Numbered from the stretch's first letter, positions 1 through 64,000 are shown. The stretch: 64,000 bases of DNA from Diplonema japonicum (GCA_964019335.1 OZ025728.1:62001-126000), one strand, 5' to 3'. The notes: generated by a model from the sequence alone, not told the origin. A program made the numbers and translations.

Positions 1-1230
1 CCACCTTTCCGTTGATGGCCACTGTGTATCCCCTCACAAGCTGCCCCTTCGTCTGGTCTTCTTTGATCACAATTCTGTCGAAGGCAGCCCCCTGCGGCAC
101 CGTCACACTGAACATGCCTGTCTTGTTCGCCACCTGCACCACAGCGTCGTCGTAGCAGGCCCTCAGCCACGACCCGAACTCCTGGTACCTCTGCACGTGC
201 GCAGGGAGCAGCGTGCCTGTCTGGTCAGGGGTCCAGTCCAGCAGCAGGTTGGCGTTGATGCCCACTGTGTCGTGGTAGGTCGACACCAGTGCCGACAGCG
301 ACTTCGGCACCATGTTGGCGTTGAAGAACCAGCACCCACCGTACGGGGCACGGTCCTTCTCAGACACACCAGCGCCTGTCTGGAAGCAGGTGTCAGCCTC
401 CGCTGGAACGAATACGGCACCGTTAGGCTCGCCCCTCGTGCAGTCGTTTACAGCGCTCGCTGTGGACCAGTAAGGGTACGAGAGGTGGCCTGACTCCGTG
501 CCGCACCACCTCACCACGTTCTTTCCAGGACCGCCAAAGGCGACGGCGGTGGGCTGCAGCTCTTGGAGGAGCGACGCGATCTCGCTGCCCTTGTCGGAGG
601 GGTACCCGCCGTCGAACCATACCTCTGCGAGGGGCCCGTAGTTGGTCCACAGCTGGCGGAGGTTCGCGAGGAGGATCTGGTAGTACTGGTCCTGGGTGAT
701 CTTCGCCTGGCCGGGGATGGTGTTGGGCTGCACCTTCCCGCCAACCACGTTCAGGAAGGCGTTGTTCATTGCACCGTGGTAGAAGCCAGGACGGATACCA
801 TACTTGTGGCAGCTGTCGACGAACTCACGGGCGATGTCACCAGCACCGTTCTTCCACGGGGAGTGCTTGATGCTGTAGTTATACACGAAATCGAACTCAG
901 GGAAGGCAGTGTTGGAAGGGAAGGTGTTGAACCCGCACCCGTGCGACACCACCAGCACAGCGTGCTTCGCTCCGTAAGACTTGATGGCCTGGATCCACTG
1001 GTCCGTCGACACGTTGGTCGGGGCGAAGGTGGACGCTGGCGGCAGTGCGATGTAGGAAGCACCCTCTTCCGCGTTGCCCTCAAGCGTCATGGCACCAATA
1101 CCGCAGGACTGAAAGGTCCCCATGTTGAAGTGACCGATGGACGTCAGCTCATCGCTTGCCCACATCAACTGGTCCGGCGTGGGTATCGGTACCCCTAGGA
1201 CCACAGCCGCCATCAGGACGCCTTGAATCA

Positions 1231-1231
<1 letters not shown>
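1..1231 (-). CDS. Secreted alpha-L-fucosidase (glycoside hydrolase family 29); C-terminus runs off the window start
   Basis: Hand-translated because it is missing from the ORF track. It starts MIQGVLMAAVVLG (signal peptide) and contains GH29 motifs HFNMGTF, STDQW..AIKSYGAKHAVLVVSHGCGF, HSPWKNGAGDIAREFVDSC, YGPLAEVWFDG (nucleophile Asp), VRWCGTESG, FVPAEADT and YHDTVGINANLLLD. ATG at 1231. Confidence 0.92.
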
Positions 1232-1267
<36 letters not shown>

Positions 1268-2593
1268 GCAACTTGAAATGTTTCTTTGAAAAGTTGTCAT
1301 CACAAAAAAAAAAAAAAAAAAATGAAGGAGGGCGGAAGGGGGGGAACGATTTGGTCTCACCCCGGCCGCTTTTGGTAACTGGGCATTTCCAGGGTTAATC
1401 ATATATCTTAGCTAGGTAAAAAAAAAAAAAAAAACACAGACAGGTCTGGGGGCCTATCCACCGTTATAAAATTTATATGGGAAAAAAAAAGTCCTGAAGC
1501 AGGTGGTTTCTTTTTTTTTTCCCTCTTCTTTCTTCCTTTTTTTCCCTTTTGCCGGTCCGTAGCTTCTCGACTCCTCCTGCGGGTAAAGGAATTCTAAACG
1601 CCGCTGAGGGGCGTTCTTCAGCCCACGGGGCAAGAGGCCACGCTGTTTCGAACGGAATAGGTATTATTAAAAAAAAGAAAGATAAAAAGACAGCGTACAA
1701 ATGGGGGTGCATTTTCTTTTCTATTTTACCGGTGTTTTGAAATCTCGTTCTTGGGGGAGGGAAGGAATTCTCATTTCTCACCAGTTTGCTTTTTTGAGGG
1801 AAAAAAAAAAATGAAAATGTCATGTCTATGCTAACGGATCTATGCTTCCCTTCTGTGCTGAAGGACGCATCGCGAGGGTGGACTTCACTCTGCTGGGTTG
1901 TTGTGCCCCTAGTAGGGCAAAAAAAAAATAATATATGAGTTAAAGGAAGCCGGTGTTGGCGGCGCCCTGCACAAGAACTGTCTACTTGATTACAGGGGGC
2001 GCACCGCAGCCGAGTTGAGCTGTAGCTTCTTCTGCGTTCCGCGTCGTGTCCTTAATGCGTGCGGTGTACAGCTCAACCCCAGCCGGAGCGTCCCGGGTAA
2101 CCAAGATTCTGCGCTCGTGCAGTTTGCTGCCTGTTCGTCATCCTGAGCATCTGCTTTATGATCTTCCACTCGGGCGCTTCCGGTGATGACCGACGAGGAG
2201 GTCAACAGCGAACAACACATCTGATGTTTTTCTTATATTTTCATGTTATCCCCACCACCTGAAAATAAAAAAAAAATAAAAAAAAAGAAGAACAGAGATA
2301 ACTGTTGTTTATTGAAAGTTATCTTTTTTCTTTTTCCTTGTGTTAAACACAACCACAAAAAAAAAAAAAAAAAAATGGGAGTGGAGGGAAACTAACCATT
2401 TTTAGCGCTTTTTTTTTTTTTTTTTTTTTTTTTTGTGCACGAAACATATCGGTATTTTTACCTTTAGGTTGATAAAACTACTCTTAGAACTTAGTTTCTT
2501 AGGTCTCAACAATAAAATTGTGGGGGAAGAAAAAAAAATTCAAATGAAAATGCAAGCTCCCTGAGACGAAAGCCGCATGCCCTAAAAAGGGGA

Positions 2594-2741
2594 AGGGTAT
2601 GGTCAGTACTAGGCATCTGAATGATTTTAAGTTAGAGTAGAGAAGCGAAAAACGATGGGGAGGGTATGGTCAGTACTAGGCATCTCTCAGATTCAGACAT
2701 ATCTCGCGACTCTCCAGGTGCTGTCCTCATCAGGCGAGAGG
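2594..2741 (+). repeat. Dispersed repeat C (~85 bp, AGGGTATGGTCAGTACTAGGCATCTCTCAG...CAGGCGAGAGG), with its first 25 bp duplicated
   Basis: 2661-2741 closely matches 21654-21734, and a fragment recurs near 50110-50133. 2594-2618 is identical to 2661-2685. Confidence 0.85.
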
Positions 2742-4227
2742 GAAAAAAAAAAAAGAGAGAGAGCTCCCTGGCCTTCATGTGACCATTGTCTGCCCTACAG
2801 TAGGTTTAACGAACTAGCCTCTACTCTTCTTTTTTGCAAAAAAAAAAAAAAAAAAAAAAAAAGAGAAGAAAAAAAAAATACATTAGGGCAATGGGTCCCA
2901 AATATTCCCTGTTGTTACTTTTTTTTTTCTTTCTTCTTCTTCAAGCGTCGTGCTTATTTTAAAAAATCGAGATTGGTGATGAAGCCCGGAAAAAAAAAAG
3001 GGAGGGAGTATTCAGGGACGCATCTTTCCCTTTCCCCCCCCCCCCCCCCTCTCTCTCTTCGTTCTAATTTTGCAGTGAAGGGACATAATCTTTTCTGGCC
3101 CCACAGGAGAATAAGGGAGGTCAGTAGAACGAAATCCCTTATTTCAATTATTATCTTTTTTCTTCTTCTTTCTTCTTTTTTTTCTTCACACAAACCGAAC
3201 GAAACTAAAAATAACACATAACTACTTTTTGGTGGGGTACAACCCGGAGAAGGTTTGTAAACCCGAAAAACGCTTCCAGCGTACCCTTTTGTTTTGACAA
3301 GTCAACGACTCGTTCCTGCAAAAAAAAAAAAAAAAAAAAAAGGTTTTAAAAAAAGCTGCGGCATGCACAAGTTGCATATCGTTATAAAATCCATTTATTT
3401 TTAGAAAGATAAATTGTAACGAAAAAAAAAAAATCGAGCGGTGCTGGCAGTTGGGGGTTTGCCTTTCAGCATGGATGGGACCCCCCTGGGAACATCGATC
3501 GCAGTCTCTCCTGAGCCTGGAGCCGGCATCGCTCTCAAACAGAAATCTTCTCCAGAAGAGGTAACCATGTGTGTATGGCCGATCCTATTGGGCCGCTGAA
3601 TTAAAAATTCAAAAAAAAAAAAAACAAAAAAATGAACCCAAAAATATCTCATCGCCATCACATCCGTGTAGAGGTGCGGGAGAGGATGACAGGAGAGGGG
3701 GGAAGGGAAAAAAAAAAAAAAAAATAAGAAGAAGAAAAAAAAAAAAAAAGAGCAAGAAAATTCACAATCAAATTTAAACCGTCTGCGGTGGCTGACTGTC
3801 CCCGAGGAGATGGACGGTAAGATGTGATGGAGGTTGTCTTCCAACCGGGGGAAAAAAAAAAAGACAGATTACATATAAAAAAAACAGCCAATCTTTTTGA
3901 GGGGGGGGAGTAAGCAACGTGCGCAATTATGTGGCTATAAATGAGCCAGTCCGGGGGGGGGGGGGGGGGGGGAAGATGTCCAAGCAAAGCATCGCATTTG
4001 AAAGAACGGAAAGAGGTACACCACATCACCCCTTCTTTTTGCTCAATATGCAAAAAAAAAAAAAAAAAAAAAAGAAATCTGATAAATTTCGGTGTGTGCG
4101 GGCGGGTGCTCACCGTTATGGGAGAATTTCACACTATTTGGCCGGCGTTCTGCGGATGGACCCAAAAAGTATGGACATTTCCCCCCCCCCCCCCCCCCCC
4201 CCCCCGGACGTACTCATATATTAACTA

Positions 4228-4530
4228 TTAACCATTAAGCCTCTGCACGGATTCTGATCACGTTCGTTGGCAAGATCGGATACAATTTGGCGATTTTCCT
4301 CGGATTGTTTCCACCATGGAAATCTCGATTGACAACAGTAACTTTTCGACTTGTCATGTGCCAGTGGGGTTTTTACAATAAATTTCATTTCATTTTCTTA
4401 TTCTATTCACTTCTCGGGGCGTCTGCGGGTGTTTTTTTTTTTTTTTTTTTTTTTTTTTGCCCTCCATGGCAGTGGTAGCATGCTCGAGGATGTTTTAATC
4501 TTAGGAATGAAGTGAAAAAGTCGATGGTGT
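4228..4530 (+). mobile_element. Non-autonomous piggyBac remnant related to the element at 26774-28962
   Basis: It begins TTAA-CCATTAA (4228-4238), like the left end at 26770. 4366-4529 aligns with the right subterminal region 28751-28930 (GGGGTTTTACAATAAATTTCA...GCATGCTCGAGGATGTTTTAAT...AAAAAGTCGATGGTG). No right TIR is visible. Confidence 0.7.
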
Positions 4531-5073
4531 GCATCTTCTAACTTTTAAAGAGGCCCTGGGGCTCTTCTGCTGTCGGAGCTCACCCAAGAACGATTCGGCT
4601 CGGACAGGGGGGGGGGGGGGGGGGGGGTTGTTTTTTGTGTTTAAAATTTGTTTATTATCGCAAAAAAAAGGGGGAGGAAGGGGGGAAACGATTTCCAATT
4701 ACACTTTTTAACTTAACCTACAGCACTCCAAGGGGCGCAAATATTTGTCGTTTTGAAAAAAAAATCTTTTTTTCTCTAGCAAGTACTTTTTCGCCCCCCC
4801 CCCCCACCCCGGATCCCCAAGAACGACCCCAGTGAGGAGTTATTTTCAACTGCATTTAGCAAAAAAAAAAAAAAAAAGAAAAGGGACCCTCGTAGATGGG
4901 CCCCGGAGTGTTATGGGTTAAAAAAATACAATTCGTTACCCCCTTTTGGACACGGGAAGAAAAAAAAAAAAAAAAAAAGCAAGAAACCGGGGAGGAAATC
5001 ATTTTTCCTACCCGAAAAAAACGTGTCTCTGCAATACATGACAGTCACCTCATCAAGTAAACAACAACAACAA

Positions 5074-5109
<36 letters not shown>

Positions 5110-5144
5110 ACAACCCCGCCTGGCCATGATGACCAGTTTATCTT

Positions 5145-5165
5145 AGGTTAGTTTTACCCTACTGA
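5145..5165 (+). other. 21-nt fragment of conserved eukaryotic LSU (28S) rRNA sequence between 24-bp direct repeats
   Basis: AGGTTAGTTTTACCCTACTGA matches the conserved LSU segment ...GTGAGACAGGTTAGTTTTACCCTACTGA (recalled, not searched). Flanks 5121-5144 and 5190-5213 are 20/24 identical. It is not an rRNA gene. Confidence 0.7.
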
Positions 5166-5224
5166 CGGAGAGAGCCCATCGGGCCAGCTTGGTCATAGTG
5201 ACCAGTTTACCTTCGAATTAAAAT

Positions 5225-5260
<36 letters not shown>

Positions 5261-5302
5261 TCTCCATTTTTAGAATGTGATATGCGATGAAACATAAAAT
5301 AA

Positions 5303-6321
5303 CTCTTTATGACTATATGTCTTTTTGTTGTTCGCACGAGCAAAAAAAAAAGTTTTTTTTTGCTCGGCACAAGTTTGCTTATAGTTATAAAATCATTTTT
5401 TGTTTGAAAAGATAAATATTTTGTAACACAATTGTTAACAAAAAAAAAAATGAGACAATGACAAAAATTTGGAAAAAAAAAAAGACAGCTAAAAAATCTA
5501 CACATATCATGTTTGGTTTTTTTTTTTCTTCTTTTTCTTTTTTTTTTGCATTTCTTTTTGTCTTTTTTGAATTATATTATATATTTGTTGTTCGCCTTTG
5601 AGGGGGGGGGGGGGGGGGGGCTCACAAAATACTGCCAAAATAGGCGAAAGTGTTGAAAAAAAGCAGCCAAATTTTCTTGTGCTAGTGAGCGAGCACCTGA
5701 GACGAATAGTGAAGAATATCCACTTATCGAGAGGAGCAGGGAAATGGCTTTTTTTCATTTTCTGACAGCCATTAAGTAGCTGACCCCTCCCTCAACCTTC
5801 GCATGTATTCGCGTACTTGGAGACAGTTTGGGGTGCAAAAAAAAAAAAAAAAAAAAAAAAAAACTAGTTTGGCGCTCCATTTGTTTGTGCGCACGAGCGG
5901 AATTTTACCTAATAAAATAGCTCATTACGCTGCCATCAACTAGTTTTTAGTCTCGACAATAATATTGTTAAAACAAAAAAAAAAAAAATATATGAGTTAA
6001 AGGAAGTCTTTGTGAGACGCCCTTGTTCTCATCTTCTACCTGCACCTGAAAAAAAAAAAAAAAAAAAAAAAGAAAAAAGGTCAAAATAAAACTTGTCGCT
6101 TTGGTTCTTCGCTCGAGTAAAAAAAAAAAATTCACTATGATAGGAACGAAGTGGTTATCAACGGCCCGCCAAAAAAAAAAAAAAAAAAATTCTTTATGAC
6201 TATATGTCTTTGTTGTTCGCACGAGCAAAAAAAGGTTTTTAAAAAGCTGCGAAAGCTTTTTGCTCGGCACAAGTTGCATATAGTTATAAAATCATTTTTT
6301 GAAAGATAGCTATTTGTAACA
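5303..6321 (+). repeat. Cluster of modular dispersed-repeat segments (families A and B), probably a decayed non-autonomous element
   Basis: 5303-5428 resembles 6191-6321 and 3341-3420. 5881-5978 is identical to 52983-53080. 5985-6010 resembles 1925-1950. 6130-6168 resembles 55621-55658. Confidence 0.8.
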
Positions 6322-6955
6322 AAAAAAAAAAAAAAAAAAAAAACCTTTCTAGGCACAAAAAATACAAGTTTTATCATCATTTGTAAACCATAATTGCAGT
6401 ATTTGAGTTGGAAAAGAAGAAAAAAAATATTTTTTCACTCACGTTTTTTTTTTTTTTTTTTTTTCCTTTTTTTCCCGTGTGTATTTTCGCCGAAGTATTG
6501 TTGGGGCTTTCCCAGAATTTGTGGACTTGGGGGGGGTGTGTGTGCAGGTTTGAATTAAGAGTCTTTCCGCCCACTTCACGCTCTTGAAATAGCGAGGGCA
6601 CCCCAACGGCAGAAAGGGGTCAATCGCAACACCATTTCACAAGAGGAAGAAACACCTTTTCATAAGCGCTGCGTAGTATAGGGGGGGAAGAATCACTATT
6701 TTTTCGGGGGTTTTCATTTTTTTTTTATTTCTTTCTTCTTTTTTTTCTTCTTTCTTTTTTCTTTCTGTAGTTATTTCCTTCTTTTTCTTTTGATGCATTT
6801 CTTCTTTTTTTTTTCTCTTTTTTTTTTTGCTGTTTGAGCTGTTTATCCCCCCCCCCCCCCCACCCTATGTTATAAGGCCGTATAACCCCGTCCCCCATCA
6901 CAAAAGAACTCGATAAAAGGGTTCTGCGTGGGGGGGGGGAGGGGAATAATATTAA

Positions 6956-8266
6956 CCATCTACCAACGAGTCTTTATAGAGACGATTTGAAAAAAAAATC
7001 TTTTGCGCAAAGGGCTTTCAATGCAATACAGCCCGGACACTTCTCGCATCCGTGGTCCTGCGCGGAAAATATGAAAAATATAAACTAAATGCTGCCTTAA
7101 CTTTGCAAGAAAATGAAAAAATAAAAAAAAAACGCCAGCCCAAATTTACCCTTAAAAATCACTTCAAAAAAGGGCACCCAGAAAGAAACAAGCGTGCTGA
7201 CTTCTACCTATCGCGAAGGCCTCCCGGAGATCACAGATGCCCCAAAGAAGCGAGGCCGCAAGCCCAAGGACGCGCACCCTGTGGGGACACCCAGTTCCAC
7301 CAGCACGTGAGCATCCTTTGCACCACAACGTGGCATGAAATCAAGCCTGTGCGCTTTCTGTCGATGTTGGATGTTCTGGTGAAGTCAAATTTGGCGTGTC
7401 GGCCAAAAGAGAATGAAAGCCGGAGGCCCTCCAGAAAGGACATCCCGCTCCCCACCAAGTGCATATTTACAACACCGCAATGGGCGGAACCGACGCTGGG
7501 TGACGCTGTGACAAAACGCCATAAACGCACCCTTATGACTTCGAAGTTGCCCCTGAAAGTATTTTCGTACTTGTTAGATAAATCTCTGGTAAATGCCCGG
7601 CTTGTTTGGAAAGAAGCATTGCCCCCCAACACCCTGAGTACGAACGACAGTGGATTCACGCCTTTCAAAGAGGCAGTCATCGAAGGGCTACTAGGGAGGC
7701 TGCCCAAACAACAGCTAAAGTCAACTACAGAGCAGGCTGCCCCAATACCATGCCCCGAAACACAGAACGAGTGCCCTGAGGCCCCAATGCGATGCGACAG
7801 TACCTTCTGGGACCATTTCCCCGCAACGTGCGGTGCAAGCATTGCAAGTCGAAAAGACCCTTATTTCAGTGTTCAGCCTGCTTGGTACAACTTTGCGTGA
7901 CTCCGGGCTTCAAAGACTACCACCTTGCCGGGGATACCCCCCAGAAACCCCTCTCGGGGTCAAAAAAGAAGTCCCCCAGCCCTGGGGCACGTACGAACCG
8001 CGTCAAGAAGGCCTTAAATAGCTTTTTATAGAATTTTACAGTCGATTTTTTTTGACTTGTTTTTTGTACCCCCTCTCGAGCACTTCGGGAACGATATTTT
8101 TGACAATGTTGTGGGGGTGGGCCCTGCTGTGGGCACCCTCTCTAGAATTGGGACATCTGGAGGCATTTCCGGGGGCATATAGCCCCAGCGTTGCGCTAGA
8201 ATAGTTTTTTTTTGAAGTTTTGAAAATTTACCCCCTGGTGGGCAAAAATGGTCCGTTGGTAGATGG
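6956..8266 (+). mobile_element. Internally deleted piggyBac DNA transposon (1311 bp)
   Basis: TTAA at 6952-6955 and 8267-8270, with perfect 13-bp TIRs CCATCTACCAACG / CGTTGGTAGATGG. Transposase remnants are KLPLKVFSYLLDKSLVNARLVW (ORF 7052-7900) and a frameshifted Cys-rich tail RCKHCKSKRPLFQCSACLVQLCVTPGFKDYH (7792-8031). The catalytic core is missing. Confidence 0.93.
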
Positions 8267-8292
8267 TTAATAATAATAATAATAATAATAAG

Positions 8293-8330
<38 letters not shown>

Positions 8331-8340
8331 ATCAAAACAT

Positions 8341-11300
8341 CTAAGGCAGCCTGGCAAGGTCTGTGGACGGCACATACCCTCCACTGTCCTGCCTTTTCAA
8401 CATCACGTCAAACACCCTCCCCATGACACTGTCCTCAGGGTGGATCCCGACCAACGTCTCAAGACGGCTCAACAACGATTGAGTGTTCAACTCAGTAACA
8501 GCATCCACATTTTCAACAAACCCCAACAAAGAGTGCATGACACCAGAAAAAGGCTTAAGCGACGACGGAGCCTCAGGGACGGTAGAATCCTCAAAAGAGA
8601 GAAGAACCGAAGTAAGCACATCACTAAGAAGGTGGTAAAATGTGATGTTGGACTGTAGGTTGTCCTTAAGCGTCCATCGGTCAACAGGACGGATAAAACT
8701 TGAAAGTGACGCATCAGACCTTGTAATCCCAGACGGTGTACAATCGGCTATTATACAGAACGCAGTGAGACGCTCTGCCATGGAGGCTGCTATGTGGGCA
8801 GCGTCGGTGGGAAGCCCGAAGACCGCTGTAAATCTCGACTTCTTTGTTCCGACATTTCCGAAATTGAGCTTTCCAGAAGCAATACCCACCCGCATGGCAC
8901 GGTGGCCCACCCTTCTCTCCAAGTCTGCAGCGAACCTCAACGCGGATATCAAATGCAATGTAACGGGCTTCGCGCAGTTCCACATCACGAGAAGCGTGCT
9001 TCCTGATATTCCACCCACAACGCCTTCAGTCGAGAAAGCTGTCTCTGTTGCCGCTCGTACCATTAAATTTGCCGTATCGAAGAGGCTGCAGCCCTCAGTT
9101 TGCATCAGTTTGCACACTGCTACCGTTCCGTTCCCCGATACAAGCGACAGTCCCGTCTTCTTCCCCTGCCCGTGGTTGTACAGATACTGTTCAATCCTGT
9201 CACCGCCGTACGATGACTCAGACTGTACAGTGGACGGTGCTTCCATCCAACCATCAGGTACCGTTGTTCCATATGCATCTGTAGCCATTCCGGCAGGGGT
9301 TATGAGATGCAATGTATGCGCTCCCAACCCTTTTAGATCATGGCTGCCATGCGGGCTGACCTTGTACCTGCTCGACCCTGTTAGCATCTTACGGACTTCT
9401 TCGGTCACGCAGAGCGATGCTCCGTTTGCTTTACCCTCAACACGTGAAGCTAGATTGACGGAAGATCCTCGGTAGTCGATTCTTGCTGTTAAAGGATTAT
9501 GCTCTGCGATGGTAGGCCCTGCGTTGCAACCCATTCTGACGCGGAGGCCGGTTGGGAGGGAGAGCTCCGAGGGCCATTTTTGAGCGTGGAGGGATTCCAA
9601 GGCTGTTATGCAGCATTCCACCGCATCGTCTACATTGTCAAATGCGAGCATGAATGAGTCGCCGATGGTCTTCACCTCGTACCCGCTAAACTGTCGGTAG
9701 GCAGCGCGGATCACCTCGTTGTGGATTTCAATGGCGGTGTTCATGGCGAGGCTGTTCTCGTTCCATAGGAGTGTTGAGCCTTCGATGTCGGTGAAGACGA
9801 GTGCAACGTGTCCGGTTGGTGGTTCAACGTCCACCTGCGAGCCTTCCAACACAGACGATGGGACGTACGCACGGTACTCACGGAGGTTGGAGATCATCTT
9901 CAAGAAGTCCCGTTGCATGCGGCGAATTTCTTTGATGGCCGACGTTGTTCTGATCGGAGCGGCGGCGAGCTGCATGTCTGCTACGTTTGACATCTCGACT
10001 TGAATGGCCTTCACAGGGTGGAGTATGATCAAGGCAGCCACCGCCATGACCGCAATGAAAAAAACGCACACACCAGCAGCTATTAAAACAGACGCGTCTC
10101 GATCGCTGTCGGCGTCCTTCTGTGTTTTGTCCTTTGCAGTTTCAATGGACTTTTGTACGTCTGCTTTCGACGTTTCGACACGGCCGACGACGTAATCTAA
10201 ATCAATCGTGCTGACCAGCCACCACTCCAACCCGTAGCCGTCGTCGAGGTGCCGCACGTTGACGAGATGCGCGGTTTCGTTGGACGTGTTCGACCCCACA
10301 GTAATTTTTGTGTACTTCTCAGCGGATAATTTCTTGTAGTTCCCGCGAATCCCCAGCGCAATGTCTCGGATCAAAGGGTCCGGTGCCTCCACATCCTTCA
10401 CAAGCCGTAGCTTTTCCCTCCCTCCGGGAGGGAGGTTCTCAAATGACGCGCCATGCGACACTCCTGTCAGGAAATGCGTGTACTCGTACTCCTCCCAGTC
10501 GAAATCGCCAGCTGCTTTTTTTTCATCGCTCAACCACGACCGCGAGACGCATGTGTAGATCCTTCCCCTGGAGCCTGCGTTGGCGTGAACGGAATCAGCT
10601 AGCCTTTTTAGATATTCCTCAACGTGGTTCAGCGTTATGGAGAGGCCTATGACGGATCCTGTAGCGTGCTTTGCCAGAAGCGTGAAACCACTGAATTCGT
10701 CAATGACACGCAGGCTCGACCACATATACCTCTTATTGTTCCAAAAAGGACGCTCGCGGACCTGACGGAAGACAGGCTGGTTCGTGACCTGCAATGGAAG
10801 ACGTGGTGGAGGCGACGCCGCATAAGCACCGTCAAAGGGCAACGCTGTACTGAAGAAGGTGTACTTGTTGTCGTTCGAATCAGATATCATCGCTGTTATG
10901 TTTGGGGTTCCGATTTGGTGGTAACCTACGCTGAAGGCACCGGCGGTGTGGAGGAAGATGGCCTTGATTCCCCTGTTGCGGAGGTGATACACGTCTTGGT
11001 AAAGTCTCGGACGAAGCGTCTTGAGAAAAGCGAAGCTCGGTGTAGTCTCTGTGTTATACTCGTACAGAATGGTCTGCAAAATGTCCATTTCTGTCTTGAC
11101 ATTCAAGATGTAGTCGGTGACAAGCTGATGGACACCAAGAGAGGTTACGCTGAGCATGACACCCGCCTCATCCTCTAAGGACTTCGCGGATACCTCAAAA
11201 CACTGGTCCACACCGTCAAGTCCTGTTTGTCTCGTCAGTCGTACTGACTTATCGCACGACACCGTCAGGATAGCCGTTGTCGACACGACGCACAGCACGA

Positions 11301-11424
11301 GCGGGGCCATTATCATCACACACAAGACCATCATCACCGGTATTCCTCCCTTCTCGCCTCCGATGTGGCTTGACTCGTCGTCCTTTGCGATCTCTGCTAC
11401 CGTGCTCCTCCTATTTCGGCCCAT
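8341..11424 (-). CDS. Receptor-type adenylate cyclase: two TM helices, extracellular domain, class III cyclase and a degenerate second cyclase domain
   Basis: 1027 aa. Motifs ALVFTDIEGSTLLW, GYEVKTIGDSFM, LRVRMG and DYRGSSVNLASRVE. TM segments at about aa 30-55 and 445-470. The C-terminal cyclase-like repeat (RVGIASGKLNFGNVG) lacks the catalytic aspartates. Confidence 0.93.
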   Translation of the reverse strand: MGRNRRSTVAEIAKDDESSHIGGEKGGIPVMMVLCVMIMAPLVLCVVSTTAILTVSCDKSVRLTRQTGLDGVDQCFEVSAKSLEDEAGVMLSVTSLGVHQLVTDYILNVKTEMDILQTILYEYNTETTPSFAFLKTLRPRLYQDVYHLRNRGIKAIFLHTAGAFSVGYHQIGTPNITAMISDSNDNKYTFFSTALPFDGAYAASPPPRLPLQVTNQPVFRQVRERPFWNNKRYMWSSLRVIDEFSGFTLLAKHATGSVIGLSITLNHVEEYLKRLADSVHANAGSRGRIYTCVSRSWLSDEKKAAGDFDWEEYEYTHFLTGVSHGASFENLPPGGREKLRLVKDVEAPDPLIRDIALGIRGNYKKLSAEKYTKITVGSNTSNETAHLVNVRHLDDGYGLEWWLVSTIDLDYVVGRVETSKADVQKSIETAKDKTQKDADSDRDASVLIAAGVCVFFIAVMAVAALIILHPVKAIQVEMSNVADMQLAAAPIRTTSAIKEIRRMQRDFLKMISNLREYRAYVPSSVLEGSQVDVEPPTGHVALVFTDIEGSTLLWNENSLAMNTAIEIHNEVIRAAYRQFSGYEVKTIGDSFMLAFDNVDDAVECCITALESLHAQKWPSELSLPTGLRVRMGCNAGPTIAEHNPLTARIDYRGSSVNLASRVEGKANGASLCVTEEVRKMLTGSSRYKVSPHGSHDLKGLGAHTLHLITPAGMATDAYGTTVPDGWMEAPSTVQSESSYGGDRIEQYLYNHGQGKKTGLSLVSGNGTVAVCKLMQTEGCSLFDTANLMVRAATETAFSTEGVVGGISGSTLLVMWNCAKPVTLHLISALRFAADLERRVGHRAMRVGIASGKLNFGNVGTKKSRFTAVFGLPTDAAHIAASMAERLTAFCIIADCTPSGITRSDASLSSFIRPVDRWTLKDNLQSNITFYHLLSDVLTSVLLSFEDSTVPEAPSSLKPFSGVMHSLLGFVENVDAVTELNTQSLLSRLETLVGIHPEDSVMGRVFDVMLKRQDSGGYVPSTDLARLP

Positions 11425-11786
11425 TTTTTTTTTCTTCCCTCCCCCCCTCCTCCTGCGCGGGCAAACTGGAATTCTCGATCACGGCCGTGGGTGGACTTGA
11501 AACACTACAAAATAAAAGTTTATAAAAAAAAAAAAAAAAAAAGGAATATAAAACTTTTCCAAAACACAATTGAGCTGGGATCAAAAAAGTTAATTGGGGA
11601 TATGAGGGACTAGGAAAATAAGGGAGGTGGGGGGGGGGGGGGGGGGGGGGTCTGGGGGTCTGAATCTAAACTTTTAAGGGAAAAAAAAAAAGAGAAAAAA
11701 AAGAAAAAACTGGTGTTGTTTGAAAGGAGAAAGAAAGAAGAAAAAAACACACTTGAAAATTACTGTAAAGTGAAAAAAAAAAACTC

Positions 11787-14700
11787 CCCCCCGGACTGAC
11801 ACGTCTGCCCGTGTCTTGACGTCCGGGAGCGCTTACAGGACTTCATTAATTATCAATTCATTTTCCCAACTACTCGCATTGTTTGTGAGAGTAACGTGCA
11901 GCAAAAAAGCTCGGGGCTACAAGGGTAGGGTGCTATGCGCTCCATCTAAGGATGGAAGCGTCATCGAGCCTTTCGCAAAAAAAAAAGAGAGACATTTAAG
12001 GGTACCTGCGGTATGTGGCAGGACGCCTGAAGAGTCTCAATCTATCTCTTGATCGAACCTTTCTGCTGTGGTGTGGCCTTCGGCCCCTCGTTCGCCCTCC
12101 TCGGTACCTTAGGTATAAAACCCTCAACCGAGTTGGTAAGGACACAATAGTTGTACAGTTGTTTCTCAAGGATGTGGCGGGTCGCCGGGGAGGCGAATAC
12201 CGGTCTAGAGGAGTAGCCCCTTATGGAGCCGTTGTAGTAACCCAACGTGCGTAGGGAGTGGACAGAGGCTACCGAAGCAGCTGGAATGAGGGGCGCTGTG
12301 CGCTTATTGGTGTGGATGTGTTCTAGTGCCGCTATCACCCGGCCTATGACACGCGCGCTCTCCTGGATGTCCTCACCCTCTCCACAAGGCGAGAGTCCCT
12401 CTGTGGCAATGAAGTCCACGGCCAGCTCAAGCCTGGAGACCTGTCCACCTGTTGTGCCCCAGTGAAGGGCCGAGAGCCATCGGATGACGTGCGGGAATAG
12501 CCGCGGGAGGTACTGTTGCCTCAAACCGTTGTCGTAGTACCACCTCAGTGACCGCGGCTTGAGCAAACACCCCTTCTCGAAGGGCCTGTTCCACAAGTGA
12601 ACACTGAAGTCCACAGTCTTCTGTCGTGCAAAGGCGAGTTGCAAGTTGCCAGTAATCTCCGCCATCATTAGCTGTAACTCAGCTGTTTCCAGCACGAGCC
12701 CCCCCGTCGCAATGCCATGCAGTTGTGTGCACCGGGGCCACTGGTTACGTTGTGCGCATAGTGCCGCCCGCTTCCCGGATGCTGTCCTGATGTGCTCGTG
12801 CGCCTGGCAGTCCCAGAGGGTGTGCTCCAGGAGCCTTGATGTATGTTGCGAAACGTCGAAAGTAGCGTCGCATCCCATGCACTTCGTCCGCCCCCCGACC
12901 GTGTCATTGATGACCTTGGGGTGGAATGGGAAAGCGGCCCCCACTATCACCTGTAACACCCTTCGAGCTTTGGGCGGATTGCGAGTCGCCAGGTGTAAGT
13001 GTAGCCCGTTGGTGGCCTTCTCGTCGATGTTGCCAGTCCCCTGAAACGAGGGTCTGCTCTCTTCTAGGGCCGTTCGCAGGTGGACCTTCAGGAGCTTCCT
13101 GACCTCGTGCTTCAGGGCCCTTGGCTCCAGGGGTACCCATTGCCGCGCGAACTGCGCCCAGCTGGACCCCAGTTCCCCCAGCAGTTCGTGGGTCTGTCCG
13201 AGCATCCCGCAAGGGCCGAGGGGGCTCCCGCCCCGGGCGGCTTCCTTGTACTTGTCCCTGCACGCTTTAACGAGTGCCCTGGACCCTTCGTCGCTTTGCA
13301 TCATTCGCGCAAACGTCGTGATTCTGCGGTATGTGGCTGCTGAATAAGGGTCCAGCCTGTGACCTTTGAAAGCCACCCCAAGGAGGGCTCCCGATGAGCG
13401 AGTCGGGTTGTGTGGGCCCCATATGCAAGAGGTAATCTTCTTCCTGAGGGAGTCCAGAAGCGAGTCCGTGGGCGGTGTAGAGCACTCCGTAGAGCGCCGC
13501 TGGATGCAGTCCTCTATCAGTAGAGCCTTACGCGATCTCGTGATGTGGGTTACCGCGAGCCTGTCGACCGCATCCAGCGCCGTGGCAAACCTAGTGTTCT
13601 TCGTTCGGGTGGGCTGCAAGCACACTGTGCACCCCAGCATAGTAATGCTTTTCACTGTATCAAATACGGTGTCTCCCATTGCCAGCTTGCCTCTGTATCC
13701 CTTCTTGGTGCTGAAGGCCTTTGTTTTCCCCGGGTGTACCGACATGTTCGTCAGGCGGCAGAGCTCGTCAAGCAGGAGAATGGAACTCTGGACCGCCCTC
13801 TCCGAGATCCTAGAGAAGAGGTATAGGTCGTCTGCGTAGGAGATGGGTAGGACTTCTGGGGATGTAGCGACGCATCGCCTGGTGTAGGCAGCGAGGATGG
13901 CATTGATGAAGACGGGCGAGATAGGGCACCCCTGGAGGATCCCATTTGTGGTGCGGAACACCTCCCCTACCCCCGCCTGGAAGCGCAGACGTCGGTCGAG
14001 GTTGGCGTACATGGATCTCAGTGGTCTTAGGATGTTCTCGGACATGCCCAGTCTCTCCGCCAGGTCGAACGTTAATGTGACAGGGATGGAGTCGAAACAC
14101 TTCCTGAAGTCCACTGACAGACCATACAGAGGTTCCGCCCCCTGTCGGGCATTTTCCACTTGCGCACACACTTTGAAGAGTAGGTCATCCACACCGTGTT
14201 TTGGTCTAAATCCGTGCTGTGTCGGAGTGATCCACCGTTCCTGCCACTCGAGAATGGCTGGAAGCCTGGCGCACGCCCAAAGGCGGTAGAAGGCACTAGA
14301 AACCGTGATCGGGCGATGATCCAGGGGTTCCTCCGACTCAGATTTCGGGATCATCGTGATCAGGGCAGTCAGGATGGCCTGTGGCCACACGCCGGTCGTC
14401 TCGATCCAGTCAAAGAGGAACAAGAAACCATTGAGGAGCTCCGGGGGTAGGTGTGCTAGCTCACTCAGCCTCCATCCGTCTACCCCCGCACAGTGTTGCC
14501 GCTGTTTCTTGTGGAGGGCCTTTTGCAGTTGAGCAAAGGTGAGTTCCGTGGTGGTCATCGAACAGTGCGGGATATATCCCCCGAAGAATTTCACGAACTC
14601 TTCAGTAGCCGGCTCTGGTCTGTCCTTGTACATCTGGAACACAGGACTCCATGCCTCCCTGAACGCGCGGTCGATCTCGCCAAGGTTGGTGCGGAGCCTC

Positions 14701-14798
14701 CCGTCAGCCGTCCGGACCGCCAGTAGCTCTCTCGACTGTTTGCCCTGCACCAGCCCTGCTATGGTCCGTCGATGCTTCGCAAAGTGGTGTTCCATTCC
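11787..14798 (-). mobile_element. 5'-truncated non-LTR retrotransposon (3012 bp) with a 14-bp target-site duplication
   Basis: AAAAAAAAAAACTC is identical at 11773-11786 and 14799-14812. The element contains the RT ORF and a ~255-nt 3' UTR that ends in a stem-loop plus oligo(G), with no poly(A) tail. Confidence 0.9.
12042..14795 (-). CDS. Non-LTR reverse transcriptase with a C-terminal Zn-knuckle; N-terminal endonuclease absent
   Basis: 917 aa with no stops. Motifs AGVDGW, IPK, HRPITV, QHGFRP, VDFRKCFDSI, GILQGCPISP, SYADD and CMGC..HTLWDC. Confidence 0.95.
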   Translation of the reverse strand: MEHHFAKHRRTIAGLVQGKQSRELLAVRTADGRLRTNLGEIDRAFREAWSPVFQMYKDRPEPATEEFVKFFGGYIPHCSMTTTELTFAQLQKALHKKQRQHCAGVDGWRLSELAHLPPELLNGFLFLFDWIETTGVWPQAILTALITMIPKSESEEPLDHRPITVSSAFYRLWACARLPAILEWQERWITPTQHGFRPKHGVDDLLFKVCAQVENARQGAEPLYGLSVDFRKCFDSIPVTLTFDLAERLGMSENILRPLRSMYANLDRRLRFQAGVGEVFRTTNGILQGCPISPVFINAILAAYTRRCVATSPEVLPISYADDLYLFSRISERAVQSSILLLDELCRLTNMSVHPGKTKAFSTKKGYRGKLAMGDTVFDTVKSITMLGCTVCLQPTRTKNTRFATALDAVDRLAVTHITRSRKALLIEDCIQRRSTECSTPPTDSLLDSLRKKITSCIWGPHNPTRSSGALLGVAFKGHRLDPYSAATYRRITTFARMMQSDEGSRALVKACRDKYKEAARGGSPLGPCGMLGQTHELLGELGSSWAQFARQWVPLEPRALKHEVRKLLKVHLRTALEESRPSFQGTGNIDEKATNGLHLHLATRNPPKARRVLQVIVGAAFPFHPKVINDTVGGRTKCMGCDATFDVSQHTSRLLEHTLWDCQAHEHIRTASGKRAALCAQRNQWPRCTQLHGIATGGLVLETAELQLMMAEITGNLQLAFARQKTVDFSVHLWNRPFEKGCLLKPRSLRWYYDNGLRQQYLPRLFPHVIRWLSALHWGTTGGQVSRLELAVDFIATEGLSPCGEGEDIQESARVIGRVIAALEHIHTNKRTAPLIPAASVASVHSLRTLGYYNGSIRGYSSRPVFASPATRHILEKQLYNYCVLTNSVEGFIPKVPRRANEGPKATPQQKGSIKR

Positions 14799-14809
14799 AA
14801 AAAAAAAAA

Positions 14810-14840
14810 CTCAATAAAGATTTCAGTGGGCAGCCCACTG
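14810..14840. promoter_or_regulatory. Recurring intergenic hairpin motif (copy 1 of 3; others at 26364-26401 and 35101-35134)
   Basis: Consensus on +: A-tract, CTCRATAA(A)GATTTC, AGTG.GCA-loop-(T)GC.CACT. This copy contains the inverted repeat CAGTGGGC-A-GCCCACTG. On the transcribed minus strand each copy is followed by a pyrimidine tract. Function is unknown. Confidence 0.55.
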
Positions 14841-15160
14841 TTCATTTAGAAAAGTATAAAAAGCCTTAGACCGACAAATGTCTGAGTTTATTTTGGACAT
14901 TTTCTCATTTTCATAGTTTTCTTTTTTTTTTTCCTGGGAAGAAGAAAAAAAGGAGGAAGGAATAACTTACGAACAGAGACTGATGGTGGGAAAGGGCGCC
15001 TTCTCGTTTTTTTTTTTTTTTTTCCTTCTCTTTTTTTCTCCCCCCCCCTCCCTGCACACACCAGCACAAAAAAAAAAAATCTAAAGGCATATTACAAAAA
15101 ATATGCGTACAAAAAGGGTTTTCAGAAAAACGAACAAAAAAAAAATGTAAAAATACACAA

Positions 15161-16960
15161 CTAACGGGTAGCCGAACTCCTCTTCCACGCCAAGCGGGAA
15201 GCAACAGGGGTGCTGGACCTACTGGGCTTACTGTTGATGATAGAAGGGGTGGGCTGCTGCGATGGCATTTGCTGCAAGTGCTTTCTAGTACCCTTCAGGT
15301 AAGGACTCGGCTTGGAGAAGGGGCCTGTGTTGAAGGGAGCTCGGGAAGCGGAACTAGACCTCCGTTTCGAAGTAGGTCTCTCAGCCTCTGACACAGACAG
15401 ATGTGTCAGCTCACGTTCAAGTTCTTCCTTCTCTCTGGTTTCTCTGGCAAGCTTCCCTTTGGCGGCTTTGTACTTCTTGCTGAGATGGTCCATTTGAAGT
15501 TTTTTTTCTTCGAGCTCACTTTGCAACCTTGTCTCACCAACTGGTTCCTTCCCCATGGAGAACATTTTGCTTAGATGCGACTCAATCTTCGACAGGATGT
15601 CTTGATCCAACATATTTTCTTTCGCCACGAAACTTCCATTCTCCGGACCCTCACACTGCACGCTAATACCACTGGTGTCCAAAGGAAGGGAAGGGTGCTT
15701 GCTTACCGCGGTCGTGTCCAGCATTTTTTTCGAAACCTGAACCTCGCGAAGCGCGTTTTCTAAGTTCTCAACCCTAGCTTGCCAGCATTGCCGTTCCTCT
15801 GAACGGGAGGTGGCATCGGCCGCTAGGCGTTCTTCCAACTGCGAGATCATCGACGAGAGGCCTTGCTTCAAGGTGTTGAACGCAACGGATTTCTCTTTAA
15901 CCTCGGATTCTAATCGAAGCCGTTCGGAATGCCAGATTTCCCGTTGTGCGGCGAGGGTGGATTCGTCCTTGGTGGTGGTGTTGTTGAGCTGTGAGCGAAG
16001 CTCGGTGATGTGGACATCCCTCTCGTTCAGCTGTGATTTCAGCGCGTCGCACAGCGACTCCCTCTGTTTCTGCTGTTGGAGAAGAGTTTTAACGACGCCT
16101 TGAAGCTTTATAACCTCTTGATTTGCAGTTTGTTCCACGTTTTTAACCGTTTTAAGATGTTCCTTAGTTGTCATTGTCGACCGTTCCGCCTCCTGTTTCA
16201 ACAGGGTGTCCAGTTGGTGAACCTCGCTGTCTCTTGTCTTTTGCATTCGTTTTATTTCTTCGTTCCGGTCGTCGAGTTGAGCCATGAGTGATACGACGCG
16301 TGCTTCCAGGACACCGATTCGAGTTGAGTCAGATTCCTGTTGAGTTTGAGCGGTTGTTGCCTTGGAAAGCTCTTTTGTGAGTTGTTCTACTTTACCGTCT
16401 AATTCGTTGATGTACTCTGATTGAGATTGTAGGGTGACTGATGCTGTTTTGATGGCGAGATCTTGTTGAGCAATGCGGTCTGCGGCTGACGTGGACTCCG
16501 TATTGGTGTGTGTTATTTTTGTTTTAAGCGTTTCGACTTCTTGGTTTAGCATGTCGATTTCTTCTTTTTGCTTGAGACGTGATTTTTCGTCTTCTAAGGC
16601 GGAGGTTTTGTCGAGGAGTTTTCTTGCGGCTGCTGCTTCGTGTTCAGCTTCCATTCGCTTGGCTTGTTCCGTTCGGAGTTCCATTTCCCATTTTCGAATG
16701 TCGAGATCATATTGGGTTCGGAGCTGTTTTTCTTTTGTGGTGTAGGCTTGTCTGAGCTGGTCTTTCATGCTTTCAAAGTCGTCCTTTACCTCCTGCATGC
16801 ACCGCGTGCTGGTTTCCTTGTTCTCTTCGTACGCATCTTGCCAGAGGTCTCCCCGAAGAGCTTGTTTTTCAGCATTTGCTCTCAGGATGGAAATATCCTT
16901 CGCTTCGTTGGAAGGAGCGAAGACTGCGTCGGATACATTGAAACTGTTTCGGAGGGACAT
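15161..16960 (-). CDS. Long coiled-coil protein (599 aa), function unknown
   Basis: Heptad-rich E/K/Q/L composition with an S/P-rich tail. The start was reset to the ATG at 16960 (MSLRNSF) because the upstream ORF extension is homopolymer-derived. Confidence 0.85.
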   Translation of the reverse strand: MSLRNSFNVSDAVFAPSNEAKDISILRANAEKQALRGDLWQDAYEENKETSTRCMQEVKDDFESMKDQLRQAYTTKEKQLRTQYDLDIRKWEMELRTEQAKRMEAEHEAAAARKLLDKTSALEDEKSRLKQKEEIDMLNQEVETLKTKITHTNTESTSAADRIAQQDLAIKTASVTLQSQSEYINELDGKVEQLTKELSKATTAQTQQESDSTRIGVLEARVVSLMAQLDDRNEEIKRMQKTRDSEVHQLDTLLKQEAERSTMTTKEHLKTVKNVEQTANQEVIKLQGVVKTLLQQQKQRESLCDALKSQLNERDVHITELRSQLNNTTTKDESTLAAQREIWHSERLRLESEVKEKSVAFNTLKQGLSSMISQLEERLAADATSRSEERQCWQARVENLENALREVQVSKKMLDTTAVSKHPSLPLDTSGISVQCEGPENGSFVAKENMLDQDILSKIESHLSKMFSMGKEPVGETRLQSELEEKKLQMDHLSKKYKAAKGKLARETREKEELERELTHLSVSEAERPTSKRRSSSASRAPFNTGPFSKPSPYLKGTRKHLQQMPSQQPTPSIINSKPSRSSTPVASRLAWKRSSATR

Positions 16961-17528
16961 TCTTTTTTTTTTTTTTTTTTTTTTTCCCTTCTTTTTTTCC
17001 CCTCCCTTTCCCCCTCCCCCCCCTGGGAGGTGAAAACTTTTGAAAACTAAAAACAAAAAAAAAAAAAAAAAAAAAAAATTGTACACACTTTTTAAAAAAA
17101 ATACTTCCACCTCTTTTCCTGGTGTCTGCTGTGTTAGATAATGACAATGGAAAATGAAATAAAGAAGGGGGCGCATTTTCTTTTTTTAGGGGGTAAAAAA
17201 AAAGGGGGGGTGGGGTAATCGTAAAAAAGAAAAAGAAAGAAGAAAAAAAAAAAGAGAGCTGGGCTTTGTTGTTTACAGCCGGGTAGAAGGAGTAAACCCA
17301 ATTCTGCCACCACTACTCTATTCTTTTTTTTTAAAAAAAAAAAAAAAAAACAAATAACAATTTTTAAGGGAAAAAAAAAATGAAACGGTTGGTCATTTTT
17401 CTTTTTCTTCTCCTTTGTATGAGGGGAAAAAAAAAATAAGGAAAAAAAAAAAAAAAAAAGTACCTTCCCCCGTTTCTCCCCTCCCCCATTTTTTTTTTTT
17501 TTTTTTTTCCATCTTCCAGTTTTTTCTT

Positions 17529-17581
17529 CTACTTAAGTTCCAGCTTGTAAGGTGTCTTGGCAAGATCCCAAACTTTAACCT

Positions 17582-17612
<31 letters not shown>

Positions 17613-19206
17613 CCCCATTTCATCTTCCAACCAAACATACCTTAGGATCGTTAACAGCGGTAGTGGTAAGAATGCTCTTGTTTGTGAAGTAAAGCGTGTT
17701 AAGAGGCCCGAGCCCAGGGTGAGCGTCGGTAATCTCCCCAAGAATGGTGGCCGTCTTGCTGTCGATCCTGTAGAAAACCAACGACGTGTCGGGCGTCGCA
17801 AGAACAAGAATCTTATTGTTAGGCGAGAAGGCCGCATGCGTGAAATACGTGTAGTCCGTGTCTTCAAACGCTTGGAGCAACTTCGGCTCCTCCCTGAGAT
17901 GCCACCTTACGTTAATGTTCCACACACGCACACCACCGTCTTTAGAACACGAAGCCGCACGACTTCCATCTTGCGAGAACCCTACACATGTTGTATTCAG
18001 CTTGTGCCCGGTGAGGGTCATAACGTGTTTCATTGAACCATAATCAACACCACTAGTAAGGGCGCCCTTTGTTCTGATATGTGTTCTGGACACGCAGTAA
18101 CCAAATGTCCCGTCTCGCCAATCCACCGTGTATGTACCGTCAGAGTCTTGTTCCGAGATGACCGCTGGGTAGAAGGATTTGCTTGCTGTGTCAAAAACGT
18201 CCACCTCAATACCCTTTCCAAGCGGGCCTTCGTGTGTTGTTGATTTTGACGCTGACAAAACGGATGTTAGCCGCACGGAGCTTGTCATCGTGGCGGCTAG
18301 GCCGAACAGGTTCCCGGCTGAGGTGAATGTCCATTGTTTCACGCTTCCTTGGGGGATAAGTAATGTGTCAATGGTCGCACCGCGTCTGTCCATGACTGTG
18401 ACGGCACCCTTGTCGTCGAGGAGCATGACGTACCCTCCGCCCTGTCCTACGTGGATTGTCTTTACTGTCATGAAGGGTGAGGGTGCCTCCCAGATCGGGG
18501 TTAGAACGGGTTTCCCCTTTAGATCGACGGCGTAGACCCTTATCTTTGTTTCGTTGTCAAGGAACACGGCGAGGCACTTCCCTAAGGAGTCCAAGGCGCA
18601 TGCTGTGATGGTCGCCTTGTCGATCCTGACCACTTGCCCGTCGTTTGACGTTCCCAGCGTGCTTGCGTCCATTATTTTGTACACTCTGTCGGTCGATCCG
18701 ATAAACATTAATGGGGATTCGGGGTTGGTGCTGATCGCGGTGCAGGCGATTGGTGTTTTAAATCCCTTCACAACCCCGAAGTTTGTGGTGTGGTTCTCTA
18801 CCCTGACTCCATCACGGGGGATGACGTCGAATTCCGGTGCCGCCGCGGGGCGGGAAGGTGCTGCCGGCTCGTGGTGCTGCTTTTGGGTTGAATGCCTCTG
18901 GTGGAACTTCGGTCCGCCCTTCCCGCTTTTTGTCGGCTTCTTGTCTGCGGTTTTTTGCTGAGCGGGTTCTTCGCTGGCTGGCACGGGTTTAGCTGTTGTT
19001 TGTACCTCGACCCTCTCTACTGTACCGTGAGGGTTGACCGCCTTCATCAGTGCACTCCCGATGCCCCACAGTACCGCGTACACCACTCTCAGAGCCACAA
19101 GCCCTGCTAATATTGTGCCCACACCCACGAGCTTAAGCATCGTTGCGTCATCGATATCCCCGATGTCCAGGCCCATGGCCTTGAGCTTGCCTACTAGCTC
19201 GTCCAT
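17529..19206 (-). CDS. Membrane-anchored WD40 protein (TBL2-like) with an inserted Tudor/Agenet-like module; exons 19206-17641 and 17579-17529
   Basis: N-terminal TM helix and WD blades (LTGHKLNTTCVGFSQDGSRAASCSKDGGVRVWN). Splicing out 17580-17640 restores the last blade: AVNDPK|VKVWDLAKTPYKLELK*. Confidence 0.85.
17580..17640 (-). other. 61-nt GT-AG intron with an A30 tract before the acceptor
   Basis: Sequence GTATGTTTGGTTGGAAGATGAAATGGGG-A30-CAG, phase 0. Its removal creates a canonical VKVWD ending. Confidence 0.88.
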
Positions 19207-19414
19207 TTGGTTATATTCTACAGCGGGGGGGTTTATTCTTTTCAAAAAAAAAAAGAGATACTTTTATAAAGAAAGAAAACTGTAACTGTAATGTGAAGGC
19301 GGGGGGGGGGGGGGGGAAATGTCAACAATCAACCCCCCCCCCCCCCCCCCCCCCTCTACCCGAAAAATTATATAAAAAATGTGTTGAGTGTAAACTGTTG
19401 TTTTGTAATAAAAT

Positions 19415-21454
19415 TCAGGTAAACACGTTGTCGCTGCCCACCCACTGCGCCCGCCCACAGAAGGTGTTCTCGTCTCTCAGGACAGACCTCGAGATGTTGA
19501 GGGAGCGCGGGCTCGGGGTAGAGCTGTGCTTCACTAGGTTGACAACATCGAACATGTTGTGCAGCATAGTGGTGTCCGTGACTCTAAGGGTGCCAAGAAC
19601 CGCGAGGTTGTAGTTGTCCCCATACCGGATAGCAACTATGTTTTTGGTGAAGTGGCAGTGGGCCACAGTGGCCGTGTGGGTGGAGGGTGTGTACCCCACT
19701 TCAACTGCCTGTTGGGCATGTGAAATGTTGGTGTTGACAATGGTCACAACCCTCGGCGACGGGATGTGCGACCCGCTGAGAGCGATGCCTTCATGGTGGC
19801 ACCCATCCAAGATGGAGTCTTCTATCCTAAGTAACCCACCAGGGCTTTCTTTTGAAGATGCTGAATCGATGCAATCGTCCTTTGCATCAACAACCACCAG
19901 CCCCTTCACCCCCACCTCACCGCCTCTAAAGTAAAACCCATCATTGTCACCATCCACAAAGTACGGCGTCTCGTTGGGAATGGAACCGATGTACACCTCT
20001 TTCAAGCTTAATGTGCAAAACACGCACTCCCCGCCTTGTTGCACACCTGACACAAATACTTTTTCGAACACGGAGGAGCCTTGCTTCCCTAGACCAAACC
20101 CGGGTCCGTGAAGTTCCATGAGATGCGTGTTTTGTAAGAACAGCTCGCCTACCGACGAAATAAACGGGTGCTCCTTGCGGTGTTTCCCAGTGTTCTTCAG
20201 CCTCGGTTTGACAAACCCCGACCCGGTCGCGATGATCCAGCTGCCTTGCATTTCACCATGAACCTGAAACCCTGAGTAAGGCTCGGTAAGCCTGTTAGGC
20301 ATGATGAGGACGGGAGCTTCCTCAGTCCCTTCTATGATAAGCGTGCCTTTCACAACGATCACAACAGACTTGGAGAGGAGCAACGTGGTGCCTTGAGGAA
20401 TGGTGACGATATCCCCGCTTGGAATTGTTATGTCATTTGTGACCATCACCACACTGTTTAAGGTACCGTGGTAAGGGCCGTCCCATATAACAGTGCGGTC
20501 GGTAGGGTGGAAAGGGGGTTTGGTTAATGTGACAGAAGCGGTTGGGGTTTTGAAACGGTCGAGCGAGGCCGATAGAACACCCTCAATTCCCATCGACAGC
20601 ACGGGGCGGTCGGTGTCGGAGTAGGGCGGGGGCGAGGTGTGGTTCCCGGGGACCACCCAAACCGACCCCACCCCGCGCCGCAACATTATGGTTGTACTCC
20701 GTCCTTGATATTCTCCCGCTACCTTCGTCTCGAGAAACCTGCGTTGAATCTGAAGAGAAAAATCCTCTTTAACCCATGTCCCGTCCACAATTGTATCATG
20801 CGTTTCCACAATAAAAAACACAGGGTAAGGTGTCGAATACGGTAAGAACGACGGTGCCACAGCACGAACCGTTGCATCATTGAAATCACTGTTTACATGT
20901 GCTCTGTTCGATAAGGGTTTGTACAGAGGAACAGCGTACTCAGTGCCCTTCCTCGTCGGGTCTGATACTGCGAAGATGCTGGCCGAGGACAGACACGAGG
21001 AATTGGCTGCGGTTGTCTTCACACACCATCGCCCTGGTTCCTTAAGAGGAATCCCGTTCTCGTTGACGTCGTGCGTACCAATGTTCCCCATAGGGCCTTC
21101 GTACTGTAAGGGCGAATCGGGTAGGAGTACAGACCGCGTGTTGTATATCTTCTTGACACCCTGGACGGGGGTCATCTTGTGGCATCCGTTTAATGTGGGG
21201 GGTTTTGCTATGGGTTCGCTTGGTGCGTCGGTCATTTTTTCTGTTTTTTTTGTGTTTCTCCGGGGATCGTTGTGCTTGTTTGTAGGTCTTTTTATATGCC
21301 GTTTTCTGTGGTCCAGGCTGTTCCCCCGGTCGTTTAAAACCACCGCACCCAGTGCCAGCAGCCCCACACCAATCGCTACTAATGCTACGGCAATGTAGCA
21401 AGCCCGTGCTTGTGTCGCCAGCTTGCTTGGTTTTATGGCATTTTGTATTGTCAT
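19415..21454 (-). CDS. Type II membrane protein with a C-terminal right-handed parallel beta-helix
   Basis: Signal-anchor (YIAVALVAIGVGLLALGAVVL) followed by beta-helix repeats (ITIPSGDIVTIPQGTTL, VKGTLIIEGTEEAPV, DGDNDGFY, KDDCIDS, HEGIALSG). First ATG at 21454. Confidence 0.8.
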   Translation of the reverse strand: MTIQNAIKPSKLATQARACYIAVALVAIGVGLLALGAVVLNDRGNSLDHRKRHIKRPTNKHNDPRRNTKKTEKMTDAPSEPIAKPPTLNGCHKMTPVQGVKKIYNTRSVLLPDSPLQYEGPMGNIGTHDVNENGIPLKEPGRWCVKTTAANSSCLSSASIFAVSDPTRKGTEYAVPLYKPLSNRAHVNSDFNDATVRAVAPSFLPYSTPYPVFFIVETHDTIVDGTWVKEDFSLQIQRRFLETKVAGEYQGRSTTIMLRRGVGSVWVVPGNHTSPPPYSDTDRPVLSMGIEGVLSASLDRFKTPTASVTLTKPPFHPTDRTVIWDGPYHGTLNSVVMVTNDITIPSGDIVTIPQGTTLLLSKSVVIVVKGTLIIEGTEEAPVLIMPNRLTEPYSGFQVHGEMQGSWIIATGSGFVKPRLKNTGKHRKEHPFISSVGELFLQNTHLMELHGPGFGLGKQGSSVFEKVFVSGVQQGGECVFCTLSLKEVYIGSIPNETPYFVDGDNDGFYFRGGEVGVKGLVVVDAKDDCIDSASSKESPGGLLRIEDSILDGCHHEGIALSGSHIPSPRVVTIVNTNISHAQQAVEVGYTPSTHTATVAHCHFTKNIVAIRYGDNYNLAVLGTLRVTDTTMLHNMFDVVNLVKHSSTPSPRSLNISRSVLRDENTFCGRAQWVGSDNVFT

Positions 21455-21653
21455 GACACCTCCCGCCGGCTGTGTGATTTTTCTTTTAAAAAGCAAAAAA
21501 GAAAAAAAAAATATATATCCGTATATTTATTCGGCAGGTCCTTGCAAGAAAGAATGAAAACCGAGCAGGGGTACAGGGGAGAGCGGAGAGAAAAAAGAAG
21601 AAAAAAAAAAAGAAGGAAGAAGCAAAAAAGAAGAGCCGCGGGCCCCTAGAAGA

Positions 21654-21734
21654 AGGGATGGTCAGTACTAGGCATCTCTCAGTTTCGGACATATCTCGCA
21701 ACTCCTCCAGGTGCTGTCCTCTTCAGGCGAGAGG
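21654..21734 (+). repeat. Dispersed repeat C, second copy
   Basis: Closely matches 2661-2741. Confidence 0.85.
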
Positions 21735-22078
21735 CCCTTCAATGGCTCCTACTAGCGTCCCAGCAGGTTTGGAGAGTACCGTTCCCGACCACAAAAAAAA
21801 AAAAGACTTGGAGATAGATAATCAGTCTTTTTTCCTTTTCTTCCTCTTTCTCTTTCTTTCCTTCTTTTTTTTTTTTTTTTTCTTGTTTTTTTTTTTTCTA
21901 ACCATCCTCCACCCTGCTTTCCCCCTTTCTCTATTTAAAGTGGCCCTCTTAACTCTCTTTCTAAATCCAACCAAACCGAAAGGGAAGGCAAAAAAACATA
22001 AAAGAAAAAAAGAAAAAAAAATACACACCCAAGCTAGGAATATTTCTTAGTTTCTCCAAGGGGTAGATCTCCTCAAAA

Positions 22079-24211
22079 TCAATTCCTATGACGGTAAGTT
22101 AGGTTCAACCTACCCTCAGGGTAAGGCCATCTCAGAAGGGGCGGTGTGGTAGAAGGATGCACCTTAGTGACAGCGTGCAGCATATTCCGGCTGGGACCAC
22201 CGAAAATGAGAACGTCCCCGCTGTCTAAGCGGACGATCTTGTCGTCCTGTGTCGCTATGTTCTTGAATCGAAAATCGCAAGAAAGCCCCAGGCTGAAGGA
22301 CACTATAGGTCGGCCTGTATTGGCACGAATTCGCTCTAAGGACTCATCACCATCTCGATGCCATAGAATTCCTGGCGACTTTGGTGAATACAGATTAAAA
22401 TTGCACCAGTGCGGGTCCATGCTGGGAAGCGTTGCCGCCTCTTCTACACTCGCCAGTGCTTTATCCAAGTAGTACCTTGCTATGTCTGTGAAGCCAGGAG
22501 CAAACTCACGGAGATCTTCGCCGAACTGACCCCTGTGGCCTTGGTTCAGTTCCGTTGTGCCGTCTTCAAGCACCCTGTAAAACCCGCCGCTGTAGCCCGA
22601 CCGGTTCGTCCCCAACCTGAACGCCTCGTCCAGTACTGATTGTTGCATGGAAATGTCCATCATCCCCTTCAACAGCACGACGCCTGGTTGTAATTCCACG
22701 GCTTTTAAATAGACCTTCGGCTTCAGGCTGATGATTGACTGGCACAGGGTCCGCGACACATTCTTCACGCTCTTCCTCCCTTTTTTGATTGCGGTCGACA
22801 CCATGCGGTCCTTGACCTTGTACAATCCTTGGTGTTTACTGTGTCCAGACTGGCCAGGTGAAGGGATCTTTTTGAAGTTCTCCTCGGCAGATGAAATATC
22901 AACGTGGGAGAAGAGTGCTTCAAGCCCATCCAAAGACATGCTAGGGTTGTCGTAGATAACAATACGTGCTGTGGTTAGGGGCATCCAAGGGCAGGTTCTG
23001 TGGATCAGCATCAGTTTCACGTTTAACGGTATATCAGTGTCGTGACCCATCCGCTCGTTGAAGGGACGGAGGGACGAGCCTCCTACGGGAACAGCCTCGC
23101 CGTGCTCTGGTTTGAGGGTTGAGGTATTGAGGTCGGTTTCCATGTTGGCTACCTTCTTATCGACCCTGTTCAGACGGTAAGCCACCCCGTCCCCGTAGTA
23201 GTACGGGTCATCACCGCCGCGTTTTGCCCTCTCGGGCTTCATGAACTCGTTGTCCTTGACAAGCTCTACCTTTAACGGTTCGTACCACTCCCCTTCGTCG
23301 GCTACTTTAATTACGGTGCCTCGTTCGTCCTCTTTGCCCTTTATGACGAGATGGATGATCTGGCCGCCGACGGCTTCCAGAACCCCGCCGCGTCCGCGTC
23401 TCCATCCTTCCACGCCTTCTCCGACCTCGCCACGGGGGGTTACAGCTGTGTCTTTAAGCAAGCTTGCATCGTGTAGCTCAACACCTTCAAAGATAAGCTT
23501 TTGTGCTGTTGTTGGGACGGCGATCTCTCGGCTCACACGTGTTTTCAATGCGGCCACTGTGTCCTCCCCAGTGGCAGGAGTCTTGACGGTTAGCCCATAC
23601 AGAGTCTTTATGTATACAAACGTCGTAGGTGCGGGCACGGTGTGTGCTTCAAACACAGGTTCTGGTGACACTATTGTTGCCGGGCTAACGCACGTGATGG
23701 CATCGGGGCTTTCGCTCAGTTTCATAGGGTTCTCCGTTTCATCCGGGATTGTGTAAGTATCGCACGGGGTTGGGGTCGAAGCCTCTGTTGTGTAAATATT
23801 GTCGATGCAATCGATATCTTCGCTTTCTTGTGTGTGCGCGACAGGGCACACCTCGTCCTCCCAGTCACGGATGCCCTGGTGTCGTGCATTTGGTCTGCTT
23901 ATCCGCACGACGCCCCGTAGTGTGTTTTGTGGGTTGTGTTCGGCGGTGCTGTCCCTGCGTCGGTGTGCGAGCTGCACCGTCTTCGTGGGGTTGCTTGCGG
24001 TCCCGCGTCCTCTCCCCCTGCTCGTGGTGGTTTCCGTGCCTCGCAGCACGCCTTTGCTTTTTATCACTGCCGCCTTCGCTGTTTCTTGTGACGTGTCTAT
24101 CGCAGTCTGTAAAGCAACCGCATCGCCTGCCTCTTCACGCGTAACGCTCCTTCTCGCAGCCTTCTCTTCTGTCAGGAGCCTGACGTACGCGGTGTTGACC
24201 CTCGTGTTCAT
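22079..24211 (-). CDS. AlkB-family 2OG-Fe(II) dioxygenase with an upstream ubiquitin-like domain
   Basis: AlkB motifs NLYSP..GILWHRD, PIVSFSLG, DSGDVLIFGGPSRNMLHAV and GRLNLTYR. UBL motifs VYIKTLYG..DTVAALKTRV..QKLIFEGVELHD..IHLVIK. Confidence 0.9.
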   Translation of the reverse strand: MNTRVNTAYVRLLTEEKAARRSVTREEAGDAVALQTAIDTSQETAKAAVIKSKGVLRGTETTTSRGRGRGTASNPTKTVQLAHRRRDSTAEHNPQNTLRGVVRISRPNARHQGIRDWEDEVCPVAHTQESEDIDCIDNIYTTEASTPTPCDTYTIPDETENPMKLSESPDAITCVSPATIVSPEPVFEAHTVPAPTTFVYIKTLYGLTVKTPATGEDTVAALKTRVSREIAVPTTAQKLIFEGVELHDASLLKDTAVTPRGEVGEGVEGWRRGRGGVLEAVGGQIIHLVIKGKEDERGTVIKVADEGEWYEPLKVELVKDNEFMKPERAKRGGDDPYYYGDGVAYRLNRVDKKVANMETDLNTSTLKPEHGEAVPVGGSSLRPFNERMGHDTDIPLNVKLMLIHRTCPWMPLTTARIVIYDNPSMSLDGLEALFSHVDISSAEENFKKIPSPGQSGHSKHQGLYKVKDRMVSTAIKKGRKSVKNVSRTLCQSIISLKPKVYLKAVELQPGVVLLKGMMDISMQQSVLDEAFRLGTNRSGYSGGFYRVLEDGTTELNQGHRGQFGEDLREFAPGFTDIARYYLDKALASVEEAATLPSMDPHWCNFNLYSPKSPGILWHRDGDESLERIRANTGRPIVSFSLGLSCDFRFKNIATQDDKIVRLDSGDVLIFGGPSRNMLHAVTKVHPSTTPPLLRWPYPEGRLNLTYRHRN

Positions 24212-24305
24212 GGCCTCCTGCTTTTTGAATTATTTTCTTCTTTTTTGGAGAAGAATGCAAATCGGGAAAAGAAAAAAAGAAACTGAAAGATCTAAGTACA
24301 TGTGT

Positions 24306-25493
24306 CTACTGATGCTGGCAGGTAGCAGTCCTGCCACCTGGTGGCTGCTCGTCCTTCTTGGCGGTTTCCGTGATTGCAGAACGGTCAGCGTGCGTGAGGG
24401 TGCAGGGGATGAAGCCTTCTTCAAGCAGCGGCTGTGGAGGTCTGCCGAGCAGCTTGGATATTTTGGAGGAGACCTCAAGAGGAAGATATTCGGGAAAGGT
24501 TACGGAAAACTGAATGATAAGGTTGCCGCGTGTCGAGGGGTCAGGTCGGTGGGGCATGCCTTCGCCACGGACCTGCCACAGCTGGCCAGGAGAGATGCAT
24601 GTTCCCTTGGTGGGCTGGACAACTAGCTGTCGACCGTCAAGGTGGTTCAGGACCAAGTGGAAGCCCGACAGTGCTTCAACAAGGGTGAGGTCGTAGCTCA
24701 TGAGAAGGTGGTCCCCACGGCGTTTGAAAGTGTCGCTTTTCAGTTCTGTGAGGATGATAAAGACGTCCCCAGCAAGCTGCATGGTGGGGTCCTCGTTGCC
24801 TTCGCCTTGAAATGTGTAGTGATCGCCTTCTTGCATCCCCCGCTCTACCCGGATTTTAAAAGTCCTTTGATGTTTTGACAGTTTTGACCCGTTGCAGGTT
24901 TGGCAGTAGTCCTGAGGGCGGACGATGGTGCCTGCTCCTTTGCACACCGGGCAGCTGGCCGTGGTTTGTTGAGTGTAATCCTTCGTGAGCTGTTTCACGA
25001 CCGCCAGCTCGCCTCTGCCGTAGCACTCCGCGCATCTTCCGTGCATTCCTTCCCGTTTAGTTCCCAAACCGTTGCAGTCCTTGCAGATTCTGTCTCGTAT
25101 GACTGTCACTGTGGATATCTTCCCGTTGTAGAAGTCAGAGAGGTGGGTGGGGAGTTCTACCACTGTGTCTAGAGGCTTTGCCCGGCCGTGTCGGGGCATG
25201 CCCCCGTGTACATTTCTGAACACGTCATAGGGGTCGACCTCGGGCAGGGCGCACTGGTCTTCATCTCTGTCGTATTGCTTCCTCTTCTCGGTGTCGCTGA
25301 GCAGGCAGTAGGCTATCGTTGCCTTCTCGAAGCGTTCCTTCGCGCTGCTGTGCTTGCTCCTGCTTGGGTGGTACATTGCAGCGACGCGTTTGTACCCTCT
25401 CTCTACCTCGTCTTGCGTGGCATCTGGTTTCACCTCGAGAAGGTTATATAGATTCGTTAGCCTTGTTGCCGTGCTTGCAGTATTCGTCAGCAT
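24306..25493 (-). CDS. Type I (DNAJA-like) Hsp40 with four CxxCxGxG repeats and a C-terminal CaaX; HPD replaced by HPS
   Basis: J domain, zinc-finger repeats CKDCNGLG/CAECYGRG/CPVCKGAG/CQTCNGSK, DnaJ C-terminal domain (GEGMP..RGNLIIQF), ending CQHQ. Confidence 0.93.
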   Translation of the reverse strand: MLTNTASTATRLTNLYNLLEVKPDATQDEVERGYKRVAAMYHPSRSKHSSAKERFEKATIAYCLLSDTEKRKQYDRDEDQCALPEVDPYDVFRNVHGGMPRHGRAKPLDTVVELPTHLSDFYNGKISTVTVIRDRICKDCNGLGTKREGMHGRCAECYGRGELAVVKQLTKDYTQQTTASCPVCKGAGTIVRPQDYCQTCNGSKLSKHQRTFKIRVERGMQEGDHYTFQGEGNEDPTMQLAGDVFIILTELKSDTFKRRGDHLLMSYDLTLVEALSGFHLVLNHLDGRQLVVQPTKGTCISPGQLWQVRGEGMPHRPDPSTRGNLIIQFSVTFPEYLPLEVSSKISKLLGRPPQPLLEEGFIPCTLTHADRSAITETAKKDEQPPGGRTATCQHQ

Positions 25494-26773
25494 TTCTTTT
25501 TTTTTTTTGTGGTACCTTTGTCATTTTCTTTTGTGATTTTGGAAAAAAAAAAAAAAAAAAGAATTGAAATAAATCTTAAATAATTCGTGTATAAAAAAAA
25601 AGAAAAAAAAAAAAGCTTTTTTTTTAAAAGAAAGAGAGAAAGTTCTTGCTATCAAATGTTTCTTTTTTTTGATTTCTTTTTTTTTTTTTCTTTTGATTCT
25701 TCTTCAAAATCGTCCCGCATGGGAGGAGGGGGGGTCTTTGCTTTACAGAACAGAGTTCAGCCAGAGCAAATATATAGACATTAAAAAAAAAAAAAGGAGA
25801 AAGGCTAAAACAAACACAGAAAACATCGAAGGTGAAGGGGAGCGGCGGATATTCCCCCCTTGTTTTTTTTGACCATTTTCTTTTTTGGGCGGTAGTAAGG
25901 AAACAGAGGTAGCCCAGTAGATTACTTGCATTCAATTATTATTGGAGTAGGAAAAAAAAAGGGGGGGGGGAACAAGAAGAAGAAACAACAAAAGAAAAAA
26001 AGAAGGAAAAAAAACAAAAGACCAAAGAGCAAGATTTGGTAGAGTCACTGCTCGGCGAGGGAAAACTCATCCTCTTGAGCTGCATGTGTGAAGGTTTTTC
26101 TTTTTTTCTTTCCCAATGTTCAATTCAATTCCATTTTCTTTTTTTTTTTTCCATCTTTTCTTTATTCATTTCTTTTTTTCTTTGACAGACCCGGTCGGAA
26201 AAAAAAAAAAAAAAAAAAAACCCGAAAAACCCCCTTTTATGACTACGTTTCAGAAACCCGACAGCTTTCGGCTTTTTCTTTTTTAAAAAAAAAATTCAAA
26301 AAGAAATTAAAATTCAAAATAATTCGAATCATTTTCCAAGGAAAAAAAAAAAAAAAAGGAAAAGTTCGATAAAGTTTAAGTGTGCATGGGGAGTGCCCAC
26401 TAAAACCGCAAACCTGCAAACCCGCAAACCGGGTTTGCAGAAAGAAATAAAAAAAAAAAAAAACAGGACCCCAAGAGATAGAGAAGGAAGAGAGAAAGGG
26501 GGGGGGGGGGGGGGGAGGAAGGACGGGAATTAATCAATACTATTATTCGTAACTGCTGATCTTTATAGGCTTGGCAAAACATGGGACACGTGAGTGTTTT
26601 CTTTCTGTCCCCTTATAAAAAAAAAAATAAAAAAAATAAAAAAATAAAAAAAGAACCCAAGCCTTTGATCTACAGGTGCTAACAGATATGTTTGGTGGAA
26701 TGCTACGACTCTGTTATCTGAACTATAACAAAAACAAAAAAAGAAAATCAGGAAGAATATTTAAAATGATTAA

Positions 26774-28962
26774 CCATTAAAGGACGAAGCGCTAGATATC
26801 TAGCGATCCTAAATTAAAATTTTTGTATAGGCATTTTAAGTACCATAGACCCTTACCCTTGCACAGAATGACCTAGTTCCGCGATTTCCTTTCCATCGAA
26901 AATCACTTTTGGCCCCTAGATTAACCTCCAAAAACACCCTCGAAACCAGTTTTTGGTGGCACGAAAGCTCAGATGAGCAGTACTGATTCAGACGAGTTCG
27001 GGAGTGCCTAAGGGGACATTCTCACTGACGATGGGACCTCATCTAGTGCCAGTAGTGACGAGGAGAGTGAAAATATGCCCTGGGAGAGCGATATTACGCA
27101 GGTTACGCGTAAGAAGTGACAGGGCACAGGGGGGGCAGAAATCACCCTTTTCCCACATGTGCATCAAGGATTTCCAAGCTGTTCATCTCAATGGGGTTTG
27201 TGAAATCTCTTTGCACCGTTTGCAAGTACCACAACCCTGACTTTGACTTCACTGTGGACGATATCTATCAGTTTGTGGCCTTGTGGGTGCTCATGGACAT
27301 CATCCGCAAGGCTGGCATAAAAGATTACTGGCCGACCATTTGTGCCCTCGCCACACCTTTTTTTTGGCAAGTGTAATGAAACGTTACTGCTTTTGCGCTT
27401 ACAGCGGTCGTTGCATTTTGGAGGGTGAAGAGACAGACAGGTTGCAAAAAATAAGATTCTTGCTCCCCTACCTGTCTGCAACACTATTCCCCCGGAGAAT
27501 CGATCATTGATGAGAGTATGATCAAGTCACACGGTAGGCATCGCTTCAGAGTATTCCAGCCTGCAAAGAGGACAGGTGAGGCTGTGCACCGGACAGGATC
27601 TGACACAGGGTCGTGTTCAACTTGTCGATCTACTGTCCGCAGTGCTAATACCATTGTAAAAGCGTGAAAAAGCAATCAAACACAGCACTGTGGACCCCGA
27701 TGTGAGGTATCTCAGCACTTGGCATATTACCTTCCCATTTGGTGAAGGATCGAGGTCATTGTAGGGGGGTGCTGGTGTTTGGGAGCCCTGACTCGCGTGC
27801 AGGATTGGCGTACCACGTGATCACTGCAGAAGCACCAATGCTTATGATGCCAAAAAAGGACAACATGGCGACCAGAATGTCTCGGCGGCGGAGCTCTGCT
27901 TCGAGCTTCTTGTCCTGCAGCTCGAGCGCGACAATGAAAGCTCTTACAACGTTCTCCCGTATCTCCTGCGGTGCCTTCAATGGCGTCTTGCTTGACATGA
28001 AGTGAACGTCGTGCTCAGTCTGAAAGCGCACCCCACGTGACTTGTCGATGCCACTATTCGTGTCCACCTGGTGGATGGCTCGGCATCGGTAGCGTTCCCC
28101 TTGTACCCCGGCATCGATAACTTCTATACTGGCGTTACCCTTGTACAACAGATGTGGGAATCAGGTTTGCGGTGGAAACAATCCGAGGAAAGTCCAGTCA
28201 ATGGTGGTAACAATCCGAAGAAAACCGCCAGAATGTACCTAATCTTGCCCCAGTGAAGAAGCAAGTAGGCCCAGGCAGGCCCAAAAACGGGTTCGCGATG
28301 AGCGACAACAGCTTTTCGACTGTTATGCGCCAGTCCGGAAACAACCGCCCGACAAGCACCCGTTCTGAAATGGGGACCGAGGGGCCCAGGGAAGATGCCA
28401 GGCGCGACTTCACCAAAGGTCACTGGTCCAAAAAACTGGATGCAGCAAGACAATGCACACACCACATGCGTGTTTTGGGGGTCCGAGTGCAAACTATCTT
28501 CATCTGCAAGGCTTGTAACGTGCATCTGTGCCCAGCTTGCTTTGCGGACTATCACGAACCAGTGGTTTACCCACCCCAATCTACCCCCTCTGGAGGCCCG
28601 GCCACACCGAAGAAACGCCTAAGGTACCAGCGTCTCCAAACACATACCCTTCTCCCCAGGTCGTCATCTGAGCCAAGTCCCAAAAGCAAAACCCCCCCTA
28701 GCACCCCGAGGCCCAAGCGAAAAAAGTAAGGAAGTGTCTAACCTATGGGTGGGGTTTTACAATAAATTTCACTTCAATTCCTTATTCTATTCACTTCCCA
28801 GGGCCTTTGAGGGGCGTCTGGGGGTGTTTTTTGTCCCTCCTGGGTGATGTATTTTCTTTTACACAAGCGTCGTTCTATGGTTGCATGCTCGAGGATGTTT
28901 TAATTTTAGAAAATAAAAAAGTCGATGGTGACCTTTGCCCAAAAACCCCCGTCCTTTAATGG
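26774..28962 (+). mobile_element. Defective piggyBac transposon (2189 bp) with a pseudogenised transposase
   Basis: TTAA at 26770-26773 and 28963-28966, with 13-bp TIRs CCATTAAAGGACG / CGTCCTTTAATGG. Fragments include IDESMIK (~27505), IDNFYTGVTL (~28113) and the Cys-rich tail QCTHH..TIFICKACNVHLCPACFADYH. There are multiple frameshifts and stops. Confidence 0.93.
27764..28100. mobile_element. 337-bp insertion nested in the piggyBac transposase, flanked by TTGTA direct repeats
   Basis: It splits LVKDRGHC | GIDNFYT. TTGTA occurs at 27759-27763 and 28101-28105. The ends GGGGGGTGCT / AGCGTTCCCC form an imperfect inverted repeat. Confidence 0.6.
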
Positions 28963-29017
28963 TTAAACGAGTATTTAGCCGCCCTCTTCTGCCCACCATC
29001 TTCTGCATATCCCTCTT

Positions 29018-32000
29018 CTACAATGTAACCACAGTAGTGGAGATGGGGTCCGAACTAGTAGGAACACCTGGCCTAGGAGAGAGCTCAGTGTCGCCGAAGG
29101 AAAGCACACGTTTACCGTTAAAGCAACAGAAGTAGAAGATGAGAATTATCGCGACACCAGTGATGAAGGCGAGAGTGCCGAGCACAATACCGATTATGGC
29201 AGCTGTTGATAGGTCAGACCCGCTGCTGCTTTCCTTGCTTTCTGTAGTGCTGTTGACGACGATCTCCTCCAAGGCCCCTCCAAGGCGGCTTTCGATCACA
29301 TCCTGCATAGTGGTAAACCTGCTGCTCACCTCTGAGTTGCTCATGCTGGCTGCAACTACCAGTTCAACCTCTACAGAGACCCTGCCGCCCTGCCGTGCCA
29401 CGTGCCCCGGTCGCGAAGAAGGCACCGCCGAGCACTCTACACACTCAACACCACCATCAGCCTCGTAGCACACCTTTACACAGCTTGCCACCCCACCCGT
29501 TGCAAGCTCCAGCGCAGGCATCAAATCAAAGCTTCCGTTCACCGCTTTCCACAAATCATCTGACAAGACTCGAACAGTCACCCTTACCTTCCTCTCATCC
29601 CTAACGGGCCTGGCCGGTACAAGTGTTGCTATTATTGTGGGGGATGGGGTAGTAGGCTTCGCAGGCTCCGGTGTTGAAGGTGCGCTTGTTGCAGGTGGAT
29701 GGCTTACGGGAATGTGGGTTACGGGCATTGGTTCAGAGGTTGCCGGTGCGTTTGGTTCGGGAGTCTCTCGTATGGGCCCAGGTGGAACAGGGGTTGCCGC
29801 TGTAGGCACAGGGGTCGGCAGTGCTGTTGGGACAGGAGTTGGTGTGGGGGTTACTGCAGGTACAGGTGTGCCTGGTGCTACTGTTGTCATAGCGGAGGGT
29901 GTAGGGGTTGCTGCTGTTGGCATGGGAGTTGCCACCGTTGTGGGTGTTGGAGTCGTCGCCGTAGGTGCCAGAGTTGCCATTGCAGTGGGTGTAGGGGTTG
30001 CGAGTGTTGGCACGGGAGTTGCCATTGCTGTGGGCGTCGGGGTTGCCACTGTAGGCGCAGGAGTAGGTGCCGGAGATGTTGTAGGTGTAGGGGTTGCAGT
30101 AGATGTAGGGATTGCAGTAGGTGTAGGGGTCGGGGCCGAAGTGGGTGTAGGGGTTGCGAGTGTAGGTACGGGAGTCGTCATTGCTGTGGGCGTTGGGGTC
30201 GCAGGTACGGGAGCCAGTGTTGGCACAGGGGTTGCCACTGTAGGCGTAGGGGTGGAGGCTGGAGCGAGAGTTTCCGGTGTGTCCGTCGCAGGCAGTATCT
30301 TGCAGAACGAGTTAGCCGTGAAGCCCTTCCCCTCCGTTGCGAAGTCAGAAGTGAAATGCAGATAAATGTTCCCCATGCTTTGAATCTCGGTGATGCCTGT
30401 CCCCGTTGCCTGTCCCAGCCACCTGCCATTCTTATCATACGCCACGACCACATCGTAACCTGCTTCTAGCTTTGTGTCCAACGTCACACGTGAATAGCCC
30501 TCCTCCACGCATTCCATCCTCCAGCATTTGCTTGCCATCGACGAGTAGGTGTTCTGGTGTATCTTGCCCTGTTGGAAATGTTCGAACTGGTGGTGGCAGT
30601 TCCTCGAGGACTTGCCCCACTCAATGGGGCTAGCAGGTCCAGACAGCTCGACCTTCTTCAGGGGATCGGTCGTACCGCATTCCCAGTCCACTCGGAGCGT
30701 GCTCTTGATGTTCGCGTCCAACGAAGCCTTCACCACAATGTCCCCCCTGTACCCTATGCGAACAGTTCCCTTCCCTGTGAACCTGTCTAAGGGGGTTCCG
30801 CTGTCCGCAGGGTACACTTCAACGAAGTCGTACCCGTATTCGTAGTCCATAGTCAGTGTCAGTATCTTCACTGCCTGCGGACATTCTAGCTTCCAGCAGC
30901 TATTGGTGTCATCGCTCCAACTCACAGACCCCCTGCCCGAGTTGAGCTTAGTAACCCTCCCCATGCAGTGCTCTTTTATCATCAGTTCCTTTGGGGCGTT
31001 ACAAGTCCACGAGAACGATACTTCTGTGCCCCCCGGGAGCTCAGGCTCCAAGTAGAGTGTTGCCCGACTCGTCGCTGTGTGTGTCGGCTGTTGGCTGCTC
31101 AGTTCCCCGCCTCCTTCGATCGACAGGGAAGCGCCCGAGATGTGGGTCAAGATGAGGGGCACAGTGTCTTCACAACTCAACCGCCAGCAGCTCACTCCGT
31201 CGTCCTTGGGGTGCACGATGAGGCCGGGCCCGACAGCATTCGAGTTGCAGTTCTTCACGTACCCGATGTTGGCCCAACCAGGCCCCGAGATGCTAATCCG
31301 CACTACCCTCTCCGCCGCCTTCAAGAATACGTACTCGTAACCCTTCCCGTTTATGTGATACTTCTGCGCCCCTACATCCAGCATCACGTCCCCACCTCCG
31401 CTGAGGTCGTACGTCGCATTGAAATAGATTGTCTTCGAGGGTGCTGTCAGCAGGTACCAACAGGTGTGGGCACTACTGTTCGTCCGGAAAGTGCCAGTTG
31501 CCTCTGCTAGATACTTGCACCCAACTGGAGGGGGTGGGGCAATTGTTGGATTCTCCGGCCCGCATGTGTAGTCCAAGGAAAAGGCCTTCCCGGCACCGTA
31601 CTGGGATGGGTCTGCAACCGAAGAGAAAAAGGCAAGCTGCCCCTCCTTTGAGGGGATCCATCTATTTTTTGTCAAAGTTACCTTGTAGCGCGAGCTGTCC
31701 CACACCTGCACCTCATCCCCTGGAGACATCCCTGGCGTCAAGAATTTCAGCTCTACAGTCGACGTGTCGCAGCTCAGGGTCCAGCACTCCTTCCCAGTGT
31801 CTCCATTGCGGGGGTAGGACAAGGTCCCCGCCCCCTTCTGCAGCTCCTCGCACTCGCACGACCATGCTACCGTAACACGCTCATGTGTTCTCGTCAGCAC
31901 TGCAATGTTGCTGTCTGTGCTCAAACTGCCCCTCGAGCACTTGATCGAAGCCAGCGTCTTGTCCTCGCCATCAAGCAGTGTTATCGGGTTGGTGCACCTT

Positions 32001-34531
32001 GTGGTGATGTGCTTGAAAACAAGCTTCTGAGACGGGCTCGGGCACGAGAACAGCCAGCAGTCCACCCCAGTGTCGCTGATGGCGAGAGACTCTCTGTCCT
32101 TGTAGTCAACCGAAGTGCATGTACCCCACTTTCCACATTTCCAGGTCACCGTCCCCGTACCATGCATCACGGCCTGCACTCTGTTCAAATAGCTCCTTGT
32201 AGATGGTGCTGTCTCGCGCGTCACCTTCCCTGTATCTTCGTCAACGACTGTCATACTCCCCACGAGAGAGTCAACAGAGAGCCGGTACTCCTCCCCAGCG
32301 GAGCACGAAGGACCGCCAACTGTGAAACATTCGGACACCTCGGAGGTCCCGGGAGGGAGTGCGGGGCACTGCCCCACGACTGGTAGACAGCTCAGCTCCA
32401 GCATGAATGTGCTGAGTGGCTGTGTCTCGTAGAAGAGCCTCAATGTCAAGCGGCCTGTTGTGCTGATGACGTCGGTGGTCGTGCTGTCCCCGAACCTCAC
32501 GGCTTGTACCTCGTGAGTCTCGTTGTAAATTCGGATGACCTCCTTGTGTGCCACACGCCACTCTGCGTACATTACAGACGGGCGCATCCCAGCCGCGCAT
32601 TCCAGCTCATACCTCGTTACCGCCGACGCCGTGTTCTGAACCACCACAGCAGTCTGCGAAACGACAACAGGCGGTGCTTCCACGAAGACGGGGGGTGTGA
32701 GTCGTGCAGGCGGAGCGGGCAGGGCTTGTGACGTGCACTTCCAAGTGAATCGGAAGCCGCTGCCTGTAGCAAGGAAGCGAGAGATAAACCGGACCTTCAC
32801 AGACTTGCCGTAAGAGCGCGTTGCGGGAGGGTGCCGCCACATCACGTTTGTGGTTTGAAAAGAGTCAGCCATGTCCTCCACTGTGAGCATGTCATGGGTG
32901 CCCCATGCGCGGCTATCACTTGTGATATCCACGTACTGCCACTCGATCTCCATGTGCGGAGTGTCGCAGCGGAGCTCCCAGCACTCCAAAGAGGACGCAG
33001 CGTAGGGTCCATTGTCGGCAGGGTAGTTCACAACCCCGCCTCCTGTTGCTGTGGTGCAGACAGGATCGCGCGTGCGGCACTCCCATTCGAACTCGAACTC
33101 CCCGCTACCCGGTGTGCGAAAGCTCCCCGCAATCAGCTTCGCGCTATTCATGGCAACCAAAGAGCGCTTCCCCCATATAATGAAAGGCATTTCCGTCTGT
33201 TCCAGGTTCTGCAGCATAATCGCATTCGACAAGTCGGTGGGGTGGATCTTGGTCACGTTCATGAAAAGGTCACCAGCAGCGCACTGTACTACCCAGCACG
33301 CGTGCTTGTTCCAGGAGACCTTGTGCGATATGGAGCCTTTGGGGGGGAGGGGCCACTCACATGGATCATTAGCATTGAAGTACAAGGAGCCCTTCCCAGG
33401 GGCCGTGGACTGACTCTCATCACACGGGATGAACAGTGCCCTGTTCGTTATGGCAGAAGGCAGAACCATCTTCAGTGAGGACTCAACAAGCCATTTTTTC
33501 ACGTCTACTGACGTCGCCCATGGCTGCTTGCTTAGAAACGAAGCTGCTGCCCCTGCAGCCAAGGCAGCAGCGGCAGATGACCCGGACTGCACCACACTGC
33601 CGCCAAGGACCGCAGATGCCCCGTGTATATCCTCCCCAGGTGCGTAGAGGTCTTGGTTCCACTTACAACTCATTATATTACCCTCTCGGTCGTGCGCGCC
33701 AATTGAAATCACCTCAGGCACCACGCTTCGACAATTACCGTTCCCGCTGGAGACGATGATGGGGATTCCTAGCTCGGTGATGGCGCGCATTGCCCCTTCG
33801 AGGGAGGACCCGCCGTGATCGAAGGCCATTACAAGGAGGGAGGGGCGTTTAGTCTGTTTCACGGAGGCAAGGATGTCGGTGAAGGCATCCAGCACATCGC
33901 TTTGCAACGCCACGCGGCCTCTTGCGTCGAGGATCTTAACAGATAGTACCCTGGCCATCCTCGCCACACCGTGTGTCTTGCCTGCAACGAGACTAGCCAC
34001 ATACGTTCCGTGACCGTTGTCATCACGGAACAGCTCCTTGCTGGTGGAAACGTAGTCCTTCATGTTGGTGCACCGCCCTTTTAATTCTTCATGCCCGCAT
34101 TCCACGCCGGTGTCTAGGATGTAAACGTCAACCCCGTCACCCCATTCGGGGTTGTGGTAGAAGGGCGCGGTTGCAATGTTTGAAGACCAGTCCTGTCTCT
34201 GTGTAAGTCGGCTGAGGCTCCATGGAGTGGTTGTGGGGGTTGTGTGGATGCAGCCCCCAGGCATGGCGTGGAGCGCGTTCTCGAGTTGCGCTTCCTTCTC
34301 CACCGCCACGGTGCCGTCCAGGATGTCAGACAGCGCATTCACCTCTGCCTCTTCCACCCCCTTGCAGTGGACTGCCTTGAAACCCCCGATCTTGAAAATG
34401 CGGCTTTCCGTTCCACATACACGATGTACCTCTTCCAATCCAGCGTCTGTACTATTCTCTCGCAAGGTTACGAGGAACCCTGGCTCGCTTGCAGCCCCTG
34501 CGAACAGCAGAGGTAGAAGCAAGGGTATCAT
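29018..34531 (-). CDS. Type I membrane subtilisin-like (S8) protease with CUB-like repeats and a Pro/Thr stalk
   Basis: Signal peptide and prodomain, then catalytic-region motifs YILDTG, NGHGT, SSGN and SGSSAA. CUB-like motifs (EYGYDFV, EAGYDVV..HFTSDFATEGKGF), PT repeats and a TM helix near the C-terminus. Confidence 0.92.
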   Translation of the reverse strand: MIPLLLPLLFAGAASEPGFLVTLRENSTDAGLEEVHRVCGTESRIFKIGGFKAVHCKGVEEAEVNALSDILDGTVAVEKEAQLENALHAMPGGCIHTTPTTTPWSLSRLTQRQDWSSNIATAPFYHNPEWGDGVDVYILDTGVECGHEELKGRCTNMKDYVSTSKELFRDDNGHGTYVASLVAGKTHGVARMARVLSVKILDARGRVALQSDVLDAFTDILASVKQTKRPSLLVMAFDHGGSSLEGAMRAITELGIPIIVSSGNGNCRSVVPEVISIGAHDREGNIMSCKWNQDLYAPGEDIHGASAVLGGSVVQSGSSAAAALAAGAAASFLSKQPWATSVDVKKWLVESSLKMVLPSAITNRALFIPCDESQSTAPGKGSLYFNANDPCEWPLPPKGSISHKVSWNKHACWVVQCAAGDLFMNVTKIHPTDLSNAIMLQNLEQTEMPFIIWGKRSLVAMNSAKLIAGSFRTPGSGEFEFEWECRTRDPVCTTATGGGVVNYPADNGPYAASSLECWELRCDTPHMEIEWQYVDITSDSRAWGTHDMLTVEDMADSFQTTNVMWRHPPATRSYGKSVKVRFISRFLATGSGFRFTWKCTSQALPAPPARLTPPVFVEAPPVVVSQTAVVVQNTASAVTRYELECAAGMRPSVMYAEWRVAHKEVIRIYNETHEVQAVRFGDSTTTDVISTTGRLTLRLFYETQPLSTFMLELSCLPVVGQCPALPPGTSEVSECFTVGGPSCSAGEEYRLSVDSLVGSMTVVDEDTGKVTRETAPSTRSYLNRVQAVMHGTGTVTWKCGKWGTCTSVDYKDRESLAISDTGVDCWLFSCPSPSQKLVFKHITTRCTNPITLLDGEDKTLASIKCSRGSLSTDSNIAVLTRTHERVTVAWSCECEELQKGAGTLSYPRNGDTGKECWTLSCDTSTVELKFLTPGMSPGDEVQVWDSSRYKVTLTKNRWIPSKEGQLAFFSSVADPSQYGAGKAFSLDYTCGPENPTIAPPPPVGCKYLAEATGTFRTNSSAHTCWYLLTAPSKTIYFNATYDLSGGGDVMLDVGAQKYHINGKGYEYVFLKAAERVVRISISGPGWANIGYVKNCNSNAVGPGLIVHPKDDGVSCWRLSCEDTVPLILTHISGASLSIEGGGELSSQQPTHTATSRATLYLEPELPGGTEVSFSWTCNAPKELMIKEHCMGRVTKLNSGRGSVSWSDDTNSCWKLECPQAVKILTLTMDYEYGYDFVEVYPADSGTPLDRFTGKGTVRIGYRGDIVVKASLDANIKSTLRVDWECGTTDPLKKVELSGPASPIEWGKSSRNCHHQFEHFQQGKIHQNTYSSMASKCWRMECVEEGYSRVTLDTKLEAGYDVVVAYDKNGRWLGQATGTGITEIQSMGNIYLHFTSDFATEGKGFTANSFCKILPATDTPETLAPASTPTPTVATPVPTLAPVPATPTPTAMTTPVPTLATPTPTSAPTPTPTAIPTSTATPTPTTSPAPTPAPTVATPTPTAMATPVPTLATPTPTAMATLAPTATTPTPTTVATPMPTAATPTPSAMTTVAPGTPVPAVTPTPTPVPTALPTPVPTAATPVPPGPIRETPEPNAPATSEPMPVTHIPVSHPPATSAPSTPEPAKPTTPSPTIIATLVPARPVRDERKVRVTVRVLSDDLWKAVNGSFDLMPALELATGGVASCVKVCYEADGGVECVECSAVPSSRPGHVARQGGRVSVEVELVVAASMSNSEVSSRFTTMQDVIESRLGGALEEIVVNSTTESKESSSGSDLSTAAIIGIVLGTLAFITGVAIILIFYFCCFNGKRVLSFGDTELSPRPGVPTSSDPISTTVVTL
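29640..30290 (-). repeat. Coding Pro/Thr-rich (TPTPT/TPVPT) repeat stalk
   Basis: Degenerate tandem repeats inside the protease. Similar linkers occur at ~40210-40465 and ~42795-42990. Confidence 0.85.
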
Positions 34532-35009
34532 TGGAGGGAGGGTAAAAAAAACCTTTTTTTTTTTTTTTTTTTTTTTTTTTGCGTGGTGTTATGAGTTTCG
34601 AAAATTCTGATTAAAAAAAAAGAAAAAGATCAGACACGTAAAGGAAAAAAAAAAAAAAAGATTCTCAAGGGGAGGGAGGGGGGGGGTCCTTCCACTGCAC
34701 CAGGCACGGCTCCCAACGATGGCTGGTCTTAAGTATTTAACATTTCGTTGGGGGAGAGGGGCATTTAGCAAAAACAACACGGGAAAAAAAAGAAAAGAAT
34801 TCCTTCCTCTCTTCTTGCGCTTGTTGTTATCACATAATTATATTATCCCCTATAGGACCTTTGTGTCTTCGTACCTTCTTCTTCTCTCACTGCTGCTGCC
34901 TCTGCAGAGCACCTGGGGGAAAAGGATAGGGAGGAGCGATATCACGGCGCGAAGAAGTGGTAGGAAGGCTTCACAACACCGTAAGCACGTTGCCAGACGT
35001 TTCCCTTCT

Positions 35010-35046
<37 letters not shown>

Positions 35047-35322
35047 AAACAAGTCGAAGACTCGTTCTTGCAAGAGAAAAAAGAAGAGAATAAAAAAAAA
35101 CTCGATAAGATTTCAGTGTGCATGGGTGCTCACTTGAAAAAAAGAGAAAAACCCTGAGATCTTTTCAGTGGGAAGGGGTGTTGAAGAAAGAAAAAAAAAA
35201 AAGATTGAACTAATTAAAGGTAAGGTTTGCTGTGTTTAACCCCCCCTCCCCCACAATAGTGCGCATATTCCGAAACATTTTTTAAACTTTCATGATTCGA
35301 AGGGGAGAAGAACCCCACTGGG

Positions 35323-35364
<42 letters not shown>

Positions 35365-35464
35365 TCGGTTATAGTTGTGTTTGTGCACAGCCGGGGGTTA
35401 ACCTAGTACTCTTTTTTAGCACTAACAATTCATTATCGTTTCATTATCTTGTTTTTCTTGTTCG

Positions 35465-35501
<37 letters not shown>

Positions 35502-36686
35502 ACTGGCCGTTGGCGTGCCGGATGTTGAAAATCTGGAAATCTGGAGAAAATCTAACGCAACGACATTGTTTTGTTTAGACAAGTCAAAGGCTTTTTCTTT
35601 TTGAAAAACGTGTCTTAGAAAAGAGAACCTGCAGAACTGTGACAGGATCACCTAAGAAAATCTGAGAGAAAAGAAAAGAAAAGGAAAGAAAAAAAAAGGG
35701 GGGAAGAAACAAAAAGATTGAACTAAATTAATTAAGGAGAGGTGTCTAGCCTACCCCTTCCTCGCTCTCGACCTTTTGGAAAAAAAAAAAGAAGAACTGG
35801 CTGTCGTACGCGCCGGTTAGAGAAAACCTGAATTTTAAAGAATATTTGTCCTTTTTTTTTTTCTTTTTTTTCATCGAGGGGCAAAAAAAAAAAAAATAAA
35901 AAAAATATAATCCACTTTTTTCTTTTTTTTTTTTTTTTTTGCCATTTTCTTTTTTTTTTTCTAAAAAGAAGGGGGAGGGGAGAAGAAGAAGAAAAAAAAA
36001 AAAGAAAAAAAAAAGAGAGAGAAAAACAGTTATAGACGAGTCAGATGGATGCAGTGCCTTCCAATTCACCTATGCTTTCTCCTCTTTTCTTTTCTTTTCT
36101 TCTTGTATGTATGTAACGGTAAGGGGGGATTTTATTTGTTACTTTTTCCTTTTCCACACACAGTCCACAAAAAGATCGCATTTACAGACTCAAGGTTTAT
36201 ATCCGGGAACACTGCCATAAAAAACCGCAAGAGCGAAACAAAGCAGGTCCGCTTCTGGAGCATTGCTTTCATCCCGATCGAAGCCGTGAGCGTCTTGGTT
36301 TTCAATCCCATCAGCTTGTCGTGCGTGGGGTGGGTGGCGAAACTGCGCCTCCTGGAGAAGCCAATAGCCGCCTTTCCGTGCCCTGCATGCTTTATTTTTA
36401 AGATGAGGGCCTTGATTTTGCGAGAAAAAAAAAAAAAAAAAAAAAAAAAAAAGCACGCAGAGTTCGCCTTGGGTTTTCGCCGCTTTTTCTTTTTTTTTTT
36501 TTTTTTTAAATTCTTCACCCCACCCCCACACCACTGCAACCATCAGGTGATTCAATACAAAATTTCAACAGAAAAAAAAAAAAAGAAAGAAAAAATATTT
36601 AAGACACGCGTAGTGTGGCAACGGGGCGGGGGGAGGGAGGGGGGGGACAACACATTACTCATCCCCTTCATTTTTTCCCCCCCCTT

Positions 36687-38108
36687 CTAATTTCCATGCG
36701 GCGAAAACACACCAGGACTCACATGCTCCAAAGGAGTTGTGTCACATATCGTGAAGGAATCGCTCGACCCGTCTATCCATTCATAAACCGTCATCCCGGT
36801 CGTCAACAAAATAAACAGAATACCGCAAACCCCGATCGAAAGATCAATGTACTCCTGCGTCCGTGTTTCGGCCACCGCTTTATAATGAAAAAGAGCCGGG
36901 AAGACGAACGCAAGCGGGCACATTGTCACACCACCCAGAAGCGAGACAAAATTGCCCAAATTCGAAGACCCCGCGAGAGCAACCAACCCCAAGAATATGA
37001 CTGTCAACGACCTTGCGGCATTGATGGTCCATGTTTGTGCTTTATCGATCCGCAACGAGGACTCTATAATCTGGTAAGCAGGGAAGGCCTGCAACGGGAA
37101 GGTTAGTGTGACGGCCGCACTATAGAAAATCTTTGCAACCTGCGACAGATTCTCGTCCTCGGGCATCGCAAGAAGAAGATTTGTGTTCACCGAATCACCC
37201 CCTCGGGAAATGTACCCTGTCAAGGCGAACACAGCAAACAGCGTACAGCACATCATGATCGCAGCCCATAACAAAGGTATAAACTTCTCAGGGTTCTTCA
37301 TCTCACCATGGATCGGCATCATAAGCCCGATGCCTTCAAAGGTTAACACAGCGGTCCCGAAGAACATGGGAAACTTGCTTTCCAACACAGACGGTGTTGC
37401 ATTATTTGACGAGGTCGCCACGGTGTAGCTGTTCTTAACTACAACATACATCATGGCCGAAAGGATGAACACGTCTGCGATAATCGCGAAAAAGGAAATA
37501 TTTCTGATGTTTCTAAGCCACGACAAGGGGAGCTGAAGCACTACCTGTATTGCTATCATGATGCCAAGGGGTATCTCGGTAGCCCAATGTTCGCACCCCG
37601 CTAGTTGTGCAATGGCGTCCTTCATTGATGAAGCAACAAAGATGAAATACATTGTTACCAGACCAAGCTGCGAGCCTACCAAAGAAATGTCAACGAGAAT
37701 CTTCGCGGGCCGGCCGTAGATTGCCTCTCCAAGCTCGGAGAAATTCGCGATTTTAAGTTTCAGTTTTGTTTCGATTAAAAGGCTCACACAGTAAGCATTT
37801 CCCATTGCGCACAGAAACAGTGCCACCACAGACACTATAACCCCACCGTCAGCAAAACCCTTTGCCAGGTATATGTGCGCTGGGCCAACGAAAGCTTTGA
37901 CAAGGGTCATGAATGTTGCCCTGTCGCCGGTCTTTTTGCGTTTTCCTGTTGATATTAACGAGGCTGCTTCTTCGTCTGCAGCATCTTCAAAGGTGGAGCG
38001 GCGTCCACCGAAGTTTAGAATTGAATTGGCCAGGCTTGACACCTCCGTGTCGCCTCCTTTGCTGTTCTTCTCGTCTTCCCATACATTTTGCACTTGTGAA
38101 GACATCAT
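36687..38108 (-). CDS. Amino acid/auxin permease (AAAP; SLC36/Avt3-like) transporter
   Basis: Motifs TLVKAFVG, GFADGG, SQLG..MYFIFVA, FFGTAVLTFEGIG and TFPLQAFP, with about 11 hydrophobic segments. ATG at 38108. Confidence 0.93.
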   Translation of the reverse strand: MMSSQVQNVWEDEKNSKGGDTEVSSLANSILNFGGRRSTFEDAADEEAASLISTGKRKKTGDRATFMTLVKAFVGPAHIYLAKGFADGGVIVSVVALFLCAMGNAYCVSLLIETKLKLKIANFSELGEAIYGRPAKILVDISLVGSQLGLVTMYFIFVASSMKDAIAQLAGCEHWATEIPLGIMIAIQVVLQLPLSWLRNIRNISFFAIIADVFILSAMMYVVVKNSYTVATSSNNATPSVLESKFPMFFGTAVLTFEGIGLMMPIHGEMKNPEKFIPLLWAAIMMCCTLFAVFALTGYISRGGDSVNTNLLLAMPEDENLSQVAKIFYSAAVTLTFPLQAFPAYQIIESSLRIDKAQTWTINAARSLTVIFLGLVALAGSSNLGNFVSLLGGVTMCPLAFVFPALFHYKAVAETRTQEYIDLSIGVCGILFILLTTGMTVYEWIDGSSDSFTICDTTPLEHVSPGVFSPHGN

Positions 38109-38867
38109 TTTATTTTTTTTTCCCCCCCTCCCTTCCTCCTTCCCTCCTAAAAGCGGGGAAACAAATTGCAACAAAACAATTTTAAAAAAATAAGAAAAAT
38201 AAAAATAGAAGTTATGCTTACACCCCCCCTTTTAAATTTCTTTTTTCGCCGGCAGAAAGAAAAAAAAAAGAGAGAGAAGAAAAAAAAAAAAGGAGGATTA
38301 GAAAAATGGAGCTGAACCCCTTTTTTGCCAGTGTTCTGGAGAATTTTGTAATGATTAAAAGACTTCTCTAGATGCGGCGAAGGCGGCTCAAGTCCTCTCC
38401 CTCCTTCTTTTTTTCTCTTTTTTTTCTCTCTCTCAATACATCTGTTCCTCCGGTCTCAAGAACTCAGCGAACAGAAGTAATACAAAAAATTGCGGCGAAG
38501 AAAGAGAAAAGGCGTTTCTGGGGTCTAAGCTAGTTAGTAAAGTGAGAGGGAGGTGAGAGAGAGGAACAAACAAAAACAAAACCAAGAAGAAAAAAGGGGG
38601 GGAGGGGGAAGAATGAAGGAAATCTCAGCTTCTTTTTCTTCTCCCTCCCTTTTTTTTCTCCCTCTTTTCTTTTCTTTTTTGTTTCGTTTTTTTCTGTTCT
38701 CCTTCGCGTGGACCTTGCTGGTTTTGATTTTTCTTTTTTGAACTTCCAGTAAAAAAAAAAAAAAAAAGAAAAAACCAGCGTCCTTATCGAATAAAAAAAA
38801 AAAGGAAAATAAAATGAAACAAAAAAAATCTTTCCCCGTCTCTTTCTTCTTTTCTTGCACTCCCGAT

Positions 38868-40719
38868 CTATTCAAGGGAGCCACACGGCCTGTACAGCCT
38901 ACGGGAGGAGGGCAGAGCGTACATCATGGCAATGAAGGAGTCAGGGATCTGGTCCTTGCTGGTGGAGTGCCGGCTGCATTCTTCCTTCGCAAGACTTCTG
39001 AACATTGCTGCCTTGTCCCCGCCATGCTTCTCCCTCTCGGCGTCTGCAGTATTGAAGAGTGTCTCCAGCTTCCAATCGGAGAGGTAGTGGCGGTGGTTCT
39101 TGCGGTGTCCCTTCTTCGCACCCAGCACGGTCCCTTCCCTTGCTGTTGCTGTGCTCGTTCCCTCGTTGAGGCACGTGGAGGAGCACCCATCACCGTCAAC
39201 AGTGTTCCCGTCATCGCATTCTTCAGAACCGCTTGTCCCTTCACCGTCCACTGTCCCGTCCCCACAGCATGTCAGCTTCGGTGCAGACCCAGGCACCACC
39301 AGGTCCCACCTCCCGCTTGCTGGGCTCCCGATAAGGTCAGCAAGGTTGTCCGTGTCATAGCTGTAGCTGTTCCCTTCAGGCAGATCGGTGATGAGGTGCA
39401 TGTCACGGATAGTGACGGGGCTGCCGAAGTACACAGGGGTCCTATCCCCATCCACGTCAAAGGGCAGTGTGGCGTCGAGTTCCACTTCGGCAATAGGCGG
39501 CAGGTTGTTCGTGTGGGTGCTGGGCGTGTACATGGCAGGGGTGATCGAGGCCTTCGGTGTCTCATCGTAGCCGTGGTAGTCCTGCCACAAGGCCCACATT
39601 CTGTCAACGTTCGCGTGGTGCACGAAGAATAGTGGGTCGTCTGGGCTCAGGCCGGACCCCATGTGGCCGCTGACGAAGCGGTGCGGGGAGGCATGTCCCC
39701 TCGAGGGTGGGGTGGAAGACAGCGAAGTCTGTGTTTGAAGTGATGATCGCCGACATGTCCATCGACCCTGTGAAGCCCGCCCCGCCCCACTGCCTCCATA
39801 GGCACTTATCGTTCGACGCGGTCCAGCCTGCTGCCAGGCCGTCGGTCACGCAGTAGTCAGGCCACCCTGTCGTCCCCTGCATGGTCCCGAAGGTCTTTGC
39901 ACGGAAGGGAGTGCTGAACTGCTCCTCCGCGTCGTCCCTCTCCCAGTCCCAGTAGGGCACCGTTACGCACTCGAACCCAGCGATGGAGCGCAGGGCGTTC
40001 TCGTACCCGATCACGAACCAACGGTGCCAAGGGAGGAAGGCGGAGGTCGAGTGGGCGTAATTCCCGAGGTGCACGTGCATCAGTGAGAAGTCATGGTAGT
40101 CAGAGGTCTTCTGCGTCTTGAACGCCTGCACCGCTGCGATGTAGTGGTCCCTCTCAGCGCATGACAGCATCGACCACCCCTTCCTTACACGAGATCCGCA
40201 AACTGGACCTGGCTCGGGGGTAGGCTCGGGAGTGGGTTCGGGTGTCGGTGAAGGGGTGGGCTCAGGAGTCGGTGCAGGAGTGGGTTCAGGGGTGGGTGAA
40301 GGCGTGGGCTCAGGTGTAGGGGTCGGTGCAGGAGTCGGTTCAGGAGTGGGGGCAGGGGTAGGTTCAGGAGTCGGTCCCGGAGTGGGTGCGGGGGTCGGTT
40401 CGGGCGTCGGCTCAGGCGTTGGTTCGGGAGTAGGTACAGTGGGTGGTTCGGGGGTGGGAACAGGAGTGAGCGCAGAAGGGACATCGGTCTCGTCATACCC
40501 GCCACCGCACGTGCAGCACGCCTCGTCTGCAACCCACTCGTTTCTGTACGAGTTCCCCAACCACCAACACCTCCAAGACTTCGCCCCGTACCAATCACAG
40601 GTACGCGACGACCCCCTGTTGTCATGCCACACCGCCTCGTCAGAGAGCGTCTTGTCGACACAGGCACCATCTGCAGCTAGCAGGGAGCCCAGCAAAAGCC
40701 CGGTAAGCAAGATCTTCAT
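38868..40719 (-). pseudogene. Secreted tyrosinase-like (type-3 copper) protein broken by one frameshift near 39695; pseudogene or assembly error
   Basis: Frame 1 has a signal peptide, a Cys module, a PT linker, RVRKGW, CuA H..AH..FLPWHR and VPYWDW. Frame 2 continues with Cu[27 protein letters not shown] and a Myxococcus-type Cys repeat (CGDG..EECDDGN..GDGCSSTC). Confidence 0.8.
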
Positions 40720-41444
40720 TTCTTTTCTTTCTTTTTCTTTTTTGCAACCTGTGATATATGAGATCGTGAAGAATTTTAACTACAGCCAGAAATACCAAAA
40801 GATAATCGGGTAGGCGGAGAGGGGGGAAAATAAAAAGGAAAAAAAAAGATGTCTTTGAGGGACCTGCAGTATGTGGCAGGATCGCCTAAAAGAAAAAAAA
40901 AAAAAAAAAAGAGGGAGGAAAAGAAGAAAATCTTTTGTTTGGGTCAACAAAAGTAGAGAAGGAAAAAAAAAAAAAAGAATATTAAGGGTTCCTTTCGGCC
41001 TTCTTATGAAGAAAATGAAGGGGTGACAAAAAAAAAAAAAAAAAAAAAAAAGGAAAGTAAGGCGGGAAATAAATGAAAGCTCTTTCACCTGGCATCACAC
41101 CATGCCATCACTTGCCTTGTCCCCCCCTACCTGAGAATCATGAGGTTTTACTGTGAGCTGTGATGCAGCCCACGACCTACTCTCAGGGAGGCCCCCAGAG
41201 AAAGGGGCAAAGGGGGAAAGGCAGTGTTCATGGTATGATAGGCTATGAGCGGTAACGAACAAAGGGAAAAATGTTTGTTTTTTTTTTCATTTTTTTTTTT
41301 TTTTTTTTTTTTACCTGCGCCTAAAGGGAGGTGCCGTCATGCATCTACCCAAGGCCCGAAGGAAAACAGAAAGAAGGGATGTTACAAAATAAGAAACTAC
41401 GCATGAAAGAATGTTCACCAGGAGGTATTCGAAATATATTTATG

Positions 41445-41483
<39 letters not shown>

Positions 41484-41606
41484 AAATGTCAAAATACTCT
41501 CCCTTTTCTTTTCTCTCCGTTCCTTATCTGTGGCGGTCCACCATCTTTCTTTCTTCCTTTTTTTTTTTTCTCTAAAAATTATATATTTTCATCTTTTCTG
41601 CATTTC

Positions 41607-43970
41607 CTACTTCAATGTAGCCCACACACTGTTGTACCAAGGAGCACCACAGGTGACAGAAGTGTCACCAGGGCACGGGGTCCTGCACAAGTATTCTGGA
41701 AGACTCTTTCTGCTGCCAAGGTCATTCCCACACCAGCACTGATTCCCGTTTTGAAGACCCGCAACAGCATAACCATTGTGCTGGCAGGTCCGGGTGCACT
41801 CTTCGACATTGTTTCCATTTCTGTCAGAGTAGGCGTACACAGGGAACTGCCTGCTGGACTGATAATCACGGTAGCACCCAGCATAGCGAAAGCTCTCCCT
41901 TGGAGCCACAGGGACCAGCGAGTAGACTTGGTTCCTGTATCCTCCACCGCAGGTCTGTGTGCTGTCCCCACTGCACGGGTCGTCGCACTGTGACATTGTT
42001 GTCCTCGTTGAAGTGGAGAGGTCGTCCCCACACCAGCACTGCTTCCCGTACTGAAGACCTGCGTACTTGTACCCGTTGTGCTGGCAGGTCCGGGTGCACT
42101 CCCACACAGTGTTCAGGGGCGACGAGAAGGCATGGTGTGAGAGCCTTCTCCGGCTGCCTTCCTTGAAGCACCCCTCCAGGACAGGGGTGTGAGGTGGTAC
42201 CATGGGGACAACCCTGTACACTGTGCCCCGGAGGTAGCCCCCGCACTTCTGCGCGCTGTCCCCAGAGCAAGCCGTACTGCACTTCGCGGGGTCCACACGT
42301 GCTGAAGTCGAGATGTCGTCCCCACACCAGCACTGGCTCCCATCTTGGGTCCCCGAGTACTTGTACCCCTTTGACTGGCAGATCGTTGCACACTCCCCGT
42401 TCGTGAGCCCCTTGTCATCGGTGTAGGCATGGTGTGAAAGTTTCCTCTGTGTCGCTATGTGCTCGTAGCAGCCCTCCAGGACAGGGGTGTGCAGGGACGC
42501 TGGGATCGTGAACTGGAACACCTTCATCCTCCCGTCCCCACCGCACTTCGTAGAGGAGTCCCCCGTGCACTCCAGTTCTTCACAGTCGGAGGCAATGTGG
42601 CGCACCGCCCCAGACATGGAGTCCCCACACCAGCACGAGTCACCGGACTGCACACCGGCAAAGGTGTAGCCCTTCGCGTGGCAGTTCACGAGGCACGACT
42701 CGACCGTGTTGTCGGTGCCTTGGTACTCAAGGTGGGGAAGCTGCCTGTTCATACTGGAGTCGGCGAAGCACCCAATCCCCCAGCTAGGGAGTTGCGTAGG
42801 CACAGGCGTGGGGGCAGGAGTCGGAACAGGAGTTGGCACAGGAGTCGGAACAGGGGTAGGCACAGGAGTCGGAACAGGGGTAGGAACCGGAGTTGGCACC
42901 GGCGTGGGAACAGGGGTGGGCATAGGAGTCGGAACAGGAGTAGGAACCGGGGTGGGGGCAGGGGTTGGGGGCGGCGCCAGTGTAGGTACAGGGATTTGAA
43001 CCACCGAAAACGTGTTGCCCGCACCTCTACCCTTCCCCGCGTACAGGTAACCCGGGATAAGCCTCATAACGGTGGTCGTACCCACACCACCAGCAAGATT
43101 CGAGTACACATCAGGAGCGTCCTCATGCCACACCCGAATACCGTTTTGACCGCATGCGACATAAAGACGCGAGTTAAAAAACTGCATATCGACACACCCA
43201 CTGGCTGAGGGTGTGGTCAGCATAGTGGTGGCACCAGTAGTGGGGTCCATCCTCACCACCCGGTTGCTGTCAATGTAATACAAAAGCCCGTCTTGCAGGT
43301 GGATCTTGTTGGCAAGGACACCAGTCGCACGGAACGACTCCAGTCTGGGGCTGGAGGGGTTAGTCACATCAATGATGAGAATGCCGTTCTGCGAGTGTGA
43401 CGCCACACCATATACTTTTCCGTTGAGATATGTCATATCGTCCAGCCAGGTTCCGGTCACAGAGTGGGTAAAGACGCCAACTTGTGTGAGGGTAGCTTTG
43501 TCAAGCACGTGGAAGGTTAATATGAGGTCATTGACCTGACGGTATGAGACGTAAAGGTGGTTTGCTGATTGAGCGATCCCGCGTTCTTGGGTGTCGGCGT
43601 TGTTCGGAGGGAGGAATCTTCCCGTGCTTTTGATCATTGGGGGGTTGACCGCGTTTGCTCCCAAGTTGTAGCTCACGACCGCCCAGAACCCCGCAACGTA
43701 AATAGTGCTGCCGTCCAGTGTTATCGCTCGCACCGGTCCCATGTCGTTGTCGTAAGGGATCTGCCCCACCTCTACTGGGTTGTTTTTGTCGGCCACATTG
43801 ATAATTCTCACGTTCGTCGGGTGCGCATCGGTAACAGCACAATAAACGTAATCACCCCACAGTACCATGTCGTAGGCTTTGTAGTTGTCTGTAGGGGTCG
43901 CGGTTCCTATTTTGTTGAGCTCCTGTCCCATTGCCACGCCTACGGTGAGCAGCAGTAGTTTTTTTAACAT
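41607..43970 (-). CDS. Secreted protein: LVIVD-type beta-propeller, PT linker and four WSC domains
   Basis: Signal peptide, LVIVD-like repeats ([29 protein letters not shown]), PTPV repeats and four GC..TVE.C..C..GY..AG.Q.G..CWCG..C.GD...CGG units. Confidence 0.92.
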
Positions 43971-44181
43971 TTTCTTTTTTTTTTTTTTTTTGAAAAACTG
44001 AAAAAAAAAAAAAAAAAAAAAAAGATTTCCTCGGGGGGTAAAAACCGGAAGATAAAAAAAAAAAAAAGAAGAAAAAAAAAAAAAGGACGAAAATATTTAA
44101 CAAAACAGAAAAAAAAAGAAAATCTTTGTATTGCAAAAGAAAAAAAGAAAAAAAATGCGTTTTTTTTTTTTTTTTTTTTTT

Positions 44182-46327
44182 TTACCATTTCGGTAATTTC
44201 GAATTCGAAATAAGATTGGCATCACTTTCTATGTAGGGCAACCCGGCTTGGCGCTTCTCTGCGGCTTGCTCCATTTTCCGTTTATTCGCGTACTGCATGT
44301 ATTTTCTTTCCTCTTTTTTCCCCCCCCTTTCCATTACACACCTTTTCCTTCTCTTTATTCAAGATTCTATCAGGGTCTAACACCTCTACCCGTGGCAAGA
44401 AGGAAGATGCCTCACTTGTCGTCTTTTTGGCCATGTCGGACAGAGTCCCAAATCTTGCAAGGTTTTTCGACCAACCGCCTTTGTACACCTGTTTCTTCTC
44501 ATGATAGTAATATGTCCCGGGGCCTTCTTTAAGTCCTTGGTGCCAATGGCCTTCGTATCTGTCGCCGTTGGCCATGTATTGGGTGGCCCAGCCCTCTACT
44601 GTGTCCCATTTCCACTGCCCTTCGATTTTGTCGCCGTTAGCTAGGAACACCTTTCCGACGGCTGCACGAAGACCATCTTCGAAGTACCCCTCGTATATGT
44701 CACCATTAGGGTACCAGTGAACGCCTTTACCGTGGCGTTTGTCTCGTCTCCACTCCCCTTTGTAGATGCGGACCCATTCGGTTAGCTCTGATTTGCGTTT
44801 CCACAGTGTGCCGGTCCCCTCCCGCATTCCTTCTTTCCACTCTCCTTCGTACCTGGTTAGCCGGGTCAGTTGTTCCCCCCAACCTTCTTTCAAACCGTTC
44901 TTCCACTGTCCCTTGTACGTGTTCCCCCCGGACGTTCCTTTAGCGCCCTTTGTCGGAACGTAGATTTTGTTCCGCGACCCGTGGATCTTCGAGTCCAGCA
45001 CGCTTTGCTTCCATTTCTGATGGTGTTTCGGGCTTGTCGACACCGCTGTAGGAAGCTTGTCTACTTTCGAGTAATGTTGCGGTTGACCGTCTGGTGACGG
45101 GCATCCGGTTAGCAATGACGTGTATTTTTCTTGCAGCCTGCAGACCATTTCTTCGATTTCCGTCAAAGGATGCCCGAGCGCCAGGTCGGTTTCAGGGAGC
45201 TTTGCTTCAGCCGCCTTGAGCTGCTTCCACACCTGCCCCGCCTCTGTCACCTGTGTTTGCCGTTTGAGCGTTGTCGTGATCTGCTGCGCGTTCTGAAGGT
45301 TCTCAAGGGTGTCGGTGGTCTCGTGGTAGTCAAGGGTGCTAACGGTTGATAACATAACTGTCGCTACCGTTCCACTAAGCGGGCCGGTTAGAACCTGTGT
45401 GAGCTTGGACTCCGTGAAGAGAGATTCTGACATTTCAGGAAGCTTGTCTTGAAGACCGTTGAGCTCGGTGGAGTTCCCTGCTTGGGCAAGCTTTCTTCTT
45501 CTCAGCTCAACGGCGTGAAGAATAGCGGATCCGAGGATTGTGATGGACTTGTTGACGGAAGCCCCGTGTCTGAGGACTTCACCTGAAGCGCCCTTCTGCC
45601 CAACTCTGTCGGGCCCTTTCAAATGCCCGAAGAGTAAGGAAGATGTGACAACATGGTTCGGGCGGTCGGTGTCCTCCATGATGATGTTTAGCTTGACGAA
45701 TCCGTGCCACCTTGCCCCGCGTTCTTCCGACAGCTTGATTCTGTTTATGTTGCCGTGCATGACATAGTCGTCGAGCTCTGTCCATGATGTGATGTCCACT
45801 TCTGTGAGACCCGGTATGTACGTCCCACCGTAACCGTCTTTTCGGACATTGAAAACTCCCGTATTTTGAAGAGATAGAGCGTCCTTGATCTCGGTGTTTG
45901 ACATTTCCCAGTAGGAGAGGGAGACGCGGAATTGAAGGTTTTGTGGTGCATTTTCGATGCGGGTTAACAGTTCTTTTGTGGTGAGCTGGATCAGGCCGGG
46001 TTCTTGGTCCGATCCGAAGAAAGTGTGGGTTTTTCCGGTGGCGGCGGGGCCGTAAGCTAGACAGCACGCGCTGTACCCGTTCATGATTAGTTCCACCATC
46101 TCCATGCCGACGGTTTGGAAGATGTCAACCTGAGTCGCGTCGTCGGGGAAGAAATAGTCATAGTTGTACAGCAGCCCCTCCTTGCTTTCGGGATAGAACG
46201 CAATCAGCCTGTCCCCGTCGATCTTCAACATTACCTGTACCTTCGACTTCTCATCTGCGCTCAATGGTTTCTCCCTAATCGCGATTCTAAGGTGGTCCCA
46301 TTCCTCCAGCTGCATTGGCTGCACCAT
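44182..46327 (-). CDS. Atypical kinesin motor domain fused to C-terminal MORN repeats; exons 46327-44342 and 44292-44182
   Basis: Motifs YNYDYFF..TQ, GYSACCLAYGPAATGKTHT, VSLSYWE, VNKSI and ESKLTQVL, followed by YxGxW MORN repeats. Splicing gives KEK|YANKRKMEQAAEKRQAGLPYIESDANLISNSKLPKW*. Confidence 0.88.
44293..44341 (-). other. 49-nt purine-rich GT-AG intron with paired ends
   Basis: Sequence GTGTGTAATGGAAAGGGGGGGGAAAAAAGAGGAAAGAAAATACATGCAG, phase 0. Splicing opens a 36-codon coding-like last exon. Confidence 0.75.
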
Positions 46328-46458
46328 TTTTTTTTTTTTTTCTTCTTTCCCCCCCCCCCACACTCCTCCTTCCCCCCTCTCCTCCTTTTTTTTTTGATTT
46401 TTTTTTTTTTTGGTTCGAAAAAAAAAAATTTTTTTTTTTTGATTTTTTTTTTTTTTTT

Positions 46459-47364
46459 TTACTGTTTCACCATGTTCTGTCGCGCCGTCATTGCGGCCTC
46501 CAGTGCCATACATGCTGCGGTTTGCAGCGGGAAGAACGAACCGTTTCTAGGCCGCAATTTCAAGGTTGTTGCGCAAGCCGGCATGATGTGCGACGTCAGC
46601 TTCAAACCGGGGGACTCAGGGTGCGTGCCACACAGCATGACCCACGGCTTCCCGTCCATACCTGTTCCAGGGGAAGGCCCCGCTTCAGAGAACCGGTATA
46701 TAGTTGTTGCCTTCCTGTTCTGGGTGGTGTTGTAGAGGCCTGTGAAGTGGAAGTCCTCAGCGGTATTCAAAGCGAAGTCCACAAGATTATCAACATGGTA
46801 CAGCTTCACCTTCTCGACATAACCCCGCGAGGCGTACGAGATCACACCGTAGGAGTAAGGGGTTGCCCTGTTGCCCCCACCCATGATGATTCCGTTAACC
46901 CCGTAAGCAGCGCCTACATGGATCAGCTCACCAAGTTCTGTTGTTGTCACTCCTGTCAAATCGATGCCTAAGTAGATACGTGAGGAACCATCGGCTAAAG
47001 GCGTTTCTGGTATGATTTTGAGCATGGGGTTAGGGAGTTCCTCGTCGCACTCCATGATGATACCTTCGTGGTAGGCCGAAAGGTTTCCGCTTGTCAGTTC
47101 GCCTTCCCTCACGTACGGGTCTAAAAGCCTCTTGGCCAGGCCTTCCATCGCTGCCCTGCTGTGATAAATTACAGGGGGTTTCGGTTGGGTGATGGACTCC
47201 ACCACAGCGCTGCCCTGGCTGCCCTCCAGGACATGGATCTTTTCCCCCCGCCCCGCCAGCACCGCTTCCCGCACGGGGTTTCCACCAAATATCGCCTTAT
47301 CGGCCTCAATCACAGCCACTGTTGTTTGCCGTGCTTGTATCGCTCGTTTCACAGCTGTTCGCAT

Positions 47365-47367
<3 letters not shown>
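46459..47367 (-). CDS. Divergent SpoU/TrmH (SPOUT) RNA methyltransferase-like protein, probably mitochondrial
   Basis: IFGGNPVREAV, HEGII, ELGELIHVGAAYGV (cf. NLGAIxRSAxAFG), ASRG, ESPGL and FPLQTAACMAL (cf. SLNVSVA). The N-terminus is Arg-rich and resembles a mitochondrial presequence. Confidence 0.7.
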
Positions 47368-47397
<30 letters not shown>

Positions 47398-47527
47398 CCC
47401 TGTAAAAAAATACGGAGGAGTACAAAAATCTTTTTAAAAAAGAGGGTGGGGAGAAGAGAAGTTGGGTGGAGGAAAAAAAAAAAAAATAATAATAATAAAT
47501 AAAGAAGAAAAAAAAAAAAAAAAAAAT

Positions 47528-49312
47528 CTAACCGTTTCCTTTTCTCGGAACCCCGAGCTTTTTCAGAACCTGCTCGGTGACCACCTTCTTGACAATGTCA
47601 TCAGTAAGCACGTCATGCACTGTGTGCGCAAGGAAAGCATCTACCTTGGAGCTCTTCGGGTGCACGCCCGTCCTGGAAAAATACTCTGTTCGAACCTCAA
47701 GCGACAGCTGGTTCAGAGTGGACGGGGGAACATCCGTGGCGGAGGGGAAGACCGGATCCTCATTCTGGTTGGGCTCGACAAGAAGACGGAGAATAGGACG
47801 GCCATCATCATGAAAAGGACTATCGCATGACGTAACTGCCGCCTGCACAGCTCGTACCATCCTTTGAACAGCAAGACCGCACTCCACAACATGGTTCCTT
47901 GTAACCCAATATTCCATTCGGTAGGTTTGCTCCGGATCGCGTTGGGACTCAAAGGGCAAACAATGCATCACTGTTGAAACAAGCGGTGACAGACTCGACG
48001 GAGCGTGGCATGCTTTCACATAGTATGACGCTGCTGGGTGGTTTTTGTTGCCCTGGTTCTGCGTGATTTGTAAGAGTACCGACAGGAGGTCGTTCAGTAC
48101 CAACCACTCCGCGTGGCCTTTTCCGAACCCAGCAGGGGGCTCTGCGACAATAACATGACGAAACACGAATTTTTCCAGATTTTGCGAGATCATTTCTTGC
48201 AGAGATCCTTTCTCGTCGAACAGCCCCATGCCGGACTCGACGCCCCAGCCTCCGGGTGGTGGCGGCACCGCGGACCGTGATGGTTTCGATTTTTTAACAA
48301 TCTCCACTTCGCTCACGTCGGGTCGAAGTGTTTGAACTATGTGCGATTTTGTAGGAGTCTCCCACGCCTTCATCCTTTTGGCCTTGACGGACGTGGTCTG
48401 GAAGCTGTTCTCCAAGTCATGTCTTTTAGTTGTCCCGCCCTGCGCATTGACGCACATAAGCAAAACAAGATCTAAAATACCACCTTCAATATCCTTGGTA
48501 ACACGTGATTGCACGCCGAACCCTGTTGGTGCGTCAACGTCTCTGTACACAGTGGAGGATTGGTCTAAGGTAGCTTGTTCTTCAATGGCCATTGTCTGGC
48601 GAAGTATCTGCGGGTATCGAAAGGGATCGGAATCGAGGTCGCGGGGGGGTTCCTTCGCCAGGCGCGGCGGGGATTTAGGAGGTGTCGGGCTCGGTGCTTT
48701 CTTCTGCACGACAACAACCTCGTGCTCCGATGGATCCGGTGTCACTGGCTCGACAACTTTAACATTTGGTTCATCATGAACCGGTTCCTCCACACGGGTA
48801 ATGACTGCTTTGCTGTCCGGTTGTTCCATCTCGCTTATTGGTATTACAGTAGCTGCAGTTGCTGCAAATTGTTTCAAAGATGTGGACAAGTCGGAGAAAT
48901 CAGAACTGTGGATAGGCAACGTTAACGGCTTCTCAAACGTAGGAGAAGGGGGGTCATCCTTTGGTATTTCATGTTTTATGGGAGAGACGGTTGGGGTGGG
49001 TGCTTCTTTTGCGGCCTGTCTGCGTTTCAACAAGCTCGACCTGCTGATGCTCATGCTAACGGCCTCGCCTTCTTCGGGGTCTTCGTTGACGCCGCGTTTG
49101 CCTGCTAGGGTTCGCTTGATGTCCCAGGTGGTTTCCTTTGTCAGTGTGTTGTACCAGTAGACCCTACCGTCGGCGGTCTTTACCTCTTTGTACTCCCCGC
49201 TTCGTAGCGCGTCCTCCACGTTTGCGTCGTGCTCCATCTCTCCCTGTGCTGCTGTGCTGTCTTCTTCCTCTTCATCTTCGTCAAAATCCTCTTCTGAATA
49301 TTGGTCGGACAT
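47528..49312 (-). CDS. WW-domain protein with a Pro-rich linker and an unassigned C-terminal domain
   Basis: YKEVKTADGRVYWYNTLTKETTWD near the N-terminus; 594 aa. Confidence 0.82.
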   Translation of the reverse strand: MSDQYSEEDFDEDEEEEDSTAAQGEMEHDANVEDALRSGEYKEVKTADGRVYWYNTLTKETTWDIKRTLAGKRGVNEDPEEGEAVSMSISRSSLLKRRQAAKEAPTPTVSPIKHEIPKDDPPSPTFEKPLTLPIHSSDFSDLSTSLKQFAATAATVIPISEMEQPDSKAVITRVEEPVHDEPNVKVVEPVTPDPSEHEVVVVQKKAPSPTPPKSPPRLAKEPPRDLDSDPFRYPQILRQTMAIEEQATLDQSSTVYRDVDAPTGFGVQSRVTKDIEGGILDLVLLMCVNAQGGTTKRHDLENSFQTTSVKAKRMKAWETPTKSHIVQTLRPDVSEVEIVKKSKPSRSAVPPPPGGWGVESGMGLFDEKGSLQEMISQNLEKFVFRHVIVAEPPAGFGKGHAEWLVLNDLLSVLLQITQNQGNKNHPAASYYVKACHAPSSLSPLVSTVMHCLPFESQRDPEQTYRMEYWVTRNHVVECGLAVQRMVRAVQAAVTSCDSPFHDDGRPILRLLVEPNQNEDPVFPSATDVPPSTLNQLSLEVRTEYFSRTGVHPKSSKVDAFLAHTVHDVLTDDIVKKVVTEQVLKKLGVPRKGNG

Positions 49313-49929
49313 TCTTGTTTAATCCTCTCCCCCTGCCCCCTCTAGATGTGTTTTTTTTTTTTTTTTTCCCGGAGTACTCTGGCAATTCATTTTTTAATGA
49401 ACACTATTTTTCTTTTTTCTTTTTTTTTTTTTTTTTTTTGTGAAAAACCTACCCAACGGCGGGAATTGATGTCAGGAGCGAAGGGGGAGGGAGGGGAGGG
49501 GGATGAAAAAAAAAAAGATTTGCGACTTTTTAAACGAAAAAGGCACTACAATAAGCAAAACGGTCGCTTTTACAACAGACAAGCCACAATCAGTGTCGGG
49601 TAAACCTTATAGTATTGTTATCATTTCTTCTGGGTATAGTAGTTACCTTGATCCCTTTACTCGGGGTGGGAGGGGGGGGTAATTTAATCGACCCAGCTCG
49701 CTTACGGGGAGGTGTCGCCATCACCTGGACCAGTAAAGTCCTGCTGCCCCACAAAAGGATGTCCTTGAAGGGAACCTTGCAACGCACAGCCAACTCAGCT
49801 AGTTTTTGAAAAAAAGAGTGTTGAATTTTTTAAATGAATTTTAATTCTGTAGAAAAAAATCCTTTTTCAACAGCGTTGTGCGGTGTAACTGAATTGTTTA
49901 AAGAAAAGTAAGAATCAAGGTAACAAGAA

Positions 49930-50500
49930 GAAAAGAAAAGATAAAGGAGGCCAGTCGGTGCGTCCTAAAGAAACAAACATGGGAAATAGTGAGAGAGCTA
50001 AAAAAAAAAAAAAAAAAATGAAAATGGGAGTAATCAAAGTAAGACCATTGATAGGACGGAGCGAATCAAGAAGGAAAAAAAAAAAGAAAAAAAAAAGAAA
50101 TTCGAATTATCTCAGTTTCGGACGAATCTCGCTTTTCGGTATGTGGCGTATTGAAGGGCCGGGTACCACCGCGAAGGATCGACCCCTTCCTTCGAGCGGT
50201 TGCCGTTCCCCATAATGATATATTTCTTTTTTTTTTTCTCTTCTCTTTTTTTTTTTTTTTCTTCTTTTTCTTTTCGTCACGAATCATTCTGTGAATACCG
50301 ACAAGTAAGAGTTAAAGGATGCCAGTTGGTGGCACCCTAAAAAAAGAAACAAACACGGGAGAAAAGTGAGAGAGCCAAAAAAAAAAAAAAAAAAAAAAAA
50401 AAACTCATAGTAAAAAGACAATCCCATTTTGATGACAGCCTCGAAATAAAGATAAGAACGAGAGAATCATAGTTAGGGGTTTTTTTTTGGAGCGAATCAA
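49930..50500 (+). repeat. Degenerate local tandem duplication (unit ~370-430 bp)
   Basis: TAAAGGA.GCCAGT.GGTG..CCTAAA..GAAACAAACA.GGGA..AGTGAGAGAGC at ~49942-49998 and ~50313-50375. GGAGCGAATCAA at ~50058 and ~50489. Confidence 0.7.
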
Positions 50501-50541
50501 AAAAAAAAAAAAAAAAAAAAAAGTTCTCTAAGAAGCCCACT

Positions 50542-52596
50542 CTACTTGCGAACGGCTGCCCGCCGCTGGCTCCTCCCACTGACGAGTGACCACGTCGATG
50601 CAACAGGCCTCTCGATAAAGACAAAGAGCAGAGCCGCCGTTACATAGGAGGCGACGGTCACGTTTCCACTGGCGAGAGTCAACCACCAGCTGCTGAAGTG
50701 AACGAGGTTAGGCCCGTAGCTTATCTTCAAAAGGCCTAGGATAAAGGGGTGGACGAGGTAGACAGTAAAGGTGAGCTTTGATAAGGGCTCCCACACCGAG
50801 TGCGCCATCATCTTCCTCACCCACCCGCCATGACCATTCACAAAGATCAGCGTCAGGATAGACAGCCCAATCCCCCACAACATGTGGTATGCCACCTGCG
50901 ACCACGCAATCTGGTCCTTGCTCCACTTCTCACCTTCTATGTTGTCCTTCATAGCTGCCCATGGAATGAAACAGCAGCCGAGTAAGATAGCAGCACTTGC
51001 GAAGTACCCACAGTACCTCACTACAGTGTTTGCAACTACCGCCTTGATCCTATCGTTCACATCTTTTGAGGTGTATGCGAAGGCAGCAAGCAACCCGTAC
51101 AGGTAAGGCGGTGCCCTAACCCATGGTTTCACGTAAGCTTTGTTAAACCCACCTGTGAGCTGGTCATCAGAGACACGTGTTATGAAGTAGCACGCAATGA
51201 GCGAGGCGAACACAAGGAACGAGGTGAAGATGGCGGTGTGACGCGACCGGTGCACGTAGCCAAGAACTATGAGAACCCCGAGCATCATCAGCTGGAAGTC
51301 GCAGGCAAGGTACCAGCAGTGCCCCAAGCAGGAACCCGTGCTGAAGTCGTCGAAGTTGTTGATGAACAGCAGGTTGCGCCACCAATCCGCACCACAGTCT
51401 CGTGCCATGGTACCACCATTTTTACCCAGTCTTATGAAGGGCCCGCTTGACACATACATGAAGAGGTTGTAAGTAGCAAGGATGACCACCCCGTAGGCGG
51501 GCACGATGCGGATGTATCTGTCTACGTACGACATTCCAACACGCTTTGCCTGCACAGGTGCATCCGCTTCGCGAGGCCAAGACCGCACCCCGACCAAGGC
51601 AACAAGGAACGCACTCAGGAAAAAGAAGGTATCCACCGCGTACAGGCCGGGGACGTTGAAGTACGCCCTGAAGGACTTAAAATACTCGAAGAGATCCTGA
51701 CCGTTCTCCACAGCGTTCTCCTCCGGTAGTATTGCAGTGTGGAGGTAGACGATCCACACACTGGACACCACACGCATCATGTTCAGAAAGTTTGTCGGCC
51801 TGCTGGAGGTGGTCATCAACTCGGAAAAGGCTGCAGACAGGTCCCAACAGTAGCACAGCTTCATGATGTAAGATCTGTCGACAGGGTCGACACCGCTCTG
51901 CCTGTTCAAGGGTCGCACGAACCCTGTCTTCTCGTCTTCGTGATCACTGTCACTGTCGTCAATTGTCTTCTTCCCTTCGAGAAGGGCGTAGATGGAGTCC
52001 TTCGACTCGTACAGCCTGCACACAAACGAGCATAGAAGAGACACAAAACCTAAAATAGACAGGAAGGCAACAACACCTACAGCGGCGTTGTCATCGCTGA
52101 ACCTCGGGTCCTCGTTGTGGCAGTTGAAGCCGACAAGAGAGGCCGCGATACCTGCTGGGTCAGGGAGCACCTTCTGCTCCACAAGTGGGCGAAGGACCTT
52201 GTTTAAAAGAATGTCTAGATCTTCTTCAGTGCAGGATGGGAGCACGCAGGTGGTCCCGCCAACAGTAATGCCCGTCACGCCATAGCAGAAGGAGCCGCCC
52301 ATAACTTCGCATGCAGTGTACATCCCAGCTGTCGGGATGAACAGCGCCATGGGCATTGCGGAGAGAACAGCGCTGCCAGTTGCGTTCTTGTTCATCTTGT
52401 AGGTGAACCAGTTCACTGTGGAGACAGATGCGTACGCAGCAGGCTGCTGCCACACACACCTGTCCATGAGGTCGGTATAGTTCGAAAATTCAGGCGATGC
52501 GATCTCTTGTGCAAGTGGGGGGAACTCAATGTCATTTCCCAGCAGATGATCGGCCTCAGGTGCAGCCAGGGTGAGCAGGAGCGCTTGCAGGATCAT
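50542..52596 (-). CDS. Acyltransferase-3 family membrane O-acyltransferase (NRF-6/OACYL-like)
   Basis: Signal peptide and Cys ectodomain (CVLPSCT), then FLNMMRV..WIVYLH, AVDTFFFLS, RYIRIVPAY, WWRNLLFINN, CWYLACDFQ, YVKPWVR, PLSKLTFTVYLVH and ERP. Confidence 0.93.
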   Translation of the reverse strand: MILQALLLTLAAPEADHLLGNDIEFPPLAQEIASPEFSNYTDLMDRCVWQQPAAYASVSTVNWFTYKMNKNATGSAVLSAMPMALFIPTAGMYTACEVMGGSFCYGVTGITVGGTTCVLPSCTEEDLDILLNKVLRPLVEQKVLPDPAGIAASLVGFNCHNEDPRFSDDNAAVGVVAFLSILGFVSLLCSFVCRLYESKDSIYALLEGKKTIDDSDSDHEDEKTGFVRPLNRQSGVDPVDRSYIMKLCYCWDLSAAFSELMTTSSRPTNFLNMMRVVSSVWIVYLHTAILPEENAVENGQDLFEYFKSFRAYFNVPGLYAVDTFFFLSAFLVALVGVRSWPREADAPVQAKRVGMSYVDRYIRIVPAYGVVILATYNLFMYVSSGPFIRLGKNGGTMARDCGADWWRNLLFINNFDDFSTGSCLGHCWYLACDFQLMMLGVLIVLGYVHRSRHTAIFTSFLVFASLIACYFITRVSDDQLTGGFNKAYVKPWVRAPPYLYGLLAAFAYTSKDVNDRIKAVVANTVVRYCGYFASAAILLGCCFIPWAAMKDNIEGEKWSKDQIAWSQVAYHMLWGIGLSILTLIFVNGHGGWVRKMMAHSVWEPLSKLTFTVYLVHPFILGLLKISYGPNLVHFSSWWLTLASGNVTVASYVTAALLFVFIERPVASTWSLVSGRSQRRAAVRK

Positions 52597-52982
52597 GTCA
52601 ATATGTTTCCTTTATCTATAAGATGGTGGGGTATGAAATATGTGATGTTCAAAAAAAAAAAAAAAAAAAAAAAAAACACTGTAAGAGAAAAAAAAAAGGG
52701 GGGGAAGGAGGAACAAAAGGAATATAAAAAAAAAAAAGAACCGTCTGGCGAAGGCAAACCACCTTTTTTTTTTTTTTTTCTTCTTCCTCCCTCGCTTTTT
52801 TTTTTTTTTCTTTAGCGAGAGAGATATATAAAAAAAAAAAAAAAGAAGCTAGTGTTCTTTTGTTTTGTTTTTTCTTTGTGCACTATTCGTAGTTCTTTTT
52901 TTTTTTTTTTATATTTTTCTTTTTAAAACATTACAAAAACAGGCTGTTTTTCCGTTCATCATAAATTTTAAAAAAAAAAGAA

Positions 52983-53080
52983 TTGTTTGTGCGCACGAGC
53001 GGAATTTTACCTAATAAAATAGCTCATTACGCTGCCATCAACTAGTTTTTAGTCTCGACAATAATATTGTTAAAACAAAA
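52983..53080 (+). repeat. Dispersed repeat A, 98 bp identical to 5881-5978
   Basis: Base-for-base match on manual comparison. Confidence 0.92.
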
Positions 53081-53353
53081 TATTATTTACCCATAAAGGA
53101 CCCAAGAACTGATACATCAGCCACAGAAAACAAAAGAATCAACATCGCCGTATCCTCTGAAATAAAACGCTCCTGGAAAATCCTCGGGAAAAAAAAAAAA
53201 AAAAAAATAGGAGAAGAAAAAGGTTGAACGTTCGCGGGATATGCCGGCATGCCACCTCGCCGCCACTGCAGCAAGCGGGGGAGGGTCCAAATACGGGTTT
53301 TAAACAAAAAGAGGGGAAAAAAAAAACGAGGTTCACCTGGTTTGGGTAAAACA

Positions 53354-53392
<39 letters not shown>

Positions 53393-53395
53393 CTC

Positions 53396-54478
53396 TCACA
53401 TCTTAGCAACAAGGGTCGCCCTCTGCGAAAGTATCTGAGCAGCCTCCGTCACCATCTCGTTGACGATAAGCCCCGCGGGCTGTACACTCTTAATCCCACC
53501 AGCAGCCTGCCCAACAATTTGCGGGTACACCTTGGCGAGTGACCAAGGAGTGTTGTTCTTTTTCGCCTCCTTCGCCTCCCACTGAATAGGGACGGAACCC
53601 TGAGAGACGAGGTGGTTAATCTTGGCAGGGTCCTTTTCCCATGTGGAGTTGTGCTCGTTGCGGACCACGCGCATGGGCCTACCAGAGTAGATAACGGTCC
53701 GGATAGTGTCGGAGGGGCCGGCTGATACAACGGCGTCCTTGTGGCGGTCACCTGCATTGGCTTCTTTGGAGGCGACAAAACGAGTACCGACCCAAACGGC
53801 ATCTGCGCCCAGTGCAAGCGAAGCAGCGACACCCCTCCCGTTGTAAATTCCGCCGGCAGCAATCACATGAACATCACCACCGTGAAGCTCCGATTTTCTC
53901 CCTTTGCACTTTTCCAAACACATAGGAATGAGGGCCATTGTCCCAACCTCCCCTGTATGCCCGCCAGCTTCATACCCCTGGCAACAGACCATGTCTACCC
54001 CTACTGCAAGAGCCTTGTCTACATGGTGGGGGTGTCCACACATGTTCATTACAAGAATGCCGGCTTTGTGGAGCTTTTCAACAACCCATCTTGGGGGGAC
54101 GCCAACGGCGGAGGTGAAGAGTCTAGTTTTTTCTTCGATGATGATGTCGATGAGCTCCTCTAGCTTGCCCTCGGTGTAATCGCTGTTTGTTTTACGCGCC
54201 TTCCCGTCAAGCTGCGGTAGGAGCAGGTCGACCCCGAAGCAGGTATCGTCATCTAGAAGGTTCTTTAGTTTGTGGATTTCCTTCCTTAACGTGGCGGGCT
54301 CCAACCCTACCCCTCCAATGTTCCCTAAGCCTCCAGCGTTGCTGACGGCTGCGGCCAAGGGGGCAGCTGCTACTGATCCCATGCCAGCGAGAAGTACAGG
54401 GTGCTTGATCTTCAGTAGATCCGTAACGTTCGTCTTCAGGATCTGGTCCAGCTTCGGTATTGGGGTGGATGCCGGCAT
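53396..54478 (-). CDS. Nitronate monooxygenase / 2-nitropropane dioxygenase-like FMN enzyme with a PTS1 (-AKM)
   Basis: Motifs HPVLLAGMG, AAAVSNAGGLG, QGYEAGGHTG, IAAGGI and LGADAVWVGTRFVASKEA; ends AKM*. Confidence 0.94.
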   Translation of the reverse strand: MPASTPIPKLDQILKTNVTDLLKIKHPVLLAGMGSVAAAPLAAAVSNAGGLGNIGGVGLEPATLRKEIHKLKNLLDDDTCFGVDLLLPQLDGKARKTNSDYTEGKLEELIDIIIEEKTRLFTSAVGVPPRWVVEKLHKAGILVMNMCGHPHHVDKALAVGVDMVCCQGYEAGGHTGEVGTMALIPMCLEKCKGRKSELHGGDVHVIAAGGIYNGRGVAASLALGADAVWVGTRFVASKEANAGDRHKDAVVSAGPSDTIRTVIYSGRPMRVVRNEHNSTWEKDPAKINHLVSQGSVPIQWEAKEAKKNNTPWSLAKVYPQIVGQAAGGIKSVQPAGLIVNEMVTEAAQILSQRATLVAKM

Positions 54479-55409
54479 TTTATTTTTATTTTGTTGTTGT
54501 TGTTGTTGTGTGTTCGGCTGTATGTTTTTTTTTTTTTTTTTTTGTTTCAGTGAATTTTTAAAAAAAAAAAAAAGTGGGGGAAAAAGAGGTGGGGAGGGGA
54601 AAAAAAAAAGTGGGAAATATGGGTGGGGGGATAATAGAGGAGAAAATAATTGGGGTGGTGTGCGTGTGTTGGGATTTTCGGAAAAAAAAAAAATAATAAA
54701 ATAAAATAAAAATAACGTAAGAGGGCGCTGTTGTTACATCCCCCTCCCCTCGTTTTACTTCCTGTTTGAAAGGGGGGAGGAGAGAAAAAAAAAAAAAAAA
54801 AGCAGAAAACTTGTTTTTGCGACCCTTCCATCTTTGTGTTTTTTTTTTTTTTTCTTCTTTTTTTTTTTTGTGCGCACTTTTATCAATGTCTTCTCAAATA
54901 GATTTCTTTTTCGGACCTTTTTGAAAAACTCTTCTTTTTTTTCTCGTTTCCATTTAAGTCCAAAATGCGGTAAATATGCTACCGACTAAAGAGAAGAAAA
55001 TGATTATGGTAATGTGAAGAAGAAAAAAAAAAAAAAAAAAAAAAAAAAGGCGTGCAATTTTAGAAAATATTTTGTTTTCCTTGTTGTGGATGGGAAAAGA
55101 ACAGGGCAAAAAGTTACTCTTTTTTTTTCCCCCCCCCAGTTCGCCATGAGACAAAAAAAAATACAAAAAGAAGAAAAAAAAAAAAGACCCCAAACCCCCC
55201 TGGAACAGATTACCCCATTTTGTTTTTTACCGATTATTTGTGTGAAAAAAAAAAAAGGAAAGCAACAAACCGAAAAGAAATATAAAAGAGTTCTTTTTTT
55301 TTTTAAAAAATCAGACACATCTTGCTGGCTTGCCAAGCCCACCAGTTTTAAGGAGGCCTCTGTGGTGGTGCCAGAAAAAAAAGAGGGGAAAAAGGGGAAG
55401 GAACCAAAA

Positions 55410-55444
<35 letters not shown>

Positions 55445-55997
55445 CTTTTTTTTTTCTTTTTTTTTTTTCCAGCGCGATTGTGCCAGGTGAATATACTAAC
55501 TTTTGCACCCAATCTTTTTTTTTTTTTTTCATCCTCCTTTTTCTTTTCATGCACTAACGAAAAAAATTCACTGTGATATCACAACAGGAAAGGGATGTTG
55601 TAAAAATTAATTAAAAGAAAATTCACTATGATAGAACGAAGTGGTTAGCAACGGCCCGCGAGAAAATATAGATGACCGACCTCGTTGCTGACCTGCCGTT
55701 GCTTCTTCAACTTCTTCTAGGTGGGTATTCGTAACCTTCGAAGTTAAATTTTGCTCTGCCCTTGATCCACCGGATCACCGCCAGAAAAAGTCGTGTTGGT
55801 GTGTATACTCCCTTTTACGGCTCAGAACAGAAAAGGCATCCCTTCCAAAAAAAAAAAAAAAAAGAGAAAAGTGGAGGGGGGGATTAAAAAAAAAAATGAT
55901 GAATTCTTTTGGGGAAGGGGAAATGTGCACAAAGGGGGGGGGGGGGGGGGGGAAACCTTAAAAACCAGAAACAGAACAATTTTTTTTTTTGAACCTT

Positions 55998-56015
55998 TTA
56001 GTTTTTGCCACGGCG

Positions 56016-56051
<36 letters not shown>

Positions 56052-59000
56052 CCTCCTTCATACCCTCGCAACGTCTTAATCTTTGTGTGTGCCTGAGCTC
56101 TGGGGGGAACATAAACAGCGGACTTTGGAGGCTGAGCCTGAACACTGGGTAGCAACTGCGTCAACGCAGGCCCACCACCTGAGGAAGAGCTTTGAACACT
56201 GACATTAGAAGCGATGGACGAATTAGGACACATTGACTCAATGCTCGACTGCTGCCTCTCAAGCTTCTCAAGTTTCTGCAAAATCGTAACAACGGGCTGC
56301 GGGACTGGACGGCTCACGGGGTCCAGATCCCAAAGCTTGTCATGGATAACATTCCACAACTCCATAGATATAGGCGTGTGTAGGTGCGTTGGCTGTCTCG
56401 GCCTCTGTATAATTTTTTTTTTTTCTAAAAAAAAAAAAAAAAAAAAAAAAATCCATACCCTCTTCGCCTTTAACTCAGTCAATGCATGTTCCTTCCACCC
56501 CTCCCTCCCCCGTTCACAATCGTCAAAGTACGGCTCACCCTGTAACACCTCATACAAAAGGCACCCTAAAGACCATGAATCGTGGGCCTTCGTCGCCCGT
56601 CTTTCAGAATGCTGGAGTAGAATCACTTCCGGTGGTGCCCATGGAATGCAAATCGCCTGGATGGGGTCGCGCTCCTTCGCAAGAAGACCAACATCAGCGA
56701 GCTTGTAACAGTCGATACCAGTGGGATTCGGCACCGTGAGCAATACGTTTCGAGCCGCAACATCCAAATGAACCACACCTTGGGAATGCAAGTGGGACAA
56801 TGCTTGCGCCATAGATACCCCAACTTGAATGGCTATTGTAAGCCGTTCATCGGCACCAGGGGGGAGCTGCTCAAGCTTTGATTTCAACGTGCCACCATGA
56901 CAGAATTCAGTAATCATGTACAGCGTGCCATCTGGCATCGATTCCGACCAACCATAACAAGCTAGGATTCTGTTGTATCTAAGCCCGAGGAGTACTTCTA
57001 TCTCTTTGACGAATTTCTTTTTCGAGTCTCGGGTTCGGTTTGTCAGCTCCTTTACGGCAACCTCGTCGTGAACGTCTTGCTTCTCGCATTTGTAAACTTT
57101 TCCGAACCCGCCCTCGCCGACTTTTTTCCAGTCTGACGACAGGGTGTCGAAACCGATAAAAAATTCGCTGGGCAGCCCCGCTGCGTAATTCGCATCTTCA
57201 GATGTACACGACGTTGGTTCGTCGTCAGCGTGGGCGTTTTTCAAATCGTAACCGGTGTATCGGGAATAGACGGAGTCGAATGCGTCTTCTTGCGGGGTGA
57301 TGGGGTCGTAGGGATTTGCTTCACCTTCTTCGCTGAGCGGCATTGTGTTATCACGCCCGTTAACGTCTCCTGGTGGAGCGACTTGAGGAGAGACTACAAC
57401 GTCGAAATTGAACAAACCGATCATAGGGTGGAGGTGGGTAATGTCGTCAGGTAAGTCCCACGTCGCGACAAGACGTTCGTTTATGTAGAACGTTATGAGA
57501 CGTGCGTCAAAATCAGCTTGCGAGCCGATTATATCGCCTTGGCCTATTACCGTAGCCGGGATGGATGGGACGGATCCCTTTTTCGTGGTTACTTCTTGGC
57601 CGTCGTATGAGATTGCTTCTTCCCAACCTTTGCTGATCTTGGCGTTGAGCCAGCCTATTTTGCATGTCGACGTGTTTCGTGTTCCTTTTAAAACCTCGAT
57701 CTCGAAGTAGGCTTGCCATTCCCCATAACGCCGTTTAGTCCTCGCGATGCCCCACTTCCCTGATGTCGACACAAGTTCCGTAGCCCCGAAAGAAGTCCCG
57801 TTTCGTTTAACTTTTTTGGTGAGTTCCCTTGCTTCCCAGTCGGTGTAGCATGGTTGTGACAGTAATTCACGTTCAGACAGCTCTCGGAGTTGGTTTTCCG
57901 TCCAGTTTCGAGTTTTTTGAAGCTCGATTTGAGCCTCTGTTTCGACGAGGTGTCGGGCGCGGGATTCTTCAGAGTTCAGCCCGTTCCGCTGGCACACTAT
58001 TTTGAAATCGGATTCCGGGGCTGCCTGCACCTCGCCGTCAAGAATTTGATACAAAGATTCAACACCCCCACCCATCGAGGTTTTGAACAGTGTAACGATT
58101 GACGTCAACAACCCATAAATAAGCGGCGCGAAACTATAAATATCAATTTGAGGAGATCGTGCCAAAGGCAACCTTGTCATTTTCAACGTTTTGCAAAGCT
58201 CCGTACACGTCAGGCAGACTTCATAGTTAGGTTCCGTGGGGCCGCGGTAACCCGCCGCCACGGTTTGTTCCACCCATTGTATTTGAAACTTGATCTTCCC
58301 GTTTCTCCACGTCCCGCAGTGCTCGGTTTTAACAAGCTGGGTACGCTCGGGGTGTTTGTGCTTTCGCCTAATGCACTCAAATTGTATATCGCTTGCGACA
58401 ACGGGAGGGCAGAGATTCCCCTTAGAGTTCACAAGCATGCTCTGCAACCAGTCTAGAACTTCCTTATCAGAAACGTTGTCCTCTGAGCACAGCCTGTGCG
58501 TTTCCACACGAACCCGGAAGTCTCTCGAGCAGGGCGAGTTGTGGTTAAGAACGTCATATCGAAGTTTTTTAAGCGTGGGGTAGTCAACATCACGGAGGAG
58601 CTTTCTGATGATTATGTTTTCAGATCTACCGTCGTTTGAAATGTACGCTGTGTGGGTGCGTTTGTCGCCTTTTTTGATGTAGATTTGCCATCTGCGGGAC
58701 TTTTCGATGTTTTGAGGTGGGGTTTGCTTCATGAAATTGGCGTTTTCAAGACAAGATATCAGCTCGGGGATACGATCTGGAGGGATAGTTGTGTCGAAGC
58801 GGCGTTTGCACCCTTTCGCGGCTAGGTCTTCCCGTGTGTTAGGATGCGCGTGTCGCAGGGTCCCCACTGCGAGTTTCATTCTTGTGTGCATTAGCCCTAC
58901 TTCGTGGTGCCGCATGAAGTACTTGGAAATTTCTTTAACACCTTTTGCAACGATGTAGTCCCCGTTGTCGCTTTCCATAACCACTGGAGGTGAGTAACAG

Positions 59001-59164
59001 TCGTCTGGTTCGCTCGGTTCCGAGGCGTATCCTCTACCCCGTCCCTTTCCCCTCCATTTTCCCGACGCGCTACGGGGTGGTTGTTGTCGGCCGACTCCCC
59101 TTCCACTACCAGGTGCTTTATATAGCCTCGGCGACGCCGGCAGGTTGCTGCCATTCGGCTGCAT
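55998..59164 (-). CDS. Multidomain protein kinase: CYTH/TTM-like N-domain, SPRY domain and tyrosine-kinase-like catalytic domain; predicted introns 56405-56458 and 56017-56063
   Basis: Kinase motifs GEGGFGKV, VAVKE, HLDVAARN, LADVG, PWAPPE and DSWSLG. SPRY motifs AYFEIEV..KIGW..ISYDG..GDIIG..ITFYIN. Splicing removes the poly-Phe and poly-Lys stretches. Confidence 0.88.
56017..56063 (-). other. Probable 47-nt GT-AG intron (GTATGAAGGAGG-A34-G)
   Basis: It has a GTATG donor like two of the other introns. Removal replaces a poly-Lys tail with ...TLRGRRGKN*. There is no homology check, so this is less certain. Confidence 0.55.
56405..56458 (-). other. 54-nt in-frame GT-AG intron that folds as a hairpin
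   Basis: Sequence GTATGGA-T25-AG-A12-TTATACAG. Removal restores the kinase C-lobe (LKAKR|RPRQP..LWDLDPVSRP). Confidence 0.9.
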
Positions 59165-59216
59165 CTTCTTTTTTTTTTCAACACAAAAGATTTAACACAA
59201 AAAAAAGGAAATGGGG

Positions 59217-59251
<35 letters not shown>

Positions 59252-59432
59252 GGGGGGGGGGTATATACTAAATTTTTTTCCCAAAAGAAATCGTTCTTTT
59301 TTACCTCATTTCTTTTTCCTTATATGGGATTTTTTTTTAGTGGTGGGGGGGGGTGTTTTTTTTTTCTCTTAAGGTTGTTGTGTGTGTGTTTTTTTTTCTT
59401 TTTTTTTATTCCTTTTGTTTTTCGCCCTGTGG

Positions 59433-59581
59433 TATGGATATGGATATGGATATGGATATGGATATGGATATGGATATGGATATGGATATGGATATGGATA
59501 TGGATATGGATATGGATATGGATATGGATATGGATATGGATATGGATATGGATATGGATATGGATATGGATATGGATATGG
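59433..59581 (+). repeat. Perfect (TATGGA)24-25 hexanucleotide microsatellite
   Basis: Uninterrupted array about 50 nt downstream of the LRR gene stop. Confidence 0.97.
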
Positions 59582-59630
59582 GTTCAAATAAATAAATAAA
59601 ATATGAAAGTACATAATGAAACAAAACAGC

Positions 59631-60416
59631 TCACCCCCAACTGGGTCGTGCGTAAACAATGGGCACCAAAGGTGTGGATGTTGGGATGGTATAGAATTCA
59701 GTGGTGGCGCCCCACCTGAAAATGTGGACTTGTACCTCACCGCCTTTAACCTGCGAGATCGTAGTGAGAGATTTTTTGAGGGCGGGGATGTCCTCCTTGT
59801 GGGCTTTACCAACATACAACACACCCCCACCCCGCGAGCGGAGGGCCGACGCGAGAGCCGTGGCACCCTTTATCCAACCAGTACCAGCGTTGCCTGATGC
59901 ATCTATTTCCATGCACGACAGTGGAAGGGCGTTTGCTGCTGCTTGAAGACCGGTGAAACCTGCCTCGTTTCCGGCAATATCAATTCTGCGAAGCCCTTCA
60001 AGCTGTTCATTAAATTCTATGAGCCAGCGGCTGACGCGCCGCAGGCCGTCGTCTCTTAGCTTCATGGTAGGGTGCTGGAGGATGAGAACACGGAGTTCGC
60101 CGTTGTTGTGCAGAATTTCCATCTCCGACATTTTCTCTGCGATCCACTGTGGCCGGGTGTGCTTGGGCATGACCCACTCAACAATCCTCCACAGCACCCC
60201 CCACATATCCTCCTGGTCTGGGTCCTCCTTTTGCTGGTCCTTCATGGCTTTTTGTACGTTTGGCTGCAGTGCGATTGGGTGCACAGAATTCTCCCGCCCC
60301 CTCTCCGCAATGCACTCCTTCTTCTCATCCCTTACGCCGTGGTTATACAAATCCGCTGCCTGCCGCTGCCTCGCGAGCTTAACCTGCTGGTACGTGGCCG
60401 GCTTTTTGCGCTGCAT
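59631..60416 (-). CDS. Small protein with short RNI-like leucine-rich repeats
   Basis: LRVLIL..KLRDDGL, LRRIDIAGNEAGFTGL and EIDASGN. First ATG at 60416. Confidence 0.75.
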   Translation of the reverse strand: MQRKKPATYQQVKLARQRQAADLYNHGVRDEKKECIAERGRENSVHPIALQPNVQKAMKDQQKEDPDQEDMWGVLWRIVEWVMPKHTRPQWIAEKMSEMEILHNNGELRVLILQHPTMKLRDDGLRRVSRWLIEFNEQLEGLRRIDIAGNEAGFTGLQAAANALPLSCMEIDASGNAGTGWIKGATALASALRSRGGGVLYVGKAHKEDIPALKKSLTTISQVKGGEVQVHIFRWGATTEFYTIPTSTPLVPIVYARPSWG

Positions 60417-60735
60417 TTCCCCCCTTTTTTTTTTTTTTTTTTTTATAACTGCAACGTCGGTGGAGGGAGTGGTGCACACTGCCGAGGTGACGATCCACAG
60501 AGTAGGGGCTGCGGAGATTCAGAATGCGTAGTTGGGGGCTTTCGACTTTGCACCGTGTTAAAATCTCGAAGGAATGGGGGGGAAAAAAAAAAAAAAGGAA
60601 AAAAGAGAGGGGAAAAAAACCTGCACGAGCAACGCTCGGCTAGGTGTGACGAATGGAAGGGGGGAGGGAGGGGAGCAGCTTTTTTTTTTTTTTTATGAGA
60701 AGGTTTGTAGGAGTTCATTTTCCCGATCTTATGTA

Positions 60736-60772
<37 letters not shown>

Positions 60773-61223
60773 GGGGAAACACGCTAGAGAAATAAAGAAA
60801 TTCGATCTTTAAAGGTGACACGAGTCAAACGGCGCTCAGTACGACCACCACAGTCGGCTCCAGGTGTACAATATTTGTAGTCAAACGACACTTTGGAATG
60901 AGTTTTTAATCTTCTAACCAGCATGTACCCTTGTTTTGAGAGGTCTGTCTGTGCCTGGGTGGCAGTTGCCCTGTCACCCTGACACAGATTTTCCAGAAAT
61001 GGCTCGCTTAAGGGGAGGTGTCATGACGCACCTAGATCCTGCCAAAGTTCTTGCTGCGGGAGGAGGAGAGGAGAGGAGAGGAAAGGGAAGGGAAGGGGGC
61101 AAAAAAAAGTGGAGAAAACGAAAGAAAGCAAAGATAAAGGCATTTTTTTCCCCCCTTTCTGATCTTGAAGACTCCTTTGTTTTTTTTAGCTCCGCTTTTT
61201 CCTCCTCCGTCACCTCTTTCCTC

Positions 61224-61259
<36 letters not shown>

Positions 61260-61627
61260 AGAGAGTAGTGGTGGCTGAAATGTTTAAATAGCATGCAGTA
61301 TTTCTATCCCAGGATATTTTTACGCCGCGTGCTGTGCACAAAAAAACTCCATCCTCCCCCCCCCTGTTGGGCTTTTACCAATTGTTACCCGAAGAATAGT
61401 TCTTTTTAAGGGAAAAAAAAAAAAAAAAATGCTTCTAGCAAAAAAAAAAAAAGTAACGGTAACTTTTTTTTAAAGAATATGAGATGTAGCTGATTTCACT
61501 TTTCTTTCTATTTTTCTTTCAAAAAAAAAATATATATACGAGAATGGGAAGAAAAGTACAGGCAAGGGGGGAGGAGGGCGCGGTACACCTTTCAGTCAAA
61601 AGAAGGAAACCCTTACGCCCAATAATC

Positions 61628-63301
61628 TCAACGAGGCCCGGAGAGGGAAGGTGGGTCAAAACAGGTGCACTTCGGTGCACCCATCCCGTTGCCAGTACGG
61701 ACAGGGGCAGGGGCCTTCCTACACAAAGGCTTCTCAAGACACCCCTTTAGTGCATCGTGCCGACACTGAGCGTCCCCAGAGCAGGCCGCTTCATCGTGGT
61801 GAAGGGAACACTGCTGCCCAGAGTTCTGTACGAACACCGAAACGTGAAGAAAATCCCTCATCACAGGGACAATGACAGGTGCTTCACCAGCCGCCACCTC
61901 CATCTTGAAAATTGCAGTCGGGCGGGGATTCATCTCAGAAGGAGCCCCCATGAAGGTGGGGACGTACTTCGGCCCACAGCTGCCCGCTTCGAATCCAGCG
62001 TCCAGAAGACCGCGAGGGAAGCCTCCGTTCATGGCACTGCTGCAAGGGAGGCAGTTGTGGAATGTAACGTAAAACGTGCATGGGAGGTTGCCAGAGTTCG
62101 ACGGGCACGTCATTTTCATCGACATCCCACTACTCCCCTCTGCCATCATGTGTACTGTTGACCCTGCCAGCCAAGTCGGAATTTTTTCCCACCTCTGCCC
62201 GCTTACATCGTCCTCCACAAATGAACCCACAACAGGCTTCACCACAGGGGGGTTCCCGCCGATGAGTTCAACAGTGGGATTCGCAGTAGGGACACTGAAG
62301 ACGGCGAACTTTCTCTCGTTGTTGCTGAGGTAGAGCGTGCTGTCTTCCACGACAAGGGATTTGGGTTTGCCGACACTGGAACCGTCGTTAGCGCGGTGGG
62401 CGAGGAGAGAAAACATGCCGGGTGCCTCCTGCAAAACCACAAGCCCGTTGTCAACACACGCGAGGTAAATCCTCGAATTATGAAGCTCAATGTCTCGACA
62501 GCCCTCGGCAACGCTAGGAACGGTGATGACCTCCACCGCACCGGTCGAAATATCAATTTTTGCAGGCTTGTCGCCCATACCAGACACAAAGGTGGTGCTC
62601 ATGTACAAAAAACCGTCCTTAACAGCAATCCTTACGGGGCCGGGTACATTGGGATTCGGAACAGACATCACAGGTCCTAAAACAGGCGTCGAAGGGCTGG
62701 AAACATCGATGATTTGGAGCTCTGCGGATGTCTGGACAGCATACAGTTTACCGTCGTCATATACCATGTCTTTTGTTGATGAAAAGAAGCCTGGGATCTG
62801 CGTGGTGCTTATTTTAGTGAGGGCGGCGTTCTTGCTGAAGATGACGAGGTAATTCTGTGCACTCTCGTAGCAGGTCACGAATAGATGGTCTGCAGATACA
62901 GTAACACCTCGGAAAGCACCGCTTCGAATGCAGGAGGCGGAACGGAGTTCCACTTCCCTCAGCAATATCGGGGACTCGGGGTTCGTGGCAATGTTGTAAA
63001 CACCTACAGTTGTTGCAAATTGTGCGAACAGCAAGCCGTTCCCCACCTGTAGCCCGCTAGCATATTTACCCACATCAGCCAATGTGTTTGTCAAAGTTGG
63101 GGGTGATGTGTCCGTTCTGTAGATGTCTATGCTACCTCCGTCTTGTGCTGCATATAAGTAGTTCCCGTGTTTTACCATGTCGTGCGCGCCACCGTAGTTT
63201 GAGGGTGGTAACGAGTCAAAAATACCGGTCAGAACAAGCTCGTTCCCTCCTGCAAGCCCTGCAATTGCGCATAATAATAATAATGCTGTTTTCGCCGGCA
63301 T
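61628..63301 (-). CDS. Secreted LVIVD-type beta-propeller protein with a Cys-rich C-terminal domain; paralogous to the N-terminus of 41607-43970
   Basis: Signal peptide, LQIIDVSSPSTP, and GCRDIELHNSRIYLACVDNG (cf. [20 protein letters not shown] in the paralog). Confidence 0.85.
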   Translation of the reverse strand: MPAKTALLLLCAIAGLAGGNELVLTGIFDSLPPSNYGGAHDMVKHGNYLYAAQDGGSIDIYRTDTSPPTLTNTLADVGKYASGLQVGNGLLFAQFATTVGVYNIATNPESPILLREVELRSASCIRSGAFRGVTVSADHLFVTCYESAQNYLVIFSKNAALTKISTTQIPGFFSSTKDMVYDDGKLYAVQTSAELQIIDVSSPSTPVLGPVMSVPNPNVPGPVRIAVKDGFLYMSTTFVSGMGDKPAKIDISTGAVEVITVPSVAEGCRDIELHNSRIYLACVDNGLVVLQEAPGMFSLLAHRANDGSSVGKPKSLVVEDSTLYLSNNERKFAVFSVPTANPTVELIGGNPPVVKPVVGSFVEDDVSGQRWEKIPTWLAGSTVHMMAEGSSGMSMKMTCPSNSGNLPCTFYVTFHNCLPCSSAMNGGFPRGLLDAGFEAGSCGPKYVPTFMGAPSEMNPRPTAIFKMEVAAGEAPVIVPVMRDFLHVSVFVQNSGQQCSLHHDEAACSGDAQCRHDALKGCLEKPLCRKAPAPVRTGNGMGAPKCTCFDPPSLSGPR

Positions 63302-63889
63302 TTTTTTTTCCCCCCCTTCTTTTTTTTTTTTTTTTTTTTGAGCCTTCCGACTTGCTTAAGGATAAAAGAGAAACGATGAAAGAAGTACTAAAAAAAAGAA
63401 AATGGAAAGTGAGGGGGAGTTGTTGTTTGCGAACTTTTTTTTTTTTTTTCTTCCTACCGTAAAACGAAAAACTGTAATTTGTTCGCCAGAAAGACAAAAA
63501 AGAAAAAGACAAAAAAAAAAAATGCCTTTTGCCAGCGTACTTCTTTTTTTTTTCTTTTTTTTTTTCCCCTGTAAACTGGATCAGAAAGAAGAAAGCCTTC
63601 GTGTTCAGGAAAAAGGTGACGAAACTTTTTTTCGTTTCATAGTACTCAAGAAAAAGAAAATTAAAAAAGAAATAAATCTTTCGTTCAAATAAAAAATTAA
63701 AAAAAAAAAAAAAACCGCTTCTTGCCTCTTGTTACCCATTTTTCCTTTTATTTTTTTTTTGTGCTGCTAGAATCCATGGAAAAAAGGGGAAGAGAAAATG
63801 GGTATTATGATTGTTCAGAAAAGTTCTGCAATATATTCTTGGGCCAGAAAAAAAACATCTTTCGTTAAATTCTTTTTTTTTCTTTTTTA

Positions 63890-64000
63890 ACAATGGTATT
63901 CGCCGAGACTAATATAAAAAAAAAAAATAAAAATAAAAACTAGTTTATTGGCAGCGTAAATGAATTTCTATTCGGCAACTTAACGCTCGTGCACACAAAT
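63890..64000 (-). repeat. Dispersed repeat A, inverted and diverged copy
   Basis: Its reverse complement reads TTTGTGTGCACGAGCG..TCATTTACGCTGCCAATAAACTAGTTTT..TAGTCTCGGCG, matching 5881-5960. Confidence 0.8.

What the first reader, a model, noticed from the sequence alone, without database searches (positions are those of the whole stretch)
17580..56458. A class of 47-61 nt GT-AG introns with A-rich or purine-rich 3' ends, all near gene 3' ends
Seen: four small introns (17580-17640, 44293-44341, 56017-56063, 56405-56458) have GTRTG donors and 3' ends of A30-CAG, purine-rich-CAG, A34-G and A12-TTATACAG. Two restore recognisable motifs (WD40 VKVWD and the kinase C-lobe), and all lie in the last ~15% of their CDS. 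Known: U2-type acceptors usually have a pyrimidine tract, euglenozoan trans-splicing depends on one, and intron-poor genomes usually keep 5'-biased introns. Inference: cis-introns here avoid an acceptor-proximal pyrimidine tract so they are not mistaken for trans-splice or polyadenylation signals. That would be a separate cis-versus-trans splicing code.
Basis: partly seen in the sequence, partly recalled or inferred. Interest (0 to 1): 0.78.

Follow-up and report, generated by a model that had tools for sequence, protein, structure and literature searches.

The report
A-rich end-of-gene introns in Diplonema
Four short introns of the marine flagellate Diplonema japonicum are real and end in runs of A instead of the usual U/C tract, a quirk already published for this species; that all four sit in the last 12% of their genes is a small-sample lead I did not find in print, and the idea that the A-runs keep them from being mistaken for trans-splice sites remains untested.

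Summary
The window is Diplonema japonicum; all four segments lie on the minus strand and are real GT-AG introns. Removing 17580-17640, and 56405-56458 plus 56017-56063, gives proteins identical to D. japonicum transcriptome proteins. A contig from a related strain skips exactly 44293-44341. The A-rich 3' end is published: Thakur et al. [quoted passage not shown] These are ordinary introns of this species, not a separate class. Two points are left. (1) Positions are 0.88-0.99 of the CDS (chance 0.001-0.006, three genes), and two are shared with unnamed orthologues. Pyrimidine-tract strength steering cis versus trans splicing has precedent in Schistosoma. Verdict: real, mostly known, with a testable 3'-position lead.

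The parts
17580..17640 (-). Intron 1, 61 nt, phase 0, WD40 gene; G|GTATG ... A30-CAG; at 0.968 of CDS
   Evidence: Spliced translation identical to P0001, D. japonicum transcriptome protein; ENA orthologues P0003 and P0005 diverge at the same codon
17529..19206 (-). WD40-repeat gene, 538 aa, two exons
44293..44341 (-). Intron 2, 49 nt, phase 0, kinesin-MORN gene; G|GTGTG ... purine-rich-ATGCAG; at 0.947 of CDS
   Evidence: X1 contig skips exactly these 49 nt; ENA orthologues P0083, P0086, P0087 diverge at the same codon, D. papillatum P0084 continues in register
44182..46327 (-). Kinesin motor plus MORN gene, 698 aa predicted when spliced
56405..56458 (-). Intron 4, 54 nt, phase 0, in frame without a stop, kinase gene; G|GTATGGA-T25-AG-A12-TTATACAG; at 0.883 of CDS; the internal T25-AG is not used in the matching transcript protein
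   Evidence: 54-nt cut matches P0014, 34-nt cut does not; predicted end-to-end hairpin, z=-3.8
56017..56063 (-). Intron 3, 47 nt, phase 2, kinase gene; G|GTATG ... A34-G; at 0.994 of CDS
   Evidence: D. ambulator orthologue P0015 ends similarly to the spliced form
55998..59164 (-). SPRY-like plus protein kinase gene, 1021 aa, three exons

Best explanation
These are four ordinary short GT-AG introns of Diplonema japonicum, likely removed by its U2-type spliceosome, whose pyrimidine tract has been replaced by A-runs as in most introns of this species. Inferred mechanism: U1 pairs with the G|GTRTG donor, the intron is recognised across its roughly 50 nt, an A of the purine run serves as branch point, and the AG closing the run is joined. 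An upstream donor, not a separate acceptor code, likely decides cis over trans. At least two positions appear older than the species, while the A-runs likely grew later by slippage in homopolymer-rich non-coding DNA, with at most modest selection against free U-tracts that would attract the spliced leader. The 3' placement likely reflects survival of terminal introns during intron loss.
For: Shown: splicing of all four. Published: 98.33% GT-AG, median 41 nt, (G)/GTATG, A most abundant in the tract, U2AF1/2 and U2-type snRNAs present in D. japonicum (PMC12621601). Five unnamed ENA orthologue ORF calls (3 kinesin, 2 WD40) break from the spliced form at the same codon with Val (compatible with GT), and their read-through residues hold 0-1 Lys, so they have no long A-run in frame. 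A-runs are general next to coding DNA here: the last 20 nt before 19 ATGs are 65% A, intron interiors 60% A; 14 of 19 ATGs have an A7+ run within 60 nt; 94 A8+ and 147 T8+ runs on the sense strand. Rare loss of 3'-terminal introns has precedent in Cryptococcus (PMC2395259 passages).
Against: Branch points are not mapped and no intron has a YTRAY motif, so the branch step is inference. Purine-rich acceptors exceed the local background (about 0.003), so pure drift is not enough. Loss sparing terminal introns does not by itself explain why no 5' introns are seen. One ENA orthologue (P0006) lacks the late WD40 read-through and the N-terminus. Slippage as the source of the A-runs was not tested.
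Confidence: 0.55

Rival explanations
1. Selected cis-versus-trans code: U-rich tracts mark spliced-leader acceptors and trigger coupled polyadenylation, so D. japonicum cis introns were driven to A-rich or hairpin-masked acceptors, and introns persist mainly near gene ends where accidental leader capture costs least.
For: T-rich zone at -60..-140 of start codons (43-49% T at -61..-100); tract in 17 of 19 windows at -110..-56 versus 1 of 4 introns, p=0.02; first AG after the tract: mean pyrimidine 0.62 versus 0.11 in introns, p=0.004. The one intron with a U tract is predicted to fold it into a hairpin with its own A-run (0 of 200 shuffles as stable). In Schistosoma, introns whose acceptors take the leader have longer tracts (PMC5832876).
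Against: No leader site is mapped, and the first-AG rule is circular because it selects for a tract. By the last-AG rule there is no contrast (p=0.33); one of three fixed windows gave p=0.20. Introns are not significantly tract-poor against random non-coding DNA (p=0.23). Other trans-splicing diplonemids keep C-rich tracts and kinetoplastid cis introns all have tracts. A strings resemble trypanosome cleavage sites.
Confidence: 0.22
2. Shared A-type acceptor: D. japonicum uses one acceptor layout for both reactions (distant U tract optional, then A-run, then AG), read by an altered U2AF or A-binding factor.
For: In 11 of the 12 genes with both runs, the last A7+ run lies closer to the ATG than the last T7+ run; 10 of 19 have an A-run ending at or within 8 nt of an AG. 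Upstream of the NMO, kinesin and WSC genes the first AG after the tract follows an A-run (3 of 19 with 25% or less pyrimidine), the same layout as intron 4.
Against: These A-runs may simply be 5' UTR. A-runs are followed by G about as often on the antisense strand (81 of 147) as on the sense strand (58 of 94). U2AF1/2 are present; their specificity was not examined.
Confidence: 0.18
3. The 3' placement is a small-sample or detection effect and the genome has no positional bias.
For: Only three genes; two introns share a gene. Eleven of the 19 non-LINE CDSs have no exact transcript-protein match, so in-frame introns without homopolymers could be missed. The paper validated eight introns in three genes, so multi-intron genes exist.
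Against: Chance 0.0016 (gene level, relative position) to 0.0056 (within 360 nt of the stop). Six further CDSs match transcriptome-source proteins exactly without splicing. Of 44 G|GTRTG sites in 20 CDSs, none before 0.85 of the span is followed by a homopolymer longer than 7 nt. Only 23 coding-like islands (3.5 kb) lie outside annotated genes, none with a minus-strand open frame over 80 aa.
Confidence: 0.45

Closest known systems
Canonical introns of Diplonema japonicum (Thakur et al. 2025, PMC12621601)
   Same: Same species; GT-AG, G/GTATG donor, about 40-60 nt, A as the main base where the pyrimidine tract should be, mostly CAG end, no YTRAY branch motif in most.
   Different: Nothing in kind. 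In the parts I read (1-5 of 8; supplements not readable) the paper does not report position along the CDS and does not compare cis with spliced-leader acceptors.
Cis/trans competition at intron acceptors in Schistosoma mansoni (PMC5832876)
   Same: Cis and spliced-leader trans-splicing coexist; acceptors that take the leader have more U and longer tracts.
   Different: There tracts differ in degree and leader use is measured; here the tract is replaced by A and leader sites are unmapped.
Kinetoplastid cis introns and trans-splice signals (PMC11613528, PMC6597758)
   Same: Polycistronic same-strand genes; in trypanosomatids the tract directs the leader acceptor and upstream polyadenylation.
   Different: Kinetoplastids keep three intron-containing genes, and their introns all have pyrimidine tracts.
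Non-canonical end-paired introns of euglenids and Hemistasiidae (PMC12621601)
   Same: Introns 2 and 4 are predicted to pair their 5' end with the bases before the AG.
   Different: These keep GT-AG and a U1-type donor; introns 1 and 3 show no end pairing; the paper finds lower end pairing in the canonical species.

Membership tests
U2-type spliceosomal introns | GT-AG ends with precise removal from mRNA | tested here: met
U2-type spliceosomal introns | Donor resembling the species' U1-type consensus (G/GTATG) | tested here: met
   3 of 4 G|GTATG, 1 G|GTGTG; consensus; pairing to U1 itself not computed
U2-type spliceosomal introns | Branch-point adenosine and lariat | not testable with these tools
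   No YTRAY in 4 of 4; only 13.9% of D. japonicum introns have it; needs lariat reads
U2-type spliceosomal introns | Pyrimidine tract next to the acceptor (usual, not obligatory) | tested here: not met
   Pyrimidine 0-20% in the 20 nt before AG in 4 of 4; published as the species norm
D. japonicum canonical A-tract introns (PMC12621601) | Species identity, short length, A-rich 3' end | tested here: met
Euglenid/hemistasiid non-canonical introns | Non-GT-AG ends | tested here: not met
   All GT-AG
Euglenid/hemistasiid non-canonical introns | Stem joining the intron ends | tested here: inconclusive
   2 of 4 predicted end-paired (z=-3.8 each), 2 not; no covariation data
Introner-type mobile introns | Near-identical copies at new positions | tested here: not met
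   The four differ beyond donor and A-run; two positions appear shared with orthologues; window only, no genome held
Cis-versus-trans acceptor code | Mapped leader acceptors differ in composition from cis acceptors | tested here: inconclusive
   p=0.004 or 0.33 by the AG assumed; no leader reads available

The most novel reading that the evidence does not exclude
D. japonicum keeps its introns mainly at the far 3' end of genes, the reverse of the 5' bias usual in intron-poor genomes, and has rewritten their acceptors (A-runs, or U tracts locked in hairpins) so that free U tracts are reserved for spliced-leader addition: a two-letter code separating cis from trans splicing on one spliceosome.
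Probability: 0.2. Interest if true: 0.72.

Novelty: already known. Interest (0 to 1): 0.35.

Why it matters
The A-rich acceptor itself is published. What would matter is the remainder: how one spliceosome tells cis from trans acceptors on polycistronic RNA is an open question, and D. japonicum, with about 10,000 mapped introns and public genome and RNA data, allows a direct test. A genome-wide 3' intron bias would also bear on how kinetoplastids lost almost all introns; PMC11613528 states that direction of loss could not be determined in extant kinetoplastids.

Tried and rejected
No whole genome was held, so nothing genome-wide was computed. No RNA holder was listed with certainty; all runs laid were contigs, so leader sites, starts and levels could not be seen. 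In one search the joint table was filled by repeats and cut (58 rows not shown), so introns 3 and 4 were not seen there either way. A metagenome scan with the kinesin alignment gave 10 loci, best 52-54% identical; none was used, and my check of L001 printed nothing. The 34-nt alternative of intron 4 was rejected. Shorter cuts of intron 2 (29, 31, 36 nt) were rejected. Two further late donors, 36712 (amino-acid transporter) and 8377 (adenylate cyclase), stay unresolved: no same-species protein was found and the homologue tails end where the unspliced transporter does. The tyrosinase break near 39698 looks like a frameshift, not an intron. Eight of 14 unspliced ORFs looked up had no exact match, which is uninformative because the collection also lacked the D. 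japonicum kinesin. Rfam found nothing in the window. Supplement 2 of PMC10161547 holds gene orientations, not exon coordinates. Paper searches for a 3' bias or cis/trans comparison in diplonemids; none listed such a study, but Additional file 1 of PMC10161547 (section on intron splicing) and the supplements of PMC12621601 could not be read and may bear on both points. Earlier scan notes held nothing on these introns.

Full report
Organism and setting. The long ORFs of the window lie almost all on the minus strand, separated by homopolymer-rich gaps. The WD40 ORF hits an EukProt Trinity protein at 100% identity, labelled Diplonema japonicum, and a D. papillatum protein at 47%. The kinase hit P0014 is also D. 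japonicum. D. papillatum genes are co-transcribed in same-strand clusters and essentially all mRNAs carry a spliced leader (PMC10161547, passages and section 7); I assume the same here.

The introns are real. All four have GT..AG ends on the minus strand at the stated places. Removing 17580-17640 gives P0001 exactly. Removing 56405-56458 and 56017-56063 gives P0014 exactly; the unspliced form, the single-intron form and a 34-nt cut at the internal T25-AG do not. For 44293-44341 no same-species protein was found, but a contig of run X1, about 95% identical and guessed to be RNA, skips exactly these 49 nt, while X2-X4 hold them. If X1 is DNA, this would mean precise intron loss in that strain; either way the borders are right.

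The A-rich end is known. Thakur et al. [quoted passage not shown] Other diplonemids there prefer C. The four introns are therefore typical of the species. In the window their 3' ends are more purine-rich than background (about 0.003).

Position. The introns lie at 0.968, 0.947, 0.883 and 0.994 of their CDSs. Under a uniform model the chance is 0.0002 per intron, 0.0016 per gene, or 0.001-0.0056 by distance to the stop; this was computed after seeing the pattern, on three genes. Six other CDSs match transcriptome-source proteins exactly without splicing (6 of 14 looked up). Of 44 G|GTRTG sites in 20 CDSs none before 0.85 is followed by a long homopolymer, and little coding-like DNA lies outside the annotated genes. 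In-frame introns without homopolymers in the 11 unmatched CDSs are not excluded. Three unnamed ENA kinesin ORF calls and two WD40 calls run uninterrupted to the same codon and then diverge, starting with Val; P0003 and P0086 rejoin after 24 and 50 residues ending in Gln. I infer the same introns in other diplonemids, without in-frame A-runs (0-1 Lys). The search's length filter favours such uninterrupted calls, and P0006 is a counter-example. My nine paper searches listed no study of intron position in diplonemids, but two key supplements were unreadable. That intron-poor genomes are usually 5'-biased is recalled; rare loss of 3'-terminal introns is reported for Cryptococcus (PMC2395259 passages).

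Cis versus trans. Upstream of 19 start codons (my picks; 8 confirmed by exact protein matches) there is a T-rich zone at about -60 to -140 and an A-rich zone in the last 20 nt, 65% A. Taking the first AG after the nearest pyrimidine tract as leader acceptor (the trypanosome rule, PMC6597758 passages) gives a contrast with the introns (pyrimidine 0.62 versus 0.11, p=0.004), but the rule selects for it; taking the last AG gives none (0.20, p=0.33). Fixed 55-nt windows hold a tract in 12, 17 and 16 of 19 genes against 1 of 4 introns (p=0.20, 0.02, 0.04); against random non-coding windows (56%) the introns are unremarkable (p=0.23). Intron 4 carries a T25-AG. It cannot be the cis acceptor of the matching transcript, and the only As upstream of it lie within 7 nt of the donor. 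The whole intron is predicted to fold end to end, U-run against A-run (-12 kcal/mol, 0 of 200 shuffles); intron 2 has a 7-pair end stem (2 of 200); introns 1 and 3 have none. This is a lead for masking, from four folds and without covariation. Kinetoplastid cis introns all have tracts (PMC11613528 passages). In S. mansoni, introns whose acceptors take the leader have more U and longer tracts (PMC5832876 passages and part 1 of 2 of section 8), so tract-based sorting has precedent; the same paper cites the classical view that an upstream donor blocks leader addition and shows exceptions.

Mechanism. Shown: borders and removal. From the literature: a U2-type spliceosome in this species. Inferred: donor-led recognition of a short intron, branching in the A-run, later growth of A-runs by slippage on old intron positions, modest selection against free U tracts, survival of terminal introns. 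I put this at 0.55, a selected cis/trans code at 0.22 and a shared A-type acceptor at 0.18. Separately, the chance that the 3' placement vanishes genome-wide is about 0.45.

Other papers seen: PMC13598402 (term search, no 'intron' in the main text) and bioRxiv 10.64898/2026.01.29.702485 (one passage); neither bears on the two open points.

Verdict. Observation confirmed; headline feature already known; position bias and cis/trans contrast are open and cheap to test with public reads. Interest 0.35.

Noticed in passing
window 26770-28966: Decayed DNA transposon with 17-nt perfect terminal inverted repeats beginning TTAA and a weak transposase zinc-finger hit, below cut-off; piggyBac-like by recalled features.
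   Followed up: partly
window 6947-8275: Second element with 22-nt inverted repeats containing TTAA and a broken plus-strand ORF ending in a Cys-rich stretch; no Pfam hit.
   Followed up: partly
window 12042-14810: Minus-strand ORF with an RVT_1 reverse transcriptase domain, likely a LINE.
   Followed up: no
window 24212-24305 and 46328-46458: Very short gaps between stop and next start: 94 nt (DnaJ to AlkB-like) and 131 nt (gene at 46459-47367 to kinesin), leaving little room for a 3' UTR, polyadenylation and a leader acceptor.
   Followed up: no
window 39670-39720: Tyrosinase gene split across two frames near 39698 with no intron-like sequence; frameshift or assembly error.
   Followed up: partly
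window 36666-36712 and 8377: Two more G|GTRTG donors at 0.98-0.99 of their ORFs, the first followed by a purine-rich 47-nt stretch ending in AG; possible further 3' introns, unresolved.
   Followed up: partly
window about 52893-53080 and 55515-55675: Short stretches in bins with hundreds of times the neighbouring contig depth in the runs laid: high-copy repeats; no Rfam match.
   Followed up: no
window 44293-44341 and 56405-56458: Predicted pairing of the donor with bases just before the AG in two of four introns.
   Followed up: partly
window 59433-59581: Tandem repeat of a 6-nt unit (ATATCC on the minus strand) just after the stop of the gene at 59631-60416.
   Followed up: no
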